Shown: positions 1 through 64,000 of the stretch, one piece after another | Numbering within the stretch: the stretch's first letter is position 1 | Layout of the letters: the number at the start of each line of letters is the position of its first letter | Origin: Candidatus Collierbacteria bacterium RIFOXYD2_FULL_45_13 | Lineage (GTDB): Bacteria > Patescibacteriota > Microgenomatia > UBA1400 > MFAQ01 | Length of the DNA: 64,000 nt | NCBI GenBank assembly: GCA_001774685.1 | Contig: MFAS01000001.1 | Span: forward strand, 159,557 to 223,556 | Reading direction: 5' to 3' | The notes under the pieces: generated by a model | What the model saw: only the letters and a program-made list of their open reading frames with translations | The model's database searches: none | What the model was told of the DNA's origin: nothing | Made by a program: the position numbers and the translations under genes

Positions 1-314
1 CCCGAGTTCTGCTCAAAGAAGACGGTGCTTACCTCATCGGCCTCAATATTCAAAAATACAAGTTTTCCAGCATACCGGAATATGACCCCGCCCGCACCAG
101 AAAGCTTCTCCTTCACAAGAAGGAAATCGTGGCTATTCAAACAAAAATGAGATCAGCCGGGTTGACTTTGGTGCCTCTGAAGCTGTATAATAAGGGTAGT
201 CTCGTGAAGGTGCAAATAGCTCTAGTTCGAGGCAAAAAGAAGTTTGAAAAGCGCGAGTTGATTAAAAAAAGGGTCTCAAACCTGAGCTTAGCGAGACGTT
301 TAAAAAACCAATAG
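1..314 (+). CDS. smpB: SsrA-binding protein SmpB, 5' end outside window
   Basis: In-frame translation from position 1 gives ...LLHKKEIVAIQTKMRSAGLTLVPLKLYNKGSLVKVQIALVRGKKKFEKRELIKK..., the conserved SmpB C-terminal region. The tmRNA gene lies immediately downstream. Confidence 0.8.
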   Translation, partial: RVLLKEDGAYLIGLNIQKYKFSSIPEYDPARTRKLLLHKKEIVAIQTKMRSAGLTLVPLKLYNKGSLVKVQIALVRGKKKFEKRELIKKRVSNLSLARRLKNQ

Positions 315-572
315 ATGAAAGGACAAAAAATGGATCTGTTCTGGACCAAAATTATCCCTGAATGTGTTTCCAAGTATCCTTGGGGTGGTGAATTTACGGC
401 TAAAATGAGCCTAAAAAAGTATCAAGAGGGCATCAAGTCCAAAATTAAGGCTATGGATGAAAACGAATTTGACTTGTTCCTGGCCGCTGTTGTTATGCAA
501 GCGAGCCGTGATCAGATGATGGGCGTTAATTTAACCGAAAAAGTTGGTTTCCTTAGAGGTCTTCGAGCCTAA
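315..572 (+). CDS. hypothetical small protein (85 aa)
   Basis: ORF abuts the smpB stop. No recognisable domain. Confidence 0.3.
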   Translation: MKGQKMDLFWTKIIPECVSKYPWGGEFTAKMSLKKYQEGIKSKIKAMDENEFDLFLAAVVMQASRDQMMGVNLTEKVGFLRGLRA

Positions 573-577
573 TCAAC

Positions 578-623
578 CGTCATTGCGAGTTTCGGTACCC
601 CGAACCGTGGCAATCTCACTCCA
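578..623. repeat. structured dispersed repeat, copy 1 (GTCATTGCGAG - short hairpin - GTGGCAATCTCACTCCA)
   Basis: Both flanks are near-identical to 31991..32033 and similar to 43353..43390. It contains an internal hairpin ttcgg-tacc-ccgaa. Confidence 0.5.
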
Positions 624-672
624 CGCGGTTTAGTTTGCATTTTACGCTCATTCGTGGTATATTATAGGCATT

Positions 673-1085
673 GGGGACGACAGGAATCGATGGAATGGTA
701 CGTTTACAGACGCAAGCCTCCTTTGGTAATAGGAGTCAAACAGACCAAAACACAACTGTCAATAAAGAAGACAAGTTACTTGGTTTCGTGGCTAGTGGAG
801 TCAAATCCCTCGCTAACGAAATCAAATCTTTCACTCCCGTTTACGCTTTTGCCTAAACTGTAGTTTAAAGACGTCTTGAGAGCCGGCGGATCCCGGGCTA
901 CTTTCAGGGCGAAAAAATACCGGATTGAATGCTTCAAGTTTGATTTAGGCTTGAAGACTAACTTTTTCTAAATCGACCATAAAGTGTTCTTGTTTGCCTG
1001 AAGCTTTATGGAAAATCGGCAATCTAAGCTTGTAGACTCTGTAATCAGATTACTCCAGACGAGGGTTCGACTCCCTCCGTCTCCA
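673..1085 (+). ncRNA. ssrA: tmRNA (ssrA)
   Basis: - The 5' end GGGGACGACAGGAATCGATGG matches the tmRNA 5' consensus.
- The 3' end carries a T-arm GAGGGTTCGACTCCCTC followed by CGTCTCC-A, which pairs with the 5' GGGGACG as a 7-bp acceptor stem.
- CCA is not encoded.
- An internal tag frame GCT AAC GAA ... TAA at 812..856 encodes ANEIKSFTPVYAFA*, with the typical A-N-D/E start and hydrophobic A-x-A end.
- The gene lies directly downstream of smpB. Confidence 0.8.
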
Positions 1086-1121
1086 CAAACAAAAAGTCCA
1101 CCCTCGCGGGAGAGTTTTTGG

Positions 1122-2996
1122 TTATTTCAACACCCCCACCGTCCCGTTGATCAGCACCATCAGATTCCCCTGACTATCAAACTCAATATCCGAAGCCTCC
1201 AGCAACTTTCCGGATTTCAATGTCTGGCTGCACACACCCGTTTCTTTACTGCACAGAGCCACCAAGCCGCGACTAACACCCAAAAGGGCAATCTTCGCCC
1301 CATTCTGTTCTACTGCGATCCGATTTATTTTTATCTCAGCCGGAAGACCGCTCAAAGAAAACGACTCTCTTGATCCTCGTCGAAATTTTTCGACTTCTCC
1401 TTTTTCGTAGGCCACCCAAACATCACTGTCAATCGCCATATCTACTGGTTCAAAGCTCATTGACTGATTTTGCTTAAACCATCTGGTCCTGTCACCAAAT
1501 CCATCTCCAGTGGCGGCGTATTTATATATCTCCTTGTTTCCTTGATCAAGTACGTATAAGTTACCCCCAAAACTACCCAGGACCTTTGGTTTTCCCACGG
1601 CCGAATCAAACTTTATCAGATCGACGCCGGTTACCGCGTTTCTAACACCTTCGTTACTTAGCACCATAATTTTATTTCCCTCGCCGGCAACATCCAACCA
1701 ACCCAAACCCTCCCCTTTCCCGGCCACCACTTTTATATCTTTCGTTTTAACCTCTGCCGTTACAATCACCCCCATTGATGTGTCAAGGACGATAAATTGG
1801 CCGTTATTCTGTAAATTCATTCTATTGCCTTTATACCCCTGCCGCACGAGGTTAATTTTTAAGATTTCTTCTATTTGGCTCTCCTTCTCTCCAGAAGCCA
1901 CCGTCCACCCATCGTTGATCATTTTTTCCAAATCAAAAAGTTCTTTGCTATATCGACCTGAAACAAAATGATCCTTACCGGCATCAAAACTCAACCTCAG
2001 ATCCTCAATCAGTTTCTTGGCACCGGTAGGATTAATGGAAACCAAACCCCCGGCTTCCTGTAAACTCTTTTCTATTGGCTCAGAAAAACTCTGCCATCTT
2101 TTCTGCTGAGCAGTTTGTTTCATCTTTATCGAACCGGAAACCAAACTTATCAACAATAGAATCAAAAACAAAACTCCCAAAAGCATCGACCACTTTTTCC
2201 TTTTTGGAGAAAGTCCTCTGTCTACCAACTCCCTACGTTCAACCGGTCGGAATTTCATCCACTGGTTGATCAGCTTCTCTTTCAAACCTATCGGACCAAC
2301 CAATTTATCTTCAGCCAAGTCCAAAACAGGCTTCCTCTCGTTCACTTCGGAAATATTGGAATCTTGTTCTACATACTCGCCAACCTCAATAGTATTGAGT
2401 TCCTGTTCCATCAATTCATTGAAGTTCAGAATTAGTCCGGCGGCAGCGTTGTTTTCTTCCACCAGCTCATGGTTCCAGCGCCGGACATCTTCCTCTGTCG
2501 CCACCGACAAGCTTTTAAAAATCTCGTCCTTAGCTACTCCGACAAGCACTATCATTTTGTCTCCACTTATGACACTCCCCTTCACCACCTTATCCGGTGT
2601 CAACCTCCCAGTAAAATCATACTCTTGTTGGTTACGGGTTAACACTACTTTTACCTTTCCCCACCCTGCAACCCTGATCTCCCGCTTTCCGTCAAAATAA
2701 CTAACCCACACCCAAACTCCGTTTAAGTTGGGGAATTTTTTCTCCCACTTTTTTCCAAAGTCTCCCAGATCTCCGCCCAGTTCTAAATTATTGAAATACT
2801 CCTCAACCCAAGCCATCTGTTCGGCATCTCTCTCCGCCCAGTTCTCCATGTTTTCATCGAAAACAGCACCAAAAAGGGCTCCTTTATACGCAAGCTCCTT
2901 ATCGTCAAAGGGAATTCGTGCATAAACTTGAGCCCAGCCATTGGCCCCTTCCTCATTTACAATTCTCCAAAAAGATAATCCTAAGCCGGTATTCAT
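1122..2996 (-). CDS. hypothetical membrane protein (624 aa)
   Basis: Long ORF with a single central TM helix (WSMLLGVLFLILLLISLVSG). The C-terminal half has repeated beta-strand-like GxG/DxG segments, propeller-like. No confident family assignment. Confidence 0.5.
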   Translation of the reverse strand: MNTGLGLSFWRIVNEEGANGWAQVYARIPFDDKELAYKGALFGAVFDENMENWAERDAEQMAWVEEYFNNLELGGDLGDFGKKWEKKFPNLNGVWVWVSYFDGKREIRVAGWGKVKVVLTRNQQEYDFTGRLTPDKVVKGSVISGDKMIVLVGVAKDEIFKSLSVATEEDVRRWNHELVEENNAAAGLILNFNELMEQELNTIEVGEYVEQDSNISEVNERKPVLDLAEDKLVGPIGLKEKLINQWMKFRPVERRELVDRGLSPKRKKWSMLLGVLFLILLLISLVSGSIKMKQTAQQKRWQSFSEPIEKSLQEAGGLVSINPTGAKKLIEDLRLSFDAGKDHFVSGRYSKELFDLEKMINDGWTVASGEKESQIEEILKINLVRQGYKGNRMNLQNNGQFIVLDTSMGVIVTAEVKTKDIKVVAGKGEGLGWLDVAGEGNKIMVLSNEGVRNAVTGVDLIKFDSAVGKPKVLGSFGGNLYVLDQGNKEIYKYAATGDGFGDRTRWFKQNQSMSFEPVDMAIDSDVWVAYEKGEVEKFRRGSRESFSLSGLPAEIKINRIAVEQNGAKIALLGVSRGLVALCSKETGVCSQTLKSGKLLEASDIEFDSQGNLMVLINGTVGVLK

Positions 2997-3017
2997 TGTT
3001 GGGCAGGTGTTCCTTTC

Positions 3018-3239
3018 CTAAGCTAATAGTACAATAACAGTCACAAAAAGCGAAAACAAAAAGTATCCCCAAGTCAAAACCTTGAGACTTTTCCCGATTG
3101 GTAGATTGACCACTTTGTCCATCAAACTTTCCTGTCTGACCATAATCAGAGAAAGAATCAAAAAGAGAATCATTGATACCTTTACCATTAGCCCTACAAT
3201 CATACTCAGACTAATGGTTACTCCTGGTATTATCTCCAT
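3018..3239 (-). CDS. small hydrophobic protein (73 aa, 2 predicted TM)
   Basis: Hydrophobic ORF overlapping the stop of the upstream minus-strand gene by 10 nt, an operon-like arrangement. Confidence 0.3.
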   Translation of the reverse strand: MEIIPGVTISLSMIVGLMVKVSMILFLILSLIMVRQESLMDKVVNLPIGKSLKVLTWGYFLFSLFVTVIVLLA

Positions 3240-3877
3240 GGTTTCTCAGCTTCTTCTGTTAATTGTGAAATTACCGATGCCACTTTGTCTGGGAAGGCCA
3301 CTGCTTCGAAAGTGAAGGCAGAGGTTTCTGTGTGAGTATCTGGAGTTCTCTGCTCGGATGCCGTCTGAACAATCACATCTCCATAGTTAAAAAAACTAGC
3401 CAGGATTCCCTTCTGTGTATAGTTGACGTCTTGGATCATTGAAATCTGCGCTACATTTACCGTCTTACTCAACAGTCCAATAAAGTCTACGTCCACCAAC
3501 CTCTCGTTGGTAATAATGTAGACATTGTAAAACCAGGTCAAAAAACTTTGCATGCCGAAGAATATCAGCCCCATGTACCACAACATCGTAATGCTAACCA
3601 GGGTGTTGCCGTCCAGTGCCTTTAGAAAAGGGAACTCCCCCCATACAAAGGGAATTACAAAAGCAAAGCACAGCATGGCTATCCATCCTAAATTGGTGAC
3701 AAGGTGCCTTCTTCCCAAGAGCAGAACGGTTTCGTCGTCTTGCTGAGATTCAAATCTAAACCTGTGGGGGCGGGGTATACAAGATCCAAAGGAGCTCCCT
3801 GAAAAACTCTCACCCAACAGTTTCTTTATCTCCGCTGATTCTCCTTTGACACTTCCCGCTTTAAAAACTTCCGGCAT
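3230..3877 (-). CDS. membrane protein with bacterial PH domain (bPH_2/DUF304, YdbS/YdbT-like)
   Basis: RRHLVTNLGWIAMLCFAFVIPFVWG ... ITNERLVDVDFIGLLSKTVNVAQISMIQDV...NYGDVIVQT is the classic two-TM plus PH-like signature. The longest ORF reaches 4030, but that start overlaps the SpoIID gene. The internal Met at 3877 is proposed as the start. Confidence 0.55.
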   Translation of the reverse strand: MPEVFKAGSVKGESAEIKKLLGESFSGSSFGSCIPRPHRFRFESQQDDETVLLLGRRHLVTNLGWIAMLCFAFVIPFVWGEFPFLKALDGNTLVSITMLWYMGLIFFGMQSFLTWFYNVYIITNERLVDVDFIGLLSKTVNVAQISMIQDVNYTQKGILASFFNYGDVIVQTASEQRTPDTHTETSAFTFEAVAFPDKVASVISQLTEEAEKPWR

Positions 3878-3902
3878 ACCTAATTGTACCAAACCAATCT
3901 CC

Positions 3903-5645
3903 CTACTTCTTTTCAATATTAAACAACCCGCTCTTGAGAGAAATCCATCCCGGAGCCCGGATATTGAAGACTTTCTTAAACTCCGAACCGGACATCTCCA
4001 CAGCACCTTTATTGGTCTCAAAATGAACATTGGCTGTGTAACCTCCGTCTGAATATGTCACACTCACTCCACTTACACTACTATAACCACCACCTACACT
4101 TTCAGCCTTACTCCTCAAGTCGCTCATGCTGTACGGATTGTCTCCACCACAACCACCCAAGGGTAAGACTCTCGAGTCTGAACCGTTTTTCAAAACTTTC
4201 CAAGCGTTCAATAAATCTGCCATTTCTTCTGAAGTTAACCAGGGGTGGCTTCTGCCGCAACTGGCTCCACTACTGCCTTTGTACCAAGCTTTGTAAAACC
4301 AAGGGCTACCGGCAATTTTTTCATAAGCCTGTGACGTCCAACCCGACCTTCCATTTGAAGTATCCCAAAAGGCGGATGTGGTATATCCGGCATAGCTATC
4401 GGTATACGACTCTTGATATCCACCGGAAGTCGACGCATACCAAGATTTGAATGGTTTTCCGTTGGCCATCATTACCCATCCCTTAGTCGCATTCACCGCC
4501 TCCTCCCACTTTCCACCCTTATTCGCATTCTTGTAAACTTGACATGCCTGAGTCGTACAAATCGCTCCTCCGTTTCCTTGATCGGTCCAAGCCAGAGCGT
4601 AAGATCTAGCCGCCACCGCTTGGGCCTTCAAGGCCTCCATTCCGCCACTATCCCCCCAACCACCTGGCATCTCGTAAATTCTTTTTACATATGTTTCAAT
4701 ATCCATCCGACCATATCCTTGGACGCTGATTTGTTTACCGGCATCATAATCCTTTTTTATCTCTACGCCTCCATAATAAGCATGTAATATTTCCTCGGCG
4801 TTTTGACCAGACTTGGCCCGCCCATAAGCTCCGTACTGGCTCATTCCCTTGAAGTGTGGCGCTCCGAAGGAAAACGCCGCGAAGGCAGGAGAGAAGCCAG
4901 GATTATAATCCGGCCGCGAAGCCGGATCATCTGCCAACGGTACATCTCCCACTGTAGTAGAAAAAGTTCCTTGTTTCTCGGCCAAGATCGCCGCCTGCTT
5001 GGCCGATAGTGCCGCAATCTTTCCCGACAAATCACTCTGAAAGGCTTTGGCCTTTTTTACCTCGGCTTGAAAAAAAAGGTTTTGTTTGTCCAGCTCCGCC
5101 TGCAGTTTACTAAGCTGTTCCTTTTGTTTTTCCAGAGTTTTTTTATCTTCTTCCAGTTGGCCAATTTCTTGAACCAAGCTCACAATTACTTGCCTGTCTT
5201 TATCATTACTCTCTTGTCTGTAAGCCAGTTCCCTCCTAGTTTGTCCCATGCTCGTGCTGGAAAGCAAACTCACCCACAACGGTTCGGATCGCAGTCGGAT
5301 ATACATTCCTCTTATCTTCACCGCCAATACCATGTATTGCGTCGACACTTTTTCACTTCTGTCTTTAATTCCAATTTCGGTCGTTTTTAGTTTGGCCAGA
5401 GCCGTGTTGATCCCTTTTTGTAAGGCTGCTATCCTGGATCCCAGTTTTTTGACCTCCGTTTCCAAAGGCGCGGTCGCCGCCAGTGACATATCTAGTTCTT
5501 TTTGCGATTCATTTTTACAAATCTCCAGCTGATCAATCGCCAAATTGTTGATATTCCCCTCCGAACAATCAATCGCCTCAGCCGAGTTAATGCCAGCAAA
5601 AAGGCCCACCCCTAATACCACCACTAATAAATACCGCCACTTCAT
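3903..5645 (-). CDS. SpoIID/LytB-domain protein with N-terminal signal peptide and coiled-coil region
   Basis: Signal peptide MKWRYLLVVVLGVGLFAGINSAEA. The SpoIID/LytB motif is HFKGMSQYGAYGRAKSGQNAEEILHAYYGGVEI, and ASTSGGYQESYTDSYAGYT is also present. Confidence 0.75.
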   Translation of the reverse strand: MKWRYLLVVVLGVGLFAGINSAEAIDCSEGNINNLAIDQLEICKNESQKELDMSLAATAPLETEVKKLGSRIAALQKGINTALAKLKTTEIGIKDRSEKVSTQYMVLAVKIRGMYIRLRSEPLWVSLLSSTSMGQTRRELAYRQESNDKDRQVIVSLVQEIGQLEEDKKTLEKQKEQLSKLQAELDKQNLFFQAEVKKAKAFQSDLSGKIAALSAKQAAILAEKQGTFSTTVGDVPLADDPASRPDYNPGFSPAFAAFSFGAPHFKGMSQYGAYGRAKSGQNAEEILHAYYGGVEIKKDYDAGKQISVQGYGRMDIETYVKRIYEMPGGWGDSGGMEALKAQAVAARSYALAWTDQGNGGAICTTQACQVYKNANKGGKWEEAVNATKGWVMMANGKPFKSWYASTSGGYQESYTDSYAGYTTSAFWDTSNGRSGWTSQAYEKIAGSPWFYKAWYKGSSGASCGRSHPWLTSEEMADLLNAWKVLKNGSDSRVLPLGGCGGDNPYSMSDLRSKAESVGGGYSSVSGVSVTYSDGGYTANVHFETNKGAVEMSGSEFKKVFNIRAPGWISLKSGLFNIEKK

Positions 5646-5680
5646 TACATCTAGTTTATATCAAGCTCTTACCATCATCC

Positions 5681-6115
5681 ATGATAAAATTACAGTGCAT
5701 GAAATACCTCTTTCGACTTCTCGCCATTACTTTATTGTTTCTAGCTCTACTCTCTCCAACTACCGCAAATGCCACATCTGTGGGACCAATCAATTTTGCC
5801 TCCCCTCAAGGATCGTGCGGACAAGACTCCGTGGAAACAGCTCTGGGGTGTATCTCCACATTAGCCGATGCCGGACCAAACTCCTTCTTTGCTTCAATAA
5901 TTAAAATTGCAGTCGGCTTAGGTGGCGGACTCGCCCTGATTCTTATGCTTTACGGAGTCTTCATTGTTACCACCTCGGCTGGCATACCCGACAAGCTCAA
6001 AGAGGGTCAAGAAGTGATTACCTCAGCAATTTCCGGTCTCATCTTCATCATCCTCTCTGTTTTTCTACTAAACTTTATTGGTATCAATATTCTTAGTCTC
6101 CCTGGTTTACAATAA
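5681..6115 (+). CDS. T4SS pilin-like protein (VirB2/TrbC-like, two-TM hairpin)
   Basis: Signal-like N-terminus, then two hydrophobic helices separated by a short polar loop (GIPDKLKEGQEVITSAISGL). The size and topology match the paralogs at 8601..11236. Confidence 0.55.
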   Translation: MIKLQCMKYLFRLLAITLLFLALLSPTTANATSVGPINFASPQGSCGQDSVETALGCISTLADAGPNSFFASIIKIAVGLGGGLALILMLYGVFIVTTSAGIPDKLKEGQEVITSAISGLIFIILSVFLLNFIGINILSLPGLQ

Positions 6116-6119
6116 AATC

Positions 6120-6479
6120 ATGTTCTTCATAAAATCAGCCTACGCCGTAAATATTGGTCAAACCACATTATCAGGTTCTGGAGCTGATATTTCCAAACTT
6201 TACAATCCCGCCGAATCCAAAATCAAGATTGGTTCAGCCTTAAACAGTCTTTTCTCCAAAGACCTCATTAATTTGGTTTTTGTCATCGCCGGACTTCTCT
6301 TTTTTGCCAGTCTTGTCATGGCCGGTTGGGACTATATGATGAGTTCCGGTGACCCCAAAAAGGTAGCAGGGGCATCCACCAGATTTATCAACAGCTTGCT
6401 GGGTATCATTATGTCCCTCGTTGCCTACCTTGTAGTCCGGATAGTTCTGTCATTCTTGGGTCTTGGCAATCTCATTTAA
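6120..6479 (+). CDS. T4SS pilin-like protein (VirB2/TrbC-like)
   Basis: TM1 - loop AGWDYMMSSGDPKKVAGAS - TM2. The loop motif is shared with the 10880 ORF (AGSDPKAVASAW). The start is taken as the ATG at 6120, just after the upstream stop. Confidence 0.5.
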   Translation: MFFIKSAYAVNIGQTTLSGSGADISKLYNPAESKIKIGSALNSLFSKDLINLVFVIAGLLFFASLVMAGWDYMMSSGDPKKVAGASTRFINSLLGIIMSLVAYLVVRIVLSFLGLGNLI

Positions 6480-6505
6480 CCTGTTTTGGTATAATTTACA
6501 CCTGC

Positions 6506-7216
6506 ATGGCCACCCTACCAAAACACATTGCAATTATGATGGACGGTAATCGCCGCTGGGCACGTACCAAGGGCTTAGACCCTGTAAAAGGTCACGAATA
6601 CGCCGCCAATCACACTATAGAACCGCTGATTGAAAAATGTGCTGATCTGGGCATACCTTATGTCACCTTTTGGGCCTTTTCAACCGAAAACTGGAAACGG
6701 GAGGAAAAAGAGGTCCAAGGCATCCTAGAGATATTCCGACTTGCCTTTGGAGCCCTTGCCCTTCGCTTTATCAGCAAAGGAGCCAAATTGCATATTCTTG
6801 GAGATATGAGTCGATTTCCAAAGGATATCGTCAACAAATCACTTGAGATGATTGCGAAGTCTTCAAAAAATAACAAGATCACGGTCTCCTTTGCCCTCAA
6901 CTATGGAGGTCGTGACGAGATTGTCCGGGCCGTTAAAAAAATAGTTGCTGAAAAAATTCCCGTTAACCAAATCAATGAAGAAGCTGTCTCGACCCACCTC
7001 GATACTGCTGGTATGCCCGATCCGGATCTTGTCATCCGCACCGGCGGAGAACGACGTACCTCAGGCTATCTCCCCTGGCAATCTGTTTACTCCGAACTAT
7101 ATTTCACTCCCATTCTATTTCCCGACTTCACTCCCGACCAACTCATGGAAGCTATTAACGACTTCTCCCAAAGAGATCGCCGATTCGGCGGGAATTCCAC
7201 CCCAAAGACGAAATAA
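6506..7216 (+). CDS. uppS: undecaprenyl-diphosphate synthase (isoprenyl transferase)
   Basis: HIAIMMDGNRRWARTKGL ... NYGGRDEIV ... RTGGERRTSGYLPWQSVYSELYF are canonical UppS motifs. An extended -10 TGGTATAAT lies 10 nt upstream of the ATG. Confidence 0.9.
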   Translation: MATLPKHIAIMMDGNRRWARTKGLDPVKGHEYAANHTIEPLIEKCADLGIPYVTFWAFSTENWKREEKEVQGILEIFRLAFGALALRFISKGAKLHILGDMSRFPKDIVNKSLEMIAKSSKNNKITVSFALNYGGRDEIVRAVKKIVAEKIPVNQINEEAVSTHLDTAGMPDPDLVIRTGGERRTSGYLPWQSVYSELYFTPILFPDFTPDQLMEAINDFSQRDRRFGGNSTPKTK

Positions 7217-7417
7217 GATTTCATCGATAGCTTCCTGAGCAAAACCTTTCTTTTCAAATCTTTCACGGATCTGATAATAATCTCCAACCAATGGAATAGA
7301 CCCCCCAGGATATTTAAATACCGTCATGTCTGAGTCTTTTAATGTTTTTTCTTCTCCGTCGAATCTCATCCTTGTCGGTTGTTCACGCCAGTGTCTTGGT
7401 ACTTCCATAAAATTCAT
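7115..7417 (-). CDS. hypothetical small protein (100 aa); 3' end overlaps uppS
   Basis: ORF in the convergent gap between uppS and the polyprenyl synthase gene. No domain recognised. It may be shorter or spurious. Confidence 0.2.
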   Translation of the reverse strand: MNFMEVPRHWREQPTRMRFDGEEKTLKDSDMTVFKYPGGSIPLVGDYYQIRERFEKKGFAQEAIDEILFRLWGGIPAESAISLGEVVNSFHELVGSEVGK

Positions 7418-7462
7418 CCTAAAACACCATTTCTCTCAAACACTCTCACAATTTGTCACCAC

Positions 7463-8611
7463 CTATACCTCCCTCTCCACCATATACCTCGCAATCCCCT
7501 CGAGGTAATCGATCGCTTCTTCATTTAACCCCTTACCTCTCAAAGAAGCCGCCGTATCCGCGGCTTTGGCCGCATATTTTCTGGCTACATTTACGGAATA
7601 GGTATGTGCCCCGCTTTCTCTGATCGCCAGTTTTGCCGCCTCTATATCGCCATCCTCCGCCATGAGTTTTCCCCAAACTTTTAACAAGGCCTCCTTTTGG
7701 TTTTCTGTTCCCATCTCCATAACTTTCACAACGAGGAGTGTCACTTTGCCTTGCAATAGATCCGAGTTGGCGGATTTTCCGATTTTTTCTTCGTTGCCAT
7801 AGACACCTAGTACATCATCCTGCAGTTGAAAGGCTATCCCGCCGTCCACCGAATACTTACTTAGTATTTCTAAGATATCTTCCGGCAAACCAGCCAGCAA
7901 ACCGCCAACCATCAAGGGGTTTTCGTATGTATAGATTGCTGTTTTGGCTCTATGCAAGCTCATCACCTTTTCTTCCGTTATCTCTCCTATTTTTGACAAA
8001 CTCACATCGTACGCTTGTCCAAAGGCCGTATTGGTAATTCCTCTCAACACTTGTTTCATTATTCTTTGAATCTTTTCTCTGTCGGAACTACACTCTAACA
8101 ATCTTTCAAATCCTAAGCACAAAATAGCATCCCCGACATTCACGGCCATCGTGTCTCCATAATGAGCATCTCCTTCGCCAAAAAACTCTTGGGTTGTGGG
8201 TCTCCCCCTCCTTATTTTGTCTCCATCCATAAAGTCATCGTGCATTAAAAGAGCCGTGTGCACCAGCTCCACCGCTTCCGCCGCTCTCCACACCCCCTCC
8301 ATATTTTCGAATTTTTGATTTTTTGATTTTTTGAGTTTTTTCCCCAGCCGATATCCATAAATCACAAAGGCTGACCTTGCCCTTTTTGCCGATCTCAAGT
8401 TGTGTTCCTTGCTGTGACACAATATTTTGTGTACCAGTTTCTTCTGTGTCGGATTAAAACCAAAATTTTTCTCAATTTCCTCATCCCAATATTTATTCAA
8501 TCTCAAATCCATTTCTTTAGCCAATTCCATCAACCTTGCTTTCGCCCACTCTCCTAGCTTGTTTGTTACCATGTGTCCAATTTTACTGTAAAATATTCGT
8601 ATGGTTATCAA
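7463..8611 (-). CDS. polyprenyl (farnesyl/geranylgeranyl) diphosphate synthase
   Basis: First Asp-rich motif LLMHDDFMDGDKIRRGRPT and second motif FQLQDDVLGV. The N-terminal region contains a KKLKKSKNQKF stretch encoded by the TTTTTGA repeat. Confidence 0.85.
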   Translation of the reverse strand: MITIRIFYSKIGHMVTNKLGEWAKARLMELAKEMDLRLNKYWDEEIEKNFGFNPTQKKLVHKILCHSKEHNLRSAKRARSAFVIYGYRLGKKLKKSKNQKFENMEGVWRAAEAVELVHTALLMHDDFMDGDKIRRGRPTTQEFFGEGDAHYGDTMAVNVGDAILCLGFERLLECSSDREKIQRIMKQVLRGITNTAFGQAYDVSLSKIGEITEEKVMSLHRAKTAIYTYENPLMVGGLLAGLPEDILEILSKYSVDGGIAFQLQDDVLGVYGNEEKIGKSANSDLLQGKVTLLVVKVMEMGTENQKEALLKVWGKLMAEDGDIEAAKLAIRESGAHTYSVNVARKYAAKAADTAASLRGKGLNEEAIDYLEGIARYMVEREV

Positions 8612-8921
8612 AACCTCTCTTGCCGCAGAATCACTGGAGAACCTCTATGCTCCAGCCAAAGCCTTGAGCGGGGGTAGTGGGGCCACTCTCGCCAAACTCA
8701 TCAATCCTCTGATATACAACGTACTTATTATCTCCGGCCTGATTGCCTTTATTGTCATCATCATCGCTGGCTTCAACTATGTTTCGGCAGGTGGTGACAA
8801 GGGCAAAATTGAACAAGCACAAAACATGCTAAACTATTCAATAATAGGCCTGATATTAGTCGTCCTCGCCTTTTTAATTACTCGGGTCATTGGAGCGATC
8901 TTCGGCTTTAAATTCTTTTAA
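8601..8921 (+). CDS. T4SS pilin-like protein (VirB2/TrbC-like), paralog
   Basis: TM1 (LIISGLIAFIVIIIAGFNYV) - loop SAGGDKGKIEQAQN - TM2. The GGDK loop motif is shared by the tandem paralogs. Confidence 0.6.
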   Translation: MVIKTSLAAESLENLYAPAKALSGGSGATLAKLINPLIYNVLIISGLIAFIVIIIAGFNYVSAGGDKGKIEQAQNMLNYSIIGLILVVLAFLITRVIGAIFGFKFF

Positions 8922-8926
8922 CAAAA

Positions 8927-9286
8927 ATGAACATCCTCAACCAACTTATCAATAGTGCTTATGCCACCGATGTCATTGGCACCATTGATTTACCCGCCGG
9001 AATCCCCAAAGAAACCAGCCAGACCACCGACATTATCTCGGCCCTTATTCGTTTTATCGTTGTTGTGGGCGGAGTTTTTGCCCTTTGGCAATTACTGTCC
9101 GGGGGTTTTCAATTTATCAGCTCCGGCGGAGACAAAGGTAAGTTGGCCGAAGCTCAAAATAAAATTACCATGAGTCTGGTCGGCCTAGTCATCATCGCCG
9201 CCAGTTTCATCATCATCGCCATTATCAGCAAGGTTCTTTTTGATGATTTCGGAGCCATCCTCGCCCCCAAATTACAATCCATCTGA
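8927..9286 (+). CDS. T4SS pilin-like protein, paralog
   Basis: Loop FISSGGDKGKLAEAQNKIT between two TM helices. Confidence 0.6.
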   Translation: MNILNQLINSAYATDVIGTIDLPAGIPKETSQTTDIISALIRFIVVVGGVFALWQLLSGGFQFISSGGDKGKLAEAQNKITMSLVGLVIIAASFIIIAIISKVLFDDFGAILAPKLQSI

Positions 9287-9287
9287 T

Positions 9288-9653
9288 ATGAACAGATTCA
9301 TCCCTACCATACACGCCGCCGACATACCTCTTGGATCAGAAGTCGGTGGAGTAGGCCCTTTTCAAACAGCCATCAGTGGAGGAGTACAGGCCGGACTTGG
9401 TAATTTGCTCTCTAATCTTATTACCACCATGACCGTCATCGGAGGTCTAGCCTTTGTTGTCTATTTCTCGCTTGGAGCGCTCGAATGGATTACCGCCGGT
9501 GGAGACAAAACGAAAGTCTCCGGTGCCCAAACCCAGATGACTCAGGCCGCCATCGGCTTGATCGCCATTGTCGCCTCCTACTTTATTATCGGTATCGTCG
9601 GAGCTGTACTCGGTTTTGATATTCTCAATCCGTTTGCCGCACTAAAACTCTAA
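9288..9653 (+). CDS. T4SS pilin-like protein, paralog
   Basis: Loop WITAGGDKTKVSGAQTQMT between two TM helices. The start is taken as the ATG at 9288, right after the upstream TGA. Confidence 0.6.
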   Translation: MNRFIPTIHAADIPLGSEVGGVGPFQTAISGGVQAGLGNLLSNLITTMTVIGGLAFVVYFSLGALEWITAGGDKTKVSGAQTQMTQAAIGLIAIVASYFIIGIVGAVLGFDILNPFAALKL

Positions 9654-9659
9654 ATATTT

Positions 9660-10010
9660 ATGTCTATCACAATCATCCGCCCCGCCCACGCTGTCAACGA
9701 AATTGTTAACAGAGCCCTTTCTCCCAATGTCCCTCAAGATCCCGGTGGCGGTTTGGCTTTTTATATAGCCAGTCTCTGGCAAACAGTTGTCACCGTCGGA
9801 GGAATTGCCTTTATCATCTATCTAGTCTGGGGCGGTATCGAGTATCTCACCTCCGGTGGGGACAAGGCCAAAATTGATGACGCCCAGAAAAAAATCACCA
9901 GTTCGGTTATCGGTGTCGGTATTTTAGTTGCCTCCTACGCCATTACCTATTTCATTCAAGCTGTCTTCAAGATTAATATTCTCAAACCTGTTTTTCCCAG
10001 CGCACTATGA
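9660..10010 (+). CDS. T4SS pilin-like protein, paralog
   Basis: Loop YLTSGGDKAKIDDAQKKIT between two TM helices. Confidence 0.6.
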   Translation: MSITIIRPAHAVNEIVNRALSPNVPQDPGGGLAFYIASLWQTVVTVGGIAFIIYLVWGGIEYLTSGGDKAKIDDAQKKITSSVIGVGILVASYAITYFIQAVFKINILKPVFPSAL

Positions 10011-10366
10011 TATTCCAAAAACTTTCTCAGGTATTTGCCGCCGATATCGAGCTCCCTATTGGAGAAATGGCCACCAAAAATAACTTTTTCGGCTATACCT
10101 GTATCGGACATCTCGTCAGCAATCTCGTCGCCGCCGCTTTTATCGTTGCCGGTATCGCTTTCTTTGTCTATCTCGTCATGGGAGGCATCCAGTGGCTTAC
10201 TTCCGGCGGAGACAAGGGAAAAATTGAGTCATCCCAGAAGATGATCTCTGCCGCCCTGATCGGCCTAGCCATCGTCGCTTCTAGCTATGCAGTCTATATG
10301 ATTGTTCTCACCTTCTTCGGTATCAATCTAGACGCCCTCTGTACCGACAATCCTCTCGGTAATTGA
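10007..10366 (+). CDS. T4SS pilin-like protein, paralog
   Basis: Loop WLTSGGDKGKIESSQKMIS between two TM helices. There is a 4-nt overlap with the upstream gene. Confidence 0.6.
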   Translation: MIFQKLSQVFAADIELPIGEMATKNNFFGYTCIGHLVSNLVAAAFIVAGIAFFVYLVMGGIQWLTSGGDKGKIESSQKMISAALIGLAIVASSYAVYMIVLTFFGINLDALCTDNPLGN

Positions 10367-10428
10367 CAATTAAAAAATCATATATAATAGTCAGTAATAC
10401 GCATAACAATTATTAAAAAATAAAAAAC

Positions 10429-10770
10429 ATGTCTTTAATTCCTCAAGCATTGGCAGCAGCTGGCACCATCGGAGTTCCCCAACCGACAGGTATGAAGATC
10501 ACCGATATTGGCGTCCTTATCAGCCGTGTTATTTCTCTAGCTTTCATCGTTGCCGGTATTCTCACTTTCGCTTTTCTCGTCATGGGAGGCATTGAGTGGC
10601 TTACTTCCGGAGGAGACAAGGGCAAAACCGAACAGGCCAGAAATCGTATCACCGCCGCGGTTGTCGGTCTTGCGATCGTGGCTGCTTCCTGGGCTTTAAT
10701 GAAACTAATCGCCTATTTCTTTGGCGTTGATGTCTTCGAGGGAAACATCAACATCCCCAAACCCTACTAA
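10429..10770 (+). CDS. T4SS pilin-like protein, paralog
   Basis: Loop WLTSGGDKGKTEQARNRIT between two TM helices. Confidence 0.6.
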   Translation: MSLIPQALAAAGTIGVPQPTGMKITDIGVLISRVISLAFIVAGILTFAFLVMGGIEWLTSGGDKGKTEQARNRITAAVVGLAIVAASWALMKLIAYFFGVDVFEGNINIPKPY

Positions 10771-10798
10771 GAATTTAGTATTAGAAAAAAACAAATTA

Positions 10799-10818
10799 CC
10801 GCCGTCAGGCGGTTTTTT
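10799..10818 (+). terminator. rho-independent terminator after the pilin array
   Basis: ccgcc-gtca-ggcgg followed by TTTTTT. Confidence 0.6.
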
Positions 10819-10830
10819 GTATCCTTTTTT

Positions 10831-10861
10831 AACTTGAGTTTTTGAGTTCTTGAGTTTTTTT
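10831..10861. repeat. tandem TTGAGTTYT repeat (3 units), intergenic copy
   Basis: aacTTGAGTTTTTGAGTTCTTGAGTTTTTTT. Related copies lie at 8311..8342, 33907..33925, 44524..44561 and 53105..53131. Confidence 0.5.
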
Positions 10862-10879
10862 ACGATATAATTATTCTCA

Positions 10880-11236
10880 ATGACCCTTTCTTTCATTCCC
10901 CAAGCATACGCCGCCAGCAATTGGTCTGGAGAATGCGTTGGTCAAAATGTCGCTGGTGTGGACGCCACAGATGTGGCTTCTATCCAAGGAATTACCTGTT
11001 TGCTAAGAAACGTTCTTTCCCCTATACCAGCCCTCATTGCTCTTGCCGCCGTGGGCATCATTATCATGGCCGGCATTCGTCTAACTACTGCCGGATCGGA
11101 TCCCAAAGCAGTAGCTAGTGCTTGGAACATGTTCACTTGGGCCGTCATTGGTCTTATCCTGCTCTCCGCCGTGTGGCTGGCTCTTGTCCTTATCGAAAAC
11201 TTCACTGGTGCCAAGGTTACCCAATTCGGCATTTAA
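10880..11236 (+). CDS. T4SS pilin-like protein (divergent paralog)
   Basis: Signal-like N-terminus, then TM1 - loop TTAGSDPKAVASAWN - TM2. Confidence 0.5.
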   Translation: MTLSFIPQAYAASNWSGECVGQNVAGVDATDVASIQGITCLLRNVLSPIPALIALAAVGIIIMAGIRLTTAGSDPKAVASAWNMFTWAVIGLILLSAVWLALVLIENFTGAKVTQFGI

Positions 11237-11266
11237 CCTTTTCCCTTACCAAGTATAATTATTTCA

Positions 11267-14200
11267 GTGAAGAAACTTGTCTTATTATTGTTGTGTCTTT
11301 TTGTCTTTTATCTTTTTGGTGTCGACTCCATTTCCGCCGCCACTCCCACCCCAACCCCTACAGCCAACACCAGTCATACTCCCTCTGTTGATGCCGGTGT
11401 CGACGGCCCAAATCCCGCTCCACCAATTGGCATCCCTTGTGGAAAGACTGTTTGTTTGGAAGGTGAGGTTTGTACCAAGTTTCCTGGAGATGTTGATGAG
11501 CACTGTGTCCCGGATCCCATTCCCACCAACGCTGCCGGTGAAAAATTCAACCCTGTCCTTCCACCCCAATGTCCCGCAGGCACAGGGGTCTTCCCTCCCA
11601 ACAGTGTTTGTTGGAATGAAATCATCAACACCCAAACCTCTATCAGAGAGTACGACCACACCTGTATTTACGAACCCGTTGCCGAATACTCAGACGATCG
11701 CTGGTTAAACCGAGGCCCTCAACCTTTTAACCAGTGTGGTATCGGCGACTCCGGCCCGGGTGGCCCACCGGCACCGGGTGGCGACACCTACGAATGCGCC
11801 GTCAACATGCTTGTTTATACCGATGTCCGTGACGCGGAACTGGGTGGCTATGCGCCCAGCACCCTTGCCGAAGCTAGTTACTCGGCCGACTTCTTGGCAC
11901 AGAACTATCTCTACAATTCACTATTTGGACGACCTATGAATCTTTCCAGTAGTTACGACAAAAAGAACGCTGCTCTGAACAACGGCTATCCAACTCGGGA
12001 AGCATATCGAACTTATTGGCGTTTACTTCCGGCCGCCAACCAAGCCAATCTGCGCTCTTTTGTTATGAATTCTGCCCACGATGATCAAATGGATAATTTT
12101 AGTTTTAATTACATTGATTCCAATGGCATGAAAAAGTCCACCAGTTTCAAGAAACTTTTTGATGCTCTCAGCAAACAAGTAATCCTGTTTTGGCATTTTC
12201 CCTTTATCCGTATTGGCTGTCTCACTCAATATCCCGTCTGTCCGGAATACGCTCAGGCTATTCGGGAACTAAAACCGGTCTTTCAGGATATTAGAAATCT
12301 TGTTCGTGATCTCAATCTAGGTCCACTCGCTACGATTCCTATTGATATATACGAAGGCGCTATCTCCGCTTTTGGAGGAGATTTGGATGGACCATACGCC
12401 GCTTTTGTCCCTCTAGATTTTAATAGTATGCGCGGCTACATCCTCAAGAAAAAAGATACCAAAGAAGAATCCTATTATGAGACTTATTACGACGAACTCG
12501 TCGACGAGTACAATTCCGGCCGTTATGGCAGAAACAAACCTCTTTTAACCAATATTTCTTATGAACACCTTCCCTATCTTAGTGCCATCTACCAAGGACT
12601 TCTCTCCCCCAAGTTCGGTATGATCCCTGCTCTTCAACCCCAAGCAATCATCGATAAATGGGCTACAGAAAGTGGCATCTCGGATTATCGTGCCGGCAAC
12701 ACCCCTCTCACCATGCCGGAAGTCAGAATCGCTCAAAAGAACTTTCTTCAACGAATAGTCGACGAAGCAGTCGCAATCATTTCTGACCCACTTGGCTGGA
12801 TTGCCACCAACATTCTGGGGATTGGTACTCCGGAAGATTACAAAAAAGTTGGCTATACCGAGAACGGAACCGATAACCCCAGAGACAGGATCAGATCTGT
12901 CTACGACAATCCGAGGGGTTGCCCCTTACCCACTAGTTATCACCTCCTAGCCCCTAAAACAGTACCCATCTCCTTAGACGATCATCACCAGGTCATCACT
13001 ATTGAAGGCAAACGAGTCCAATGGGCCTACGACCCCATCTGTCAGCCACTCGAGCAACAAAAATGTGATAAAAATGGGCAGAACTGCACGACCGAATATA
13101 TCGACTGCCCCGTCAGCCCTGAAACTTATATTGAGGGTGGTATGTGCTGTACCAGACATTGGCAGGTCTCCGGTCGGGAACATGGCAAAGCACTTGATGT
13201 CTTAAACAATCCCAAACAAACCGATATTCGAGAAGTGGTCGCTGCTAATAATAGTTATTCCTTCTACAAAACAATGCTCCCGGCAGGGGCGTCCAAAATT
13301 ACCGACGCTGCTATCGACGCTTATGAAGCTTTTCACTTTGTCTCTTATAGCGACAGGGGGGGGACAGTAGAAGCCATCGGCCCAAACGACGGTGGTAGTT
13401 CATCAAAAGTATTAAACCCCGCCGAACCGGTCAACCGCATTGACAACTTCTCTCAAGATACCATACACATGTTACAAAACTGCTGGACCGTTCCCGAGAC
13501 TCTTCAAAACTCTCCTCGCTGCAAAATCGAGTTCCCTCCAGAGGCTACATCATCCAGCTCTCTTTGTGGCGGAGAAGCTTTCAAAAAAATTGACCCGAAT
13601 CCCGCCGCCCCCAGTGCCAAGGCCACTGACTTCTTTGTCTCCACCATTGAACCCACTCTCTCTGATGAAGTAATTTCGGCTTATGCCGAAGCCGAAAAAC
13701 AAACTGGCGTTCCTTGTGAAGTCCTAGCCGGTATTCACTTCGAAGAAGGTGATAATGATCCTAAAAAGGATCTCCAAAGTGGTGCCCCTTTAAACGGTCG
13801 GTCTTTAACCGAGTCTGCCGTCCAAGCCGCAGAAGAGCTCAAAGGCAAGGCCGGTGGCGATATTACATCCATGGACCAGCTCGCCATGGCCCTCTCCTAC
13901 TACAACGGTGGTGGTAATGCGAACTGTCAAGCCAGTAGTAGTTACAACTGCCCTTCCGCCACTTCTGACCAGTGTGGAATGACGGCTGCCTGTAGTACTA
14001 ATACTAGTGCTTGCACCTGCACCGGTACCGCCGAGGCCGGAAGCTGTCGCGCAGCATGTACTGCCGGCTTCCCCTATCAATTCAGTTATCCTTACTGTCC
14101 GCCCTCGAACATCGGCTACGACGACCCTTATGTCGTTAACTGGTGGCAGTCTCCTCAGCACGACGAAATGTACCTTCTTTATATGTACGACTGCACTCAG

Positions 14201-14275
14201 ACCAGACCTCAGATACATACCAGACCTGGTTCTCTTACTGTCGCCATCAATTTATTTCTTTCGGAAACAAAATAA
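11267..14275 (+). CDS. large secreted Cys-rich protein (1002 aa), unknown function
   Basis: - GTG start 7 nt after a TATAAT hexamer.
- Signal peptide MKKLVLLLLCLFVFYLFGVDSISAA followed by a TPTPTPT linker.
- Many Cys residues throughout.
- The C-terminal region (GVPCEVLAGIHFEEGDND...LSYYNGGG) might be glycoside-hydrolase-like, but that is speculative. Confidence 0.6.
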   Translation: MKKLVLLLLCLFVFYLFGVDSISAATPTPTPTANTSHTPSVDAGVDGPNPAPPIGIPCGKTVCLEGEVCTKFPGDVDEHCVPDPIPTNAAGEKFNPVLPPQCPAGTGVFPPNSVCWNEIINTQTSIREYDHTCIYEPVAEYSDDRWLNRGPQPFNQCGIGDSGPGGPPAPGGDTYECAVNMLVYTDVRDAELGGYAPSTLAEASYSADFLAQNYLYNSLFGRPMNLSSSYDKKNAALNNGYPTREAYRTYWRLLPAANQANLRSFVMNSAHDDQMDNFSFNYIDSNGMKKSTSFKKLFDALSKQVILFWHFPFIRIGCLTQYPVCPEYAQAIRELKPVFQDIRNLVRDLNLGPLATIPIDIYEGAISAFGGDLDGPYAAFVPLDFNSMRGYILKKKDTKEESYYETYYDELVDEYNSGRYGRNKPLLTNISYEHLPYLSAIYQGLLSPKFGMIPALQPQAIIDKWATESGISDYRAGNTPLTMPEVRIAQKNFLQRIVDEAVAIISDPLGWIATNILGIGTPEDYKKVGYTENGTDNPRDRIRSVYDNPRGCPLPTSYHLLAPKTVPISLDDHHQVITIEGKRVQWAYDPICQPLEQQKCDKNGQNCTTEYIDCPVSPETYIEGGMCCTRHWQVSGREHGKALDVLNNPKQTDIREVVAANNSYSFYKTMLPAGASKITDAAIDAYEAFHFVSYSDRGGTVEAIGPNDGGSSSKVLNPAEPVNRIDNFSQDTIHMLQNCWTVPETLQNSPRCKIEFPPEATSSSSLCGGEAFKKIDPNPAAPSAKATDFFVSTIEPTLSDEVISAYAEAEKQTGVPCEVLAGIHFEEGDNDPKKDLQSGAPLNGRSLTESAVQAAEELKGKAGGDITSMDQLAMALSYYNGGGNANCQASSSYNCPSATSDQCGMTAACSTNTSACTCTGTAEAGSCRAACTAGFPYQFSYPYCPPSNIGYDDPYVVNWWQSPQHDEMYLLYMYDCTQTRPQIHTRPGSLTVAINLFLSETK

Positions 14276-14280
14276 ATTAT

Positions 14281-14850
14281 ATGAATAAGAAAATCCTCAT
14301 CCCCATTATCAGCGTTATCATTCTCTTTTTTGTTTTTTTACTGATCTCCATTCTTCGCTATCGCTCGGAGAGACCAAGCTTTTTGGAAACCATTCCTCTC
14401 TTCTCCCAACCTACTCCAAAAGTGACCAGAACTATAGTCCCGACCATTACCACTATACCCGGCGTACCCAACCAAACAAATCTTGAATCTATAGCCAAAG
14501 CAAAAGACAGTACCAAATCACTCGTCGAAAAAAACAAGATTTTTGACGCTCTGCCTATTAGGGAAGAAGACTTCTCCACGTCGGCAAATATCAAAACAAC
14601 CATCAATATATACAACTTACTTTATGATCCTGAGTCTGCCCTTCGAGTCGAAATCTATGGCATCAATTACAACAATCAGGATATTAACAGTAAAGACGCC
14701 CTCGCTTTTAAAGAGTCTTTCCTCAAGGCTAAACAATTTTTTAGCAAATACCAGGTAAACCTTAATAGTCTGCAAATTATTTACGGTAATCGTCAATATA
14801 TTCAAGACACGGCCACCTACTGGGTTAAAACCTTCAAACTCCTCGATTAA
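14281..14850 (+). CDS. membrane-anchored hypothetical protein (190 aa)
   Basis: N-terminal TM anchor (ILIPIISVIILFFVFLLISIL) with an extracytoplasmic domain. A VirB8-like role is only a guess from position. Confidence 0.5.
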   Translation: MNKKILIPIISVIILFFVFLLISILRYRSERPSFLETIPLFSQPTPKVTRTIVPTITTIPGVPNQTNLESIAKAKDSTKSLVEKNKIFDALPIREEDFSTSANIKTTINIYNLLYDPESALRVEIYGINYNNQDINSKDALAFKESFLKAKQFFSKYQVNLNSLQIIYGNRQYIQDTATYWVKTFKLLD

Positions 14851-14886
14851 TTACCCATGAGTGTTCATTTTCCTGTATAATTTTTC

Positions 14887-16674
14887 TTGACTATGCGATC
14901 GCTTCAAAAACATCTCAGCCTTATTTTTCTATTTCTTTTCACACTGACTTCAATTGTATTTGTACCTCAAGTCCGAGCCGCCACTTCTCCCACTACGAAC
15001 ACGTTTGGGGTACCCGGAGTCAAAACTCTTCAAGATTATGTCAAGGAGTTCTGTGATAAACGCTCCGGTGACTTGATGAACCTAGAAACCTGGTACTCCG
15101 GTAAATGTGGCCCGACAGTAGACACCCTTAGTGGTGACGGCGTGGGGTTTGTCGATATCGTTATCCTCCAAGGTATGGAGTGGGTCAATGCCCTAACCTT
15201 TAACTCACCAGGAGACAGTTATATTGATAGTGTCAAACGCCAGCTAGAATTCCTCCAAGCTATCAAGGACGCCCTTACTGCTTCCACCAACCAAACAAAT
15301 CTCAATGATATTGCCTTTATGTCCATTAAGGGAAGCGGCTTATTGGATTCTGCGGGCAGGGCAGTCGCGGGACTTGCCACCACCAGACCGGCTAGTTCTA
15401 TCGACTACGTTGCCTACGTATCCTCAAATCTTAGAAAACACAAAGTAATCGGTGATACCTATGCGGCCGGTCCGGGTTATGGCTTTACCGCTCTCGCCCC
15501 CATCCTTCCTCTCTGGCGTGCTTTCAGAAACATTGCCTACCTCTTGTTTGCACTCGGCTTCGTCCTCTACGGCATTATGATTATGTTCCGGGTCAAGATC
15601 GATTCAAAAACGGCCGCCACCATCCAGCTCGCCATACCCAAACTTATAGCCACTCTTCTGATGATCACTTTTTCTTACGCTATAGTTGGTTTCTTGGTCG
15701 ATATCTCCACCATCGCCGATGCCATGGCTATTAGTATTCTCCGAGCAGGCGGAATTCTCAACTCCAGCGGTTTTGGATCAAGTATCGGCAGCGGCCTTGT
15801 CGACGTCGTCAGTGGACAAACTATTTTCGGTGCCATTGGTTCTTTCCTAATCAACACCGTTACTGCCGTGATTATTTCCCCTTTCCTTTTTTTCAACCTC
15901 CTTCTTGGAGGTCTAGCAGGTATCATCGTCGCTGTATTCGTTTCCGGCTTAAGTATGATTACCGGACTGGGAATAATTGTCAGTATTATCATCATCATTG
16001 CCATTGCCATTTCTTATTTCAAGCTAATACTCAAACTTTTCCAAGCCTTCTTTGGTGTCATCATCAATCTTATTTTTGCCCCAATCATTCTATTGGGAAA
16101 TTTACTTCCGGGTTCCACTTCTTTCGGCGACTGGCTCAGAAGTATTTATGGCAATCTGGCCGTCTTTCCCGTCGCCATCTTTTTTCTTACTATGTCTTAT
16201 GCCCTAATGTGCCAACCACTCCTCTCTCTTGCAGGATCAGGTGGGCTACTCAGCGGTGTCATTACTGCCGGCCTAGAAAACCTGATTGGTGTCAACCAAC
16301 TCTCTACTCTTAGCAACATCTGGACACCACCCCTGACAATACCGGGAGGTCAATTCACCTCAGGTGGGGCAACTACTGGCACTGCCACAGGCAGTGTCGG
16401 CAGTCTCATGTTAGGAACTATCGGTTTTGGTCTTCTCCTTATGTCCAGTAAGTACTGTGAGATGGTCGAAAAGGCCCTCAAGACGCCTCCATTCCCCTAC
16501 GGCGCCGCCATCGGCGAAGCCCTCAAGACCGGAGTCAACCTGCAAGACAAGTGGGCTCAGAGCGGTTATAAACTACCTGCCGCAAAATACACTGCCCCAA
16601 TAAGCAGTTATCTACGAACAACCCCAGGACTCGAAGTTAAACCGACGGTCGACGCTCTCACAAAAGACGTTTAG
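14887..16674 (+). CDS. polytopic membrane protein, VirB6/TrbL-like candidate
   Basis: Signal peptide, then a soluble domain of about 190 aa, then at least 8 hydrophobic helices and a Gly/Thr-rich C-terminus. This architecture is typical of VirB6/TrbL/PrgH-like channel proteins. Assigned from topology and context. Confidence 0.45.
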   Translation: MTMRSLQKHLSLIFLFLFTLTSIVFVPQVRAATSPTTNTFGVPGVKTLQDYVKEFCDKRSGDLMNLETWYSGKCGPTVDTLSGDGVGFVDIVILQGMEWVNALTFNSPGDSYIDSVKRQLEFLQAIKDALTASTNQTNLNDIAFMSIKGSGLLDSAGRAVAGLATTRPASSIDYVAYVSSNLRKHKVIGDTYAAGPGYGFTALAPILPLWRAFRNIAYLLFALGFVLYGIMIMFRVKIDSKTAATIQLAIPKLIATLLMITFSYAIVGFLVDISTIADAMAISILRAGGILNSSGFGSSIGSGLVDVVSGQTIFGAIGSFLINTVTAVIISPFLFFNLLLGGLAGIIVAVFVSGLSMITGLGIIVSIIIIIAIAISYFKLILKLFQAFFGVIINLIFAPIILLGNLLPGSTSFGDWLRSIYGNLAVFPVAIFFLTMSYALMCQPLLSLAGSGGLLSGVITAGLENLIGVNQLSTLSNIWTPPLTIPGGQFTSGGATTGTATGSVGSLMLGTIGFGLLLMSSKYCEMVEKALKTPPFPYGAAIGEALKTGVNLQDKWAQSGYKLPAAKYTAPISSYLRTTPGLEVKPTVDALTKDV

Positions 16675-16717
16675 ATAGAATACCGCCACCTTCCTGTTTT
16701 GTTCCTAAAAAACTATT

Positions 16718-19537
16718 TTATAGAATTAGGTCTTTTTTCGCTCTATTCCAATAAGTCTCTGGAAACACCATCTTATTATCAAGTTTTTCAGCTCTTATCG
16801 ACTTCCTGGCCAGTTCAACAATTGCTGCCGTAGCGTGTACACCACTACCCCACCATGCCGGATAATCCTTCGGTTTAAAGTCATTAGCCAATGCGACGAT
16901 CACGCTAAAACAGTTCTTCCAAAGATGGTCCACATAATTCACATATTCCCTTTTGTTCGCTAGAAGAGGTTCTGATTTTTCCGTTGACTTCCCATCCCAC
17001 AAATAAGCTTTTACTTCAGGGGTCTGCACGTCGGTCGCTAATACCTGTTCGGCTTTTTCTGCTAGCTTCTTCATATCCCAGGGCTGTTGATTTTTGAAGT
17101 CAGCAACCGAATGTGCATGTAAGAAAGATTCGCAAGCGGTCAACATTGTCATTGAGACCCATTCATCTACACTTTGCCACTGACCATTAAAGGAAAATTC
17201 TGGCGGAATCATATCCTTCTCATTTACGATTCCAGCTGCCTTCATCGAGGTCTTCCAATGCACAATACATTTTGTTTTTAAGGCTCCCAATTTATCTATA
17301 TCCGATTCTGGCTTCAGGGCTTCTTTCAAGGCTACCAAAAGATCCAAAGCTGTCTTCATTTCCTCTATTCTTGACTCCGTGTCTGTTGCAATTTGAACCT
17401 TCCCTGATTCAGTCACAGCTTGTATCAAACTCTTCCATTCTTTGTCTTTTTGCTTTTCAAGTAATTTTTGGGCCTCTGATTTAACAGAATCTTCTGCAAC
17501 CCTACCTTTAGCCCCCATCACCACTCTGGCTTTCTTTCTTTCATATACCGCGATAACTTCAGCCTTTGTCCATTTCACAACCACACCGTCGACTTCAAAA
17601 CCATGGTTTGCAATCCTTATCCATTCATCTCCATTAGTTTCAAAGGTTACGTCGATTGCTCTCTGAGCCCCAGTATACAAGTTTTCCTGTACTCTCCACT
17701 TGAGCCATTCTCCAGCTTCGAGAGCTCTATCCCCACCATTCGATAGACCGGTTGGCACCAAATGGCTTGGGAAATGTTTTGACAACCAAACTTCAATTTC
17801 ATCTTGACTCGGTTTTCTACCATAGTTTGCCATTTGAAACTGAACAAAAGCTTGTGCTGTTTTTTCCCTATCGACAGCGACATCTCTCGATTTACGTCTC
17901 TTTGTGTCACCATGAACCATCAATAGGAACGGGTCTAAACTTGTCCCCTTTGTGTCGGTGGCCATTAGACTAGACATCAACATGGCAAAAGCAACTTCTC
18001 CAACATACCTATTCAAACCCAATTTCTTATATAACTCGGCTTTCTTTTCCGCCGCCACAGCCACATATCCGTCCCAATAGTCATTATTATCAAAAAAATT
18101 CTTGAGTTTAAGCATTGCCTTGCTTATCTCTATCTGTATATTCTTTGGACCAGCTTCCCCGGGAAGCATCATCATGTTATCACCCAACCGGTTTCCATCT
18201 TTGTCATATTTACCTTCAAATGCCAGTTCCGTGTACTTTGGAACAAACAGAGAGGAGTTTAGTCTGGCAGAGGTAATGTCCTCAAGACCTTTTAGCTTAT
18301 CCCATTCAGAAACAACGTTCTTAATGCTAATAAAGTTGTCTAGACTCATTTCTTCAACAATCCTTTGTACTTCCTCATTTAATAAAGGCACCTGCTCCAT
18401 CGGAATACCCATTTTTGTAGCCAATAACCCCTGCGGACCAAAAAATGAGCCACTAATGGATCTTTCGTTCGTCATTCCCAAGTCAAAGATACTATCCAAA
18501 CAATATTGCCTGATCGCATCCGCCTGAGATGGTGTTAACTTCAATTCAAAATCAATTACTTCCTGAACTCTGGCAACATCATCTGGAGATACACCCGGTT
18601 TCCCTCCAAAATCTCTCATCCACCGCAAAGCGGCTTCCTTTTGCTGTTTAATATTACCCATAAAAAAGGCCGGATTGATTACTTGTTCCAAACGTTCACT
18701 GGCGCCTTGCAAATTAGTTTGTGTCTGTAATGCCAATTCTGGTGACTCAAGCTTTTCTTCTACCAATTTAAGTATTCCAGCAGGAGCAAGACCTTTCACC
18801 ATTTCTCTCCGTAAATTCTCAAGGGCTTGTCTTTTGCTACCCAACGAATACCCATCGATAATGACCAAAGTGTCGTCTAATTTTTTTTGCCATTTGTTCA
18901 CAGGAGCGGCTTCATCGACGGGAATTGTTGGTTCAGACTCTATATCTCCGCCTGCTGACAGTACTACATCCACCCCTAAAGGAACATCAAGTCTAAGCGT
19001 TTTCTCCATAAAATCTTTTTGTTCTGCGGAAATTGCACCGTCCTTCAAAGACTCAGCCAAATCTCTTATTTTTTCTTTTCTTTCAGCAATTCTCTTTCTG
19101 CCATCTTGAGTTGCAAAACTTAAATCTCTGTTCAGGATAAAATCTAAATCTGCTCCATCCTCTCTTAGTCTTCTGATTGCGCCTAATCTTTCTCGTACTT
19201 TGTCCTGTTTCTCCGCAGCAGTTTTCCCCAAAGTGGCAAGTCGTAGATCCTCTGCAATCTCAGCTGCTTCCCGAATACCTTCTCCAACTTCCACAGCTCG
19301 CACTGGAGTACCCACCGGCTCCGGCAAAACTACAGTTCCCTTCAAAATAGAGGCCATTTCTGCCTGAGTACCCGGATCAGTCAGACTCTCTGCAATTTCC
19401 ATCACATCTGCATTAGTATCGTCTTCTTTCCAAGATATTCTCATTTCTCCAAGATTCTTTTGTGCCAAAGGATCGCCGGCTCTAGCCTGTTCGATCAACT
19501 TTGCCTGCATCGCCACCATTTTTTCGCTATGTTCCAT
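16718..19537 (-). CDS. large uncharacterised protein (939 aa), cytoplasmic, highly charged
   Basis: Uninterrupted 2.8 kb ORF with no signal peptide, TM helix or recognisable motif. In an operon with the 658-aa ORF (39-nt spacing). Confidence 0.6.
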   Translation of the reverse strand: MEHSEKMVAMQAKLIEQARAGDPLAQKNLGEMRISWKEDDTNADVMEIAESLTDPGTQAEMASILKGTVVLPEPVGTPVRAVEVGEGIREAAEIAEDLRLATLGKTAAEKQDKVRERLGAIRRLREDGADLDFILNRDLSFATQDGRKRIAERKEKIRDLAESLKDGAISAEQKDFMEKTLRLDVPLGVDVVLSAGGDIESEPTIPVDEAAPVNKWQKKLDDTLVIIDGYSLGSKRQALENLRREMVKGLAPAGILKLVEEKLESPELALQTQTNLQGASERLEQVINPAFFMGNIKQQKEAALRWMRDFGGKPGVSPDDVARVQEVIDFELKLTPSQADAIRQYCLDSIFDLGMTNERSISGSFFGPQGLLATKMGIPMEQVPLLNEEVQRIVEEMSLDNFISIKNVVSEWDKLKGLEDITSARLNSSLFVPKYTELAFEGKYDKDGNRLGDNMMMLPGEAGPKNIQIEISKAMLKLKNFFDNNDYWDGYVAVAAEKKAELYKKLGLNRYVGEVAFAMLMSSLMATDTKGTSLDPFLLMVHGDTKRRKSRDVAVDREKTAQAFVQFQMANYGRKPSQDEIEVWLSKHFPSHLVPTGLSNGGDRALEAGEWLKWRVQENLYTGAQRAIDVTFETNGDEWIRIANHGFEVDGVVVKWTKAEVIAVYERKKARVVMGAKGRVAEDSVKSEAQKLLEKQKDKEWKSLIQAVTESGKVQIATDTESRIEEMKTALDLLVALKEALKPESDIDKLGALKTKCIVHWKTSMKAAGIVNEKDMIPPEFSFNGQWQSVDEWVSMTMLTACESFLHAHSVADFKNQQPWDMKKLAEKAEQVLATDVQTPEVKAYLWDGKSTEKSEPLLANKREYVNYVDHLWKNCFSVIVALANDFKPKDYPAWWGSGVHATAAIVELARKSIRAEKLDNKMVFPETYWNRAKKDLIL

Positions 19538-19576
19538 TATTTTTGAAAAATATATCTAATCTCAGCCTCAATTATA

Positions 19577-21553
19577 TCACCCGAGACCCAATAAGCGTGC
19601 GTAGGCACCAGCTATCTTCGTCATTGCCGGGAACTCAGCTCTTTTTGCCTCGCTCATCCTCCAAACCTCTACTACTGCTCTAAGTTGCATCATCAGGTCC
19701 TTAGATTTACCTGGAGCAGCTTTCTCCATATCCGTCAAGAACTTCCTTATTTTTATCCCCTCAGCCTCGAGTGAAGCAAGAACAGGCTCCTTTGCCCCTT
19801 CGTCAACCAGCTCAGATAGTTGAATTAACATATTTTCAACACTAACTTTTTTGTTCTCTTTACTTTCAACCACAGGCCTAGCTTCAACAGCTTTCATTCC
19901 CTTTGCCTCCTCCGAATCCGGCAGATATGGAACCCCACCCTCTCTAATTTTCATTCTTTTTAACCACTCGACAATCTGTTCCCTATTTTCCCACTTTATC
20001 GAAGTACCTTCTAGTTTATATGGATACGTTACCTCTTTGTCAGACAACAACAACTCCGCTGCGTTTCTCAACCATTGTCTATTTTGATATGCTTGTTCCA
20101 TACTTGGGTCAAAGGAAATACTCGGTATATCAGCTCCCCGACGTATAAGATATTGTCTGATTTCTTCACTCCTCGCGGGATCTGTCCCTAAAACAGTAGC
20201 AGCTACTATATCCCCCAAGATGCCGTCATACCAAACTAAATTATCATTTTTCTCTCCCTCTTTGGTTCCTGTTTCCTCATCTATCCCATGCCCCTGTCCA
20301 AGACGTTTTTTAATCTCACCGTATAGCATCATCCATTTATAAAATTTCTCTAAGTTATTTCCTAAAAATACTTTTAGGTCTTTACTCATGGAAGCAATGT
20401 CATAATTTTCAGATTGTCTCTGAATTTCTGCTATAAGTTTTTGTATCTTTTTTCCTTCAACACCTCCAAGGTCTTTAGAATAAACTATCCCTAGTGTTGA
20501 AACATCAACTTTCGTATCTACGCCGATTACATTCAGATTGTACCCTCTACTTATTAGTCTCCTCACAGCCGCCAATCTCTCCGCATCACCAAACCGTAAA
20601 TCTCCCAACTGCTGGCGCATACTCTCATTCATGGGAACATTACCCAAGATCTTCAAAGCGGGAACCGGATCAACAAAAGAGGATTCGTCGCTAATCCTTA
20701 ACTCTGCCTTATCAACAATTCCGATATTTGTTATAGATGCTGTCTCTTTGAGCAGAGAATCTGCTGATGTTTGCTTCTCATCCGCCGGATGCTCACCTTT
20801 TTGTAGCAACATTCTCCGCGCTTCCCTCAAATCTTCTAGGTTAACTCTCGATTCAGATATGAGCGAAGTGTTTTCTTTCCAATCCAAAGGCTCTTCTGTT
20901 TCCAGATTCAAATATTTTTGTATCTCCAGCGTCATCCTTCGCCCATCCTCAAATCTCCTAACCGGCTTCCCTTCGCTACCAGCTCTGTCACTGGGTTTTG
21001 TCAACCACTTAATATGGAATTTCTTTATCCTTTCTTTTGCACCATTCCAAGCTTCAGGCGAAGCACTAACTTCATTTCTTTCTGGGTAAATTATCTTCAG
21101 GTCACCAACAAGTTGTGTTGCATAATATTCTGCACTATCAGCTTCCTTTGTCTCAGGCGCTCTATCAAATTCTTTAACTTCTGAGGTTATCACTCGTGGA
21201 GAACCAGTCTTTATTTCTACAGTACGGACATCACTACCACCCGTATCTGACATCACAACTTCAGCTATTCTTTGGCCGCCCTTTTGGCTACCTGTTTTTT
21301 CAACCACTTCCGGAATATCCTTATCTTCTTCGGCCAGGCTTCGCAAAGAAACCTTCTTTTTGTCAGGTTTTTTCTTTGTTGGAGCTATATTTCTAGCCTC
21401 CTCTTCTATCCTTAATCTCTCGGCTTTTGCTTCTTCAGATTCTACTAAGCCTTTTGGAACATCAGCCACCACAGATTGCCCTCCACTAGATTTTTCCAAT
21501 ATTTTTTTAAATCTATCTAATCGTGATTGTGTCGGTTCACTTGCTGGTGGCAT
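19577..21553 (-). CDS. large uncharacterised protein (658 aa), cytoplasmic, Lys/Glu-rich
   Basis: Uninterrupted ORF with no signal peptide, TM helix or recognisable motif. Divergently arranged from the PrgI-like gene. Confidence 0.6.
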   Translation of the reverse strand: MPPASEPTQSRLDRFKKILEKSSGGQSVVADVPKGLVESEEAKAERLRIEEEARNIAPTKKKPDKKKVSLRSLAEEDKDIPEVVEKTGSQKGGQRIAEVVMSDTGGSDVRTVEIKTGSPRVITSEVKEFDRAPETKEADSAEYYATQLVGDLKIIYPERNEVSASPEAWNGAKERIKKFHIKWLTKPSDRAGSEGKPVRRFEDGRRMTLEIQKYLNLETEEPLDWKENTSLISESRVNLEDLREARRMLLQKGEHPADEKQTSADSLLKETASITNIGIVDKAELRISDESSFVDPVPALKILGNVPMNESMRQQLGDLRFGDAERLAAVRRLISRGYNLNVIGVDTKVDVSTLGIVYSKDLGGVEGKKIQKLIAEIQRQSENYDIASMSKDLKVFLGNNLEKFYKWMMLYGEIKKRLGQGHGIDEETGTKEGEKNDNLVWYDGILGDIVAATVLGTDPARSEEIRQYLIRRGADIPSISFDPSMEQAYQNRQWLRNAAELLLSDKEVTYPYKLEGTSIKWENREQIVEWLKRMKIREGGVPYLPDSEEAKGMKAVEARPVVESKENKKVSVENMLIQLSELVDEGAKEPVLASLEAEGIKIRKFLTDMEKAAPGKSKDLMMQLRAVVEVWRMSEAKRAEFPAMTKIAGAYARLLGLG

Positions 21554-21682
21554 CTCACTCTCATCTTAACATTTTCACCCTTCAGACATATACAATATTT
21601 TTCCCAAATCTCACCAGACACGATATACTTAACTAGACTCATCGAACCAGCAACCAACAACTTAAGAACTTCTCACCAAGAC

Positions 21683-22600
21683 ATGGCCATTCAACAACAT
21701 CCACTACCGCAAGACATCAGCTCCTATCGCTTTCGCTTGATCGGTGACATGACCATCAAGCAGTTCGCTTCGCTGGGTATCTCCATTGTTGTTGCCGTCA
21801 TTGTTTATAGCCTTCCCTTACCCTTCTTTTTCAAATACCCGCTCTCTTTTATCTTTATCGTTCTCGGAGTCGGTATGGCTTTTGTTCCTGTTCAGGGACG
21901 CTCCTTAGATGTCTGGATCCTCGCCTTTATCCGTTCCATCTATTCCCCTACCCAATATGTCTGGAAACGCTCCAAGGATATTTCCGAAGAGATGACACTC
22001 CCCACCGGACCTCTTGTGGGAACTCAAGCGGTGTCCAACGCCAGAATAGAGCTCACTACCGCTTCACCAAACGCTCCGATTGTCTCCATTACCCCCGCTT
22101 CCGCTCCCCAAGCTCCGACTCCATCAATCTCTACGGAGCCCCCCCTTGTCGCTCCATCAACCTCTCCTGTGTCGATCACCCCCCCACCGGTTTCTCCTGT
22201 CCAAACAGAACAACCTCTTTCTGTACCCTCTTCACATCCAATATCTGATTCCACTTTAAACCCTACGGCCACGGCGACAACAACCAGCCTCTCTGCACCA
22301 ACCACTCCCCAAGTCGCCCAGCTTCCAATTCCTTTCACCCCCACCACTCCCAACACCCTTGTTGGTTTGACTCTTACACCCGAAGGAAAAATACTTGACG
22401 GAGTTCTGGTAGAAATTCAACACAATGGCCTTACTTCTCGAGCCACCAAAAGTAACAAACTCGGTCAGTTTATGTTTGCCCGTCCTCTGGAAAATGGCCT
22501 CTATCAAATCCTGGCCGAAAAAGAAGACTATACTTTCTCCCCCTATTCTCTAGATCTTACTGGCGAAATTATCCGACCTCTCAAAGTACAAGCAATCTAA
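21683..22600 (+). CDS. PrgI/VirB3-like membrane protein with Pro/Thr-rich linker and C-terminal carboxypeptidase-regulatory-like beta domain
   Basis: N-terminus PQDISSYRFRLIGDMTIKQFASLGISIVVAVIVY plus a second TM helix resembles PrgI-family (VirB3-analogue) proteins that precede VirB4 in Gram-positive-type T4SS. The C-terminus GKILDGVLVEIQHNGLTSRATKSNKLGQFMF...GLYQI is CarbopepD_reg-like. The start is chosen at the ATG at 21683. Confidence 0.45.
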   Translation: MAIQQHPLPQDISSYRFRLIGDMTIKQFASLGISIVVAVIVYSLPLPFFFKYPLSFIFIVLGVGMAFVPVQGRSLDVWILAFIRSIYSPTQYVWKRSKDISEEMTLPTGPLVGTQAVSNARIELTTASPNAPIVSITPASAPQAPTPSISTEPPLVAPSTSPVSITPPPVSPVQTEQPLSVPSSHPISDSTLNPTATATTTSLSAPTTPQVAQLPIPFTPTTPNTLVGLTLTPEGKILDGVLVEIQHNGLTSRATKSNKLGQFMFARPLENGLYQILAEKEDYTFSPYSLDLTGEIIRPLKVQAI

Positions 22601-22602
22601 AC

Positions 22603-23253
22603 ATGCCTGAAAACATCAAGTCATCGACCCAGGAAAGTCTCGATATTTACACTATCAAAAATCATCTTGTCTTTTTAAAAGACGGCTCTTGTTCGCTTGT
22701 CCTAAAAACTACAGCTATCAACTTCAATCTGCTTTCCGAAGAAGAGCAAGATGCCACTATCTATGGCTATGCCGGCTTACTGAACTCACTCTCTTTCTCT
22801 ATACAAATTCTTATCCGATCTCAACGAAAAAATATTTCCGATTATATTAATTTGTTAGACAATCGTATTCAGATTACTCCATCTCAAAAAGTCAAAGAGC
22901 AACTTCTTTCCTACCGTCAATTTGTCAAATCTCTCGTCAAAGAAAACCGTGTTCTGGAGAAAAAGTTTTATGTCATCGTTTCCTTTTCGGCTATCGAATT
23001 GGGTGTCACCAAATCAACCTTTAATCCCATGGCCAAAACCACCCAAAAACCTCCTTTTGACATCTCCTACATTGAAGAAAAAGCTTCGATGGCTCTCTAT
23101 CCTCGGCGCGATCACATTATTCGTCAGTTCGCTAGAATCGGACTCAAGGCCAGCCAGCTCACCACAAGCGAATTGGTGACTTTGTTTTACACTATTTATA
23201 ATCAAGGCAGTGTCACTCAGGCCATCACCCCGGGCAGATCCAACGCCTCCTAA
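22603..23253 (+). CDS. VirB4 N-terminal domain encoded as a separate ORF (split VirB4, part 1)
   Basis: LDIYTIKNHLVFLKDGSCSLVLKTTAINFNLLSEEEQDATIYGYAGLLNSLSFSIQILIRSQRK follows the N-terminal pattern of VirB4/TrbE proteins: (I/L)..hhhLkDGS....h.h.Gh.F.l...E......Y..LL. Recalled from Agrobacterium VirB4 and TrbE. Confidence 0.5.
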   Translation: MPENIKSSTQESLDIYTIKNHLVFLKDGSCSLVLKTTAINFNLLSEEEQDATIYGYAGLLNSLSFSIQILIRSQRKNISDYINLLDNRIQITPSQKVKEQLLSYRQFVKSLVKENRVLEKKFYVIVSFSAIELGVTKSTFNPMAKTTQKPPFDISYIEEKASMALYPRRDHIIRQFARIGLKASQLTTSELVTLFYTIYNQGSVTQAITPGRSNAS

Positions 23254-23282
23254 AACCTGTCGTCTTCAGTTATACTTAATTC

Positions 23283-25175
23283 ATGGCTTTGAACCTTTTT
23301 TCTCTTGGCAAAAAACAAAGCGTACCGCCTGCTACTGCACCTGTCTCTACACCGGTTCCTAACGTTACATCAACAAACTCTTCTTCCGTCGATCAAAAAT
23401 CTGCCGCCTCCAGTCAATCCATCCAAGATATTATTGCCCCCTCTGCCGTTGAAGTCGATTTTTCTCATATCAAAATCGACGATGTCTATATCCGCACCCT
23501 CTTCGTCACCGGCTACCCTCGCTATGTCTCCGCCAACTGGTTATCCCCCCTGGTCAACTTCAATCACTCTTTAGACATTTCCATGTTTGTCTACCCTTCA
23601 GATTCCAAGGATACCTTAGAGAGTCTCAGGAGACGCATCGCCGAGATGGAAGCGGAAATTAATACCGATATCGAACGAGGCCGCATCCCCCGTGCCGCCA
23701 CCGAAGCGGGCTTGGAAGACGCTAAAGTTCTCCAATCACAGCTGGTCAAGGGAGCCGAAAGATTTTTCCAGTTCTCTCTATATATCAGCATCTCCGCTGA
23801 TTCCGAAAAAGAACTAAACACCTCCACCGCTCAGATTCAGTCCATGTTGGCTTCTCTCTTGATTATCAGCAAAATTGCTTCCCTCTCTATGGAAGATGCT
23901 TTCAAAAGCACCCTTCCTTACTGCAAGGACAAGCTGATGTTAACGAGAAATATGGACACGACGGCTCTCTCTACTACTTTTCCTTTTACTTCCTCAGAAC
24001 TTTCTGATAACCAAGGGATTCTTTACGGCGTCAATGCCCACAACGACTCCCTGGTTATCTTCGACCGTTTCTCTCTGGAAAATGCCAACATGCTGATACT
24101 GGCCACTTCCGGTGCCGGCAAGTCATACGCTGTCAAGCTCGAGATCCTTCGCTCTCTGATGTTCGACTGTCAAGTCATTATTCTCGATCCTGAAAACGAG
24201 TATGAGATGGTCACTAAGTCTGTCGGCGGCAACTATCTCTCTTTTTCTACCAGCTCTCAACACAAAATTAATCCTTTCCAGATAGCCCGCCCCAAAGAAA
24301 GTACCGAAGATGAAATGGGTTATAAATATCTTTTTCTCATGTCTCTCCTCAAGATCATGATTGGCCAGATGGACCCTATCGAAGAGGCTACTATGAATAG
24401 GGCTCTCGTCCTGACCTATCGTCAAAAAGGCATTACCGAAGACCCAGCCACCCATACTCTCGAACCACCTCGCATGGAAGATCTTTATCGCTCTCTTATT
24501 GGTATGGAAGAATCAGTCAGTAAAACATTGGCCGCCAGACTCGAGCGGTTTGTCATGGGTGCCGTCAAGGGAATTTTCGACCAGCAAAGCAATATTGACA
24601 TCAACGCTCCCATCACCGTTTTTACTCTTCGAGATACCGCCGATGAGATTCGGCCCATCATCATGTTTATGATTCTGGACTTTGTCTGGAATGAAGTGCG
24701 AAAAAATCTTCGCAAAAGAATGCTTGTCGTCGATGAGGCCTGGTACCTCATGCGTTACGAAGACTCTGCCAAAATTCTTCAGGGCTTCGTTAAACGCGCA
24801 CGTAAGTATTACTTCGGTGTATCTATCATTTCTCAGAACGTTGATGACTTTCTTGGTTCGGCTTATGGTAAAGCCATTATCACGAACTCCGCCCTCAAAC
24901 TACTCCTCAAACAGTCATCCGCTGCCATCAACCAGATCTCCGAAGTTTTCTATCTTTCTCAAGGCGAAAAACAACTATTACTTTCGGCCGGAGTCGGAGA
25001 GGGTATTTTCTTTGCCGGTATGAACCACGTCGCCATCAAAATTATTTCCTCCGCCGATGAACATGCCTTAGCCACCAGTAAGCCTGCAGAAATTTTGGAA
25101 AGACAGAAACAAGAAAAAGCCCAAGCAGCCGCCGAAGCCGCTTCCCAAATACAACCACAGCTAAGTAATTCCTAA
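23283..25175 (+). CDS. virB4: VirB4/TrbE/PrgJ-family T4SS ATPase (split VirB4, part 2)
   Basis: DIIAPSAVEVDFSHIKIDDVYIRTLFVTGYPRYVSANWLSPLV...DISMFVYPSD matches the Gram-positive VirB4 (Orf16/TcpF/PrgJ) middle-domain pattern. Walker A is ILATSGAGKSYAVK and Walker B is RMLVVDEAWYLM. The start codon is directly preceded by TATACTTAATTC. Confidence 0.8.
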   Translation: MALNLFSLGKKQSVPPATAPVSTPVPNVTSTNSSSVDQKSAASSQSIQDIIAPSAVEVDFSHIKIDDVYIRTLFVTGYPRYVSANWLSPLVNFNHSLDISMFVYPSDSKDTLESLRRRIAEMEAEINTDIERGRIPRAATEAGLEDAKVLQSQLVKGAERFFQFSLYISISADSEKELNTSTAQIQSMLASLLIISKIASLSMEDAFKSTLPYCKDKLMLTRNMDTTALSTTFPFTSSELSDNQGILYGVNAHNDSLVIFDRFSLENANMLILATSGAGKSYAVKLEILRSLMFDCQVIILDPENEYEMVTKSVGGNYLSFSTSSQHKINPFQIARPKESTEDEMGYKYLFLMSLLKIMIGQMDPIEEATMNRALVLTYRQKGITEDPATHTLEPPRMEDLYRSLIGMEESVSKTLAARLERFVMGAVKGIFDQQSNIDINAPITVFTLRDTADEIRPIIMFMILDFVWNEVRKNLRKRMLVVDEAWYLMRYEDSAKILQGFVKRARKYYFGVSIISQNVDDFLGSAYGKAIITNSALKLLLKQSSAAINQISEVFYLSQGEKQLLLSAGVGEGIFFAGMNHVAIKIISSADEHALATSKPAEILERQKQEKAQAAAEAASQIQPQLSNS

Positions 25176-25177
25176 CC

Positions 25178-27709
25178 ATGGCCAATCACGAACAGGACAT
25201 CTATGATCTTGGACAGGTTCAAAAATATTTTCCAAAAAAATTAGAGGATCTTTCAGAACAAGAAAGAGCAGAGGCCTTACGACTTTTCAGTATAGGAGCT
25301 GGGTTTTATAACCAGTTTTTTCGAAAAGGTTCCGGTCACAAAGTAACCCCCTATACTTTTCAAAAAGAAGCCTCACCGGACGAAATTCAGCAAATCATAA
25401 ATTATTTGTCGAAAGAAGAGGAGGAGGAAACCAAAAAAACCAAAACTCCGGCCAAAGAAGAGTCGTCGGTTCCACCGGAGATCGAAGGTCTTGTCGAAGA
25501 ATACCGTCAAAATCAAGAACGTCTAAACGAAGAAGAGGTCAAATCCAGTGGTCAACGCACCGTCGCCGAACAAGTCAAAATTGCTCTCTCCCACTCCAAA
25601 ATCCGTGAGCAAATTATGGCCAATCGCCGAGAACGTGAAGCCGCAGGTGAAAAGTTTCAAGACCCAAACGAAGTAATCGTTAATCTGGGAGATCCAAAAA
25701 GCCAGAGTATCAACGCTGTTCTTTCCACCACCAAAAAAGCCATTGACTCTATCGCTTACACGTATCCTGGTTTTTCTTCTCTCTCAACTTCAGTTCAAAG
25801 ACAGGTCATCAACGATGCTGTTGACCTAAGTTTAGCTGGTATTGATGATTTAGACGTCGCTATTCAAACCGCCTCCATCCAACTAGGTGTTGATAGGATT
25901 CCCTCTAGCTACATTTCTGAGGTAGCTCGTGAGCTAAGTGATATAGAGAAAGATTCCGAAGAGCTGGAAGAAAGTCTTTCACAAAACGAATATGCCATTG
26001 ACAGTTTAAAAGCTAAAACCACACTATCTGACTCGGAACAACAGCAGTTAAATAAACTTCTTAAAGAAAATAACATTCTCACCTCCGGACTTAACAAGGC
26101 TTCTACCCGTTTCATCGATTTTGTCGATTCACAGAATGAAAGATATGGTCAATATCTTGCCGAAAAAAGGGACCACCTCAGAACCAACCCGGATCTGGAT
26201 GAACTTACCCTTGCCGCAAACACCAAAAGAGACAATCTTCACGAAAATCTTCTCAAAAACGGAGTTACTCCTAGAGGTTTTTCCGATCTGGACAAAATTG
26301 CCGGTTTGGTCACCGTCATTCAAAAAGACATTCCTGGCCTTCATCAATATGCCAGTTACGAAGGAGCTCAAGCCGCCGCCATCATTGGAGGAGGTCAGGG
26401 CCAGGCAATACTGGCCTATTCCAAAGGAGTCACCGGTGGAGTACTACGCCAAGCGGAAAAATATGCCGCTGCTAATCCCAATTCTGCTACAGCCAAATTT
26501 CTCGCCAACAATACTAAGGTTTTTCAAGCCGCCAGACGCTCCATTCGTGAAATAGAAAATTCCAAACTTGGAAAAGATGTTCTTCAGGCAGTCAGTAAGG
26601 GCAATCAAATCATCGGTATCGTCACCAATCCAGTCGGCGCTCTCAAACAATGGGCCGGTCAAAAAGCCGGCGAACAAATAGCTAAGAGGTTGGTTGAAAG
26701 ATTCGGGAGTGAGGCTCTCAAGAATGCCGCCAATCTGTTGTTGAAGGAGGGTCTCAAAGATGGAGTCAAAAAGCTAGCCTCTCAAGCTCTATCCAAAGTG
26801 GCTATCAAAGTTGCTACATGGGCGGCTTTAAAGTTAGGAATCAGTCTTACTGCCGAATCTTTGAACGCTATCATGCCCGGGCTAGGAGTTATTGTCGACA
26901 TTGTTGTTCAAGCCGTAATATATATCGCCGAAAAAACTATTGGTGCTGGCTATCAAGCCATGCAAAGTACGGCTAGAGAAATCTGGGGAGAGGAACTCAA
27001 ACCCCGCGATTTACTCGCTCCTCTGGCAGCATTGGGTGGACTCGCGGTTGCTCTATTTGGTACATTGAAGGCTGCTCAAAGAACCGCCCAAATAGCTGTA
27101 GTATCCGCCGCAGGTATCGTTATAGGATCTGTCAGTATTCTGTTAATTTATCTTTCTCTCGCCTTCCTAATTGCCCCCATGCTTTCCGCTTTGGTGCAAC
27201 TTGATAGTTTGGAGAAGGTTAAGTATTCCGAATATGCCGCGCCAGTCACCGCTACCAACTGTTCCAACGTACCTTGGCCCTTTTCAGACACTCATCCAAT
27301 TACACAAGGCCCTCGTCAAACAACTACCAGTTGTACCCACGCCGGCGACATCGCAGAATCTGCTGATTTCAGTGTCACTGTCGGAACTCCTATATTAAGC
27401 ATTTTCTCCGGAAAGATCGACTTCGCCGGATGGAGCGATGATGGCTATGGAAACAATGTTAAAATGACGGCAACCACCGACACGGGCACAAGCTTTACTG
27501 TCATTTACGGTCACTTCTCCAAAGTTTCAGTGACTACAGGTAGTACTGTTCAAGTTGGAGCTCAGTTGGGCTTATCGGGAAGCACTGGCTACAGCACAGG
27601 CCCTCATCTCCATCTCGGCTATCGTGGTATCGAATACAACTCGTGTCCTGCTGGCAATTTTAGAATTAACGAAAACTGTTGCACAACCGATACTTGCAAT
27701 CAGCCATAA
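25178..27709 (+). CDS. membrane protein with C-terminal M23 (LytM-type) peptidase domain; candidate T4SS cell-wall hydrolase (VirB1 analogue)
   Basis: C-terminus HAGDIAESADFSVTVGTPILSIFSGKIDFAGW...GYSTGPHLHLGYRGIEY carries the M23 HxxxD and HxH motifs. Two or three TM helices precede it around residues 600-660. The N-terminal region of about 600 aa is cytoplasmic and coiled-coil rich. Confidence 0.7.
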   Translation: MANHEQDIYDLGQVQKYFPKKLEDLSEQERAEALRLFSIGAGFYNQFFRKGSGHKVTPYTFQKEASPDEIQQIINYLSKEEEEETKKTKTPAKEESSVPPEIEGLVEEYRQNQERLNEEEVKSSGQRTVAEQVKIALSHSKIREQIMANRREREAAGEKFQDPNEVIVNLGDPKSQSINAVLSTTKKAIDSIAYTYPGFSSLSTSVQRQVINDAVDLSLAGIDDLDVAIQTASIQLGVDRIPSSYISEVARELSDIEKDSEELEESLSQNEYAIDSLKAKTTLSDSEQQQLNKLLKENNILTSGLNKASTRFIDFVDSQNERYGQYLAEKRDHLRTNPDLDELTLAANTKRDNLHENLLKNGVTPRGFSDLDKIAGLVTVIQKDIPGLHQYASYEGAQAAAIIGGGQGQAILAYSKGVTGGVLRQAEKYAAANPNSATAKFLANNTKVFQAARRSIREIENSKLGKDVLQAVSKGNQIIGIVTNPVGALKQWAGQKAGEQIAKRLVERFGSEALKNAANLLLKEGLKDGVKKLASQALSKVAIKVATWAALKLGISLTAESLNAIMPGLGVIVDIVVQAVIYIAEKTIGAGYQAMQSTAREIWGEELKPRDLLAPLAALGGLAVALFGTLKAAQRTAQIAVVSAAGIVIGSVSILLIYLSLAFLIAPMLSALVQLDSLEKVKYSEYAAPVTATNCSNVPWPFSDTHPITQGPRQTTTSCTHAGDIAESADFSVTVGTPILSIFSGKIDFAGWSDDGYGNNVKMTATTDTGTSFTVIYGHFSKVSVTTGSTVQVGAQLGLSGSTGYSTGPHLHLGYRGIEYNSCPAGNFRINENCCTTDTCNQP

Positions 27710-27714
27710 CGATT

Positions 27715-28722
27715 ATGATAAAAATAAATACCCATCTTTCCAAAAAGACGATCCTATTCGGAACTGCTATCCTCTTGCCTCTCGTAATTCTCACAAGTTA
27801 TTACTTGGCCTCCCGAACATCAAAAAACCAAGCAGCAACCATCAATCCTGAACCTGTTTCCACCAAAGAATCCTCTCCTTCTGCCGATCAAAATCCTTTC
27901 CAGAACAAATCCACCAAGTTAGAAGTAAATTGGGAAAATGCCAAAATCAATTTTCAAAAAGGGAACTACCCTACGTACGAGACAACACCTATTATCAATG
28001 ATGTAAATGTCGACTCGTTTGCCTCAATTCTCGGTTTTTCCGGCACAGATAGAAAGACATTACCAGACAATGATGCAATCTGGAAAAAAGGAAAGGAAAC
28101 ACTCCTTTATATTTCATCGGAGAACACTTTGGATTATCAAAATGAAAAGGTCTATGTTGGACCTTCCAGATTCAACGAAGCCAACCTTATCAACCGGGCC
28201 AAACAATATGCCTCCAATCTGTTCTCTCATACGGAGCTAGTACCTTCTCCTGTTACCTATTTCGGGGATAATGCCTATGAGCCAAATATTACCAATGTCA
28301 ACAACTCACTCTTAGCCCAAATCAACTTTAACCAAACTATAGGCGGCCATCTTGTAATACCGGCCAATCTAAAATCAGAGTACTTCATTTCGTTGTTTAT
28401 TACCCCTGATCTAACTATTCAAACATTCAAAAGCTCTCCCGGCTATCAATCGGCCAGAATTGCTTCAGGGGCTTCACTGGCAGATTTTGATAAGCTTAAG
28501 ACTATTCCCGCTAACTATTTTAGAAAAATAACAAACATGCCATTAGAAATAGAATCTATCATTACTTTCTCCAAAAAACTATATTATTCTGTCTCCTCTG
28601 TTGACATTGCTTATACAATTATTGGCTCCAAGGCCGTACCTGTTTACTATATCGACGGCACTGTTTACGGAGATAACATAAAAGTCAGTGACCATGTTGT
28701 TTACTTGGCGCCCTTGAACTAG
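27715..28722 (+). CDS. membrane-anchored extracytoplasmic hypothetical protein (335 aa)
   Basis: N-terminal TM anchor (ILFGTAILLPLVILTSYYLA). No known domain. Confidence 0.5.
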   Translation: MIKINTHLSKKTILFGTAILLPLVILTSYYLASRTSKNQAATINPEPVSTKESSPSADQNPFQNKSTKLEVNWENAKINFQKGNYPTYETTPIINDVNVDSFASILGFSGTDRKTLPDNDAIWKKGKETLLYISSENTLDYQNEKVYVGPSRFNEANLINRAKQYASNLFSHTELVPSPVTYFGDNAYEPNITNVNNSLLAQINFNQTIGGHLVIPANLKSEYFISLFITPDLTIQTFKSSPGYQSARIASGASLADFDKLKTIPANYFRKITNMPLEIESIITFSKKLYYSVSSVDIAYTIIGSKAVPVYYIDGTVYGDNIKVSDHVVYLAPLN

Positions 28723-29831
28723 TTCTGCGTCCTCACCGGCATCACCACCTGAATCCAGCCATCATCATCTTCTCGCTTAAAGACACTTGGCTTCAACTCT
28801 CCTTCAGTCTCCCATACCACCCTTTCACTATTATTCACTCCAAGGTAGTCTAGTAAATATCTGGCATTGAAAGCCACTGTCAGCCCGTCTCCTTCAACTT
28901 CCGTTTCGATCTCTGTTGAATTACTTCCAAGTTGGCTACTTTCAGCTTTTACGATTAGCTTTTCTCCTTCAATTGCCATCTTCACAATGTTGGCATTGTC
29001 CCTGGCAAACAAATTGGCTCTTTTGACGGCCTCTAATAGCTCTTCTCTGTTAAAGATGGCTTTTGTTGAATAGGTGTTCGGCATTATCTGTTGGTAGGGT
29101 GGAAACTCCCCTGCAATCAGTCGAGATGAGACTTCCATGTCGGCGATAGAAAATATTACCTGTTGATTATCTTTATCAAACTCAATTCCAAAAGAATCTT
29201 CTCCTGTTTCGGCCAACACTTTAGATACTTCCTGAAGAGACCTTGCCGGAAGAATAAACTTTGTGTTTTTCTCAACACTGGTTTTTACCACGTTAAGTTT
29301 GTCGACACATAGTCTATATCCATCCGTAGCCGCCAATACTGTTCTGTTTTCTTCCAAGCTCCAGAGAACTCCTGTCAACACCGGCCTAGTATCGTCCTTA
29401 GCCGCCGAAATACATACCCTATCCATCTTTTGCCGAAACTCACCACTCTTCAAAGTAATTTGAGTTTTCTTTGCTCTAGGAATGCTTGGAAAATCTTCCA
29501 CTCCTTGGCCTACCACCTCAGCATTAATTCCTTTCGCCAAGACTTTCAAAGAATTCTTTTCTGCCGAAAGAGTCACATTTCCTGCTGGCAGACTGGCAAC
29601 TAGTTCTCCAAAAAGTTTTGCGGGCACTACCATTTCACCTTCTTCGTCAATCTTGGCCGGTAACTTCACCCAAAAACTCACTTCCAAATCCGTTGACACC
29701 AAATTCACTTCATCCTTTGTTATTTTCAAAAGTACTCCCGAAAGAATTGGAAGCTGAGGTCTTACACCAATACCTCTATTTACAATTCCCAGATATTTCT
29801 TTAAATCCGTTGACTGTACAGTTATCTTCAT
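28719..29831 (-). CDS. dnaN: DNA polymerase III beta subunit (sliding clamp)
   Basis: MKITVQSTDLKKYLGIVNRGIGVRPQLPILSGVLLKI... is the typical DnaN N-terminus. Three-domain length of 370 aa. A TATACT hexamer lies 8 nt upstream of the ATG. Confidence 0.9.
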   Translation of the reverse strand: MKITVQSTDLKKYLGIVNRGIGVRPQLPILSGVLLKITKDEVNLVSTDLEVSFWVKLPAKIDEEGEMVVPAKLFGELVASLPAGNVTLSAEKNSLKVLAKGINAEVVGQGVEDFPSIPRAKKTQITLKSGEFRQKMDRVCISAAKDDTRPVLTGVLWSLEENRTVLAATDGYRLCVDKLNVVKTSVEKNTKFILPARSLQEVSKVLAETGEDSFGIEFDKDNQQVIFSIADMEVSSRLIAGEFPPYQQIMPNTYSTKAIFNREELLEAVKRANLFARDNANIVKMAIEGEKLIVKAESSQLGSNSTEIETEVEGDGLTVAFNARYLLDYLGVNNSERVVWETEGELKPSVFKREDDDGWIQVVMPVRTQN

Positions 29832-30217
29832 TTGTTTCTAGTATACATAATCTTCATGGCCATTCCGACCGAATGTTTTATGACATTGTAATCTGTTTAA
29901 GTTATTTGTTATTTCTTTACTGTTATATTGTTTTATTTAAATAAAAACAGTAGTGAATAGTAGTAGAAGTGGTGGACAAGTGGACAATAGCTTTACCACT
30001 TGCCTACTTTCTCTGTTGTTAATCTTTTATCGACTCTTACATCCACCCTTTCTATTCAAAAGTCAACAAATCCCTTCTTGACCGATTGCTATCAACTCTC
30101 TTTCTGTGTGGATTCTTTTCTGAATAACTTGATTGCTTATCCACCCATTTCTAAACAATCTAATACTTCTTCACAGTTGTTGAAGATATCCACAGAGCGT
30201 GGATAAGATGTGGATAG
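29832..30217. other. oriC: putative chromosomal replication origin (oriC) between dnaA and dnaN
   Basis: Cluster of DnaA-box-like 9-mers:
- TGTGGACAA x2 (complement of TTGTCCACA) at about 29967..29985.
- GATATCCACA at 30186.
- GTGGATAAG and TGTGGATAG at 30199..30218.
An AT-rich stretch at about 29880..29950 is a candidate DNA unwinding element. Confidence 0.6.
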
Positions 30218-31597
30218 TTAAGTGTATAACGCTTGCTTCAAAGCCATCACCTTTCGCCGTATATCCATGTTTTTTTCAATTTCCAGTTCCATTTTATCGC
30301 ATGCATGCATGACAGTGGTGTGATCTCGACCTCCCATTAGTTCTGCCACCTCCGTTAAGTTTAGTTTTAATGTTTCTCTCAGAATGTACATCGCGATATG
30401 TCTCGCCACTACCAAGTCAGCCTTCCGGCTTTCTCCTAAAAGATCTTTGTTTCTAAAATCAAAATACTTAGCCACAGTCGAAATTACCTTGATCGGTCGC
30501 ACCTTAATATCTTTCACTGTATTGGCCGGGAGTCCCATCGTCTGCTGAACCATCTCTCTCGTCAAGACTCCTCCGTCAATACTGGCTCCTGTTGCCAGTC
30601 TGACAAAGGTACCCTCAAGCTCGCGGGCGTTCGTTGGGAAACTATTAGCAATCAGTTCAAAGGCACTATCCTCAACCTCAGCTTTAATATCCAGCGCCCG
30701 CTGGCGCAATATCGCCACTCTCATTTCATAATCCGGTAATCCAATGTCCACCATCATTCCTCCAAGGAACCTGCTTCGCAGTCTATCCTCCAAACCGACA
30801 ATCTCCTGAGGCTTCCGGTCACTTGTCATGATGATCTGTGCTTGTTTATTTGTCAGCTCGTTAAAAGTATGGAAAAACTCTTCTTGAGTTGAATCCTTTC
30901 CACCAAAGAATTGGACATCGTCTACTAGTAGCGCTCCCACTTGCCGGTATTTCTTTTTAAAGGCATCCGTCATTTTTGATTTGAAAGAACCAACCAGGTC
31001 GTTAGTAAATTGCTCACTGGTCACACAGACTACTTTACCAACTCCTTTTCTGACTAGTTCGTGCCCTACAGCATGCATCAAATGTGTCTTCCCTACTCCG
31101 ACCCCTCCATAGATAAATAGTGGATTGTGTCTGGTGCCCGGGTAATCTACCACTGCTTTGGCCGCCGCAAAAGCTAAGCGGTTCGAACTCCCCACCATAT
31201 ATGATTCAAAGACGTAACGCGGGTTTAGATTAGTTCCTGTTTGTCTATTCTCTTCCGGCGGAGTAAAAAGTCCAATATTTGTCTCCCTAATCTCAGAGTC
31301 TTTAAGCTCTTTCTTACTGGCCTCAACTTCTCTTGTTGCCTCTACCACAACCAAGGCCATATCACATTTCTTGCCGGTGATCTTCTCCGCTGCCTGTTTG
31401 ATAATGCTGTAATACTTGGTTTCAATGGTGTGGCTTAAGAACATCGAAGAGGCCGCCAGTTCTAAAAGAAGTCTTTGTTCGTCAATTGGTGTCACCGATC
31501 TGAGAAAACAAGGCTTGATAAAGCCCGCAAAACTGGCGGGAGACATGGAAACACCTAACTCGCCGCAAATGCTATGCCACAACTTCTCACTGTCCAT
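30218..31597 (-). CDS. dnaA: chromosomal replication initiator DnaA
   Basis: Walker A FIYGGVGVGKTHLMHAVG. Box VII/DNA-binding domain region ARHIAMYILRETLKLNLTEVAELMGGRDHTTVMHACDKM. Likely start MDSEKLWHSICGEL at 31597. The longest ORF extends to 31672. Confidence 0.9.
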   Translation of the reverse strand: MDSEKLWHSICGELGVSMSPASFAGFIKPCFLRSVTPIDEQRLLLELAASSMFLSHTIETKYYSIIKQAAEKITGKKCDMALVVVEATREVEASKKELKDSEIRETNIGLFTPPEENRQTGTNLNPRYVFESYMVGSSNRLAFAAAKAVVDYPGTRHNPLFIYGGVGVGKTHLMHAVGHELVRKGVGKVVCVTSEQFTNDLVGSFKSKMTDAFKKKYRQVGALLVDDVQFFGGKDSTQEEFFHTFNELTNKQAQIIMTSDRKPQEIVGLEDRLRSRFLGGMMVDIGLPDYEMRVAILRQRALDIKAEVEDSAFELIANSFPTNARELEGTFVRLATGASIDGGVLTREMVQQTMGLPANTVKDIKVRPIKVISTVAKYFDFRNKDLLGESRKADLVVARHIAMYILRETLKLNLTEVAELMGGRDHTTVMHACDKMELEIEKNMDIRRKVMALKQALYT

Positions 31598-31721
31598 ACG
31601 CCCATTCTCACTACTTATCCACATTTTTACAACCCCCAATTTACCCAAAAAGAATAATACTATCCACATCACCTCCTTTGAGGGTATAATGTCCTGTTCC
31701 CATCAATGTTAAAATAATCAT

Positions 31722-31859
31722 ATGCCCAAAAGAGTCTACCAACCCAAAAAAGTCAAACGTATTAGAAAACACGGTTTTCGTATTAAGATGGCCAGTGCCT
31801 CAGGTCGTAATGTCATCAAACGCCGACGTGCTAAGGGTCGAACCAAGTTAGCGCTCTAA
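31722..31859 (+). CDS. rpmH: 50S ribosomal protein L34
   Basis: Translation is [45 protein letters not shown]. It is below the 60-aa ORF-track cutoff. Confidence 0.85.
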
Positions 31860-31860
31860 C

Positions 31861-32250
31861 ATGCCACTTCCGGCCATAAACCGGCTTCCCTTACGCAAAG
31901 AAAGAGATCGTCTCACCCGTGAAGGAAAATCTTTCCACACCCGCCACTTCACCCTCGTCACCGCCCCTATCCCCGTCATCCCGATCTCTTCGTCATTGCG
32001 AGGAGGCAAAGCCGACGTGGCAATCTCACTCCATCAAGTTCCCCGCTTCTCCATCCTGCTCTCCAAAAAAACCGCCCGTCTCGCCGTCGACCGCAATCAA
32101 ATCAAGCGTGTCACCTCTGCTCTCCTGGCCGAACTCCACTCCCAATTCCCTTCAGCCGACTACCTGGTCATCCCCAAACGTTCCGTCCTCAACACCCCTC
32201 ACTCAGATCTTCTCTCCGACCTCTCCTCCCTCCTCCCCAAGCTCAAATAG
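31861..32250 (+). CDS. rnpA: RNase P protein component, with an in-frame 22-aa insertion derived from a dispersed repeat
   Basis: Position immediately after rpmH. ...FTLVTAPIP[VIPISSSLRGGKADVAISLHQV]PRFSILLSKKTARLAVDRNQIKR carries the RnpA signature KKxxxAVxRNxxKR. The bracketed segment is encoded by repeat copy 31991..32033. Confidence 0.7.
   Translation: MPLPAINRLPLRKERDRLTREGKSFHTRHFTLVTAPIPVIPISSSLRGGKADVAISLHQVPRFSILLSKKTARLAVDRNQIKRVTSALLAELHSQFPSADYLVIPKRSVLNTPHSDLLSDLSSLLPKLK
31991..32033. repeat. structured dispersed repeat, copy 2 (inside rnpA coding sequence, in frame)
   Basis: cgtcattgcgag-gaggcaaagccgac-gtggcaatctcactcca. Both flanks are nearly identical to copy 1 at 578..623. 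Confidence 0.5.
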
Positions 32251-32368
32251 TTACATCCTCCGACCTCTCCCTGACATCCCATAACTATCTTTTTGCCCGA
32301 TTTGAAGGTACAATCCCCTCTTAGAACGCATCCGCACTCTAAAAAGGAGAATTTACCCATGTCATGGA

Positions 32369-32776
32369 TTGACGACGCCAAAAAACAAGCCGAGCTCAAG
32401 CACATTCAGGAAAGTTATTCCCGAAGATATTGAAGCCATCGAAAAAGTATTAGAAAAATCAAAGGATGAAGGAATAATAATAGTTTCCGTCAAAATGGGA
32501 CGAAGTGGAGATGGTAGTCTTCGAGAAGTTGGAAATTTTGAGCAACTGAGGCATCGTGGTACAAGTATGGGTAGTGATATGGGCGAATCTGACTACGATT
32601 ACACTAGTTGCTTAGTCATTCAATGGAATTTGAGATTTAGAAATGAGAACGGATCTTTCTGCGAGAAGGAATTAAATTTGGGTATAAATTGTGAAGATAA
32701 CACTTTTGTACCAACAATGACCGCAAAAGAATTTGAGGAAGAAATACGGAAATGGCTTGTCAGCATATTTTATTAA
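32369..32776 (+). CDS. hypothetical protein (135 aa, TTG start); possible frameshifted gene
   Basis: An SD (aaggag) plus ATG at 32359 opens a 24-codon frame (MSWIDDAKKQAELKHIQESYSRRY*). The long ORF is in another frame. No domain recognised. Confidence 0.3.
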   Translation: MTTPKNKPSSSTFRKVIPEDIEAIEKVLEKSKDEGIIIVSVKMGRSGDGSLREVGNFEQLRHRGTSMGSDMGESDYDYTSCLVIQWNLRFRNENGSFCEKELNLGINCEDNTFVPTMTAKEFEEEIRKWLVSIFY

Positions 32777-32826
32777 CAACAAAACTACCAACAGGGTTCA
32801 CCACCTTGTTTTTTTATTGTCAAGAA

Positions 32827-32886
32827 CCCGTCATTTCGACCGAAGTGGAGAAATCTCAAAGTATTCGCATCAAAATGGAGTGAGAT
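32827..32886. repeat. degenerate copy or copies of the structured repeat, partly inverted
   Basis: cccgtcatttcgaccgaagtggagaaatctca ... tggagtgagatc. The last part is the reverse complement of the ATCTCACTCCA arm. Confidence 0.35.
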
Positions 32887-33000
32887 CTTCCCCTACGGGG
32901 ATCAACGAGACTCACTAAACTCGAGATGACAAATAAATAATACTTAACTCCAATAATGCTAATTATTGACTTCGGGTATCTTATGGCATAAATTAAATAT

Positions 33001-33837
33001 ATGCCCAAAAAAGTAATTGATCCTACCAAGATCGCTATTTTTCAGAAGAAAGAAATCCGCAAAACCATTTACAAAAACGAATGGTGGTTTGTGATTACTG
33101 ATATTGTAGTGGCCTTAACCGATTCCGTTCAACCTGTCGGATATATAAAAGATATGCGACGCAGAGATGAACAACTCTCCAAAGGGTGGGGGCAGATCGC
33201 CACCCCCCTTTCAATCGCAACCAGTGGAGGTAATCAAAAGATAAATTGTGCCAATACAGAAGGCATCTTCCGAATCATCCAATCGATCCCCTCTCCCAAA
33301 GCCGAACCATTCAAGCGTTGGCTGGCCAAAGTCGGCTACGAAAGAATCCAAGAAATAGAAGATCCGGAACTCGCCCAAAAAAGAGCCAGAGCCATTTACA
33401 AAGCCAAAGGCTACCCCGATAGTTGGATAGAAAAACGCATAAGGTCAATCGCTATTCGTGAAGATCTCACCGAACAATGGGAAATTCACGGAGTCAATCT
33501 CCAAAAGGAATATGCCATTCTTACGGCCGAAATCTCCCAAGCCGCTTTTGGAGTCACTCCCTCACAACACAAACAGATAAAGGGATTGGAAAGACAAAAT
33601 CTCCGGGATCACATGTCCGACCTGGAACTACTCTTCTCCATGCTAGGGGAAGCTTCCACTACCGCCATTACCAAGACCGAACACCCCAAAGGTTTCACCG
33701 AAAACAAAAAGGTCTCTCGTCGAGGTGGAAAGATCGCCGGAGATGCTCGGGTAAACCTGGAAAAAGAAATCGGCCAGAGTGTTGTCACACCCAAAAACTT
33801 CCTCCCCAATCAAAATGACAAAAAGAAACTAAAATAA
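33001..33837 (+). CDS. Bro-N domain protein (phage antirepressor-like, KilA-C-type C-terminus)
   Basis: EIRKTIYKNEWWFVITDIVVALTDSVQPVGYIKDM...GNQKINCANTEGIFRIIQSIPSPKAEPFKRWLAKVG is the Bro-N signature. The gene is inserted between rnpA and yidD. Confidence 0.7.
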   Translation: MPKKVIDPTKIAIFQKKEIRKTIYKNEWWFVITDIVVALTDSVQPVGYIKDMRRRDEQLSKGWGQIATPLSIATSGGNQKINCANTEGIFRIIQSIPSPKAEPFKRWLAKVGYERIQEIEDPELAQKRARAIYKAKGYPDSWIEKRIRSIAIREDLTEQWEIHGVNLQKEYAILTAEISQAAFGVTPSQHKQIKGLERQNLRDHMSDLELLFSMLGEASTTAITKTEHPKGFTENKKVSRRGGKIAGDARVNLEKEIGQSVVTPKNFLPNQNDKKKLK

Positions 33838-33840
33838 TCA

Positions 33841-33880
33841 GTCATTCCCGACCTGAGTGGGCCTCTGCTACCCGAAGAGG
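33841..33880. repeat. weak, degenerate copy of the structured repeat
   Basis: gtcattcccgacctgagtgggcctctgctacccgaagagg shares GTCATT and taccc-gaa with copy 1. Confidence 0.25.
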
Positions 33881-33906
33881 TAACTCTATACAAATTACTC
33901 CAAAAA

Positions 33907-33925
33907 TTTGATTTTTTGAGTTCTT
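33907..33925. repeat. TTTGATTTTTTGAGTTCTT repeat, intergenic copy
   Basis: Same TTGAGTTYT / TTTTTGA family as 10831..10861. Confidence 0.4.
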
Positions 33926-33970
33926 CCGCAACACAAATGTAAAATATACAATGTAAAATCTAAAATATTT

Positions 33971-34222
33971 ATGATTTCTTTTTACCAAAAATATATCTCT
34001 CCCTATTACCACACACTAGGCCACGCTCTATTTGGCAATTCCTTTGCCTGTCGCTTCTCCCCTACCTGCTCCGAGTATGCCAAAGAATCCTACCGCCTTC
34101 ATGGTATCATTATCGGGACAAAACTCAGTCTCGGCCGTTTTCTCCGTTGTCAACCCTTTAGTAAAGGAGGAATCGACCCCGTCCCACCCCGCCAAGCGGC
34201 AGGGCCTGCTAAAATCAAATAA
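33971..34222 (+). CDS. yidD: membrane protein insertion efficiency factor YidD
   Basis: ISPYYHTLGHALFGNSFACRFSPTCSEYAKESYRLHG is the YidD signature. Confidence 0.8.
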   Translation: MISFYQKYISPYYHTLGHALFGNSFACRFSPTCSEYAKESYRLHGIIIGTKLSLGRFLRCQPFSKGGIDPVPPRQAAGPAKIK

Positions 34223-34224
34223 CT

Positions 34225-34962
34225 ATGCTCGCACCAATTAACTACGTCCTCTATCAAATCCTAGTCTTCTTTTATAGTCTTTTTGGTGGCAATCTCGGTT
34301 TGCCTATTATCGCCATCACCCTTATCACCAAATTCCTATTAATCCCCTTCGTTCTTCCTTCGATGAAGTCTGCGAAAAAAATGCAGGAACTCAAGCCGGC
34401 TTTGGATAGACTCAAAGAAAAGCACAAGGACAAAAAAAAACTCCAAGTGGCTCAAATGGCACTCTACAAAGAGCAAGGTATCAACCCTGCCGCCGGCTGT
34501 CTACCTCAGATAGTTCAAATTATCATTCTTATTTCCCTCTACCAGGTCTTCATGGAGTTCATCAAACAGCCTTCCATCGGAGGTCTTCTCGTAAATCCTC
34601 ACTTCCTTTATCTGGATCTTACCAAGCCGGACCACACTTATATCATGCCTGTGCTGGCCGGAGTCACTCAATTCATCTTTTCGCTTATGATGCAGTCCGG
34701 CGTCGAGTCCCATATTCAAAACCCCAAACAGAAAGAAGAAAAGAAAAAAGAAGAGAACAGTTTGGAAATGGCCACCAGTATGCAGCAACAGATGCTCTAC
34801 ATGATGCCCGTTATGACCGTTATCATCTCCCTGAACTTCCAGTCTGGGCTTATCCTCTACTGGGTCGTCTCCACCATTTTCTCGATTGTTCAGCAATACT
34901 ACTTCTCCGGCTTGGGAGGTGTAAAACCCTTCCTTCTTAAATTAAGGATTATCAAACAGTAA
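34225..34962 (+). CDS. yidC: membrane protein insertase YidC (short form)
   Basis: PIIAITLITKFLLIPFVLPSMKSAKKMQELKPALDRLKEKHKDKKKLQVAQMALYKEQGINPAAGCLPQIVQI is the YidC/Oxa1 core. Position after yidD. Confidence 0.8.
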   Translation: MLAPINYVLYQILVFFYSLFGGNLGLPIIAITLITKFLLIPFVLPSMKSAKKMQELKPALDRLKEKHKDKKKLQVAQMALYKEQGINPAAGCLPQIVQIIILISLYQVFMEFIKQPSIGGLLVNPHFLYLDLTKPDHTYIMPVLAGVTQFIFSLMMQSGVESHIQNPKQKEEKKKEENSLEMATSMQQQMLYMMPVMTVIISLNFQSGLILYWVVSTIFSIVQQYYFSGLGGVKPFLLKLRIIKQ

Positions 34963-34966
34963 TAAC

Positions 34967-35428
34967 ATGGACCAATCAAAGGTTACCGAAATACTTTCCA
35001 ACGTTTTAACTCAGCTGGAGCTTAACGAGGATCAAATCAAAATAGAAGTTGTCGACGAGGACAATATCAATATTCTCCTGACCCCTTCTACAGACGCCGC
35101 CGGTATCTTTGTCGGACATCATGGTGAGGGCCTGGCTTCTCTCCGCATGATTTTCTCTCTTATGATCTACCAACGCTTCAGTGTCTGGCCCAAACTTCAC
35201 ATCAACGTCAACGACTACCAGGAGCGTCGGGAAGATTCGCTCAAAGAACTCGCTCAAGACGCTGCGGATAGAGCCGTCTCTCTCCAAAAGGAAATAATCC
35301 TTCCCAACCTCAGCTCTTTCGAGCGACGCATTATCCACCTGTTTCTTGAAGAGTACAAGGGAGTCCGCACCGAGTCCCGTGGTGAAGCCCCCTACCGCCA
35401 AATGGTCATCATCCCCACCGCCGAGTAA
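34967..35428 (+). CDS. jag: Jag/KhpB (EloR) RNA-binding protein with KH and R3H domains
   Basis: R3H motif LSSFERRIIHLFLEEYKGVRTESRGEAPYRQMVI. Conserved yidC-jag order. Confidence 0.75.
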   Translation: MDQSKVTEILSNVLTQLELNEDQIKIEVVDEDNINILLTPSTDAAGIFVGHHGEGLASLRMIFSLMIYQRFSVWPKLHINVNDYQERREDSLKELAQDAADRAVSLQKEIILPNLSSFERRIIHLFLEEYKGVRTESRGEAPYRQMVIIPTAE

Positions 35429-35647
35429 ATATTCCTAAAATCGCGTTTTAGCATAGGTAATTCACCGCAGACCATGTGCCTTCAGGAAATTATCCGGAGT
35501 CGCAAAAGCGTGGTATTTTTCTGTTAAGAAAAATTTTTGAGACGAGGCTAAAACAACCGCGAATCGCCGGAATGAGCGGATTGTGGTTTCCACGAAGGGA
35601 TATGGTCGAGAGGTGAGGCAGTTCCTGACTAGGGTACAATCTGAGTA

Positions 35648-36787
35648 GTGTTTTCTACCATCTTTCTCCAACTAATTGTCTTCTTCCTTCCCACCCAACT
35701 TGGTCTTCATTTTTGGCCTGAGTTCTCCCGCGCAGCTGGAATCAAAGTCGACTATCTCTCCCCCACACTTTATCTAGTCGACCTACTACTCATTTTCTAT
35801 ATTTCTCTATCGTTCTCCTCAATCATAAAATGGATTCGGCACCATCTTTCTCCAGTTCTTATCTTCTTAGTCTTTGTTTTCGTTAACACTTTCTTTAGTA
35901 TCTCGCCTCTAAACGCTTTGTTTTGGTGGGCTCATTTAATCCTCTACACCGTCTTTTTTCTAGTCCTTCGTCTGAGAAAGGTTCGTTGGACAGATATCAA
36001 AACTCCCCTGCTCGCCTCTACACTTCTGATAATTTTTTTGGAAGTCATCCAGCTTGTAAACCAGTCCTCTGTTGGCGGACTCTTCTATTGGCTCGGAGAA
36101 CGAGCGTTTAGTACCTCCACTCCTGGGCTCGCACGAATTTCCTTCTTTGGCCACGATTTTGTTCGTGCTCCTTCAACTTTTTCCCACCCAAACTCTCTGG
36201 CTGGATACTTAATGGTTGTCTATTATTTGTTTCATGTATACAGATCCTCACTTTGGCAAAGGCTCGTGATCTTTCTCGGCCTTCTTCTGACTTTTTCAAA
36301 AGCAGCCCTATTAGCATTCCTTCTTGTTATTTCTCTTCATGCAAACCCCGTCTTTTTGATTTGGTTCTTTACTATATTCTCTTTCCTACAACCTTTTGTT
36401 TCCGCAATACCCACTTCTATTCAATTCATTTCGGATCGTGTGTTTCTCCTAACGCCAACAAAAGACATTATTCTGGAATCCTCTCTTATGGGAGTCGGTC
36501 TTGGAGGCTTCATTCCGTCTCTCGCTCTCCATCTCCCGGGATCTCATCTTTTGTCGGAAAAACTCCAACCCGTCCACAACCTTCCCCTACTCCTCCTGTC
36601 GGAAATTGGTCTGATCGGTCTCGGAATCATAATCCTTCTTATTCGGAACAAATATAAGAAAAACCACTATAAAAAGATTCTCGCCTTACTGGCTATTGTC
36701 ATAATCACCGGAGCCTTTGATCATTATTGGTGGACCTTGCCACAAAACAAGCTAATACTTCTTCTCGCAGGCGCCGTTTTGTTGTAG
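35648..36787 (+). CDS. O-antigen ligase/polymerase-family (Wzy_C) polytopic membrane protein
   Basis: More than 10 TM helices. PVHNLPLLLLSEIGLIGLGIIILL resembles the Wzy_C/WaaL motif HN.yL..l.E.G.iG. Confidence 0.6.
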   Translation: MFSTIFLQLIVFFLPTQLGLHFWPEFSRAAGIKVDYLSPTLYLVDLLLIFYISLSFSSIIKWIRHHLSPVLIFLVFVFVNTFFSISPLNALFWWAHLILYTVFFLVLRLRKVRWTDIKTPLLASTLLIIFLEVIQLVNQSSVGGLFYWLGERAFSTSTPGLARISFFGHDFVRAPSTFSHPNSLAGYLMVVYYLFHVYRSSLWQRLVIFLGLLLTFSKAALLAFLLVISLHANPVFLIWFFTIFSFLQPFVSAIPTSIQFISDRVFLLTPTKDIILESSLMGVGLGGFIPSLALHLPGSHLLSEKLQPVHNLPLLLLSEIGLIGLGIIILLIRNKYKKNHYKKILALLAIVIITGAFDHYWWTLPQNKLILLLAGAVLL

Positions 36788-36790
36788 ACT

Positions 36791-37228
36791 ATGGCTATGT
36801 CAAAAACGCTCGACTTTCTGGAAATCAACACCGACGGCGGATCCCGGGGAAACCCCGGACCGGCGGCTATTGGCGTCGTGGCAAAGAGTCAAGGACTGGT
36901 AATTTTCACTCTTTCTGAAAAAATAGGCGAAAACACCAATAACGTTGCCGAATACACCGCAGTTCTCCGTGCCTTGGAAAAAATAGAAGAGGATAAAATT
37001 TTTACGGAAAAAATTCGTTTCGTTCTGGACTCAGAATTAATTGTCAAACAAATCACCGGTCTCTACAAAGTCAAGCAACCACACCTCCAAGTATTACGCA
37101 AACAGATTATTGACTTGATCAAAAAGCTGAGAGACACAGGACAAATAAAATTGATGTCTTTTGTAAATGTCTTAAGGGATAGAAACAAGGAAGCTGACAG
37201 ACTTGTAAACGAAGCACTCGATAGTTAG
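36791..37228 (+). CDS. rnhA: ribonuclease HI
   Basis: INTDGGSRGNPGPAAIGVV ... NNVAEYTAVLRALE ... LDSELIVKQITG are RNase H1 catalytic motifs. Confidence 0.8.
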   Translation: MAMSKTLDFLEINTDGGSRGNPGPAAIGVVAKSQGLVIFTLSEKIGENTNNVAEYTAVLRALEKIEEDKIFTEKIRFVLDSELIVKQITGLYKVKQPHLQVLRKQIIDLIKKLRDTGQIKLMSFVNVLRDRNKEADRLVNEALDS

Positions 37229-37462
37229 ACTCTCAACTTTCACAAAGAAAAAATTCAGCAGAATGAGGATTCCTTGGCTATGCATAGTATGTGGACAAGT
37301 CTAATTGATCCTGTGCCCAGATTTTCACATGTAGAAAGTAAGTACAAGAAAAGGAAACACCAGGCAGAAGAGATGCAAAAAAACGAGGCTAGAAAAAAAG
37401 CAAAATAAGTAAGAACGAAAAAAAGTAAAAGTATAAAACAGGAAATCATCTATACTTAATTC

Positions 37463-40186
37463 ATGGACGCGGGAAAAATTAAGATTGCTGTCTGGAGCAA
37501 CAACTCGTTTGTGGAGGATTCTTTCGTTGGTCAGACGAGTGTCCTTGAGCTGGATTTTAAAGAGTTCAAAACCACCGTCTCGACACCCTATTTCCTTGCC
37601 ATCATAGACTTGGATAAAAGCCTCTCGAACGTAAGTCAACAACTAATAGACCTGTATTCGTTGGCGCGTGAAAAAGATCAAAAACTGGCCGTCATCCTAC
37701 TTCACGGCGCTGAAGTCGACACCGAAAAAAACCTCTACTTCCAGGAACTACTTGGTAAAATGGGGGGAGATAGGCCTTTACATCGTCTAGTAATCGTTAA
37801 AGATCTCTTTCAGGTTAATCTTCTCTATTCCGAAACCTACCTCGAAAAATATATCTTGGAGGCGATTGCTGATCGAAAAATTATCATATCCGTAAAAGGC
37901 GAAAACACGCTGTTCCCAATATCTTTTTCAGATATAACAAACTGCCTTAAAAAAATTCTTTTTCTTCAGGGTACTGCCGGCAAAACTTTCTGGGTGCTGG
38001 GAGATCCTGTTACCGACCTTGAAATAGCATACCTTATTAAAAAAAATCTTGAGGATACCGAAGGGGCCGAGTTCGAAATTGATGCCACAGGAGAGAACCA
38101 GAAACTCTCTCTAGATCTTAATGCCTTGGGAAATCAGACAAGAGCAATGCTCACCTGGGAGCCCAAAGAGGAGTTCTCGTCAAGTCTCAAGGACGCTGTT
38201 CATCGGCTTTCCGAGGACCGGTCCCTATTGCTTACGAAACTTCATCATAACCAAAAACAGAACGGCTCACCCGCACAAAAAACAATCGAAAAATACTTCC
38301 GGATTTTCACGAAGACCATCCTCACGATAAAACTCAAAAAGAAAGAAATCAAAAACATCGAAACTAGCCGACAACTGCTGCGCAGCCTTTTTGAAAGGCT
38401 ACTAATTTTGGCAACCTCGGTGTATCTAATTCTCACTGTGAGTTTTATTATGTTTACCTCACTCTCTCTGAGATACGTCGAAAAAACCTTATTTGTTATG
38501 AGGAGGGGAGATATTGCCACCTCGGTCAAATATCTCAAACAATCTAGATTCTTTTCCAAAATAGGGGAAGACAGTTACTCTGCCATCTCCCCATTAATCT
38601 CCTTGATAGCAGACGACATCCACGAAAAGAACTACAACCTCTTTATTTTTCTTCATTATTCGCAGTCTAGTCTGGTCAGCCTCCAGCAAACATATCAGTT
38701 AGCCGAAAGTATTTATCGGACCATAGGTGACACTTCGAAAGGTCAGTTTTATATCGATTCCAGTCTTGCGCTGCGCTCAAATCTTAGCCAAGTATATGAA
38801 AATCTGAATCAAATTGAACTGCTTAGCGGACAGGGAAAACTCCCCAAAATACTTCAAGACAAGATAAGCTCTAGTCCGGAATTCAAAAACTTGAAACTGA
38901 TTGAACAACAAATCACTGATCTACTAAAAACTATCGAACTTATTCCGGCCTTTCTGGCGGGGGACTCAGCCAAGAATATTGTCATTCTGTTTCAAAACAG
39001 CCAAGAAATCCGCAGTACTGGAGGAGCCATCGACTATATCTTGGCGCTTGTCCTCGACCAGGGACGTGTTGTGTCCAAAAATATATACCGTAGCGACGAG
39101 ATTGATAAATTGGCCGTGGGTATTATTAGTGCGCCCCCTTTTGTCAGCCAATTTACCGGCCTAAGCGATTGGAAGATGAGAGATCTCAATTACAATCCGG
39201 ACTTTCCCCAGACGGCGACCAACGTCTCTTGGTTTATAGAAAAGACTCTGAAGTTCAAGCCGGACATCATCATGGCCATGAACGACAAACTCATCAGCAG
39301 TTTGCTGATTGAAGACAAGGGGGTTATGTTACAAGGCCAAAATATTACCGCAGACTCGTTCAGACAAGAATTGAGGTCTGTTTCACCCAGCTCTCTTTAC
39401 AGAGACCTTATCAACTATTATCTGGATGGTATTTTCAACCACACCCGAACGCTCGTATCCCTTGGCAGGGTAATTGCCAAGCAGTCGGACGAAAATCAAT
39501 TACTGTTTTGGTCAGCGGACGACAATGTTGAAGAGTCAATAATCACTCAATCCTTTGCTGGCGCGCTCTATCCGCACTCATGTCATGGGGGACTATCAAA
39601 CGTTCGAACCTGCATAGCTCAAACGACCTATTTAAATGAGTCAAACTATTCTCTCTTACCGCTTTCCGACATCCTTGAACGCAAGACTCTACACACGGTC
39701 TGGCTTGAACCGGATATCATCAGGCACGAATATCACCTTCAGTATCAATTCAAGGACAAGATAACCAATCAGAATCGGGACATTAATGAACTCTTTCAAA
39801 TTTATGCTCCACAAAACTCTACGCTGGATCAGGTTCAACTTGACGACAAGATTCTCTCTCTACGCTTGGGCACAGAACAACAAGACAATGACTTGAAAAG
39901 GTTCCAATTTCCCATATCTTTCACCCTCAATCAACCGCATAACCTTATCTTTAGATTTAGTACTCGCCTATCAAACACCAGCCTCCTTCCTTATGCTTAT
40001 TCTCTGACCGAATACCACCAGCCGGGAATTTCCAACCAGTATGCAGAGTTAAACATCAACATCCCGGAAACGGCGAGACCGGCAACAATCACCTCCCCAG
40101 TTAGTACTGGACCAAACAGTTTAAAGCTGGTTATGCCGGCCAAAACAACTACCTTTGGTGTCAGCTTGACAGTTGGAAGTCGGTAA
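37463..40186 (+). CDS. DUF4012-domain membrane protein with N-terminal cytoplasmic domain
   Basis: A central TM helix is followed by AKNIVILFQNSQEIRSTGGAIDYILALVLDQGRVV, the DUF4012 consensus (LllfQNnaElR.tGGfiGsy). The start codon is preceded by TATACTTAATTC. Confidence 0.65.
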   Translation: MDAGKIKIAVWSNNSFVEDSFVGQTSVLELDFKEFKTTVSTPYFLAIIDLDKSLSNVSQQLIDLYSLAREKDQKLAVILLHGAEVDTEKNLYFQELLGKMGGDRPLHRLVIVKDLFQVNLLYSETYLEKYILEAIADRKIIISVKGENTLFPISFSDITNCLKKILFLQGTAGKTFWVLGDPVTDLEIAYLIKKNLEDTEGAEFEIDATGENQKLSLDLNALGNQTRAMLTWEPKEEFSSSLKDAVHRLSEDRSLLLTKLHHNQKQNGSPAQKTIEKYFRIFTKTILTIKLKKKEIKNIETSRQLLRSLFERLLILATSVYLILTVSFIMFTSLSLRYVEKTLFVMRRGDIATSVKYLKQSRFFSKIGEDSYSAISPLISLIADDIHEKNYNLFIFLHYSQSSLVSLQQTYQLAESIYRTIGDTSKGQFYIDSSLALRSNLSQVYENLNQIELLSGQGKLPKILQDKISSSPEFKNLKLIEQQITDLLKTIELIPAFLAGDSAKNIVILFQNSQEIRSTGGAIDYILALVLDQGRVVSKNIYRSDEIDKLAVGIISAPPFVSQFTGLSDWKMRDLNYNPDFPQTATNVSWFIEKTLKFKPDIIMAMNDKLISSLLIEDKGVMLQGQNITADSFRQELRSVSPSSLYRDLINYYLDGIFNHTRTLVSLGRVIAKQSDENQLLFWSADDNVEESIITQSFAGALYPHSCHGGLSNVRTCIAQTTYLNESNYSLLPLSDILERKTLHTVWLEPDIIRHEYHLQYQFKDKITNQNRDINELFQIYAPQNSTLDQVQLDDKILSLRLGTEQQDNDLKRFQFPISFTLNQPHNLIFRFSTRLSNTSLLPYAYSLTEYHQPGISNQYAELNINIPETARPATITSPVSTGPNSLKLVMPAKTTTFGVSLTVGSR

Positions 40187-40225
40187 CGCTTGAGAAGGCA
40201 GGCATTCTAAGATACAATACCACTC

Positions 40226-40903
40226 ATGAACAAATATGTATTAAAGGCCGAAAAACGAATTTTAACAGGCAGCAAGGTAAAGAAGCTCAGACGACAGGGA
40301 GTCATTCCTGCCAACGTCTTTGGCCACACCATCAAAAGCCAGGCAATTCAAGTTTCCGAGGTCGAATTCAGTCGTGTTTACAAAGATGCAGGAGAGACCA
40401 GTCTTATCTGGCTTAAAGTCGAAGGTGAAGATAAAGAAAGGCCTACACTCATTAAAGCCTTAACCAACAACCCTACAACCGGTAAGAGGTATCATGTTGA
40501 TTTCCACCAGGTTAATCTGAAGGAAAAAGTCTCCGCCAATGTGCCTGTAGAAATCACTGGTGAAGCTCAAATGGTTAAAGATGGTTTGGCCGTACTGGAT
40601 ATCAACTTGCATGAAATTGAAGTTGAGGCTCTGCCTACCGATATTCCCGAAAGTGTCATTTTCGACATATCTACTCTCAAGGAAATCGGTGACAATCTTA
40701 AGCTTTCGGATGTTAAGATCCCGGCAGAGGTCTCCGTGTTGACCGACTTAGAGACAATTATCGTCGCTCTAGGTGCTCCTCAGAAGGAAGAAGCTCTGCT
40801 GGTTGAAGAAGTCCCGGCAGAGGCTGAGGTTACCGGTACTGTACCAACCGAAGGCGAAGCTACCGCAGGCGAGAAGCCAGCTGAGACTCCAAAGGCCGAA
40901 TAA
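40226..40903 (+). CDS. rplY: 50S ribosomal protein L25 / general stress protein Ctc
   Basis: MNKYVLKAEKRILTGSKVKKLRRQGVIPANVFGH is the L25 N-terminus. Acidic C-terminal extension as in Ctc. Confidence 0.8.
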   Translation: MNKYVLKAEKRILTGSKVKKLRRQGVIPANVFGHTIKSQAIQVSEVEFSRVYKDAGETSLIWLKVEGEDKERPTLIKALTNNPTTGKRYHVDFHQVNLKEKVSANVPVEITGEAQMVKDGLAVLDINLHEIEVEALPTDIPESVIFDISTLKEIGDNLKLSDVKIPAEVSVLTDLETIIVALGAPQKEEALLVEEVPAEAEVTGTVPTEGEATAGEKPAETPKAE

Positions 40904-41015
40904 TTCATTGCCATTGCCCGCCTAGCCCAGTCACCGGCTCCGGTCAAACTTGACACAGCATATTCTCGATCCTATAATACCCAACTGTAAGGCCACTTTA
41001 ACTAAAGGAGTTGAA

Positions 41016-41210
41016 ATGACAGCGAATTCTGGGAATAATATGCTTCGGAAAATCGTGATCGTTGTAATGTCCTTAATTGCCTCGATCTATGTGGGGTGGT
41101 TACTTTCCCACTGGGGAATCATATTCGGAATCGTTGTTGGGGGTGCTCTCTTTGTCATCTCCGTCTACTCCGGAATGAAAAACCCAAACAGTTTTTTCAA
41201 ACAGTGGTAA
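41016..41210 (+). CDS. small membrane protein (64 aa, 2 TM)
   Basis: Strong SD AAGGAG 5 nt upstream of the ATG at 41016. Two hydrophobic helices. Confidence 0.4.
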   Translation: MTANSGNNMLRKIVIVVMSLIASIYVGWLLSHWGIIFGIVVGGALFVISVYSGMKNPNSFFKQW

Positions 41211-41228
41211 ACCAAACTCCCCGCACAG

Positions 41229-41258
41229 AACCGTCCTTTAAAAAGGGGCGGTTTTTAT
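41229..41258. terminator. candidate bidirectional terminator between convergent genes
   Basis: accgtccttt-aaaa-aggggcggt forms a bulged stem followed by TTTTTATTTTT. Confidence 0.35.
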
Positions 41259-41270
41259 TTTTAAAAATAA

Positions 41271-43343
41271 CTACCACTTTTCAGAGATAAGTAACTTTTG
41301 ATTTGAATACACCTCTTTCCATACCGCTTCCGTTACAAAGGGGACAAAAGGATGAAGCATTACCAAAAATGATTTGAACCCATCCTTTAGAACCTCATCG
41401 CTTATCTTTCCTTGCTTGTTCTCTTCTATCTGCACATCACAGAACCAGTGCCAAAATTCATTATAGACATACTCCGCCGCCAGACCGACCCGGTTCTCCT
41501 CTAGCAGTCTCGTCAATTCCTGCCTTACCTCTTGAATTTTCATCCTAAAATCATCGTCTCGTTCATTGTTTCCTGCCTTAAGTTCTTGAGTTATTGATGT
41601 TTTGAGATCTTGAACATATCGTCCCGCATTCCAAATTTTATTTGCAAAATTTCTCATTCCTCTTACCTTATTTTCTCCGGTGTTACTATCTTGTCCTGCT
41701 GTAGTACTCATCACCAGAGCCATTCTCAGGGAATCTGCTCCATATTTTTCAACCAGCTCCAGGGGGTTAATCACGTTTCCTATACTCTTGCTCATTTTTC
41801 TGCCCTGTTCATCTCTTACCAATCCATGTAAATACACTGTTTTGAATGGGGATTTCCCTGTCATATAAATCCCCAACATCATCATTCTCATTACCCAGAA
41901 GGGGAGAATGTCATAAGCTGTTTCCATGACCGTTGTTGGATAGAAAGCTTCAAAATCACCCGGCTTACCCGTTTCTAATGTGACTACCGGCCACTGGCCG
42001 GAAGAAAACCAGGTATCAAACGTGTCCGTTTCTTGTACCCACCCATCGCCTGGGCTCGTCTCACTCACTACGTAATCATCGTTTTGAGTTTTATACCACA
42101 CCGGCATTCTTATTCCCCAAACAATCTGCCGGCTGATATTCCAGTCTCTTAGGTTTGTCAACCAATGCCGCAGTATCTTATCGTGGCCTGATCCCAAAAT
42201 CACCGTTTCCCCTGAGTCTAATGCTGCAAGCGCTTTGTCGGCCAATGTTTTTACTTTTACAAAAAATTGTTTCATTGGCAGAGGCTCAATTGCTCGATGA
42301 CATCGATAACAAGTACCCACACTGTGCAGGTATGGTTTTGTTTCCAACAAGGCTTCTCCCAAATCACTCGCGACTTTCTCTCTGGCCTCTGCCACACTCA
42401 ATCCTTCATATTTCCCGGCGTTCTTAGTCATCTTGCCGTTGGTCCCAATTATCTGATGATCCCTCACTATTTCATCCATATTCCACCCTTGTCGTACCGC
42501 CACTTCCCAATCATTGTTGTCATGTGCCGGAGTAATTTTTACCGCCCCGGTTCCAAACTCCATATCCACCATTGAGTCTCCGACAATTGGGATCTCTCTA
42601 CCTACCAAAGGCAAGATAACTTTCTGACCGATTAGGTGTTTGTATCTTAAGTCCTCTGGATTAACGGCCACGGCTACATCTCCGAGCATTGTCTCTGGTC
42701 TCGTTGTCGCTACTACTATTTGTCCATAGCGGATCATATACAGCTTGTCTTCTTTGTCCTCATGATCAACTTCCAGCTCGGAATAAGCGGTTCCACATTT
42801 GGTACAGTAATTTACTAGTTTTACACTTCTGTAAACCAATCCTTCTTCATGAAGTTTGAAGAAATTCTTTTTTACCTCTTTCACAATTTCCGGGTCAAGT
42901 GTAAATTTGTATCTACTCCAGTCTGCGCTTGCACCCAATCTCTTCATCTGATCAATGGCGACACCGGAGTTCTCGTGTACATAATCCCAGATCATCTGAT
43001 AAAGGGTTTCTCGGTCAAAATCAAACCTGCTCTTACCCCGTTTTGTCAGTTTCTTTTCAAATACAAACTGGGTTTCGATTCCTGCGTGGTCTGTACCGGG
43101 TAACCAGAGAACAGCCTCACCCTTCATTCGGTGAAATCTGACAAATATATCTTCAATCGTTACAAACATTGCATGCCCCACGTGCAATGGATCGTTAGCG
43201 TTCGGGGGCGGCATGATAATTGTAAAAGTCTTCCGTCCTGTCTTCGCCACGTCGTCTCCGGCTAGAGGAGTAAAGACCCCACTATTCTCCCATTCCGTGT
43301 AGATTTTTGTCTCGCTGTCTTTGTGATTATAATTTTTATCCAT
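41271..43343 (-). CDS. valS: valyl-tRNA synthetase (short form lacking C-terminal coiled-coil)
   Basis: HIGH motif PPPNANDPLHVGHA and KMSKS motif GRKMSKSIGNVI. TWFSSGQWP...FYPTTVMETAYDILPFWVMRMMM is ValS-type. Confidence 0.85.
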   Translation of the reverse strand: MDKNYNHKDSETKIYTEWENSGVFTPLAGDDVAKTGRKTFTIIMPPPNANDPLHVGHAMFVTIEDIFVRFHRMKGEAVLWLPGTDHAGIETQFVFEKKLTKRGKSRFDFDRETLYQMIWDYVHENSGVAIDQMKRLGASADWSRYKFTLDPEIVKEVKKNFFKLHEEGLVYRSVKLVNYCTKCGTAYSELEVDHEDKEDKLYMIRYGQIVVATTRPETMLGDVAVAVNPEDLRYKHLIGQKVILPLVGREIPIVGDSMVDMEFGTGAVKITPAHDNNDWEVAVRQGWNMDEIVRDHQIIGTNGKMTKNAGKYEGLSVAEAREKVASDLGEALLETKPYLHSVGTCYRCHRAIEPLPMKQFFVKVKTLADKALAALDSGETVILGSGHDKILRHWLTNLRDWNISRQIVWGIRMPVWYKTQNDDYVVSETSPGDGWVQETDTFDTWFSSGQWPVVTLETGKPGDFEAFYPTTVMETAYDILPFWVMRMMMLGIYMTGKSPFKTVYLHGLVRDEQGRKMSKSIGNVINPLELVEKYGADSLRMALVMSTTAGQDSNTGENKVRGMRNFANKIWNAGRYVQDLKTSITQELKAGNNERDDDFRMKIQEVRQELTRLLEENRVGLAAEYVYNEFWHWFCDVQIEENKQGKISDEVLKDGFKSFLVMLHPFVPFVTEAVWKEVYSNQKLLISEKW

Positions 43344-43352
43344 AAAAGGTTT

Positions 43353-43390
43353 GTCATTGCGAAGTCATCTAAGGCGACTGTGGCAATCTA
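43353..43390. repeat. structured dispersed repeat, copy 3 (valS 5' leader)
   Basis: gtcattgcgaa-gtcatctaaggcgact-gtggcaatct. Confidence 0.4.
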
Positions 43391-43394
43391 TATA

Positions 43395-43797
43395 AATAAT
43401 ATCTTAAAAAACCCTCATCAATCTCCCTTCTGGGGGACTGACGAGGGCCTTTTGGGCGGTACCACCTCGCATTCTACTCTTTAACTTCTAGCTCACGGTT
43501 GACAACTCCGATCATCGCTCTCTTTGTTAATTCTATCATGGATTTGTTAAAGCCAAAAAAAGTCCGCTGGCTCAGTAGCGGACAATAAATCACCGGATGG
43601 TTCGAGGAGAGGGATGTGTCCTCGCTATCCTGTGTGTTTTAGCTTGAGCCCAATGCTTGAGAGTTTCTGGATCACTAAGTTTCTTTACTCTTCTCTCCAG
43701 ATTCTTCTTCTAACCGTGATTGACGGCCACTCAAACATCCGCACGGAGCCTTCGTAGCCTTACGGCCAGTATTCTCCTCGACGTGACTAACTTCAAG
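43395..43797 (-). promoter_or_regulatory. T-box riboswitch leader of valS
   Basis: On the minus strand:
- GAATGCGAGGTGGTACCGCCC matches the T-box core (AAUUAGGGUGGUACCGCG).
- A terminator hairpin ccctcgtcagtcccccagaagggagattgatgaggg + TTTTTT (43405..43446) follows it.
- The leader is about 400 nt and ORF-free, and runs into the aaRS gene.
- Purine-rich agaagaagaatctggagagaagagtaaag is Stem-I-like. Confidence 0.55.
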
Positions 43798-43803
43798 TCT
43801 CAT

Positions 43804-43832
43804 AGTATACACCAAAGGCTCTAATTTGTCAA
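43804..43832 (-). promoter_or_regulatory. sigma70-type promoter driving the valS T-box leader
   Basis: Minus-strand TTGACA - 17 nt - TATACT. Confidence 0.5.
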
Positions 43833-43850
43833 GTAGTTTCACAATCAAGC

Positions 43851-44921
43851 CTACACTACAGCCAGGCTTGGATCTGGCCTTAAATCCATCTCAGATTCTT
43901 CAGGTCGCAGTAAGGCTGAAGCTCCTACCATGGCAGCATTGTCTCCACAATATTTAAGTTCAGGCACGAAGAATGACAATCCAGCCATTGCAATCTCTTG
44001 TCTCAGAGTCTCCCGCAACTTTTTGTTTGCCGCAACTCCGCCGGCCAAAAGGACGCTTTTAGGCTTAAATTGTTCCACTGCTAGCATTGTTTTCTTCACT
44101 AAGACCTCCGACACCGCCTGGCTAAACTCCCTCGCCACCAAATTTCTAAAACTTTCCTCCGATATCTGAGGATTGGCTTCTGAGAACTGACTTCGGTTTT
44201 CCACCATCCTAGCCACCGCGGCTTTTATTCCGGAGAAGCTCATCTCAAGTCTTGGATCATGGATCAATGGTCTGGGAAGCTTGAATAGATTCTTGTATTT
44301 ATCCCATTCTTCATTTGTTACCTTATTCGCTGCCCTATCTATTTCCGGCCCTCCCGGATAGGGGAGTCCGAGAATCCTCGCCGCTTTATCAAATGCTTCT
44401 CCCGCCGCATCATCCCTTGTTCCGCCAATCCATGTCCATTTTGTTAGGCTCTCCATAAGAATTAAATCGGTATGTCCTCCACTTACTACCAAACCTACCG
44501 CCGGCAATTTCGGCACCCCAGTGCTTTGAGTTTTTGAGTTTTCGATTTTTTGAGTTTTTTCAACTATCCAATTCGCCATTACATGCGCCGCCATGTGGTT
44601 GACTTTTAATAGTGGTTTTTTCCACACCCAAGCTAGAACTTTCGCGGATTCGACGCCTACCAGCAGACTCCCCATGAGCCCGGGGCCATAGCTTACCGCC
44701 ACCGCGTCGATATTTTCACCGTTCATTGCCTCAGTTATTACGGGAATAATACTCTTGATCTGTTCCCTAGCCGCCACCTCAGGCACGATACCTCCATATT
44801 TTTCGTGCATTTCCACTGAGCTGGCCACCACACTATTTATTACTCTGACTCCCTCGCCAAAGTTTTCCACTACAGCCGCCGCTGTTTCGTCACACGTGCT
44901 TTCAATCGCCAACATCTTCAT
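43851..44921 (-). CDS. tsaD: tRNA N6-adenosine threonylcarbamoyltransferase TsaD (Kae1/Gcp family)
   Basis: MKMLAIESTCDETAAAV ... LVVSGGHTDL ... GGVAANKKLR. It contains a low-complexity insertion KTQKIENSKTQSTG encoded by the TTGAGTT repeat at 44524..44561. Confidence 0.85.
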   Translation of the reverse strand: MKMLAIESTCDETAAAVVENFGEGVRVINSVVASSVEMHEKYGGIVPEVAAREQIKSIIPVITEAMNGENIDAVAVSYGPGLMGSLLVGVESAKVLAWVWKKPLLKVNHMAAHVMANWIVEKTQKIENSKTQSTGVPKLPAVGLVVSGGHTDLILMESLTKWTWIGGTRDDAAGEAFDKAARILGLPYPGGPEIDRAANKVTNEEWDKYKNLFKLPRPLIHDPRLEMSFSGIKAAVARMVENRSQFSEANPQISEESFRNLVAREFSQAVSEVLVKKTMLAVEQFKPKSVLLAGGVAANKKLRETLRQEIAMAGLSFFVPELKYCGDNAAMVGASALLRPEESEMDLRPDPSLAVV

Positions 44922-44974
44922 CCTTATATTCTAATCTGAGAACTGACATCCTGCCTGCCCGCCTAATTGTGCAA

Positions 44975-46690
44975 CTATTGGCGGGTTCCTTTTAGATATA
45001 TTGCCTGCCATGGCTGATAGTTGCTCACAAAAGTTTTTTCGTAAATAGTTTCTCCTCCTCTTACCACAGAATAATTAAAGACCACTTTGGCACCCCAAGC
45101 CGACCAATCAATTTGTTTCATAGTGCCTAGTGGTAAGGTGGGATCATCTACATACATCGTAGCTGGTGGTGGTGTCTGGTTCGATATTTGCGGTTTCGAA
45201 ATCGTCGCTTTCCTGCCGTCGCTGGTTCCATAAATATCCACCTGCATCGATAAGCTCTTCGTGTCAACAGTTTCTTGGATCAATATGTAGTGACCGGTAT
45301 CATTCAGAAATTTTAGATCTGCCGTCGGGTAATACACTGTAGCATCAATTCCCGGTGGGCTGTCCTGCTCATAATAGCCAACCCGATACGCATGCGCCTT
45401 TCTCTCCGTAATTGGCAAACCGGCATCTAGCGCCGCCCTGAAAGTCGTGGTGGATACTTGGCAAACCCCACCACCGTCGCCAAGGACAGTTCTGCCCTGA
45501 CTGATGATATATGCTGTTTGATATCCGGTAGCTCTCGAAATGTCTCCCACTGCAGCAACGAAGGAGAACTCTTCTCCAGGGGCCACCAATGTCCCGTTTA
45601 TTCTTGATGCAGCCAAGTTCACATTAAAGACTCTGCCTGGTATCGAGTGGAAAAAGGTTGACTTTCCGGTGCCAATTAACTCTTTAATTCCCAAGTTATT
45701 AATATCACCGGTTTTAATCTTTGGATAAGTTAGGATTACCGGAATATCCAAGGCCTTGTCTTCTGCTGACAGGAGAGATTGTGCCAGTTTTGTCCTGAAC
45801 TGCGGGATGTCTATCGTGGCTCCAACAATCTCCGGTTGAAATTCGTTAACTTTGTTATTCTCAAAAACGAAAACAGCGTCTCTCGGCTCAACTTCCACAG
45901 AAGGCTTGATTTCATTTACTAAGGATTCGAATCTGCCATTCTCAATTTGCTCGTTTATGAGTCCAAACAAGGGGGACATCTCGTCGGCACTTAATCGTTT
46001 CTCAAAACCCCTGAAACGAATTATCAATTTGTTACTGCCCCATTTCTCTAAGCTTTGTATGGCAGCATTAACCAAGTCACCATTTTCCTTCGTTTCGACC
46101 AAGTTGGTTGGTACTTGTATTACATGGTTACCAGGCCTACCAAATTGCTTAACAATTTCCCCAATTAAATCATTTTGTTTGACCTCGACGCCGTTTTTAC
46201 CGGAAACAAGTATATATTTATCGTTTTCTTTTCGTAACTCTGGCCATATCGGTTTTTGATTCAACTTTTCGGAAATCTGTTCGGTCAGACCCAGAATATC
46301 ATCCTTGTCGTAACTTACCGGAACATCAATATCCCGACCGAATATAATTGCTCTCGAGCCTTCAGTGATCTGGGTCAAAACATTTCCGTTTCTCCCCACC
46401 CCCATGGCCTGATCGACTGCCCAAACCAGATCGTACTCGACTCTTATTCCGGCTAATTTTGATACAATCTTACCGTCAGATTCTAAAGTAACCTTGCTTG
46501 GATCACTTTCAAAATATGAGGTTATTAGTTTTAGTGCCGTCGGCTTATCCATTCCGGTCATATCTACCCCGGCAATGTTTACTTTTGGGAAAATCAACTT
46601 CCTAAAAGCCAGCCTAAAACCGCCATAGACAGTAATTGTCATCAGCAGAATTATCGTCAGTGTGCCCAAAAGGTATTTTAATTTTTCCAT
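44975..46690 (-). CDS. VanW-family protein with N-terminal TM anchor
   Basis: GRTVLGDGGGVCQVSTTTFRAALDAGLPITERKAHAYRVGYY...GIDATVYYP is the VanW domain signature. Confidence 0.7.
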   Translation of the reverse strand: MEKLKYLLGTLTIILLMTITVYGGFRLAFRKLIFPKVNIAGVDMTGMDKPTALKLITSYFESDPSKVTLESDGKIVSKLAGIRVEYDLVWAVDQAMGVGRNGNVLTQITEGSRAIIFGRDIDVPVSYDKDDILGLTEQISEKLNQKPIWPELRKENDKYILVSGKNGVEVKQNDLIGEIVKQFGRPGNHVIQVPTNLVETKENGDLVNAAIQSLEKWGSNKLIIRFRGFEKRLSADEMSPLFGLINEQIENGRFESLVNEIKPSVEVEPRDAVFVFENNKVNEFQPEIVGATIDIPQFRTKLAQSLLSAEDKALDIPVILTYPKIKTGDINNLGIKELIGTGKSTFFHSIPGRVFNVNLAASRINGTLVAPGEEFSFVAAVGDISRATGYQTAYIISQGRTVLGDGGGVCQVSTTTFRAALDAGLPITERKAHAYRVGYYEQDSPPGIDATVYYPTADLKFLNDTGHYILIQETVDTKSLSMQVDIYGTSDGRKATISKPQISNQTPPPATMYVDDPTLPLGTMKQIDWSAWGAKVVFNYSVVRGGETIYEKTFVSNYQPWQAIYLKGTRQ

Positions 46691-46754
46691 TCTTGATATA
46701 CTTTAACTGTAATCGGATGTCCCGTTTATATATTCTAACTTGACTACTTAATTT

Positions 46755-48263
46755 ATGGATAATCAATTTCCACTACCAGGTCCGGTTGCTTCCGTTCCGG
46801 AGCCATCAACTTTCCCTCCCTCGACGTCTGATGTCTCACCTTTGCCTAGTCCCGAAGAGGCAGCACCTCCACCACCCGGATATCAGCCACCCGCCGCAGC
46901 CAACCCTCCAGCCGTTTCGAGCTCACCTTTCAAAATGATTACTCCTATAATCATTGGCTTGGTCGTCATTGGTCTGATTGCCTATATTTTGTTCCGCCTC
47001 CTTGGTAAGACCGTCAGCAGCAAAACTCAGTCAGTCTCTCCGTCCACAACCGTCACTTTGACATACTATGGCCTTTGGGAGCCATCTTCCGTTATGAAAC
47101 CGGTTATCGATGCCTTCGAAAAACAAAATCCCAACATCAAGATCGACTACCAGCTCCAATCACCACAGGACTACCAAGACCGTGTAAAAACAGCATTGGA
47201 AAGTCAGACTCCACCTGATATCGTTCGATTGCACACCACCTGGCTACCTCTTTTTGCAGCCGCTTTGCTTCCGGCTCCCCCCAACACCTTATCGGCAACA
47301 GAGCTTGCTACTAATTTTTATCCCATCGTCAGCAAGCTTCTGGTATCCGGGAATCAAGTTTACGGTGCACCCATGACCGCGGAAACCCTGGGGCTTTTTG
47401 TTAACACCGCCATTCTTCAGCAAAAACAGCTCCAACCACCCAAAACTTGGGAGGATCTGCTTACAGCCGCCAAAGCAGTAAGAGAGCTAGAGCCGATTAC
47501 CGGAAAGATTAGACGTGCAGGTGTCGCTCTTGGCAACACCACCAACGTCGAATACTGGCCCGACATTGTCTCCATGATGCTTCTACAAGCCGGTGTTTCC
47601 CTTACCGACATCAAAGGACCGGAAGTGGGTGTCACTCTGAAGTACTACACAGATTTTGTTTCCAAACATCAAGTTTGGGACGACACACTGCCTCCTTCAA
47701 CGGTTGCATTTTCAAATGAGAAAGTAGCCATGATTATTGCTCCCAGTTGGGTTGCTAAAGATATCAAAGCTATCAACCCGTCACTTTCTTGGCAGGTTGT
47801 TCCGGTTCCCCAGCTTCCGGATATTGATCCGATTAGCTGGACATCAATCTGGTTTGAGGCTGTTGCCAAGAATAGTGCTCACCCGCAGGAAGCATGGAAA
47901 TTTGTTAGTTTCTTGGCTTCGGCAAACGCCCAGCAAATACTTTTTGACTCGGCTACTCAAGATAGAGGATTCCCCCAGCCTCCCGCCAACAAGGCTGTTG
48001 CCGAAATTGCTTCTAAGAATCCGGTTCTTGCTCCCTTTGTTGACAGCCTTAACACGGCCAAGACCTTTTACACTGCCTCAAAGACTCAAGATTCCAAAAC
48101 CGCCTTGAATTCTCGCCTGATCAAATACCTGGAAGACGCCATTAATAGTACTTCCACTAACCAAGAGGACAACAAAATCGTGGAAACCTTACACAACGGC
48201 TTCGTTCAGGTATTATCTCAATACGGCTTGGTAGCCGCACCACCTCCTTCACCCACTCCGTAA
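46755..48263 (+). CDS. extracellular solute-binding protein (ABC-type, family 1) with Pro-rich N-terminus and TM anchor
   Basis: Pro-rich segment, then a TM helix, then TLTYYGLWEPSSVMKPVIDAFEKQNPNIKIDYQ...YQDRV, which is sugar-SBP-like. No permease genes are adjacent. Confidence 0.6.
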   Translation: MDNQFPLPGPVASVPEPSTFPPSTSDVSPLPSPEEAAPPPPGYQPPAAANPPAVSSSPFKMITPIIIGLVVIGLIAYILFRLLGKTVSSKTQSVSPSTTVTLTYYGLWEPSSVMKPVIDAFEKQNPNIKIDYQLQSPQDYQDRVKTALESQTPPDIVRLHTTWLPLFAAALLPAPPNTLSATELATNFYPIVSKLLVSGNQVYGAPMTAETLGLFVNTAILQQKQLQPPKTWEDLLTAAKAVRELEPITGKIRRAGVALGNTTNVEYWPDIVSMMLLQAGVSLTDIKGPEVGVTLKYYTDFVSKHQVWDDTLPPSTVAFSNEKVAMIIAPSWVAKDIKAINPSLSWQVVPVPQLPDIDPISWTSIWFEAVAKNSAHPQEAWKFVSFLASANAQQILFDSATQDRGFPQPPANKAVAEIASKNPVLAPFVDSLNTAKTFYTASKTQDSKTALNSRLIKYLEDAINSTSTNQEDNKIVETLHNGFVQVLSQYGLVAAPPPSPTP

Positions 48264-48265
48264 TT

Positions 48266-49087
48266 ATGGATCTCCGTCAAGCCATCTCCGATACCCTTAA
48301 GTATGCGGATTATTTTCACTACCCGCTTACCTCTCGAGAGATTCACTATTGGCTAACTACACCGTGTCTAACTCCTTTTGCTACGATAAGGCCATTACTT
48401 CCTCCGAAACTTACAAAATCACAAAGAAGTCTTCGATCTTTGGTTTTGCACTCATCGGAACAAAAACGATCTCATGCCCGCAGATTGGCGGCCACTCTCC
48501 GGTTTGTTCCTGGACTACGCCTGGTTGCTCTCACCGGCTCTGTTGCGGCCGGTAACTCCTACCCCAATGATGACATCGATCTGTTCTTTATTACTTCCCC
48601 GCACTGTCTGTGGTTGGTTCGCCCATTGGTCATTATCCTAATATCCATCTTCTTTCGTCGACGCCATCCGGGGGAAGATCACTCCAAAGCGGCCAATGCA
48701 TTTTGCCCCAATCTATGGTTGGATTCTTTGTCTCTCGCCGTTCCTGAAAACAAACGCAATCTATATACAGCTCACGAGGTACTCCAAACAATTCCGCTCC
48801 TAGATAGGGGAGATACCTATCTGGCTTTTTTACATGAGAACCGGTGGGCTAAAAGGTTCTTGGCCAACGCCTTTTCTTCCCTTGCTTCGGCACACAAACC
48901 ATTGCGATCAGCTGAGATCTTGTATAACCTTTTCGCACCCTTAAATTACATTTTCTATCTTATTCAGCTTCTGTACATGAACCCCAAGAAAACTAGTGAG
49001 GTTGTTCACCTCCACGCCGCTTTTCTTCACACCACAGACTTCGCTAGTGCGATCAGCCACCACCTAAAAACTTCGAAAGACATATAA
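48266..49087 (+). CDS. hypothetical protein, possible nucleotidyltransferase fold
   Basis: LVALTGSVAAGNSYPNDDIDLFFIT resembles the NTase GS-x9-DxD motif. Weak. Confidence 0.4.
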   Translation: MDLRQAISDTLKYADYFHYPLTSREIHYWLTTPCLTPFATIRPLLPPKLTKSQRSLRSLVLHSSEQKRSHARRLAATLRFVPGLRLVALTGSVAAGNSYPNDDIDLFFITSPHCLWLVRPLVIILISIFFRRRHPGEDHSKAANAFCPNLWLDSLSLAVPENKRNLYTAHEVLQTIPLLDRGDTYLAFLHENRWAKRFLANAFSSLASAHKPLRSAEILYNLFAPLNYIFYLIQLLYMNPKKTSEVVHLHAAFLHTTDFASAISHHLKTSKDI

Positions 49088-49099
49088 TTACATCTGAAT

Positions 49100-49897
49100 A
49101 TGGATATCTTTACCCTATACATCTACCAACCTTTCTTCAATATCTTGGTCGGTCTTTACTGGTTTGTGGGGCAAATTCTTCCTTCTCCGGACATGGGCAT
49201 CGCTGTTATTCTTTTCGCTGTCGCCGTTCGGATTATTCTTCTTCCAATAGATCTCATAGGAGAACAGTCTGACGAAGAAAAGCTTCAAATTGCTCTCAAA
49301 GTTAAAAAAGTCAAAAAAGAATTCGCTTCCGATCCTGTTCGGCAAAAAGAAGGCATCAGACAGTTAATGCGCCAAAGCCCGGGAGCTATCTTTTCCGAGG
49401 TTTTTACCATCACTGTTCAAGTGTTAATCATTTTAATCCTATACCGTATTTTTACGACAGGCTTGGAAGGTGCGGATATGCACCTTCTTTACAAATTTAT
49501 GCCTTCGGTCCGCCAACCCATCAACCTCATGTTCCTTGGAAAATACGACCTATCCCATACTAACAGTGCCCTGAACCTCCTTCAGTCTGTAATGATCTGT
49601 CTCAGTGAAATAGTTCACCTCTATTTTGAACCTGTTAGGCCTTCGAGAAAAGACTTCCTTTCTCTGGTGATCATCCTTCCCATTGTTAGTTTCCTCATTT
49701 TTATGTTCCTTCCGGCAGGCAAAAAGGTCTTTATTATCACCTCGCTCGCCTTCGGCATCGCCCTCAAAATCGTTAGACAAATTCTCTATCTTACTTACTC
49801 TTTTAGGCATCAGACTCCTGAAAACATCTCCCAGCCTGCCCTCTCTACACCCGCACCGTCAATCGGGGCCTCTACGACCACCCCTCCAACAGCTTAA
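49100..49897 (+). CDS. second YidC/Oxa1-family insertase paralog
   Basis: LYIYQPFFNILVGLYWFV...GIAVILFAVAVRIILLPIDLIGEQSDEEKLQIALKVKKVKKEFASDPVRQKEGIRQLMRQSPG follows the YidC core pattern. Confidence 0.6.
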   Translation: MDIFTLYIYQPFFNILVGLYWFVGQILPSPDMGIAVILFAVAVRIILLPIDLIGEQSDEEKLQIALKVKKVKKEFASDPVRQKEGIRQLMRQSPGAIFSEVFTITVQVLIILILYRIFTTGLEGADMHLLYKFMPSVRQPINLMFLGKYDLSHTNSALNLLQSVMICLSEIVHLYFEPVRPSRKDFLSLVIILPIVSFLIFMFLPAGKKVFIITSLAFGIALKIVRQILYLTYSFRHQTPENISQPALSTPAPSIGASTTTPPTA

Positions 49898-49920
49898 AAA
49901 AGGTTATAATAGACCAAGTT

Positions 49921-50532
49921 ATGGCTGATTTTGATAAATTGGTAGTTTCCTTTCTCGTCGACGAAGTTGTTGGCGGTTTCTTTATTTCCGTCCCACCCGG
50001 GCATGTCGCCTGTGTTTATGATCGAGGTGCCGGAGTTCTTAAACGAGTTTGGGGACCGGGGCTTCATCTCAAGATCCCTTTTTGGCAAATAGCCAAACTC
50101 TTTAATGCTCAAGTTCTGGAATACACCATTAGGCACGGGTTCGACCTTTCCGTGAAGGAAGCTCTTGGTGACGAGCCTGTCATTGCCACCACCAAGGATA
50201 ACAAAACCATCTCTATCGAGGGCTCAATTCTCTTCAGGTTGGATAAGGCTAACGCCCCTCTTCTTTGGGAGAACATTGGGGACAACTTTGTATCCAAGGT
50301 TATTCGTCCATATTCCAGAAGCCGGATCGCTTCTGCTTTCAGCAAGTTCGGTTCCAAAGAGATCGGTTCAGAGCGATCCAAAATCGAAGGAATGCTAAAA
50401 AGTGAACTAAACGAACTTTTTCATAGCAGTGCTTTAATCATTGAGAATGTTCTGTTCTCCGAAGTTAAGATTGCTGATCCGGAAGCCCACCATTCCGGGA
50501 AGAGTATCCTTTCTGCTACGCCCACTGTTTAG
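49921..50532 (+). CDS. SPFH/Band-7 (prohibitin-like) domain protein
   Basis: GHVACVYDRGAGVLKRVWGPGLHLKIPFWQIAKLFNAQVLEYTI is the SPFH N-terminal signature. Confidence 0.65.
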   Translation: MADFDKLVVSFLVDEVVGGFFISVPPGHVACVYDRGAGVLKRVWGPGLHLKIPFWQIAKLFNAQVLEYTIRHGFDLSVKEALGDEPVIATTKDNKTISIEGSILFRLDKANAPLLWENIGDNFVSKVIRPYSRSRIASAFSKFGSKEIGSERSKIEGMLKSELNELFHSSALIIENVLFSEVKIADPEAHHSGKSILSATPTV

Positions 50533-50553
50533 TTTTTTTAATATACTTAACTC

Positions 50554-53500
50554 ATGGCCTTGCCCAAATACTCTGTTTTGCAGATACGTCCAGCCAAAGA
50601 CTCCCTCACTGGGCAGGCGGCCTTTATCGAATTTCTGGCTTCACTCAGAACGGCTCTAAAATCAGGTTTCCTGGATAGGCTTCTTGGAACGTATGAAACT
50701 ATCTGTCTTGAAATTGTCAATTTAAATCAGACTACCTTTTTTATTCTTGCCTGTCCGGAACGACTCGAACATTTAGTACGCGCTCAGATTGCAGCCCAGT
50801 ATCCCACCGCACTCATTACCCCTATGAAAGATTATCTATCCGACTGGCTGAACCACGGTCAGACCGCTCTCGGTCAGCTTGTTCTCACCGGTCCCTCATA
50901 TCTTTCACTCAACAACACCTTGGACGATAAAGTCGACCAAATGGCCTCCATTCTTGGCAGTCTCGCAAGAATTCCTGCCGGTCAGGCTGGAATAATCCAG
51001 ATATGTCTTTTTGCTGCTCCGAAGAACTGGCAAAAATCCGCCCGCGCACAGCTGGAAGTTGTTACCCCCGCTACAGCCACCGATGCCGCCAAAAGTAAGC
51101 CTAGTCCCTACAAAGCCATTATCGAAAAAAAATTAATTTATCCGGCTTATTCTTGTGATATACGTCTGGCGACTATTGCACACGACCAGCAAACGTCCAA
51201 ACAACTCCTGTCTCAAATTGCAGCCGCGTTCGGTACTTATGCTCTTTCAGAAGGTAATAGCTTCAAACTAAAAACACCCAAGCACTCTGGGTCACTCAAC
51301 AAGCTTCGTCAGATGATATTGGATCGCTCTGCCAAGTATGCGAACCAATATCAATATCTCAACTATGGCGAAATTACCGCCATGTTCCACCTTCCTGGGG
51401 TATTACTGGCACCCATCAAGGGAATTGCGTGGGGTAAGACCCTAAAAGGTGAGGCTCCCACCAACCTACCGGTTGATGAGAATCTTCCGGAGAACGAAAG
51501 ACATCTGTACAATTTTTTTGCCAAAACCGAGTACAAGAATCACTTAGCAATCTTCGGTATGAAAAAGGGGATCGATCGCCTTCGCCATACTTACATTTTG
51601 GGGAAGTCGGGAACCGGTAAATCAACCCTCATCGGCCGCATGGCCATTAACGATATTCAGCACGGAGAAGGGGTTGCCTTTGTTGATCCTCATGGTGACG
51701 CAGCCGAAGTTCTTTTAGATTATATTCCAGAGAGCCGTATCGATGAAGTTGCTTATTTAGACCCTTCAGTTCCCGGCATATCTTTTTGGATGAATCCTCT
51801 CTATGTCAAAAACCCTGCTCAGGGTGAAATGGTTGCCTCCAGCATTGTCTCTATTTTTAGCAAACTTTACGGTAATTCCTGGGGACCTCGTCTGGAGTAT
51901 ATATTAAGAAATACCTTACTAACCCTGGTTTACAAGCCGGAAACTACCTTAGCGGATGTACCCCGTATACTTACCAACAAAGATTTCCGCGAAAAAGAGT
52001 GTTTGATCCACGTTACCGACCCGATTCTTGTCAATTTCTGGCGTGACGAATACGATAAGTATTCCGAAAAGTTTCAAACCGAAGCCATTGCTCCGATCTT
52101 AAATAAAGTTGGTCAGTTTGTCACCTCTCCTACCATCCGCGATATCATCAATCATCCCAAAAGCACCGTCGATTTTGAGGAGATGATGAACACCGGCAAG
52201 ATCATTATCCTGAATCTACCCCAGGGAAAGATAGGAGAAGACAATGCCGCCTTACTTGGAGCCATGTTCATTTCTCAAATCCAAATTGCGGCGATGAATC
52301 GGGCCCATGTGGCCGAAGAAAAAAGGAGAGATTTCTTTCTTTATGTCGATGAGTTCCAAAACTTCGCCACCTCTTCCTTTGTGAAGATCCTTTCCGAGGC
52401 TCGGAAATATAGGCTTGGATTAATCCTAGCCAATCAGTACATCGCACAACTGCCAGAAGAGATTCAAAATGCCATTTTTGGCAACGTCGGAACTGTTATG
52501 AGTTACGTTGTAGGGGCCTCGGACGCCGATCGAATCGTAAAAGAATTGAATAATCTGTACACAGCTGACGATCTTGTTGGTTTGGGTAAATATCAACTGG
52601 CTATGAAAATGTCTGTCGACTCCCAAATGACCCAACCTTTCTCCTCATATGGATTACCATTACCTGATACCCGAACCCAGCAAAAAGAAAAGGTTCTCGC
52701 CGCCACCTACGAGAAATACTATCGCAAAATAGAGCCTATGGATATGTCCCAGGTTACTGCCATTATGACCCCGGCACCCAAACGATATACCGAACCACCT
52801 TACATCCCAAAAGCGCTTAGAGAACCTTCCGCTGCAATCTCAGATCAAAAAGAAGCCACACGAAGTTATGAAGACACTCAGCGTTTTAACAAGCCGCCTT
52901 TTGTAAGTGTCTCTACTTCCACTACCGTGCCACCAAAACTTCCATATCAGCCCCAACTCCCTCCCACTCCGGCATTATCCAAGCCGAACCCATTCAAAAT
53001 TCCTCCATCAGGATCTCCTCCGGTTTCTTCGCCACCCGTAGTGGATCGTCGTGGCCTGCCCATTTCACCCCCCACAAAACCGGTCGACTCAATAAAACCA
53101 CTAACTGAGAACCGAGAACTGAGAACTGAGATCTCTACCTCGACCTCTCTCAAAGAACCTTCCTTGGAAGAACTCGATGGTCTTCGCAAACAGGGTTTGC
53201 GCCCCAGTGTCGTCGGCTGTTTCTTAAATAATAAAAAAATTCTTCTAGCTTACCAAAAATCGTTTAATCAATGGACTCTTCCTCAGGGGGGAGTGGACAA
53301 CGGAAAAACCATTAAGGAAACGTTCTTTCAGGAAATGGGAGAGGAGGTCACGGAGGACTTTATCAAAACATGTAGTGAAGATATCAAACTTGTCGCTGTC
53401 GATAAAATCGAATTTCCCCCAAGCAAACAAGGACTCAGAGATATGGTTACTGATTCAGACGAACCCGTAGTGATGAAAGGGAAATATTACTATTTCTATA

Positions 53501-53985
53501 CTAGCGATGCCCAATCAACCGATATAACTATCGGAGCTAGCGAATTCGACGATATAAAATGGCTAAATTACGACGAAGCGTATAAACTAATTAAAGAGAC
53601 CAACTCCGGCGGCAGGTTGAGGACGATCACCAACCTTCTCCGAGTGCTCATGGAAAAGGGTCTTCTGTCTACCAATCAACCTTCAAAACATGGATCCGAA
53701 CCGGAACCAAAACCAGAAAGACCAAAAACTAATACTTCCTCCGGAAGATACTCTCCTGGCGAGTCCAGAAACTTTCAGAACGGTAGTTTCGGATCCGGAC
53801 CCATCGCCGGTGACATCAGGAGTCAGTTACACCCCGCCTCAGTCGTGGGGGGCAGACCAGTCAGCGGTCCCGATGGGAACTCCAACAGTCGAACCCCTTC
53901 AAACTCCATCTCGGAATCCTCAACTCTCGGAATCGACGACTCCACCAAGCCATCAGGAGACTCTACCCCTCCCTCCGCGTACTGA
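50554..53985 (+). CDS. VirD4/TrwB (type IV coupling protein)-like P-loop NTPase with long disordered Pro-rich region and Nudix-like C-terminal module (1143 aa)
   Basis: - Walker A HTYILGKSGTGKSTLIG, then HGEGVAFVDPHGDAAEVL...VAYLDP...FWMNPL. This parallels TrwB/TraD motifs (GTTGSGKS...VIVDPNGD...ILNP).
- Walker B FFLYVDEFQNF ... RKYRLGLILANQ.
- No N-terminal TM helix.
- C-terminus WTLPQGGVDNGKTIKETFFQEMGEEV is a degenerate Nudix-box-like segment.
- The start codon is preceded by TATACTTAACTC. Confidence 0.55.
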   Translation: MALPKYSVLQIRPAKDSLTGQAAFIEFLASLRTALKSGFLDRLLGTYETICLEIVNLNQTTFFILACPERLEHLVRAQIAAQYPTALITPMKDYLSDWLNHGQTALGQLVLTGPSYLSLNNTLDDKVDQMASILGSLARIPAGQAGIIQICLFAAPKNWQKSARAQLEVVTPATATDAAKSKPSPYKAIIEKKLIYPAYSCDIRLATIAHDQQTSKQLLSQIAAAFGTYALSEGNSFKLKTPKHSGSLNKLRQMILDRSAKYANQYQYLNYGEITAMFHLPGVLLAPIKGIAWGKTLKGEAPTNLPVDENLPENERHLYNFFAKTEYKNHLAIFGMKKGIDRLRHTYILGKSGTGKSTLIGRMAINDIQHGEGVAFVDPHGDAAEVLLDYIPESRIDEVAYLDPSVPGISFWMNPLYVKNPAQGEMVASSIVSIFSKLYGNSWGPRLEYILRNTLLTLVYKPETTLADVPRILTNKDFREKECLIHVTDPILVNFWRDEYDKYSEKFQTEAIAPILNKVGQFVTSPTIRDIINHPKSTVDFEEMMNTGKIIILNLPQGKIGEDNAALLGAMFISQIQIAAMNRAHVAEEKRRDFFLYVDEFQNFATSSFVKILSEARKYRLGLILANQYIAQLPEEIQNAIFGNVGTVMSYVVGASDADRIVKELNNLYTADDLVGLGKYQLAMKMSVDSQMTQPFSSYGLPLPDTRTQQKEKVLAATYEKYYRKIEPMDMSQVTAIMTPAPKRYTEPPYIPKALREPSAAISDQKEATRSYEDTQRFNKPPFVSVSTSTTVPPKLPYQPQLPPTPALSKPNPFKIPPSGSPPVSSPPVVDRRGLPISPPTKPVDSIKPLTENRELRTEISTSTSLKEPSLEELDGLRKQGLRPSVVGCFLNNKKILLAYQKSFNQWTLPQGGVDNGKTIKETFFQEMGEEVTEDFIKTCSEDIKLVAVDKIEFPPSKQGLRDMVTDSDEPVVMKGKYYYFYTSDAQSTDITIGASEFDDIKWLNYDEAYKLIKETNSGGRLRTITNLLRVLMEKGLLSTNQPSKHGSEPEPKPERPKTNTSSGRYSPGESRNFQNGSFGSGPIAGDIRSQLHPASVVGGRPVSGPDGNSNSRTPSNSISESSTLGIDDSTKPSGDSTPPSAY

Positions 53986-54001
53986 AGAATCTTCTTCCCC
54001 T

Positions 54002-54664
54002 ATGATGAAAACCTTACTTACCGGAGTTGCCTTAATTCTTTTCGGTGCCTTGCTTGGAGTTCTGGCTTCACGCTTCCTCCCCATGTCTCCCTCGGTCACG
54101 CCTTCCCAAGATATAGAACCCACTACAGATACCAACCCCACTGAAGCTGAAATTGAGACTTCACCAACTGTCGAAATTACCCTGCCCTTAACTCCCACGG
54201 CTACACCATCATCATTATTAAATCTCAAGTGGAATATGATGACCGTTAAGTCGCCATTGGCCGCTTTTACTTCCTATCGTATCTACTACCCAACAACCTG
54301 GTCTATCAAGGAATATCGAAACTTTTCCACCTCAAAAGATGGCGGCAACTCTACTCTTACTCTGGAAAAGGGGACGGCAATCTTAAGTATTCGTCAGGCA
54401 CCTGGAGAAGTTCAAGATTGTTCTCCGGCTCTTTACTCTGATTTTCATATTCTAATCAAGCGAGACATTGTTGCCTGGAAGTGGGCCAAAAAAGCCACCG
54501 ACGAAGCAGCTTCCACCTATGATGTCTGCGAAAGCCTCTCTGGTAGCAAATACATTTCGCCCACATCGATCGGTTACATCATTGCAAATAGCCCGACCGT
54601 CGTTGACGCAGAGACTCTTGATGAAATAAACTACATTCTCGAAAAGATCGTCATCTTAAAATAA
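54002..54664 (+). CDS. membrane-anchored hypothetical protein (220 aa)
   Basis: MMKTLLTGVALILFGALLGVLASRF is a TM anchor. The longest ORF (53690) would overlap the upstream gene by about 300 nt, so the internal start at 54002 is proposed. Confidence 0.45.
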   Translation: MMKTLLTGVALILFGALLGVLASRFLPMSPSVTPSQDIEPTTDTNPTEAEIETSPTVEITLPLTPTATPSSLLNLKWNMMTVKSPLAAFTSYRIYYPTTWSIKEYRNFSTSKDGGNSTLTLEKGTAILSIRQAPGEVQDCSPALYSDFHILIKRDIVAWKWAKKATDEAASTYDVCESLSGSKYISPTSIGYIIANSPTVVDAETLDEINYILEKIVILK

Positions 54665-54684
54665 ACGGACCTGGTCCTGGGGTC

Positions 54685-54736
54685 TTGACAAAATTTTCTC
54701 TTTTTATAAAATAGCAATCGAGACGGAAGAGTGCTA
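54685..54736 (+). promoter_or_regulatory. groESL promoter (TTGACA-16-TAAAAT) with overlapping degenerate CIRCE inverted repeat
   Basis: TTGACA at 54685..54690 and TAAAAT at 54707..54712. TAGCAATC-N9-GAGTGCTA at 54712..54736 matches CIRCE (TTAGCACTC-N9-GAGTGCTAA) with one mismatch in the left arm. Confidence 0.5.
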
Positions 54737-54808
54737 CTTTTCTGGTATACTCATCTCTGTCAATGTTCGTCTCCAGTTAGTTTTTATCATTTAACACAAA
54801 TAACCAAC

Positions 54809-56748
<1,940 letters not shown>

Positions 56749-56771
56749 CTTCAGCTTCAAAAGACAAAAAA

Positions 56772-56794
56772 AGACCCCGCAAGGGGTCTTTTTG
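56772..56794 (+). terminator. rho-independent terminator after groEL
   Basis: agacccc-gcaa-ggggtct followed by TTTTT. Confidence 0.7.
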
Positions 56795-56840
56795 TGAGTC
56801 AAGACTAGACAGAGAAAAACATCTCATATAATATGTAAAC

Positions 56841-57674
56841 ATGGAACAATTGATGGAAGCTCAAGGAGAATTATCATACTTAGCAAATGGCAACCTCGCT
56901 CTTATCGAGGGAACCCCTCTTGCTATCACCAGGGAGGTGTGGGAGAAGCCAAATGGTTTTCGTCTACTTTCCGGCACCCATACGAAAACTGAGTCTGATA
57001 TTAAGCCTGTCGAGGTTGTTGGTAGTGAGATGACTGAACTTCAGGATCAGGTTGACGTCCAAATATCTGTCAATCCCGATGGAAGACTGGTTCTTACCAA
57101 TAACCACTCCTCTGAGATATCTCTATGGATCTATGGGAAAGAAGTGATAGTCAAGCCGGGTGCTGAGAACAGCCAAACGATTTCTCCAAAACCGGAAGAG
57201 TATCAGAATATGGATGGGATAGAGGATAACGCCTTCTACCTCTGTCTCGGCAACGAACGTGTCGTAAAAGTATCCAAACAGTTGCTGGACAATAAAGTAG
57301 TTCTCAGGAACTCCTCTCTTGACCGAAAAGGTTCTGGGGTTGCAGGTAATCTTCTAGATACGCCAGAAGGCGAAAACCGTCGAATTGACTATGGGTTTGC
57401 AGGGGCTCATGAGGGTGGTTTTGTCGAATTCACCGTAGACCAAGATTCTCAGGCTCCAAAAATCACGGTCGACACGCAGCACGATAAATATTTCTTGGTT
57501 CCTACAGACAACAATCCTCTCTATGTTCGCCCAGAAAATGATCTACAGAGTGTTGAGGTGACTCAAAGGTACCACATGCAACCAGGCACATATTTTCGTT
57601 TCAAAGAACGCGCCTACTATTTTGTGGGTCTTGACGAACACAAAAAGCCTCGCGTTATTGAGATAAAAAAATAG
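56841..57674 (+). CDS. hypothetical protein (277 aa)
   Basis: Long ORF with no recognisable domain. TATAAT 8 nt upstream of the start. Confidence 0.5.
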   Translation: MEQLMEAQGELSYLANGNLALIEGTPLAITREVWEKPNGFRLLSGTHTKTESDIKPVEVVGSEMTELQDQVDVQISVNPDGRLVLTNNHSSEISLWIYGKEVIVKPGAENSQTISPKPEEYQNMDGIEDNAFYLCLGNERVVKVSKQLLDNKVVLRNSSLDRKGSGVAGNLLDTPEGENRRIDYGFAGAHEGGFVEFTVDQDSQAPKITVDTQHDKYFLVPTDNNPLYVRPENDLQSVEVTQRYHMQPGTYFRFKERAYYFVGLDEHKKPRVIEIKK

Positions 57675-57697
57675 TACAGCCAAACTAAGATAAAAAA

Positions 57698-57722
57698 ATC
57701 TGCCCGATAGGCGGATTTTTTT
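57698..57722 (+). terminator. rho-independent terminator
   Basis: atctgcc-cgata-ggcggat followed by TTTTTTT, with an upstream A-run. Confidence 0.55.
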
Positions 57723-57843
57723 ATAGCATCTATATGTGAAACGGAGTTAATGTATGATTGATATCCACAAAATAATTGAGTTATTCACACCACAGAAACC
57801 ATTGATATATCAATCCGAAACAAGTACAAAACTGTTGAAATCT

Positions 57844-58434
57844 TTACTTAGCTTTAGCAAGAGATAGATACGATCTTGGGTTCACGGCTCGGCCATTTTT
57901 CAGTACCTCTATGTGGAGGTGGGGTCCGGTAGTTTTACCGGTCAGTCCTACTTCTCCTACGACCATATCGGTGGTGACCTTATCACCCTCTTCTACAAAA
58001 ATCTTTCCCATATGGGCATACCTGGTTTGCATTCCGTTTCCGTGATCAACGACGACGGAACGACCATAATCCCATCTGGTAATACTCATCAAAACGACCA
58101 CACCATCTTTCAGAGGGTGTATCTTGGATCCTAGAGTGGCGGTAATGTCTAGTCCCGGATGACCCAAATGGAACTCTTGAGACACACCCGTGTTTTCAGA
58201 TATGACGGTTACCAGACTTCTCTTGGTTTCAATTACTATTTTTTCATCAAAAGGCTGGATGTTGGCCGAGGCCAATATGGTTTGATCTCCAGGCAACACA
58301 AACATGCCTGAAGCTAAAGTGGTGATCGAAATAACACCGCCCAAGGCGGCTTTAAGACTTCTTTTTTCGAACATCGGCCTGAAAAGCTTGGAGAGGGGAT
58401 GCGACGTTCTTTTTTGAGGTTGGTTTTGTATCAT
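57844..58434 (-). CDS. M23-family metallopeptidase
   Basis: HLGHPGLDITATLGSKIHPLKDGVVV...VVVDHGNGMQTRYAHM...GLTGKTTGPHLHIEV carries the HxxxD and HxH motifs. N-terminal TM/signal anchor. Confidence 0.75.
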   Translation of the reverse strand: MIQNQPQKRTSHPLSKLFRPMFEKRSLKAALGGVISITTLASGMFVLPGDQTILASANIQPFDEKIVIETKRSLVTVISENTGVSQEFHLGHPGLDITATLGSKIHPLKDGVVVLMSITRWDYGRSVVVDHGNGMQTRYAHMGKIFVEEGDKVTTDMVVGEVGLTGKTTGPHLHIEVLKNGRAVNPRSYLSLAKAK

Positions 58435-58569
58435 AGATGCGGGCGAAAGCCCGCGTAAGGCACAAAAAACGCTCGATCACTCAAGCGAAACAGTATCATA
58501 CCATATCAAGCCACCAAAAGTCAAGTTAAACATGATGTCGTCAAGCCCAATTCGTGCCCAAATTTATCA

Positions 58570-59562
58570 GTGGTAAACTCAATCTATATGATTACAGCCA
58601 ACGAACTCTTGGGCAAGAATGTGCTCCTCAGAGCCGATCTTGACGTGCCTATTAAGGACGGCAGGGTGGAGAACACTTTCCGACTTGAGTCTCTTTTACC
58701 CACCCTCAAGCTCTGTCTGGAAAACGCCCGTCGTACCTGTTTGATAGGGCATTTAGGCCGACCTGAAGGCCTGGATCCTGCTTTTAGCCTCGCTCCGGTT
58801 CTAGATGAGTTAAAAAGGTTGACCCATCAAGACATTTTGTTTGTATCTTCGGGTTATTCTCCAGGGGAGTGCTGGAAGGGGGAACTCCCCCTCGCCTTAA
58901 TTGAGAACCTAAGGTTCGACCCTCGTGAAGAAAAAATTGACAGGGGATTCGCCAGTGTTTTGTCCCAAGGTGCCGATATTTATGTTTATGAAGCATTTGC
59001 TTCTTTTAACCCCGCTACCAGCCTCCAAACAGTTCCCGAAGTTCTACCCACAGCCACCGGACTCCAGTTTGATCGGGAGATTACCACTCTAGGTAGGGTG
59101 CTCAGGAGCCCAATCCACCCCACTCTCCTCCTAGCCTCAGGTGCCAAGATGGATAAGCTCGAAATCATCAAACAAATCATGCCCAAGTTCGACCGCAGCC
59201 TCCTTGGTGGCAAATTTGCCTCGCCAAACCACCTGACACCAGACGGACTGGATCTGAACGAAGAGGCCACTTCCCTCTTCAAAAAGGCCATTTCTGAGGC
59301 ACAAACCATCGTGCTCAATGGCCCCTTGGGTTATTATGAGGATGGCGCCCACGCCAAAGCCACCAAAGAGGTCTTCCAGTCCCTTAAAGATAGCTCCGCC
59401 ATGACCATTCTCGGAGGTGGAGATACCATCGCCGCCATCCCCGATCTTGGCTTCAGTTACGCTGACTTTGGCTTCGTCAGCACTGGCGGCGGTGCCATGC
59501 TCGATTTTCTAGCTACCGGCACCCACCCCCTTCTCGAAATCCTCAAAAACCGCACCCCATAA
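58570..59562 (+). CDS. pgk: phosphoglycerate kinase (short form, 330 aa)
   Basis: LLGKNVLLRADLDVPIKDGRV ... ILGGGDTIAAI ... FVSTGGGAMLDFL are PGK motifs. Confidence 0.85.
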   Translation: MVNSIYMITANELLGKNVLLRADLDVPIKDGRVENTFRLESLLPTLKLCLENARRTCLIGHLGRPEGLDPAFSLAPVLDELKRLTHQDILFVSSGYSPGECWKGELPLALIENLRFDPREEKIDRGFASVLSQGADIYVYEAFASFNPATSLQTVPEVLPTATGLQFDREITTLGRVLRSPIHPTLLLASGAKMDKLEIIKQIMPKFDRSLLGGKFASPNHLTPDGLDLNEEATSLFKKAISEAQTIVLNGPLGYYEDGAHAKATKEVFQSLKDSSAMTILGGGDTIAAIPDLGFSYADFGFVSTGGGAMLDFLATGTHPLLEILKNRTP

Positions 59563-59625
59563 CTATCTTTTTTGAACTAATACCTTTAAAATCATCCAAG
59601 TTTAATTTGAAGGAGGCACTTTACA

Positions 59626-59895
59626 ATGTTGCTTTATGGGTTCTTGATTCTTTTAGGTTCGATTGTTCTGCTTGTTCTCGATATAAAACTAATTATGGAG
59701 AATGATAAGACTAACTTATTCTTGAAAATGTTGGGAGGTCTATTCATTCCAGCCATTTTCTGGATCAATGTATTAAATTTCGGTGCCAACTTTCTCCCTA
59801 CACTTTTGTCCATCCCAGGCGTCCAAGCTGTCGGACCCATAATTGGGATTATCTTAGTCATCGGCTACATTTTCCTTAGAATAACTTTAAAATAA
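59626..59895 (+). CDS. small membrane protein (89 aa, 3 TM)
   Basis: Strong SD GAAGGAGG 8 nt upstream of the start. Hydrophobic throughout. Confidence 0.45.
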   Translation: MLLYGFLILLGSIVLLVLDIKLIMENDKTNLFLKMLGGLFIPAIFWINVLNFGANFLPTLLSIPGVQAVGPIIGIILVIGYIFLRITLK

Positions 59896-59908
59896 ACACT
59901 ATCACGCA

Positions 59909-59934
59909 CCTCTCCCAATTCGGGGGAGGTTTTT
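59909..59934 (+). terminator. rho-independent terminator
   Basis: cctctccc-aattc-gggggagg followed by TTTTT. Confidence 0.6.
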
Positions 59935-59986
59935 GTAGCAGTCCCCTCCTTGTGCTACAGTTTAATTAGTTACTATTACTGCCCAT

Positions 59987-61075
59987 ATGACAAATTTTTC
60001 CATCAACGGCTTCGGTCGCATTGGTCGCTCGGCCACCCGCGTCTGGCTCGCCAGTCATCTCGACGAATCAAACCTGGTTGCCATTAACACTTCCGGGTCT
60101 CAGGGAGTTCATGGCTGGGCGTATCTCCTCAAATACGATACTTCCTATGGTCCATTACCTTATGAGATTTCTGCCGAGGAAGTGCAGAAACCAGATCAAG
60201 TTTCTGACGCCAACCCTCTCCTCGGCTACCTAAACATCAAACACCCTCAGAAAGACCTCCGTATTCCTGTTCTCGCCCAAAGAGATCCTTCTCGTATCCC
60301 CTGGGACAAGTATGGCACCGAAATTGTTGTCGAATCTACCGGGGCTTTTACTTCTCTCGAAAAAGCCATTCTTCATATCTGTGGTGGAGTTAAGATGGTC
60401 GTTCTCTCGGCTCCTGCCAAAGGTGCCGGCGTCCCCACTGCCGTCCTGGGTGTCAACGATAAAGAAATATTTCATAAAGATAGAGTCAACGTTATTTCCG
60501 TCATCAGTAACGCTTCGTGTACCACCAACAGTGTCGCTCCGGTCGCGGATATCCTTCACGAAAAACTTGGAATCTTAAAAGCCATGCTGACCACGGTTCA
60601 TGGTTATACCGACGATCAGAATCTTCAGGACAACTCTCACCGCGATCTTCGTCGTTCTCGGGCTGCTGCGATGAATATTGTTCCCACCAGTACCGGAGCC
60701 GCTATTGCCGCTACTCAGGCCATTCCGGAATTAAAAGGACTTTTTGACGGTATTTCTCTTCGTGTTCCAGTCCTTACCGGCTCTATTACCGACTTTACTT
60801 TTATCACTCAACACTCCACTAGCGTTGAAGAAATAAATCAAATTTTTATCGATGCCGCCAGAACTCCACGCTATCGTAGTATCTTGGCCGTGACGGATGA
60901 GCCTATTGTTTCTTCCGATATTATTGGCCGATCAGAATCCAGCATCATCGACTTGGACATGACTCGAGTCGTCGACGGCACGATGGTTAAAGTTCTCGCT
61001 TGGTACGATAACGAGTGGGGTTACGCCAATAGACTGGTGGAAGAAACCATCAAGGTGGGCAAGGCTCTGGAGTAA
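59987..61075 (+). CDS. gap: glyceraldehyde-3-phosphate dehydrogenase
   Basis: INGFGRIGR ... SNASCTTNSVAPV (catalytic Cys) ... WYDNEWGYANR. Confidence 0.9.
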   Translation: MTNFSINGFGRIGRSATRVWLASHLDESNLVAINTSGSQGVHGWAYLLKYDTSYGPLPYEISAEEVQKPDQVSDANPLLGYLNIKHPQKDLRIPVLAQRDPSRIPWDKYGTEIVVESTGAFTSLEKAILHICGGVKMVVLSAPAKGAGVPTAVLGVNDKEIFHKDRVNVISVISNASCTTNSVAPVADILHEKLGILKAMLTTVHGYTDDQNLQDNSHRDLRRSRAAAMNIVPTSTGAAIAATQAIPELKGLFDGISLRVPVLTGSITDFTFITQHSTSVEEINQIFIDAARTPRYRSILAVTDEPIVSSDIIGRSESSIIDLDMTRVVDGTMVKVLAWYDNEWGYANRLVEETIKVGKALE

Positions 61076-61092
61076 ATAGAAACAATTATTTG

Positions 61093-61164
61093 AGGCCGGA
61101 GAGGGAATCGAACCCTCGCATAAGAGTTTTGCAGACTCTCGACTTTCCACTTGTCTATCCGGCC
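61093..61164 (-). tRNA. tRNA-Cys (GCA)
   Basis: - Minus-strand read: GGCCGGA-TA-GAC-AAGTGGAAA-GTC-G-AGAGT-CTGCAAA-ACTCT-TATGC-GAGGG-TTCGATT-CCCTC-TCCGGCC-T.
- 7-bp acceptor stem.
- Anticodon loop CU-GCA-AA.
- T-arm GGTTCGATTCC.
- Discriminator U73, typical of tRNA-Cys.
- CCA not encoded. Confidence 0.8.
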
Positions 61165-61209
61165 AACTGCACGCACTATTCTAACATTTTCTGATAAACT
61201 AAGGATATT

Positions 61210-62091
61210 ATGAGGTCACGTCTTTTACGCACACTGCCCATTTTGTTATTCTCAGTCTTTCTCGCCGGCTGTCAGCTAAATCCCTTTGCCAAGAAGTCCG
61301 GTATCCAAATTACATCACATCCCGATGCCAATGTGGTAATCAACGGCAAATCTGTGAGCAAGACTCCTTTCTACGACGAAAATCTTTCACCTGGTCTGGC
61401 GACTATCCAGATGACCGCGATCGACTCAGGTCAATCTTGGGAAACAAAAGTCAATCTGGTCAGTGGCACCTTGACCACCGTTCACAGGGAATTCGGCACC
61501 ACCCCGGACAAAGCCCATAGCTACACTCTTTCTTTCGAAAAATTATCCAACAACAAAGACTCTTCGGTAAACATTATTAGTCTTCCTGCCAACGCCACCG
61601 TTAGTGTCGATGGAAAACCGGCCGGCTTTACTCCGGTGACCGCCGATATTGCCCCCGGTCCTCACGTTTTTTCTTTCACCGCCCCAGGTTATCAGGACAA
61701 AATAGTTAACGCCGCTGTCCAAACAGGATACCGACTGGTTCTCAACCTCACGATGGCCACCATGGAGATCGTTCCCACCCCTACACCTACACCGATTGCC
61801 ACTCCTTCAGCCACCCCTAAGCCTACCGGCACTACAGTCATTACCCCTCTGCCCAAACAGGCAACTTCTTCCGCAACACCTGTCAAACCCTACGTCGAGA
61901 TCCTCTCTACTCCTACTGGCTGGCTCAAGGTTCGCGAAACGCCTTCCACCAGTGGTACTGAACTAGCCAAAGTTAACCCAGGTGACACCTTTAACTTCAA
62001 AGAGTCGGACACTACCGGCTGGTACTACATCGAATATCTAAAAGGTTCATGGGGCTACGTCTCCTCCCAATACGCCAAGTTGGTCAAATAA
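61210..62091 (+). CDS. lipoprotein with PEGA domains and C-terminal SH3b domain
   Basis: Signal peptide plus lipobox LAGC. PANATVSVDGKPAGFTP is PEGA-like, after an earlier ANVVINGKSVSKTP. A TPTPTP linker follows. C-terminus GWLKVRETPSTSGTELAKVNPGDTF...GWYYIEY is SH3_3. Confidence 0.6.
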   Translation: MRSRLLRTLPILLFSVFLAGCQLNPFAKKSGIQITSHPDANVVINGKSVSKTPFYDENLSPGLATIQMTAIDSGQSWETKVNLVSGTLTTVHREFGTTPDKAHSYTLSFEKLSNNKDSSVNIISLPANATVSVDGKPAGFTPVTADIAPGPHVFSFTAPGYQDKIVNAAVQTGYRLVLNLTMATMEIVPTPTPTPIATPSATPKPTGTTVITPLPKQATSSATPVKPYVEILSTPTGWLKVRETPSTSGTELAKVNPGDTFNFKESDTTGWYYIEYLKGSWGYVSSQYAKLVK

Positions 62092-62124
62092 TCTACAAAA
62101 AAGCCCCGACTTTAGCCTCGGGGC
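62091..62124 (-). terminator. rho-independent terminator, serving the minus-strand lipoprotein gene and possibly bidirectional
   Basis: On the minus strand, gccccga-ggctaaag-tcggggc is followed by TTTTTTGT. Confidence 0.5.
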
Positions 62125-62134
62125 ATTATAAAAG

Positions 62135-63091
62135 TTAAGGGGTAGTTGTCGGCGTTGCCGTGGGAAGCTGGTCAATCGGAATGATCGCTCCTCCAAAGTA
62201 ACACACTTGGTTGGATTCAGAGCATACAAAAGTGCGTTCGCACTCCGCTCGCAACGAAGTACCAATCTCATACTGGGCACAGAACAGGTCTCTGCGGTGA
62301 AGGAAGTCTTGAAACTCCTGATCCTCCAGGACCTGACTTGAGCTTCCGGAGTCCCCCGAGTCGCTTTTCTCCGGTTCAAAGTACCGAACCGCTAAGTCTT
62401 CGAACTTAAACAAGCGGAAGTACTGCCAGTCGGTCATATACTTCGATTTTTCAAGCTTCTCGAGCCAAATCGCCGCCACATCTGGACGTTTCATCTCACC
62501 GCTGATGTACTTTTGCGGATCGATATCTGTTGAATCTCGAAGCGTATCCCGCGAACGGTCATTGAACTTCACCATCAGCTGGGCAGCTCCGCCGACCTCA
62601 TACAGCAAGCGCAGGTTTTCCTGGGAGCTGAAGTCCAATGAGACGTCCAGGGCGTAACTGGCACCGAATTTCTGGTAACCTTTCAGTGTCACGTTACTCA
62701 ACGCTTTTACGCAGTTGAAGTCATTGTAGGTGCCTCCGCAGGCATTAGGGTCAATATCCGACACGATATGGATTTGCTGCCGCGTATAAACGCGGACATA
62801 GTCACTTGGGGTCGGATGATACCCAACGCCTTCATATATACCATATTCTTCGGCATTGACGCGATAGACTCCCACTTCGTCCACGCCGAGCCTTACCGCC
62901 GGTAACTCCTGGCTGGTGAGAGCGTCGTACGTTTCTTCAGCAGATAGCCGCACCGTGCACTTTGAGCTGGCAGGATCGTAATCTTTCGGGCAAATTAACG
63001 TCGAGCCTTTCTCAAATGCCGCTGGTGCACACGCCCCGAGCAGTATCAGTAGTATGGAGGTCAATCCGAACCACACCTTCAGTTTACGCAT
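62135..63091 (-). CDS. putative lipoprotein, unknown function (318 aa)
   Basis: Signal peptide with lipobox LLGAC. Several Cys residues. No known domain. Confidence 0.5.
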   Translation of the reverse strand: MRKLKVWFGLTSILLILLGACAPAAFEKGSTLICPKDYDPASSKCTVRLSAEETYDALTSQELPAVRLGVDEVGVYRVNAEEYGIYEGVGYHPTPSDYVRVYTRQQIHIVSDIDPNACGGTYNDFNCVKALSNVTLKGYQKFGASYALDVSLDFSSQENLRLLYEVGGAAQLMVKFNDRSRDTLRDSTDIDPQKYISGEMKRPDVAAIWLEKLEKSKYMTDWQYFRLFKFEDLAVRYFEPEKSDSGDSGSSSQVLEDQEFQDFLHRRDLFCAQYEIGTSLRAECERTFVCSESNQVCYFGGAIIPIDQLPTATPTTTP

Positions 63092-63201
63092 GACTCTACT
63101 CCTTACAAAATAGATTTTTATCGTGCAGACTTACAGATGGAATCATACTACGAAAGCCCTATAATGTCAATAACTTCATGGACTTACCCACCGAAAATTT
63201 G

Positions 63202-64000
63202 TTAGCCTACGTAATACAGTACCCCAATCACCATCACCGCCCAGCTTACGCCCGTAATCATCAAGGGCTTGTCCGAAAGCAGGATTCTCTCCGGGCTTTC
63301 ACCTTCATTCTTTTCGTAAATCAGCTGTAGATAACGCATAATTCCGTAGACCACAAAGGGAATTGTTATCATCATCCATTTTTCTGAGACAAGGGTTTTG
63401 GGCAAAATCGAGATAATATCAAGCGCTCGGCCATCTGGAACAATTCGGGGATGATTGAAGGAAAACAGCGCGTAGGTAATCCAGGTGCTCGTTGCGAACA
63501 TTGCCGTATAAATATCCAGTAAGTGCTCCGTGTATCTCTTTAGAGTAGCTCTGGTCTCCACCTCCTTATAGTTTAGGAGCAGAGTCATCTCCCCCCTCCT
63601 TTTCCCGACGGCCAGAAACAGTGAAGCCGCTATGACCGTCATCAGGAACCAGACATCCATGTGAGCAGATATAGTAAAGGCTCCGGCATAGACTCGAATA
63701 AGATACCCGGAGGCAATCACAATGACATCGACAATTGGCACTTTTTTTAGATATTGAGAATAGGCCACCTGGACCAGTAAGTAAGTAACACCACTCAGGA
63801 AGAGATAGTAGTTTATGGCATATGCCCAGGTGAGACCTGTCACCACACCCAAAATCAAGACGAATACCGCGATAGACAAGGGTAAATCCCCGTTAGCGAT
63901 CGGTCTGAATTTTTTGTACGGGTGTTTCCGGTCCGCTTCTACATCAATTAAGTCGTTAAAGATGTAAGTAACACTACTAAAAATCGTAAATATAATAAAT
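63202..64000 (-). CDS. UbiA-family prenyltransferase (decaprenyl-phosphate phosphoribosyltransferase-like), 5' end beyond window
   Basis: Extending the frame upstream of the annotated TTG start gives NDLIDVEADRKHPYKKFRPIANGDL, the UbiA/DPPR-synthase Asp-rich motif NDxxDxxxDRxHPxKxxRPIAxG. Multiple TM helices downstream. Confidence 0.6.
   Translation of the reverse strand, partial: FIIFTIFSSVTYIFNDLIDVEADRKHPYKKFRPIANGDLPLSIAVFVLILGVVTGLTWAYAINYYLFLSGVTYLLVQVAYSQYLKKVPIVDVIVIASGYLIRVYAGAFTISAHMDVWFLMTVIAASLFLAVGKRRGEMTLLLNYKEVETRATLKRYTEHLLDIYTAMFATSTWITYALFSFNHPRIVPDGRALDIISILPKTLVSEKWMMITIPFVVYGIMRYLQLIYEKNEGESPERILLSDKPLMITGVSWAVMVIGVLYYVG

What the first reader, a model, noticed from the sequence alone, without database searches (positions are those of the whole stretch)
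578..43390. Family of about 45-nt structured repeats (GTCATTGCGAG - hairpin - GTGGCAATCTCACTCCA); one copy sits in-frame inside rnpA
Copies at 578..623 and 31991..32033 share both flanks almost exactly and differ only in the small central hairpin. A third copy at 43353..43390 lies in the valS leader. Degenerate or partly inverted versions are at 32827..32886 and 33841..33880.

Copy 2 adds 22 codons (VIPISSSLRGGKADVAISLHQV) to RNase P protein between the conserved APIP and PRFSILLSKK segments without breaking the frame. This is the kind of tolerated MITE-like insertion seen in some reduced genomes. The other copies sit at gene boundaries next to the smpB-ssrA junction and the Bro-N insertion.
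Basis: seen in the sequence. Interest (0 to 1): 0.6.

Follow-up and report, generated by a model that had tools for sequence, protein, structure and literature searches.

The report
Strand-specific DNA hairpin repeats colonising rnpA
The repeats are real and belong to a known, bacteria-wide class of single-strand DNA hairpin repeats (CGTC-tagged REPs, also called NTS or Ssn-related motifs); one copy sits harmlessly in frame in a floppy loop of the RNase P protein of a Candidatus Collierbacteria genome.

Summary
Three copies share the shell YGTCATTGCGAG…CGYGGCAATC(TCACTCCA) around a variable hairpin (578-623, 31991-32033, 43352-43390). There is also a tail-to-tail pair of sibling elements (32829-32858 +, 32876-32931 -) and two remnants.

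Copy 2 is an in-frame insertion in the disordered loop between two strands of RnpA. That loop holds 0 to 5 such elements in different Collierbacteria.

The elements are not classical MITEs. They have the tag, the AT-first stem and the tail of the CGTC-tagged REPs (Di Nocera 2013). That class includes Neisseria dRS3/NTS and Rickettsia RPE-4/6. Chenal et al. (2025) tied it to small GIY-YIG single-strand DNA nucleases (Ssn).

This exact shell occurs in at least 15 phyla and in viral contigs. In seven loci, two of them from candidate-phyla (CPR) genomes, inverted copies of it flank a ~95-aa GIY-YIG gene on one or both sides.

Possibly new points: a shell with a free apical cassette, heavy in-frame colonisation of Collierbacteria proteins, and a 92% orientation bias toward the C-rich strand.

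No nuclease gene lies in the window, and how the elements spread is not shown. Verdict: new member of a known kind, moderate interest.

The parts
578..623 (+). Copy 1: C-GTC tag, ATTGC/GCAAT closing stem, core hairpin TTTCGG-TACC-CCGAA, tail CTCACTCCA. It starts 6 nt after the stop of ORF 315-572 and ends 50 nt before ssrA (673-1088).
   Evidence: 69 bits. The identical 45 nt occur in at least 12 unrelated contexts in related genomes. The orthologous site in L179 keeps the element.
31991..32033 (+). Copy 2: same shell and tail, with core GAG-GC-AAA-GC-CGAC (the class with tandem G.A mismatches). It lies in frame inside rnpA and encodes SSLRGGKADVAISL.
   Evidence: 46 bits, E=2e-12.
31975..31991 (+). 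Collapsed remnant (GTCATCCCGATCTCTTC) of a second, sibling element directly upstream of copy 2. It encodes VIPIS.
   Evidence: Relatives have a full element here (L007 GTCATTCCGAGCGTAGTCGAGGAATCTC; L005 ATCATTCCGACCGAGGTGGAAAAATCTC).
31861..32250 (+). rnpA, the host gene. The insert falls at residues ~36-60, between strands 30-35 and 62-65.
   Evidence: Pfam PF00825, E=4.8e-16. Ortholog alignment A1. AlphaFold model with mean pLDDT 82 but ~50 and coil over the insert. E. coli RnpA aligns only from residue 60 onward.
43352..43390 (+). Copy 3: the shell has one mismatch (GCGAA), the core is imperfect and the tail is lost. It lies 10 nt upstream of the ATG of the minus-strand ValS-like gene 41271-43343, antisense to it.
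   Evidence: 33 bits, E=5e-8. It is absent from the orthologous spacer of L211.
32829..32858 (+). Sibling-subfamily element GTCATTTCGACCGAAGTGGAGAAATCTCA (ATTTC/GAAAT stem). It is the left half of a tail-to-tail dimer.
   Evidence: E=0.024. Near-identical elements occur in L005 (GTCATTCCGACCGAAATGGAGGAATCTC) and in metagenome loci.
32876..32931 (-). Inverted element GTCATCTCGAG...GAGATCTCACTCCA, read on the minus strand. It is the right half of the tail-to-tail dimer, 17 nt from the left half.
   Evidence: E=0.065.
33841..33856 (+). 5' half of an element (GTCATTCCCGACCTGA), 4 nt after the Bro-N stop codon. The 3' half is lost.
   Evidence: It gives a 16/16 match to GTCATTCCCGACCTGATCGGGAATC, found in L007:912 and in metagenome loci. 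This stretch also fits the published SRM search pattern.
6448..6479 (+). Possible decayed copy (TGTCATT-13 nt-AATCTCATTTAA) at the 3' end of ORF 6078-6476. Weak.
   Evidence: 13.5 bits, E=0.08. I do not count it as established.

Best explanation
The repeats are strand-asymmetric DNA hairpin elements of the superfamily described as CGTC-tagged REPs. That superfamily includes Neisseria dRS3/NTS, Rickettsia RPE-4/RPE-6 and the 'Ssn-related motifs'.

Anatomy, shown here:
- an unpaired 5' tag YGTC;
- a closing stem ATTGC/GCAAT;
- a conserved asymmetric internal loop: a bulged G, a G-Y pair, an A.G mismatch, then G-C;
- an apical hairpin free to vary in sequence and length;
- a C directly after the stem, and a short tail (CTCACTCCA in Collierbacteria).

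How it most likely works, inferred by analogy:
- The shell is read as single-stranded DNA, on the GTCATT strand only, by a ~95-aa single-domain GIY-YIG nuclease of the Ssn type. N. meningitidis SsnA reads NTS in this way and cuts a few nucleotides 5' of the tag.
- In seven loci from other bacteria, two of them from candidate-phyla (CPR) genomes, copies of exactly this shell flank such a gene. In five of the seven an inverted copy lies on each side, with the tags pointing outward.
- The elements have multiplied in trans through the genome. The multiplication step itself is not shown.
- Their 92% placement on the C-rich strand points to a process acting on single-stranded DNA at replication. That process could be oriented insertion, or selection against a cleavable hairpin on the exposed template.

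The rnpA copy:
- Inside genes, only copies that keep the frame and carry no stop codon survive.
- The shell is open in 5 of 6 frames, and copies 1 and 2 are 45 and 42 nt long.
- Copy 2 therefore persists as a disordered extension of a surface loop of RnpA, with no sign that it has a protein function.
For: Family is real and widespread.
Hits come from Chloroflexota, Bacillota, Bacteroidota, Pseudomonadota, Rickettsiales, Planctomycetota, Nitrospirota, CPR and others.

Hairpin is maintained.
- Among 222 unique cores, positions next to the shell pair in 70-94% of cases against about 40-48% when shuffled.
- On alignment A2, 93.8% of cells are paired, 6 of 13 pairs show compensatory changes, and the covariation score is 0.348 against 0.141, with 0/500 shuffles reaching it.

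Features of CGTC-tagged REPs.
- Position -1 is C or T in 90-97% of copies.
- The stem starts A-T, T-A.
- The sibling copies encode VIPAKAGI-type peptides. These are the peptides listed for CGTC-1 in the supplement of PMC3733652.

Link to Ssn.
- NTS = CGTCATTCCCGCGMAVGCGGGAATCYRG. SsnA acts on ssDNA only and on one strand only, and the loop can be replaced (PMC11893778).
- GIY-YIG genes (PF01541, E about 1e-16) are flanked by copies of this shell in L023, L110, L103 and L035. The copies lie on both sides and are inverted in L023, L110 and L035. In L103, whose gene abuts the contig end, only the downstream copy is seen.
- The same holds in 3 of 4 loci picked by protein alone: L363 (Patescibacteria), L364 and L366. 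In L366 the upstream copy is a variant shell (GTCATTACGAG...AGTAATC).
- Collier-type contig L141 has an element followed 45 nt later by MSNEYNTTIYIGVTSNL, a GIY-YIG N-terminus cut by the contig end.

Dispersal and turnover.
- The same 45-nt element occurs in at least 12 contexts.
- It matches 45/46 nt between the window's smpB-ssrA spacer and L007's rnpA, although the flanking genes are about 78% identical.
- Presence/absence differs between relatives.

Orientation.
- 162 of 176 independent sites lie on the C-rich strand.
- Coding bases split only 54:46 between the strands.

Tolerated insertion.
Against: - No GIY-YIG ORF exists in the 64-kb window or in the other roughly 780 kb of Collier-type loci, apart from the truncated one in L141. 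A cognate nuclease in this genome is therefore not shown.
- I could not test whether the flanking GIY-YIG clade belongs to cd10448. NCBIfam and PDB gave no hit.
- The shell does not fit the published SRM search pattern.
- Its interrupted long stem and variable core do not fit the 8-9 bp stem and 4-5 nt loop of the four described CGTC families.
- Ssn is a nuclease with a demonstrated role in limiting transformation. No one has shown that it multiplies the repeats.
- The orientation bias was not seen in the pan-bacterial loci (57:78).
- Which replicative strand is the C-rich one cannot be decided from the window, because the skew does not switch at dnaA.
- Thermodynamic stability of the individual copies is not better than that of shuffled sequence.
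Confidence: 0.66

Rival explanations
1. The elements are ordinary REPs mobilised by a RAYT (a Y1 HUH transposase of the IS200 family), like GTAG-tagged REPs and REPINs.
For: - A RAYT (PF01797, 25.8 bits) is present at a syntenic position in two related Collierbacteria genomes: L196 = P0032, and L239 = P0033 on the contig that also carries the P0005 rnpA.
- GTAG REPs in the same loci show the same strand bias (47:8).
- A GTAG REP is nested in the apex of a shell element at L007:5437.
Against: - These RAYT genes are flanked and even interrupted by GTAG REPs (GTAGGGGTTTCATTTATGAAACCC), never by GTC-tagged elements.
- No Y1 transposase lies near the shell elements in about 2.7 Mb of loci from genomes, metagenomes and viral contigs.
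- The window has no GTAG REP at all.
- The literature reports no RAYT flanked by CGTC repeats (PMC3733652).
Confidence: 0.12
2. The copies are selected in place as RNA hairpins (terminators, mRNA stabilisers or leader structures) and are not a DNA-level element.
For: - Several copies start within a few nucleotides of a stop codon (579, 32830, 33841).
- Elements are mostly intergenic in other phyla, with a weak sense bias (30 against 17).
- The stem covaries.
Against: - Copy 3 is antisense to both neighbouring genes.
- Many copies sit inside ORFs in either orientation.
- Orientation follows strand composition (92%), not transcription (coding 54:46).
- No T-tract follows the hairpin.
- Folding energies are no better than for shuffled sequence.
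- There is no Rfam match.
- SsnA does not bind the RNA form of NTS.
Confidence: 0.07
3. The copies spread and homogenise mainly by recombination, gene conversion or template switching between hairpins, not by any enzyme-driven insertion.
For: The whole core is replaced inside an unchanged shell and unchanged flanks at orthologous sites. This is seen in rnpA (window against L007), in L171/L183 against L197, and in the L136 group. Partial shell duplications occur (L202 against L218).
Against: - The shell arms are only 11-15 nt.
- Conversion can swap cores between existing copies, but it cannot create copies at new sites such as protein loops.
- Conversion does not explain the strand bias or the GIY-YIG association.
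Confidence: 0.1
4. They are classical MITEs, that is, deletion derivatives of a TIR-bearing insertion sequence.
For: - The tail-to-tail dimer at 32829-32931 has the same geometry as the two elements that flank the GIY-YIG gene elsewhere, but without the gene.
- Chenal et al. note that NTS-ssnA-NTS resembles an IS.
Against: - Most copies are single hairpins of 28-60 nt.
- No target-site duplication was seen in filled/empty pairs, although those pairs are diverged.
- No DDE-type transposase recurs near the elements.
Confidence: 0.05

Closest known systems
NTS / Ssn-related motifs (SRM) with the GIY-YIG single-strand nuclease SsnA (Chenal et al. 2025, Nat Commun, PMC11893778)
   Same: - A 5' (C)GTC tag, an A-T-first palindrome, a C right after the stem, and a hairpin whose loop is dispensable.
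- Hundreds of copies per genome.
- Copies flank a ~95-aa single-domain GIY-YIG gene, inverted on both sides in five of the seven loci seen here.
- Strand asymmetry.
   Different: - The shell is ATTGCGAG...CGYGGCAAT with a bulge and an A.G internal loop, plus a long free apical cassette. It does not match the published SRM pattern.
- It is frequent inside genes here, whereas NTS is intragenic in only 2% of cases.
- The host is a CPR bacterium, a group not mentioned in that paper.
- No nuclease gene was seen in the window.
- Replication-strand bias is not reported there.
CGTC-tagged REPs, families CGTC-1 to -4 (Di Nocera, De Gregorio & Rocco 2013, PMC3733652); includes Neisseria dRS3
   Same: - Tag CGTC/TGTC; stem beginning A-T, T-A; tail near CCA.
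- Mostly intergenic, found as dimers and clusters, sometimes in frame inside genes.
- No adjacent RAYT.
- The sibling copies in L005 rnpA encode VIPAKAGI, as the CGTC-1 copies listed in that paper do.
   Different: - The described families have 8-9 bp stems and 4-5 nt loops, and were found in 5 phyla.
- The window's family has an interrupted stem with a variable core of 8-38+ nt, and occurs in many more phyla.
- None of its typical peptides (SLRG.., VIAS....LAMT) appear in that paper's list of intragenic copies.
Rickettsia palindromic elements (RPE). RPE-4 and RPE-6 are equated with CGTC-4 and CGTC-1 in PMC3733652. In-frame RPE insertions in proteins: Ogata et al. 2000 and 2002, cited from my own knowledge.
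   Same: Palindromic repeats inserted in frame into essential genes of a small genome, at surface-exposed positions, with several elements per gene.
   Different: - The host lineage is different (CPR, not Alphaproteobacteria).
- RPE-1 is 100-150 bp.
- Here one loop of RnpA is a recurrent site holding 0-5 elements across relatives.
GTAG-tagged REPs / REPINs with RAYT
   Same: - Short tagged hairpins acting as ssDNA, with a single-copy domesticated enzyme gene flanked by its own repeats.
- They co-occur in related Collierbacteria and show the same strand bias.
   Different: - The tag is GTC, not GTAG.
- The associated gene is GIY-YIG, not a Y1 HUH transposase.
- The RAYT genes found here are flanked only by GTAG REPs.

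Membership tests
CGTC-tagged REP superfamily (PMC3733652) | Unpaired terminal tag CGTC (or TGTC/CCTC) at one end of the palindrome | tested here: met
   Window copies read C/C/T + GTC. Position -1 is C 71% / T 26% in 87 Collier-type contexts, and T 57% / C 33% in 142 pan-bacterial ones.
CGTC-tagged REP superfamily (PMC3733652) | [quoted passage not shown] | tested here: met
   ATTGC/GCAAT is invariant in 25/25 rows of A2. The siblings have ATTCC/GGAAT, ATTTC/GAAAT and ATCCC/GGGAT.
CGTC-tagged REP superfamily (PMC3733652) | Stem of 8-9 bp and loop of 4-5 nt (families CGTC-1 to -4) | tested here: not met
   The window's three main copies have a 13-pair interrupted stem with a bulge and an A.G mismatch, and cores of 16-19 nt. 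Elsewhere cores run from 8 to more than 38 nt. The feature is met only by sibling copies such as GTCATTCCTGCGAAGGCAGGAATCC in L005.
CGTC-tagged REP superfamily (PMC3733652) | Short unpaired 3' tail, mostly CCA | tested here: inconclusive
   The tail is CTCACTCCA in window copies 1 and 2. It is C-CA in L005/L006 (GGCAATCCA) and variable after GGCAATCTC in other phyla.
Ssn-related motifs (SRM/NTS; PMC11893778) | Matches the published degenerate search sequence HGTCWYN(0-2)YYVSBRHN(0-5)WNVSBRGN(0-2)RNCYNB | tested here: not met
   None of the three main copies nor the sibling copies match. Only the canonical NTS control and the remnant at 33840 match.
Ssn-related motifs (SRM/NTS; PMC11893778) | Copies flank a single-domain GIY-YIG gene of about 94 aa on both sides (NTS-ssn-NTS) | tested here: met
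   This is met for the shell family in other genomes. Inverted copies lie on both sides in L023, L110 and L035 and in L363, L364 and L366, the last three chosen by protein only. In L366 the upstream copy is a variant shell. In L103 only the downstream copy is visible, because the gene abuts the contig end. In L365 only one side is occupied. L141 (Collier-type) shows the upstream element and the first 17 residues only. It is not seen inside the window.
Ssn-related motifs (SRM/NTS; PMC11893778) | [quoted passage not shown] | not testable with these tools
   Only Pfam PF01541 could be scored (E about 1e-16). NCBIfam and PDB gave no hit.
Ssn-related motifs (SRM/NTS; PMC11893778) | Bound and cut as single-stranded DNA only, on the tagged strand only, a few nucleotides 5' of the tag | not testable with these tools
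   This needs EMSA and nuclease assays. The only indirect support is the 162:14 strand bias.
MITE | Terminal inverted repeats derived from an IS, plus a target-site duplication | tested here: not met
   Five filled/empty comparisons show no duplicated target, though the pairs are about 75% identical, so the junctions are fuzzy. Most copies are single hairpins. No transposase recurs nearby.
GTAG REP / RAYT | GTAG tag, and a RAYT gene flanked by the same repeats | tested here: not met
   The tag is GTC. RAYT genes in relatives are flanked by GTAG REPs only. No Y1 transposase lies near the shell elements.

The most novel reading that the evidence does not exclude
The ATTGCGAG...CGYGGCAAT elements may be a distinct, pan-bacterial specificity class of the Ssn/hairpin system with three properties.
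- The nuclease reads only a ~25-nt shell and ignores a freely exchangeable apical cassette.
- Element orientation is set by replication: the cleavable strand is kept off the exposed lagging-strand template, or insertion happens at the fork.
- In candidate-phyla bacteria the elements have become a major source of new loop and linker sequence in essential proteins (RnpA, LepA, MiaA, PBP1).

If so, the replication-strand bias would be the first in vivo sign that these nucleases, or the process that spreads their sites, act at the fork and not only on transforming DNA.
Probability: 0.3. Interest if true: 0.65.

Novelty: new member of a known kind. Interest (0 to 1): 0.45.

Why it matters
- It links three literatures that describe the same kind of object: CGTC-tagged REPs, Rickettsia RPEs, and Neisseria NTS with the Ssn nucleases. 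It extends them to candidate-phyla bacteria.
- It offers a shell-plus-free-cassette variant with its own flanking GIY-YIG genes. That is directly useful for anyone mining Ssn enzymes with new ssDNA specificities.
- The 92% strand bias is a testable clue to where in the cell these hairpins are read.
- For annotation, it explains a large class of odd peptides (SLRG..AIS, VIAS..QS, VIPAKAGI, ..LAMT) in predicted proteins. It also warns that length variation in RnpA, LepA and MiaA of these genomes is repeat-derived, not functional divergence.

Tried and rejected
- **Rfam.** Searches at gathering and E-value thresholds found nothing at the copies.
- **Single-sequence folding.** z-scores were -0.3 to -1.2, not distinguishable from shuffles. 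The case for structure rests on covariation instead.
- **Literature search for the exact 11-mers.** No paper among the 15 listed hits holds them. A search for the candidate phyla radiation together with palindromic in-frame repeats found nothing relevant.
- **Clustering of proteins around 120 pan-bacterial loci (90 aa or longer).** Only generic families recurred, such as response regulators. This screen missed the ~95-aa GIY-YIG genes. They came to light only after the Ssn paper turned up in a dRS3 search.
- **RAYT as the partner enzyme.** Rejected, because RAYT genes are flanked by GTAG REPs only.
- **Target-site duplication.** The filled/empty pairs are too diverged for base-level junctions.
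- **Published SRM regex.** It does not capture this shell.
- **Complete Collierbacteria Ssn gene.** I could not retrieve it. The last protein search returned only more distant GIY-YIG proteins.
- **Pan-bacterial orientation against local skew.** No signal, probably because 8-kb skew is noisy in those genomes.


Full report
**What is in the window**

The three main copies are as described. GTCATTGCGAG is exact at 579 and 31992, and has one mismatch at 43353. GTGGCAATCTCACTCCA is exact at 607 and 32017. The joint pattern CATTGCGA-N8-38-GCAATC gives 3 hits against none in 100 shuffles.

I built a covariance model from 25 related sequences. Copy 1 was in that set; copies 2 and 3 were not. The model scores the three copies at 69, 46 and 33 bits. 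It then gives three marginal hits at 32829-32863 (+), 32876-32931 (-) and 6448-6479 (+).

Reading those regions shows the following:
- 32830-32858 is a sibling element, GTCATTTCGACCGAAGTGGAGAAATCTCA.
- The minus strand from 32930 to 32876 is an inverted element, GTCATCTCGAG...GAGATCTCACTCCA. The two form a tail-to-tail dimer.
- 33841-33856 is the first 16 nt of GTCATTCCCGACCTGATCGGGAATC, an element present in relatives.
- 31975-31991 (GTCATCCCGATCTCTTC) is a collapsed element just upstream of copy 2.

All copies but one lie on the + strand.

**Source and context**

The window is 100% identical to a 1.09-Mb contig, GCA_001774675.1. The closest RnpA homologs that carry a name come from Candidatus Collierbacteria and the Microgenomates group.
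- Copy 1 lies between a small ORF and ssrA.
- Copy 2 lies inside rnpA.
- Copy 3 lies 10 nt upstream of the start codon of a minus-strand ValS-like gene, so it is antisense to it.

**The rnpA insertion**

The ORF is intact and matches Pfam Ribonuclease_P over residues 4-128. In an alignment of 28 orthologs, the segment between FTLVTAP and PRFSILLSKK is hypervariable. Distant orthologs of 108-117 aa have none of the repeat-derived peptides there, and P0014 has about 70 extra residues.

The DNA shows why:
- L005 carries five tandem elements of four subfamilies in this loop.
- L007 carries two.
- L006 carries one, in a different reading frame, followed by a GTAG-type REP.
- L008 carries none.

An AlphaFold model has the RnpA fold at pLDDT 80-94. 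Residues about 36-60 are coil at pLDDT about 50, between strands 30-35 and 62-65. E. coli RnpA aligns only from residue 60 onward.

The insertion is therefore lineage-specific, sits in a surface loop, and that loop is a recurrent landing or retention site. The shell is open in five of six frames, as I read it directly from the sequence.

**The family beyond the window**

- 120 loci in the species-representative genomes, where about 34 would be expected by chance for the whole collection;
- 110 metagenome loci for the version carrying the Collierbacteria tail;
- 120 viral contigs.

Hosts include Chloroflexota, Bacillota, Bacteroidota (cultured Flavobacteria among them), Pseudomonadota, Rickettsiales, Planctomycetota, Nitrospirota, Leptospirales, Fibrobacter and several CPR lineages.

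The shell is constant, while the core varies in length and sequence. There are 222 unique cores. Positions next to the shell pair in 70-94% of them, against about 40-48% when shuffled. On an ungapped 46-column alignment, 93.8% of cells pair, 6 of 13 pairs show compensatory change, and no shuffle reaches the covariation score.

Two shell classes exist. One is GAG[hairpin]CGYGG. The other is GAGGAG[hairpin]CGACGYGG, which places tandem G.A mismatches in the stem.

Elements are mostly intergenic. They show only a weak sense bias (30:17) and also occur as inverted pairs and tandem clusters.

**Evidence for dispersal and turnover**
- The same 45-nt element (core TTTCGGTAYYCCGAACCGY) lies in at least 12 unrelated contexts.
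- L007's rnpA copy matches the window's copy 1 at 45 of 46 nt, although the flanking genes are about 78% identical.
- At orthologous sites the whole core can differ while the shell and flanks stay the same. This is seen in rnpA (window against L007), in L171/L183 against L197, and in the L136 group.
- Presence/absence differs between relatives. Copy 3 is missing from L211. Conversely, L167 and L211 carry two elements in the linker of the large gene that the window has at 50554-53982.
- No clean target-site duplication was seen, but the comparable genomes are only about 75% identical.

In Collier-type contigs, 39 of 87 contexts lie inside ORFs with at least 25 codons on each side. Pfam confirms the host protein in several cases: LepA (between the G domain and domain II), MiaA, a class-A PBP and an FkbM methyltransferase.

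**What it is**

Di Nocera et al. (PMC3733652) defined CGTC-tagged REPs by these features:
- a terminal CGTC/TGTC tag;
- a stem beginning A-T, T-A;
- a tail near CCA;
- mostly intergenic copies, with some in frame inside genes;
- no dedicated transposase.

They equated these repeats with Neisseria dRS3 and Rickettsia RPE-4/6. Their list of repeat-encoded peptides (VIPAKAGI, SFPRKRES, DSRFRGND, WIPAFAGMT) matches the sibling elements in L005 rnpA. In my data position -1 is C or T in 90-97% of copies.

Chenal et al. (PMC11893778) then made these points:
- The oriented 28-nt NTS (CGTCATTCCCGCGMAVGCGGGAATCYRG) is bound by SsnA, a 94-aa single-domain GIY-YIG protein.
- Binding requires single-stranded DNA and only the tagged strand. 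The cut falls a few nucleotides upstream.
- The three nucleotides before the palindrome and the C after it are critical.
- The loop can be replaced or extended.
- Homologs are widespread and usually flanked by their own motifs.

I tested that last feature for the window's shell. A ~95-aa GIY-YIG gene (PF01541, E about 1e-16) has inverted shell copies on both sides, tags pointing outward, in L023, L110 and L035. In L103, where the gene abuts the contig end, only the downstream copy is seen. Three of four loci that I chose by protein similarity alone also have a copy on each side: L363 (Patescibacteria), L364 (between gyrB and gyrA) and L366, whose upstream copy is a variant shell.

A Collier-type contig (L141) shows an element, then 45 nt, then MSNEYNTTIYIGVTSNL. 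The contig ends there.

**Strand bias**

The + strand of the window is C-rich throughout, with skew from -0.04 to -0.32. This holds regardless of gene strand, and there is no switch at dnaA.

In Collier-type loci the GTCATT strand lies on the C-rich strand in these proportions:
- 63:8 for the ascertained family;
- 131:14, 41:5 and 13:0 for the subfamilies;
- 162:14 after probable orthologous sites are merged.

Coding bases split only 54:46. GTAG REPs in the same loci show 47:8. The pan-bacterial loci show no bias (57:78).

I read this as evidence that the elements matter as single-stranded DNA during replication. Two readings fit: oriented insertion, or selection that keeps the cleavable strand off the exposed template. 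This is inference. The polarity of the skew relative to the replication fork is not known for this genome.

**What remains open**
- No GIY-YIG gene lies in the window or in the other Collier-type loci.
- cd10448 membership could not be tested.
- The shell fails the published SRM pattern and the 8-9 bp stem / 4-5 nt loop definition of the four CGTC families.
- Nobody has shown that Ssn multiplies its sites.
- A RAYT exists in related Collierbacteria, but it is tied to GTAG REPs, not to these elements.

**Verdict**

It is a new member of a known kind, with some features that may not have been reported before.

Noticed in passing
window 1-64000 (especially 28000-34000): GC skew of the + strand is negative everywhere (-0.04 to -0.32) and does not change sign at the dnaN-dnaA / rpmH-rnpA divergent junction, where an origin would be expected. 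It is also independent of gene strand. Either the origin lies elsewhere or the skew has another cause.
   Followed up: partly
L196:6413-6967, L239:2501-3061, L241:2501-3124: RAYT (Y1_Tnp) genes of related Collierbacteria carry an inverted pair of GTAG REPs in frame inside their own ORF, just after the HUH motif. They also take their TAG stop codon from a flanking GTAG REP. In L196 and L239 the gene sits at a syntenic position next to the CCA-adding enzyme gene.
   Followed up: partly
L007:5437-5489: A GTAG REP (GTAGGGGTTTGATTTATCAAACCC) is nested in the apical loop of a GTC-tagged shell element. One hairpin-repeat family can therefore insert into the tip of another.
   Followed up: no
Cores in L143, L132 and others; peptide LPVRQAGL in L177 and L167: A 20-nt perfect palindrome, CCTGCCTGCCGGCAGGCAGG, recurs inside element cores and in protein linkers. 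It looks like a further hairpin repeat family of these genomes.
   Followed up: no
window 52820-52840, within gene 50554-53982: The low-complexity linker of the large TraG/VirD4-like + NUDIX protein contains GCTGCAATCTCAG (peptide AAIS). Relatives L167 and L211 carry two full elements about 25-30 codons further along the same linker. This could be a decayed element turned into ordinary coding sequence.
   Followed up: partly
window 32251-33970: The rnpA-yidD spacer holds an unknown 135-aa ORF and a Bro-N domain gene (33001-33837). These are absent from relatives L006 and L007, which have a HAD hydrolase there instead. The segment is bordered by hairpin elements.
   Followed up: partly
L035:2544-3019: In a Falkowbacteria contig, the GIY-YIG gene flanked by shell elements is split by a ~128-nt palindromic insertion (2727-2854). 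It is probably a pseudogene.
   Followed up: no
window 673-1088: ARAGORN predicts that the tmRNA encodes an unusually long 32-residue tag (VNKEDKLLGFVASGVKSLANEIKSFTPVYAFA).
   Followed up: no
window 8600-11250 and 21800-28700: There is a run of six or more paralogous small membrane proteins with a shared GGDKGK motif (repeat family D1). Nearby is a conjugation / type-IV-secretion-like cluster (PrgI, TraC-like, TraG P-loop, M23 peptidase).
   Followed up: no
P0011 (JGI gene call for the same rnpA): One public annotation calls only an 84-aa product covering 65% of RnpA at 100% identity. The inserted repeat may have misled that gene call.
   Followed up: no

Follow-up and report, generated by a model that had tools for sequence, protein, structure and literature searches.

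A probable Patescibacteria-clade type IV secretion system with nine pilin genes beside dnaN and dnaA in Candidatus Collierbacteria

[quoted passage not shown] It was analysed within a 64-kb stretch of DNA, here called the window. Part of the same best explanation is that the locus is inherited vertically and that its ancestor is an MPF-FATA (monoderm) conjugation apparatus, the DNA-processing parts of which have been lost. A chromosomal, non-conjugative T4SS with a pilin gene array is already described for the ultra-small Patescibacteria (CPR). As the Collierbacteria genome was included in a published survey, the locus is correctly recognised but not new: both assemblies that carry it are present in the genome table of the survey (PMC12102498), the last column of which reads 'Yes' for them (presumably the VirB4 call).

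The first-pass annotation of this DNA had proposed a T4SS-like, monoderm-type apparatus in a CPR bacterium. The organism is indeed a member of this group, and every component ORF that had been claimed is present where it had been placed.

The components of the locus

The features are, in the order of their coordinates:

5681-6115, +, pilin 1, 144 aa, classical 31-aa signal peptide, two TM helices; PF18895 19.5 bits, E 1e-3; pilin HMM
6078-6479, +, pilin 2; PF18895 27.7 bits; pilin HMM
6506-7216, +, undecaprenyl-diphosphate synthase-like ORF (uppS), 236 aa
7115-7417, -, 100-aa ORF
7463-8611, -, polyprenyl synthase-like ORF, 382 aa
8601-8921, +, pilin 3; PF18895 41.2 bits
8927-9286, +, pilin 4; PF18895 27.0 bits
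9240-9653, +, pilin 5; PF18895 24.5 bits (sub-cut-off); pilin HMM
9660-10010, +, pilin 6; PF18895 31.2 bits
10007-10366, +, pilin 7; PF18895 23.7 bits (sub-cut-off); pilin HMM
10429-10770, +, pilin 8; PF18895 37.8 bits
10880-11236, +, pilin 9; PF18895 39.4 bits
11267-14275, +, 1002-aa secreted protein, 33 Cys
14281-14850, +, 189-aa protein, one N-terminal TM segment
14887-16674, +, VirB6-like polytopic membrane protein, 593-595 aa, signal-like N-terminus, ~190-aa outer domain
16718-19537, -, 939-aa acidic cytoplasmic protein, no TM segment
19577-21553, -, 658-aa charged cytoplasmic protein, no TM segment
21527-22600, +, PrgI/VirB3-like membrane protein, Pro/Ser/Thr-rich linker, C-terminal beta-rich domain
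22603-23253, +, TrsD-family protein, 216 aa, homologous to the VirB4 N-terminal domain; NCBIfam TrsD 25 bits
23283-25175, +, VirB4 ATPase of the monoderm CD1110 / MPF-FATA type, 630 aa
25178-27709, +, 843-aa protein, VirB1 analogue, ~560-aa cytoplasmic coiled-coil, 3 TM segments, external M23 peptidase domain
27679-28722, +, 335-347-aa protein, one N-terminal TM segment
28719-29831, -, dnaN (public gene call, DNA_pol3_beta domain)
30137-30217, four DnaA-box-like sites between dnaN and dnaA
30218-31672, -, dnaA (public gene call, Bac_DnaA domain)
50554-53985, +, VirD4/TraD-like P-loop ATPase fused to NUDIX, 1143 aa, 25 kb from virB4

The nine small proteins had been read as two-helix pilins of the VirB2 type. 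This reading holds: each has two hydrophobic helices, and all nine match Pfam PF18895 (T4SS_pilin), six of them above its gathering cut-off of 26.6 bits, while the ORFs at 5681, 9240 and 10007 stay below it. A search of the whole window with an HMM made from these nine recovers nine ORFs and no others. The genes form two groups, two at 5681-6479 and seven at 8601-11236, separated by uppS and the polyprenyl synthase. The latter two are named from a reading of the sequence alone; the 100-aa ORF near them has no Pfam match, and none of the genes from 6506 to 8611 has a T4SS match. Because ORFs overlap, later starts are suggested for pilin 2 (~6120) and pilin 5 (~9288).

Pilin 8 is a candidate for the major pilin. 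It is the best-conserved paralogue, with a median identity of 77% versus 57-64% for pilins 6, 7 and 9 in relatives whose VirB4 is ~83% identical, and a terminator-like hairpin (10798-10813) follows its gene. The best promoter-like site (10842-10871) lies 5' of pilin 9. The scans for promoters and terminators showed no enrichment over shuffled sequence, and the operon picture is therefore weak.

VirB4 scores 359 bits with NCBIfam conju_CD1110 (cut-off 325 bits), and further matches P-loop_TraG (92.6 bits) and CagE_TrbE_VirB (23.3 bits). Both Walker motifs are present: ATSGAGKS (Walker A) begins the pair at residue 274, and MLVVDE (Walker B) lies at residue 480. Its nearest plasmid relatives, annotated as CD1110 family, are 30-36% identical and belong to Actinobacteria and Firmicutes, which, together with the family score, bears out the assignment to a monoderm-type T4SS. 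That VirB4 is split is true in so far as the two ORFs cover separate parts of the CD1110 profile (positions 13-141 for the 216-aa ORF, 179-733 for the 630-aa ORF). The small ORF, however, belongs to the TrsD family; the arrangement is thus old and typical of the clade, and not a recent split. The same ORF matches VirB4_plasma with 28 bits and carries a precomputed PF26593 TraC-like assignment.

The PrgI/VirB3-like protein is confirmed by PF12666 (36.9 bits, cut-off 27); its likely start at 21683 yields 305 aa, as in the public gene call. In the membrane-anchored M23 hydrolase, PF01551 is matched with 70 bits at residues 729-816, three hydrophobic segments precede it (565-665), and the motifs HAGD and HLH are found at residues 721 and 810. 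The 335-347-aa protein occupies the position of PrgL in pCF10. It has no family match and is detectable in 14 related loci with 21-28% identity; the AF2 model of the 347-aa form has a pLDDT of 42.6.

The polytopic protein with at least seven TM segments is probably VirB6/TrbL-like, as had been proposed. A VirB6-like fold was detected by structure, and the family comprises at least 322 proteins. The survey describes VirB6 homologues as scarce in Microgenomatia and blames sequence divergence (PMC12102498); here, the fold was found by structure. The adjoining 189-aa protein has no family or PDB match and is, by position only, a candidate for a VirB8-like component: in Southlakia, the NTF2-like SEML1_0012 adjoins the VirB6-like gene in the same setting.

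The description of the 1002-aa protein as Cys-rich and secreted agrees with its 33 Cys and a signal-like hydrophobic segment at the N-terminus. Its position is kept in Collierbacteria, and it has no match in Pfam, NCBIfam or PHROG. Its C-terminal ~220 aa may form a lysozyme-like (GH73-like) domain with an invariant Glu827. The best PDB match of the domain profile is the GH73 N-acetylglucosaminidase 5wqw_A, with a sub-threshold E of 0.1 and an alignment that spans the catalytic motif; PF01832 is matched by one of the 13 members, again sub-threshold (E 0.15).

The 939-aa protein on the opposite strand evolves fast, keeps its position and is restricted to the lineage. Searches of Pfam, NCBIfam, PHROG and PDB yielded no match; BLASTP links unite 13 proteins, from 12 of 14 related loci and the window, and just 31 representative clusters were found in 1.84e9 proteins. 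The 658-aa protein, without a family match, has six members by BLASTP links and occurs in a subset of Collierbacteria. Both could be lineage-specific accessory factors or substrates. These two and the Cys-rich 1002-aa protein are the only lineage-specific parts of the locus.

Comparison with known systems

The remainder is familiar. According to the survey (Quinonero-Coronel 2025, PMC12102498), the Patescibacteria VirB4 clade is nested in MPF-FATA; TrsD adjoins VirB4, PrgI is present, VirB2 arrays comprise 2-11 genes, hydrolases contain M23, relaxases are missing, and dnaA, dnaN, rnpA and rpmH are nearby. Every feature listed there is found at the Collierbacteria locus. The first-pass annotation had called the composition unusual; by the same source, the pilin arrays, the TrsD-VirB4 pairing, the M23 hydrolases, the missing relaxase and the proximity of dnaA are typical of Patescibacteria, and the arrays are especially common in Microgenomatia.

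Gene order and content also match the T4SS of Southlakia epibionticum ML1 (SEML1_0006-0019, Saccharimonadia; PMC10633639), the agreement in order extending over SEML1_0002-0019. Common to both are an array of PF18895 pilins, a VirB6-like protein, a small anchored protein, a large protein, PrgI, a protein in the TrsD position, VirB4, a large protein with a terminal peptidoglycan peptidase and, a few genes away, dnaN and dnaA; both are devoid of a relaxase and of an adjacent coupling protein. The systems differ in detail. The pilins of Southlakia number six and are encoded on the opposite strand; here there are nine, which fall into two groups and lie on the same strand. The VirB6-like proteins measure 1088 aa in Southlakia and 595 aa here. 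A separate lysozyme/CHAP protein (SEML1_0006) and the NTF2-like protein belong to Southlakia, neither being demonstrated here, whereas the 939-aa, 658-aa and 33-Cys proteins have no counterpart among the Southlakia locus annotations covered. Nearly all genes of SEML1_0002-0019 are essential for epibiotic growth according to Tn-seq (Wang 2023, PMC10633639). Essentiality is shown in Southlakia only.

The Gram-positive conjugative systems of the MPF-FATA class (pCF10 prgH-prgL, CTn2 CD1110, pGO1 trsC-trsE) have a VirB4 of the same family, which is likewise accompanied by PrgI/VirB3 and, in pGO1, by TrsD. In these systems as at this locus, a cell-wall hydrolase with several domains is encoded downstream of VirB4, and the outer-membrane core VirB7/9/10 is lacking. 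The succession of VirB6, VirB3, VirB4, hydrolase and small anchored protein we take to mirror pCF10 prgH-I-J-K-L. In contrast to these systems, the locus is chromosomal and vertically inherited, not part of a plasmid or ICE, and its VirB4 is only 30-36% identical to those of plasmids; it has no relaxase, adjacent coupling protein or surface adhesin such as PrgB. Yet it has VirB2-type pilins, which are absent from Gram-positive systems (PMC12857230; PMC12102498).

Several divergent VirB2 paralogues also occur in the VirB/D4 systems (MPF-T) of Bartonella, Anaplasma and Rickettsia, where, according to PMC12102498, they are thought to vary the host-facing surface. The VirB6 channel protein there has the same fold. 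Those systems, however, are diderm, with a VirB7/9/10 core, VirB11, VirD4 and another VirB4 class, and none of these parts is found here.

Possible function

The components themselves are demonstrated here; how they would work together is inferred from knowledge of the families. A VirB4 hexamer and TrsD would dock at the membrane via PrgI/VirB3, and the VirB6-like protein would serve both as the channel through the membrane and as the base on which the pilus is assembled. The two-helix pilins would be extracted from the membrane by VirB4 and polymerised to form a short pilus or a conduit. Its major subunit would probably be pilin 8, and the other, divergent paralogues would be minor subunits or variants suited to different hosts. 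The external M23 domain would open the peptidoglycan for the structure, possibly assisted by the C-terminus of the 1002-aa protein. The assembled apparatus would establish contact with a host bacterium and allow proteins or other molecules to pass over the interface; conjugation would not be its task. A role in host interaction had been proposed before, and the literature reads the essential Southlakia system likewise (PMC10633639).

It is unlikely that the work of VirB4 and VirB6 ends with a VirB2-type filament that holds the cell to its host, without any translocation. The nine pilin genes are a large share of the locus, evolution is fastest in surface-exposed parts, neither an adjacent coupling protein nor a recognisable effector was found, and VirB4 is the sole ATPase needed for pilus biogenesis in Gram-negative systems (PMC12102498). 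Adhesion of Patescibacteria, however, is already served by type IV pili (PMC10633639; PMC12102498), and a mere filament leaves the two fast-evolving cytoplasmic proteins unexplained. Moreover, the VirD4-like ATPase 25 kb away hints that substrates are handled. This protein matches TrwB_AAD_bind (22.7 bits), TraG-D_C (22) and NUDIX (38.7) in Pfam and, far under the cut-offs, SXT_TraD (31.9) and conju_CD1115 (25.3) in NCBIfam; its Walker A is GKSGTGKS at residue 350. By these weak similarities it is possibly a distant coupling protein, and a coupling-protein-dependent mode is therefore conceivable even at 25 kb.

Slightly less probable again is a machine that works inward, as archaeal Ced and Helicobacter ComB do, and takes up DNA, nucleotides or other molecules of the host. 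Patescibacteria depend on their hosts for nucleotides, amino acids and lipids, none of which they can make (PMC10633639), and a T4SS review speculates on pilus-mediated uptake (PMC12857230). With neither a relaxase nor an adjacent coupling protein, the usual export targeting is missing. The match of VirB4 to the DNA-import ATPase CedB, however, is weak (61 bits, cut-off 700) and much lower than that to CD1110, and no uptake-specific component was identified at the locus. In Southlakia, deletion of comEC abolished competence but not viability (PMC12857230); the essential role of the T4SS is thus independent of ComEC-dependent transformation. Export of proteins or other molecules at the host interface remains the preferred reading.

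Chromosomal setting and inheritance

The locus had been placed next to oriC. Gene context and the four DnaA-box-like sites agree with this; the GC skew does not support it, since its sign is constant from position 1 to 73 kb. Beyond the locus, the window contains a phage-like Bro-N gene (33001-33837) and a tmRNA gene (673-1086), a common integration site.

A synteny comparison shows the block prgI-trsD-virB4-M23-dnaN-dnaA conserved, in this order, in dozens of related genomes. VirB4 identity tracks that of DnaA (rho 0.96) and DnaN (rho 0.92). GC content is even throughout the window (0.40-0.50). As had been stated, relaxase, integrase and VirB7/9/10 are without a Pfam match in any large ORF of the 64 kb; flanking tRNAs and DNA matches to plasmids or phages were not found either. 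The conserved order, the co-divergence and the absence of mobility genes, tRNA flank and plasmid matches uphold the view of a fixed chromosomal, non-conjugative system. That the locus sits in an ICE or another recently acquired DNA-transferring element, with relaxase, coupling protein and integrase outside the block, is very improbable and largely refuted: the homology to conjugative VirB4s (of the 4,712 plasmids with a match, 3,325 are predicted conjugative), the VirD4-like ATPase, the Bro-N gene and the tmRNA gene would fit it, but against it stand all these observations, the flanking housekeeping genes and the rarity of relaxases, which PMC12102498 reports in just 103 of 3,035 genomes of Patescibacteria, seldom close to virB4.

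What the locus adds

The missing GC-skew switch at dnaA and the lineage-specific proteins are undescribed in the sections of PMC12102498 covered. Beyond the literature covered, the locus contributes four points. The skew is constant; the 1002-aa protein may carry a lysozyme-like domain at its C-terminus; the opposite strand encodes the 939- and 658-aa cytoplasmic proteins, which evolve fast and are restricted to the lineage; and structure points to a divergent VirB6 in Microgenomatia.

Core of the secretion locus

Every gene named by the first-pass annotation is found where that annotation had placed it, as judged by ORF listing and translation. The T4SS block and its chromosomal neighbours comprise the following features.

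5681-11236: nine small pilins (pilin 1 to pilin 9)
11267-14275 (+): 1002-aa protein
14281-14850 (+): 189-aa protein
14887-16674 (+): 595-aa polytopic protein, VirB6-like candidate
16718-19537 (-): 939-aa protein
19577-21553 (-): 658-aa protein
21527-22600 (+): PrgI/VirB3 protein
22603-23253 (+): 216-aa TrsD-family protein
23283-25175 (+): 630-aa VirB4 ATPase
25178-27709 (+): 843-aa M23 protein
27679-28722 (+): 347-aa protein
28719-29831 (-): dnaN
30218-31672 (-): dnaA

The 630-aa protein is a VirB4 ATPase, as had been proposed. It passes the cut-off of the curated NCBI profile conju_CD1110 (359 versus 325 bits; profile positions 179-733), and its Walker A (ATSGAGKS) and Walker B (MLVVDE) motifs are intact. 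By profile score and by the loci retrieved with it, it is of the monoderm (FATA/CD1110) type that marks the T4SS of the Patescibacteria clade. These loci are, by title or context, Patescibacteria MAGs in 70 out of 70 cases; the nearest plasmid VirB4s, from Actinobacteria and Firmicutes, are 30-36% identical. The gene had also been described as split. Two ORFs do cover one profile, yet the 216-aa ORF directly upstream matches NCBIfam TrsD as well as CD1110 profile positions 13-141, and the "split VirB4" is thus a TrsD and VirB4 pair. A recent split is ruled out, since the small ORF belongs to a conserved TrsD family, found next to virB4 in 66 of 73 loci.

The PrgI-like protein, encoded near virB4, scores above the cut-off of PF12666 (36.9 bits versus 27). 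The supposed peptidoglycan hydrolase indeed carries an M23 domain (70 bits), preceded by three hydrophobic segments and about 560 cytoplasmic residues; it has no signal peptide. Two other cell-wall enzymes are encoded on either side of the locus. One is a stand-alone M23 peptidase of small size (57844-58434, minus strand; 93.4 bits); the other, a SpoIID-domain protein of 580 aa (3903-5645, minus strand), contains a coiled coil and lies immediately upstream of pilin 1.

Systems of this kind have been described. In a survey of 3,035 Patescibacteria genomes (Quinonero-Coronel et al. 2025, PMC12102498), VirB4 forms a monophyletic clade that is nested within MPF-FATA, TrsD stands next to VirB4 in 1,664 cases, and PrgI is reported as well; its genome table includes both assemblies with this exact locus, marked "Yes". 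In Candidatus Southlakia epibionticum (Wang et al. 2023), Tn-seq showed the corresponding locus, six pilins included, to be essential for epibiotic growth, and its gene order, taken from the published tables, runs parallel to that of the window (PMC10633639). In a 2025 review such systems count as an accepted new branch within the T4SS superfamily (PMC12857230). The locus was correctly recognised and is already part of a published system; the finding is therefore confirmed and already known. What goes beyond the published accounts considered here concerns VirB6 in Microgenomatia, the opposite-strand proteins, a domain of the 1002-aa protein and pilin 8.

The pilin array

A VirB2-like pilin array of family PF18895 (T4SS_pilin) is a feature of the Patescibacteria-clade T4SS, and it is present here: all nine small proteins match this family, six of them above the gathering cut-off and the other three, at E values of 1e-3 to 3e-5, below it, which bears out their designation as VirB2-type pilins. 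When the 64 kb was searched with an HMM made from the nine, nine ORFs and no more came up. In each pilin a conserved loop, T-S-G-G-D-K-x-K, links two hydrophobic helices. Pairwise identities range from 22 to 49% (mean 34%); an average of about 25% is given for Patescibacteria pilin arrays in the survey (PMC12102498). The genes fall into a group of two (5681-6479) and a group of seven (8601-11236), separated by genes assigned by eye as uppS-like and polyprenyl-synthase-like.

Pilin 8 is the best-conserved paralogue and may be the major subunit. The stretch 10798-10871, directly 3' of it, holds first a GC-rich hairpin and its T-run (ACCGCCGTCAGGCGGT TTTTT) and then, ahead of pilin 9, the promoter-like site that ranks best in the region (TTGAGT-18-TATAAT). 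Given this pair of elements, pilins 3-8 may form a separate, more highly expressed unit; promoter and terminator scans gave no enrichment over shuffled sequence, and the pair is to be read as a hint only.

The pilins also begin in an unusual way. Eight of the nine (pilins 2-9, starts corrected) and their Collierbacteria orthologues have a leader of a mere 9-14 aa with the form M-x(1-6)-[LI]-[IV]-P-x-[AV]-x-A, e.g., MSLIPQALA or MTLSFIPQAYA, which is below the length of a classical Sec signal peptide. It was seen in the window at 6120-11236 and in the related loci L010, L013, L016, L017, L026, L041 and other Collierbacteria loci. Ordinary signal peptides occur in pilin 1 and in some non-Collierbacteria pilins. 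The window further encodes two YidC-family insertases (34225-34962 and 49100-49897, both plus strand; 60KD_IMP 166.7 and 51.4 bits), the second of which adjoins an SPFH/Band 7 protein (49921-50532). This pair could be relevant to the membrane insertion of two-helix pilins.

Candidates for VirB6 and VirB8

The suggested VirB6/TrbL-like nature of the 595-aa protein finds its signal in structure and none at the sequence level. Pfam matched nothing in 25 family members, the family profile matched nothing in the PDB, and the 322 database homologues are all unannotated. An AlphaFold model built from 40 sequences, however, has a membrane core (residues 200-535) at pLDDT 76-95, and in a Foldseek search against the PDB the TrwI chains ranked top, the match being not significant (E 0.14). 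The polytopic protein is thereby moderately supported as VirB6-like, and with the same moderate support it can be counted as the VirB6-like channel protein that belongs to the Patescibacteria-clade T4SS. VirB6 is scarce in Microgenomatia according to the survey (PMC12102498). The fold match would provide a concrete VirB6 candidate family in this class, where profile searches mostly failed.

As to a VirB8-like (NTF2-fold) component, profiles of the 189-aa and 347-aa families matched nothing in the PDB, and neither Pfam, run on all members of both families, nor PHROGs gave a match. A word-index search found two homologues of the 347-aa protein (and three of the 939-aa protein); its AF2 model, made from a 3-row alignment only, reached pLDDT 42.6 and is unusable. 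In its place beside the VirB6-like gene, the 189-aa protein resembles the NTF2-like SEML1_0012 of Southlakia. The survey rarely finds VirB8 outside ABY1 (PMC12102498).

Lineage-specific proteins

Between the VirB6-like gene and prgI, the opposite strand of every Collierbacteria locus examined carries a large ORF or a pair of them. The 939-aa family (13 proteins by BLASTP) occupies this slot in almost all of them, the 658-aa family (6 proteins) in a subset. Both proteins are highly charged and have no TM segment; searches of Pfam (with all family members), NCBIfam, PHROG and PDB profiles found nothing. They diverge much faster than the VirB4 ATPase: median identities are about 52% (939-aa) and 35% (658-aa) where VirB4 is about 90% identical. 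Among 1.84 billion proteins the 939-aa family makes up just 31 representative clusters. Its sole Walker-A-like string, AYLWDGKS, had no other support, and the protein was rejected as a second ATPase. That the two proteins are substrates of the T4SS appears rather unlikely; if true, a Patescibacteria T4SS would have its first candidate effectors, under host-driven evolutionary pressure.

The 1002-aa protein is constant in its position and contains 33 Cys. A single residue of its C-terminal domain is invariant: Glu827, with which a hydrophobic helix ends. The best PDB match of the domain profile is a GH73 N-acetylglucosaminidase, a weak one (E 0.1), with an alignment that covers the catalytic HE(T/S)G motif. 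Pfam, run on all family members, and PHROGs yielded no match, save that one member hits PF01832 at E 0.15. These profile alignments are no more than suggestive of a lysozyme-like domain. In Southlakia, by comparison, a lysozyme-like protein is a separate component of the T4SS locus.

Proposed mechanism and mode of inheritance

From the presence of VirB4-, VirB3-, VirB6-, VirB2- and VirB1-type protein families the following sequence can be proposed. VirB4 and TrsD would dock on PrgI and the VirB6-like channel; VirB4 would pull pilins out of the membrane and polymerise them; the M23 domain would cut the wall, where the 1002-aa protein may assist; the structure would then touch the host cell and move cargo. 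Rivals to this scheme are inward transport of host molecules and a pure adhesion pilus.

A conjugative element is essentially excluded, and a mobile element or ICE was rejected, on the grounds of conserved synteny, co-divergence of VirB4, and the lack of relaxase and integrase hits in the 64 kb and of plasmid or phage matches. Pfam found no relaxase domain in any window ORF of at least 110 aa, and no integrase or VirB7/9/10/11 among all large ORFs of the window; NCBIfam found none of the latter among the locus proteins. The first-pass annotation was thus right, by Pfam and for 64 kb, in reporting neither relaxase nor integrase nor a VirB7/B9/B10 core. The relaxase and mobile-element carriage of a conjugative T4SS are missing from the 64 kb, and the VirB7/VirB9/VirB10 core plus VirB11 of the diderm MPF-T type from locus and window alike. 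No tRNA flanks the block, and its 23 kb gave no nucleotide match to plasmid or phage collections.

A VirB4 of identical sequence is present on assemblies of Candidatus Collierbacteria as well as in many metagenomes, and a scan of species-representative genomes yielded 70 related loci. The synteny comparison across CPR genomes showed a conserved gene order. In Collierbacteria it reads pilin array, 1002-aa, (189-aa), VirB6-like, one or two large opposite-strand ORFs, prgI, trsD, virB4, M23, (347-aa), dnaN, dnaA, rnpA, yidC, jag. Loci titled Shapirobacteria, Nealsonbacteria and Paceibacterota share the prgI/trsD/virB4 core beside dnaN/dnaA. In the window dnaN directly adjoins the final gene of the locus, and in 51 of 73 loci it is no more than 10 kb from virB4. 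VirB4 identity tracks that of DnaA (rho 0.96), DnaN (rho 0.92) and YidC (rho 0.92), which indicates vertical inheritance. Conserved synteny, co-divergence with DnaA and DnaN and the lack of an integrase in the window sustain the view of a fixed chromosomal locus.

The locus itself has no VirD4/TcpA coupling protein. At 50554-53985 (plus strand), 25 kb away, we noticed a 1143-aa protein, overlooked before, in which a VirD4/TraD-like P-loop ATPase is joined to a C-terminal NUDIX domain. It has a Walker A motif, GKSGTGKS, no hydrophobic anchor was detected, its public annotation is DUF8128, and its VirD4/TraD-like matches are weak, every curated score being below cut-off.

Position relative to the origin

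The locus had been placed next to oriC. It does lie next to dnaA, and the divergent rpmH-rnpA/dnaA-dnaN arrangement counts for an origin at its edge, as do DnaA-box-like sites, four within 81 bp at 30137-30217 and two more at the dnaA 5' end. The GC skew, however, does not switch there: from position 1 up to 73 kb it remains below zero, without a sign change at the DnaA-box cluster of dnaA/dnaN. The plus strand is C-rich throughout the window (G 11,918 versus C 16,931; mean skew -0.17), with a third-position skew of -0.14 to -0.47. The latter keeps its sign irrespective of gene orientation, which implies a strand-wide mutational bias. The active origin may be away from dnaA, replication may be strongly asymmetric, or replication or assembly may be atypical; uneven replichores, rolling-circle-like patterns and misassemblies are recognised causes of atypical skew (PMC7111523). 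Caution is advised in taking proximity to dnaA alone as a proxy for proximity to the origin and for gene dosage.

Some other genes of the window deserve mention.

673-1086 (+): tmRNA of 414 nt (ARAGORN prediction); its tag peptide, of 32 residues and ending in YAFA, is unusually long
33001-33837 (+): Bro-N/anti-repressor-like gene inserted between rnpA and yidD/yidC, in just 8 of 73 related loci; matches the phage family phrog_15286 over its full length (E 3e-82)
36791-37228 (+): RNase H/RVT_3 protein, 145 aa, downstream of yidC-jag
37463-40186 (+): DUF4012 protein, 907 aa, likewise downstream of yidC-jag

Biological meaning

The importance of the locus is that of the published system, not of its rediscovery here. 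Of all T4SSs, that of the Patescibacteria was the first whose carrier bacterium was shown to need it for survival, and it is probably central to the life of these ultra-small bacteria on other bacteria. For Microgenomatia, a class without a cultured model, the present analysis offers modest leads: a VirB6 candidate, a lysozyme-like protein that may partner the M23 hydrolase, one conserved pilin as candidate major subunit, and two fast-evolving cytoplasmic proteins as candidate substrates.

Follow-up and report, generated by a model that had tools for sequence, protein, structure and literature searches.

What use does an ultrasmall genome have for nine divergent versions of one small protein? 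The question is raised by a locus of Candidatus Collierbacteria (Microgenomatia), a member of the CPR/Patescibacteria, where nine small membrane proteins, each of two helices and all of the "T4SS pilin" family, are encoded near a Gram-positive-type T4SS. We consider it probable that the nine genes specify pilin-like subunits (PF18895) of a chromosomal, monoderm-type T4SS, that they constitute an ancient fixed set and that, as we infer, their products assemble into a filament or conduit. The window, that is, the whole stretch of 64,000 nucleotides that was analysed, holds the nine genes in the following order (bit scores are for PF18895; a slash marks the predicted end of the leader).

pil8, 5681-6115, + strand: 144 aa, divergent paralog; E 1e-3, below cut-off; canonical 31-aa signal peptide, …TTANA/TS
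pil9, 6120-6479 (119 aa) or 6078-6479 (133 aa), + strand: 27.7 bits; with the alternative TTG start at 6078 its leader would be 23 aa
pil1, 8601-8921, + strand: 106 aa, opens the tight pil1-5 block; 41.2 bits; leader MVIKTSLA/AES, bounded by an in-frame stop three codons upstream
pil2, 8927-9286, + strand: 119 aa; 27.0 bits; leader MNILNQLINSAYA/TD
pil3, 9288-9653 from the preferred ATG, + strand: 121 aa (9240-9653 and 137 aa in the ORF list); 24.5 bits; leader MNRFIPTIHA/AD
pil4, 9660-10010, + strand: 116 aa; 31.2 bits; leader MSITIIRPAHA/VN
pil5, 10007-10366, + strand: 119 aa; 23.7 bits; leader MIFQKLSQVFA/AD
pil6, 10429-10770, + strand: 113 aa; 37.8 bits; leader MSLIPQALA/AAG
pil7, 10880-11236, + strand: 118 aa, divergent paralog; 39.4 bits; leader MTLSFIPQAYA/AS

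The tandem array at 8601-11236 and the two further copies at 5681-6479, which a first-pass annotation had read from the DNA, are confirmed by the ORFs and by a Pfam profile scan in which all nine match PF18895 T4SS_pilin (E 1.7e-10 to 1e-3), six of them above the gathering cut-off. Successive genes from pil1 to pil7 are separated by 5, 1, 6, -4, 62 and 109 nt. Packing is similar in related loci (n = 32), where the gaps within pil1-5 have medians of -4 to +3 nt and the spacer 5' of pil6 measures about 63 nt. Two 4-nt overlaps had been claimed. The ATGA overlap of pil4 and pil5 stands, -4 nt being the median of this gap in the 32 loci and the value in most per-locus rows; the second arises only if pil3 begins at an upstream TTG. 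The ATG at 9288 lies 1 nt past the pil2 stop, the 121-aa form that it yields is the NCBI call, and pil3 orthologs start at the same aligned position. For pil9, too, the NCBI call is the shorter, 119-aa form.

The paralogs share 19-47% pairwise identity. Between their helices lies a loop for which the motif [WF][ILV][TS][SA]GGDK[GAT]K[ILV] had been proposed; its core, GGDKxK, is exact in pil1-6, but the flanks were drawn slightly too narrow (Y in pil1 and pil4; pil6 ends in T). The loops of pil7 (GSDPK), pil8 (AGIPDK) and pil9 (SGDPKK) are related to it. An AlphaFold2 model of pil6 shows helices at 27-59 and 64-98 forming a hairpin, where pLDDT is about 95, and bears out the layout of N-terminal segment, TM1, loop and TM2; the hairpin fold is generic, and a Foldseek search with it gave no match at E <= 1e-3. 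Since PF18895 is curated as a T4SS pilin family, the suggested T4SS-pilin paralogy holds as well: judged from profile matches, the array genes are paralogs of a known type of T4SS pilin family, and the finding is real.

The N-terminus is not simply variable, as had been supposed, but opens with a short leader that is conserved and has an AxA-type site at its end. In most copies this predicted leader measures 8-13 aa, less than a normal Sec signal peptide requires; the -3/-1 rule is satisfied at the predicted site in all nine. Orthologs come in three forms, with a full Sec-type signal peptide, with a short leader, or with a start at the predicted mature end. Cysteines occur in pil5 (one ahead of TM1, one in the C-tail) and in the N-terminal segments of pil7 (two, conserved) and pil8 (two), and some pil8 orthologs carry a long Cys-rich N-terminal extension.

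Similarity to TrbC/VirB2 profiles, a comparison that the first-pass annotation had pointed to, was not detectable by profile scans or hhalign. Of 56 relatives, only 4 matched TrbC, and weakly; hhalign with an Agrobacterium-type VirB2 profile returned the 0.4% probability of the reversed controls, and a profile search of PDB sequences with the array family found nothing. What justifies the name "pilin" is therefore membership in PF18895, together with architecture and context. In architecture the likeness to the TrbC/VirB2 pilins (PF04956) of the T-pilus and F-pilus is considerable: about 70-110 aa once processed, an AxA-type site closing the leader, two hydrophobic helices with a short charged loop between them, and genes encoded with VirB4 and VirB6 (here a candidate). 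TrbC/VirB2 leaders, however, are about 30-50 aa long as against mostly 8-13 aa in the array, their hosts are diderm whereas the array's host has no outer membrane, and they form the T-pilus and F-pilus whereas for the array a pilus is putative. The window showed no processing gene of the cyclase/TraF or TraX type. By profile score, the nearest named relative outside the CPR is NCBIfam NF045849, the Mbov_0395 family of pilin-like proteins from Mycoplasma ICEs, matched by eight of the nine paralogs (best E 4.8e-8); because scores reach at most about 29 bits against a 40-bit cut-off, the array proteins are relatives of this family and not members. The bacteria are monoderm in both cases, and the second-best match of the window's VirB4 is the ICE VirB4 model Mbov_0397. 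As the name of the model derives from single ICE genes (MMCAP2_0565, Mbov_0395), NF045849 presumably stands for part of a mobile ICE, in contrast to a chromosomal array of nine.

The proposed link to a T4SS is borne out by the T4SS genes nearby. Those for PrgI, a TrsD-like protein, a CD1110-type VirB4 and an M23 hydrolase form a monoderm-type core about 12 kb from the array (10-16 kb downstream), adjoining dnaN/dnaA; two large opposite-strand genes of no assigned function separate the array from VirB3/VirB4.

11267-14275, + strand: secreted Cys/Pro-rich protein of 1002 aa, directly 3' of the array; no Pfam or NCBIfam match
14281-14850, + strand: 189-aa protein with one N-terminal TM segment, no family assigned; found in 16 loci
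14887-16674, + strand: polytopic membrane protein, candidate divergent VirB6; no Pfam match; AlphaFold2 model pLDDT 68
21527-22600, + strand: PrgI-family (VirB3-like) protein, PF12666 PrgI E 5.5e-9; long Pro/Ser/Thr-rich C-terminal part
22603-23253, + strand: TrsD-like protein resembling the N-terminal part of VirB4; NCBIfam TrsD E 1.4e-5, below cut-off, as are matches to the N-terminal regions of the Mbov_0397 and CD1110 VirB4 models
23283-25175, + strand: VirB4 ATPase, monoderm type; NF045971 CD1110 family, 359 bits against a cut-off of 325; Pfam matches P-loop_TraG, AAA_10 and CagE_TrbE_VirB
25178-27709, + strand: 843-aa protein with a C-terminal M23 peptidase domain (PF01551 E 2e-19), a predicted cell-wall hydrolase and functional analogue of VirB1/PrgK
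50554-53985, + strand: distant coupling-protein-like ATPase (VirD4/TraD-like; TrwB_AAD_bind 22.7, TraG-D_C 22.0 bits) fused to a C-terminal NUDIX domain (E 1.2e-9); NCBIfam CD1115 and TraD matches under cut-off

The 1002-aa protein is found 3' of the array in 33 of 80 loci. The VirB6 candidate lies downstream of the array on the same strand in 55 of 80 Microgenomatia loci, and the top five Foldseek matches of its model in the PDB were TrwI/VirB6 chains of the R388 T4SS (best E 0.028, probability 0.96, low TM-scores). No relaxase was found among the ORFs scanned. In scans of most large ORFs of the window, the only phage-associated domain was that of a BRO-N protein encoded some 20 kb away from the array (33001-33837).

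Some 30 Collierbacteria-like genomes keep the gene order 8-9…1-7, even where identity falls to about 40-60%, and large margins between best and second-best scores make the positional orthologs unambiguous in about 30 loci; pil8 has one in 29 related loci and pil7 in 34. The N-terminal parts do diverge faster than the TM hairpin, as had been noticed: orthologs are 20-72% identical to their window copy in the N-terminal segment and 55-83% in the hairpin. In both, dN is far below dS, the pooled dN/dS values (0.09-0.33 and 0.03-0.09, respectively) being only indicative because dS is saturated. On this comparative evidence, the nine paralogs represent distinct subunits of a set fixed long ago, not interchangeable variants. 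The most conserved of them, pil6 (70-98% identity across loci), is flanked by two expression signals, one of them the terminator that had been placed ahead of the seventh copy.

10363-10388, + strand: promoter-like motif TTGACA-N14-TATAAT, exact in the window, in the pil5-pil6 spacer; its -35 hexamer overlaps the pil5 stop
10798-10821 (hairpin 10798-10813), + strand: intrinsic-terminator-like hairpin ACCGCC-GTCA-GGCGGT plus T-run, between pil6 and pil7

With at most one mismatch per hexamer, the motif occurs in 26 of 32 related loci as against 15 of 1640 (0.9%) random 70-nt windows; its 14-nt hexamer spacing is unusual and is seen in most loci. The pil6-pil7 gap holds a terminator-like hairpin in 29 of the 32. 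Because it is the most conserved copy and has its own promoter-like motif and terminator, pil6 is probably the abundant (major) subunit; pil7-9, in which the loop differs and the N-terminal segments contain Cys, probably serve as specialised minor subunits.

It is very improbable that the array encodes unrelated small membrane proteins (holins, bacteriocin-immunity proteins, transporter subunits) that look like pilins only through their hydrophobic helices. Single sequences weakly match many unrelated membrane-protein families, the fold search is non-specific, and some source databases label homologs as transporter subunits; however, PF18895 is matched by 56 of 56 relatives and any other Pfam family by at most 12, the Mycoplasma ICE pilin-like model by 49 of 56 and any other NCBIfam family by at most 6, the linkage to the VirB6-like gene is conserved with VirB4 nearby, and Pfam and NCBIfam scans of most large window ORFs gave no holin-, endolysin- or bacteriocin-type family. 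We also think it improbable that the array is a diversification system, in which tandem duplicates vary their exposed N-terminal parts and so evade recognition or switch host range, as the first-pass annotation had suggested. The idea is discussed in the accessible part of a recent survey (PMC12102498), and it accords with N-terminal segments that are the most divergent part among the paralogs and evolve fast in pil8 and in pil9, the fastest-evolving copy (dN 0.5-1.0), and with a copy number of 4 to 12 per locus among more distant Microgenomatia. Yet in about 30 genomes all nine have clear positional orthologs in the same order, pil5 and pil6 keep their N-terminal segments conserved across their orthologous groups (60% and 72% mean identity), and the layout of genes and spacers, from which alone this was judged, bears no sign of recombination cassettes. 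Each pilin gene of Ca. Southlakia epibionticum is, moreover, reported essential in the portion of the study available (PMC10633639), which argues against redundancy. Conserved order, positional orthology and a pooled dN/dS well below 1 (dS saturated) thus tell against antigenic variation of a cassette-like kind and point to major plus minor pilins, the other reading initially offered and the one we favor over diversification.

A serious, if unlikely, alternative is that the hairpins stay in the membrane, the nine paralogs forming, within the T4SS channel, a hetero-oligomer of fixed composition shaped as a ring or short tube, with no long pilus. A pilus-independent role of VirB2 in substrate transfer and hairpin rings such as ATP-synthase c-rings offer points of comparison. 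The paralog set is fixed and positionally conserved, the tight translational coupling of pil1-5 suggests equal stoichiometry, and the nearest named relative comes from ICEs of wall-less Mycoplasma. The family also includes single polypeptides of 2-17 fused hairpin modules with one signal peptide and short linkers, in a list that favours multi-module proteins, whose scores add up; one was verified as an uninterrupted ORF within a pilin array (L085, 1777-3435), and the modules of a two-module fusion best match the neighbours pil3 and pil4. The observations, however, fit a ring and a filament alike. Fused modules could also enter a helical filament, because both termini would face outward, and the separate strong-looking promoter of pil6 suggests one subunit in large excess, as expected of a polymer.

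In the assembly of major and minor subunits that we prefer, each product would be a small helical hairpin inserted in the cytoplasmic membrane, with both ends outside and the conserved, positively charged GGDKxK loop on the cytoplasmic side, and its leader would be cut off after the AxA-type site. The products of pil1-5 would be translated from one tightly packed block, pil6 would provide the major subunit, and pil7-9 the specialised minor ones. The VirB4 ATPase, with VirB3/PrgI, the TrsD-like protein and the VirB6-like protein, would pull the hairpins out of the membrane and build from them an envelope-spanning filament or conduit, used on contact with a host cell.

A pilin array was reportedly described in TM7x by McLean et al. 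in 2020. The present array is not new, since such arrays have been surveyed in a dataset that includes the same genome: 441 arrays, each of 2-11 VirB2-like genes, across 383 Patescibacteria assemblies and above all in Microgenomatia, with Ca. Collierbacteria GCA_001774675.1, which is taken as the window's genome, among them (Quinonero-Coronel et al. 2025, PMC12102498). In a Saccharibacterium, Ca. Southlakia epibionticum ML1, a six-pilin array is essential (Wang et al. 2023, PMC10633639; PMC12857230). As far as the available portions of these accounts extend, Patescibacteria T4SS arrays likewise consist of PF18895 genes in tandem arrays of 2-11 divergent copies of about 25% identity (PMC12102498), are chromosomal and near dnaA, and go with a monoderm-type VirB4, VirB3 and TrsD and no relaxase (here, among the ORFs scanned); the window array differs from them in nothing of kind. 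An extracellular T4SS pilus is unseen in any Patescibacterium and still counted a possibility in the consulted part of a 2025 review (PMC12857230). What is added here to the array accounts, to the extent that they were accessible, is the strict positional orthology of the nine copies, the promoter-like element and terminator private to one copy, the degenerate short leaders and the linked VirB6 candidate. Several divergent pilin genes beside one T4SS are also found in the virB2 families of Bartonella, Anaplasma and Rickettsia, a comparison drawn in the accessible part of the 2025 survey (PMC12102498). Discussion of those families treats the genes as variants for antigenicity or host interaction, whereas the array's copies are orthologs conserved as a set and under purifying selection. 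Type IV pili and type II secretion pseudopili are built from unrelated proteins by unrelated machinery, the array having neither a class III (G/F) prepilin leader nor a PilD-type peptidase; by analogy only, they may share with it the logic of one abundant subunit accompanied by conserved low-abundance paralogs.

The nine pilin-like paralogs of the window all lie on the plus strand, seven of them (pil1 to pil7) in a tandem array at 8601-11236 and the other two (pil8 and pil9) as a separate pair at 5681-6479. The ORF list and the sequence itself confirm this arrangement; the array is real and chance is excluded.

Pilin-like genes of the window: coordinates, strand, product length and PF18895 score.
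pil1: 8601-8921, +, 106 aa, 41.2 bits
pil2: 8927-9286, +, 119 aa, 27.0 bits
pil3: 9288-9653, +, 121 aa (ATG start), 24.5 bits
pil4: 9660-10010, +, 116 aa, 31.2 bits
pil5: 10007-10366, +, 119 aa, 23.7 bits
pil6: 10429-10770, +, 113 aa, 37.8 bits
pil7: 10880-11236, +, 118 aa, 39.4 bits
pil8: 5681-6115, +, 144 aa, 19.5 bits
pil9: 6120-6479, +, 119 aa, 27.7 bits

All nine products match PF18895 (T4SS_pilin), a domain of about 71 residues, with the HMM match spanning model positions 3-71 of 71. Six score over the gathering cut-off of 26.6 bits; the three under it (pil3, pil5 and pil8, each at E <= 1e-3) are paralogs or positional neighbours of copies above it. Membership of the array in PF18895 is solid. 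The assignment to the T4SS-pilin family made in the first-pass annotation is thus borne out by a domain common to all nine, and a holin or bacteriocin identity is rejected, since the proteins match one family consistently and are linked to a T4SS. One detail needs amending: of the two 4-nt overlaps claimed earlier, a single one is present (ATGA, pil4/pil5). The longest ORF of pil3 opens at a TTG at 9240; the ATG adopted here, 1 base past the pil2 stop, is the NCBI call and the start seen in orthologs. Multiple alignment of the nine paralogs, one of the checks proposed in the first pass, gives 19-47% identity, the strongest conserved block being the GGDKxK-type loop; this motif is carried by pil1-6, and the loops of pil7, pil8 and pil9 read GSDPK, AGIPDK and SGDPKK, respectively. 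The AlphaFold2 model of pil6, built with 56 relatives, is a two-helix hairpin (helices 27-59 and 64-98, pLDDT about 95).

This kind of feature and the first-pass reading of it are already in the literature, and no new kind of system is described here. A survey of 3,035 Patescibacteria genomes (Quinonero-Coronel et al. 2025, PMC12102498), which used PF18895 among other profiles, counts 441 'VirB2 arrays', each with 2-11 pilin genes. These come from 383 assemblies, especially of Microgenomatia and Saccharimonadia, and mean identity within arrays is about 25%. Its text points out that the T4SS lies close to dnaA and, with Bartonella and Anaplasma as analogies, discusses antigenic variation or host adaptation. 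The present locus has the make-up by which that text defines an array: at least two PF18895 genes in tandem or with one non-pilin gene between them; a monoderm-type VirB4, a VirB3/PrgI and a TrsD-like protein; and a chromosomal position near dnaA/dnaN, with no relaxase family match among the window ORFs scanned, a set that takes in most of the large ORFs and some of the small ones. Table S1 of the survey includes GCA_001774675.1, Ca. Collierbacteria bacterium RIFOXYC2_FULL_43_15, class Microgenomatia. By exact sequence match the window falls on the 1.09-Mb contig MFAP01000001.1 of that assembly, and proteins identical to those of the window likewise carry the source name Candidatus Collierbacteria. 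As to duplicates, the table lists three such entries. It gives GCA_001774675.1, GCA_001774635.1 and GCA_001774685.1 differing names and, for each, 1,089,434 bp and 1165 proteins; the three appear to be one genome deposited several times. In S. epibionticum the pilin subunits predicted in the T4SS cluster are essential (Wang et al. 2023, PMC10633639); it is the only species in which the array is known to be required for epibiotic growth. A further paper still treats a T4SS pilus in Patescibacteria as a possibility (PMC12857230).

The first-pass annotation had offered two readings of the paralogs: antigenic or host-range diversification of a surface filament subunit, and a set of major and minor pilins. 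Both were confronted with related loci. A scan of one genome per species, with pil4-6 as query, yielded 80 Microgenomatia loci, whose six-frame ORFs were searched with an HMM from the paralogs and 120 homologs and assigned each to its best window paralog. Every one of the 80 has an unbroken run of 3-12 pilin-like ORFs; short or truncated contigs account for several of the lowest numbers. The order of the nine paralogs is conserved across Collierbacteria, with 8-9 … 1-2-3-4-5-6-7 kept exactly in about 30 Collierbacteria-like loci, and partly across Microgenomatia, the pattern x-2-3-(2-3)-4-x-6-x being recognisable in more distant classes. The margin between best and second-best bit score is mostly about 25-170, even at about 40-60% identity, and goes down to 14 for a few pil5 assignments. 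Conservation across loci is highest for pil6 (70-98%) and lowest for pil9, pil1 and pil7. Within orthologous groups, mean identity to the window copy is 20-72% in the N-terminal segment, between leader and TM1, and 55-83% in the hairpin formed by TM1, loop and TM2. Pooled Nei-Gojobori dN/dS against ten close loci, likewise proposed in the first pass, came to 0.09-0.33 in the N-terminal segment and 0.03-0.09 in the hairpin; with dS at saturation, 1.3-2.6 even in the closest genomes, these values are relative only and show just that dN lies far below dS. The fast N-terminal segments are those of pil8 and pil9 (dN 0.5-1.0). With order and positional orthology kept and dN far below dS, the antigenic-variation reading is not supported; the pattern is that of subunits which diverged long ago and have each been maintained, rather than that of a cassette in rapid variation. 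Such a fixed set, together with a highly conserved pil6 that has signals of its own, supports the reading as major plus minor pilins.

Spacing of the genes was measured across 32 loci.

Gaps between neighbouring pilin genes in 32 loci: median and range.
pil1-pil2: median 3 nt, range -4 to 97 nt
pil2-pil3: median 1 nt, range -11 to 65 nt
pil3-pil4: median 2 nt, range -34 to 68 nt
pil4-pil5: median -4 nt, range -4 to 189 nt
pil5-pil6: median 63 nt, range 47-97 nt

The pil5-pil6 spacer of the window, 62 nt long and A+T-rich, carries a promoter-like motif, TTGACA…TATAAT, at 10363-10388, its -35 hexamer overlapping the pil5 stop codon. If one mismatch is allowed in each hexamer, this motif is present in 26 of 32 pil5-pil6 spacers. 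It is absent from all the pil6-pil7 gaps, stands upstream of pil1 in 2 of 31 cases, and turns up in 15 of 1640 sequence windows of 70 nt taken at random; the hexamers are mostly 14 nt apart, an unusual spacing. Between the motif and the pil6 start, at 10389-10428, lies an A-rich element (AATTATTAA; …AATTATTAAAAAA…AAAAAA(T)ATG) that is conserved in most Collierbacteria loci. The pil5-pil6 spacer has no terminator-like hairpin; one follows pil6 at 10798-10813, and the pil6-pil7 gap carries one in 29 of 32 loci. No Shine-Dalgarno-like sequence is visible 5' of any pilin gene. We infer from these signals that pil6 is transcribed by read-through as well as from a promoter of its own, and that it is probably the abundant subunit.

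The invariant Ala of the nine-paralog alignment is the -1 residue of an AxA-type site (SLA/A, AYA/T, IHA/A, AHA/V and VFA/A in pil1-5; ALA/A, AYA/A, ANA/T and AYA/V in pil6-9; the slash marks the predicted cut). In-frame stops 2-10 codons 5' of the Met fix the leader of pil1, 2, 4, 5, 6 and 7 at 8-13 residues, fewer than a normal Sec signal peptide needs; a full-length one is found only in pil8 (31 aa) and possibly, with a TTG start, in pil9. Orthologs of the same paralogs display three leader states: short, full signal peptide (a pil6 ortholog has MKKLAALTSAALGLLSQATPALA/QN) and none (a pil4 ortholog begins MDEIVNN…, its Met standing at the predicted mature end). All three converge on one mature N-terminus, which provides indirect evidence for cleavage at the AxA-type site where a leader exists and for export of the short N-terminal tail without a leader, possibly of YidC type; the two YidC homologs of the window may be relevant to such leader-independent pilin insertion. 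Lengthening of the leaders by an alternative genetic code was rejected on the indirect ground that ORFs of up to 1143 aa are uninterrupted under table 11, which points to the standard code.

The array is followed by these genes, in order:
11267-14275, +, secreted Cys-/Pro-rich protein of 1002 aa
next, +, one-TM protein of 189 aa
14887-16674, +, polytopic protein of 595 aa
16718-19537, -, highly charged, apparently cytoplasmic protein of 939 aa
19577-21553, -, highly charged, apparently cytoplasmic protein of 658 aa
next, PrgI-family (VirB3-like) protein
next, TrsD-like protein
23283-25175, +, VirB4
next, M23 peptidase protein
28719-29831, dnaN
30218-31672, dnaA

The 1002-aa protein is without Pfam or NCBIfam match and has homologs at the same position in 33 loci (22-63% identity). 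The large minus-strand genes, whose products match no family, split the pilin/VirB6-like module from the VirB3/VirB4 module, and homologs of these products were detected in only 5-6 related loci. VirB4 scores 359 bits against the monoderm CD1110 model NF045971 (cut-off 325), its second-best model being the Mycoplasma ICE VirB4. The PrgI match has an E of 5.5e-9, and the TrsD-like match an E of 1.4e-5, under the cut-off; kinship of the latter protein with VirB4 is visible via NCBIfam profiles only, BLASTP between the two giving no alignment. About 25 kb away from VirB4, a 1143-aa protein (50554-53985, +) combines weak TrwB/TraD/VirD4-like coupling-protein ATPase matches with a C-terminal NUDIX domain. 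Two YidC/Oxa1-family insertase genes (49100-49897 and 34225-34962) fall within the window of this genome of about 1.09 Mb, the more divergent copy directly upstream of the coupling-protein-like gene. A BRO-N domain protein (33001-33837) and an RNase H/RVT_3 protein (36791-37228) are encoded near the dnaA-yidC region. GC skew is negative in nearly all 2-kb bins (1-64000) and has the same sign either side of dnaA/dnaN (28.7-31.7 kb), so that the usual origin skew switch beside dnaA is invisible in the window.

According to the survey, VirB6 is rare in Microgenomatia (PMC12102498). The 595-aa polytopic protein has no match to Pfam or other families. When its AlphaFold2 model (pLDDT 68) was compared by Foldseek with 350,542 PDB chains, the best five matches were to TrwI/VirB6 of the R388 T4SS (E 0.028-0.21, probability up to 0.96, with low TM of 0.19/0.33), and 55 of the 80 Microgenomatia loci encode a homolog downstream of the array in the same orientation. 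This protein may be the 'missing' divergent VirB6 of Microgenomatia, and the evidence for a physical link between the array and the assembly-platform gene is moderate.

As to known pilins, none of the nine window paralogs matches PF04956 (TrbC/VirB2); among 56 relatives PF18895 is matched by all, TrbC weakly by four (best E 0.0055) and CagC weakly by four. The comparison with TrbC/VirB2 suggested in the first pass, made with hhalign between the 56-sequence pilin profile and 120 homologs of pTi VirB2, returned a probability of 0.4%, equal to that of reversed controls; homology is not detectable with this VirB2 profile, which derives from the real pTi record, is narrowly Rhizobiales- or Agrobacterium-type, and could let distant homology escape. 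The same pilin profile found no match among PDB sequences even at E <= 10. Foldseek of the pil6 model against the PDB returned generic helical hairpins only, none at E <= 1e-3, and the fold thus has no discriminating power; its sole conjugative-pilin match, the A. pernix pilus 8dfu, came at rank 40 with a non-significant E of 7.5. Judged by profile matches, the nearest named relative is a monoderm ICE protein: NCBIfam NF045849, the Mbov_0395 pilin-like conjugal transfer protein of Mycoplasma ICEs, is matched by eight of the nine paralogs and by 49 of the 56 relatives (best E 4.8e-8), the next NCBIfam family matching just six relatives. The scores lie under the equivalog cut-off of 40 bits (28.8 bits at best in the window, for pil1), so the window pilins are related to the Mbov_0395 family and are not members of it. 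Since the nearest named relative resides in monoderm ICEs, the suggestion that the pilin was taken over from diderm T4SSs is weakened. PrgF of pCF10, a 75-aa hairpin of similar architecture whose loop aligns with the GGDK loop, was rejected as the Gram-positive counterpart, the match not being significant (E 0.07 in a five-sequence search; hhalign 0.5%).

An exhaustive profile search of 1.84 billion cluster representatives gave 81,145 proteins at E <= 1e-3, of which 18,652 also pass E <= 1e-10. Many of the top matches are one polypeptide with 2-17 hairpin modules, short linkers and a single N-terminal signal peptide; the ranking favours such multi-module proteins and says nothing of the frequency of these polypilins. 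Five homologous proteins (P0361, P0364, P0373, P0456 and P0504) contain 6-17 tandem PF18895 modules. P0361 (552 aa, six modules; related locus L085, 1777-3435) is an uninterrupted ORF within an array of single-module pilin genes, and the two modules of another, P0372, best match pil3 and pil4. The fusions suggest that neighbouring hairpins are placed next to one another in the finished structure.

These comparative results (a fixed and old set, an apparently separately expressed pil6, degenerate leaders, a linked VirB6-like gene and a Mycoplasma ICE relative) narrow the hypotheses and together favour a structure of major and minor subunits over antigenic variation. The pilin hairpins would be exported, the N-terminal leader being removed at the AxA-type site where present, and a monoderm-type machine of VirB4, VirB3 and VirB6-like proteins would build from them a filament or conduit in which pil6 is the major subunit and the remaining pilins are fixed minor ones. 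We consider this account probable. Its main rival, in which the hairpins stay within the membrane as a non-extended ring or tube, seems to us unlikely. It is tempting to carry the filament or conduit further and to imagine an ordered hetero-oligomer of nine, in which pil6 would polymerise, pil1-5 would make an equimolar base or adaptor and pil7-9 would serve as tip or specialised subunits, with insertion that needs no normal Sec signal peptide, maybe of YidC type, the leaders having decayed to 8-13 residues or been lost, and with the polypilins of up to 17 modules as covalent versions; we advance this scheme tentatively, as a possible but doubtful one. If true, this monoderm T4SS filament or conduit and the homopolymeric VirB2 pilus would follow different building plans. 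Patescibacteria are host-dependent, and the T4SS, including its pilin array, belongs to the small number of machines that a cultivated member has been shown to need for this lifestyle.

Cysteines recur in some of the pilins. One in pil5 lies directly before TM1 (…YTCIG…) and another in the C-terminal tail (…ALCTD…), both predicted outside, and a conserved Cys pair is present in the N-terminal segment of pil7 and of pil8; disulfides could staple the termini. In several relatives (L017, 1152-2057; L019, 5821-6678; L022, 4874-5704; L034, 4906-5730) the pil8 position is taken by an ORF of 240-300 aa, in which the pilin hairpin comes after a long N-terminal extension rich in Cys; this could be an adhesin-like or tip-like variant.
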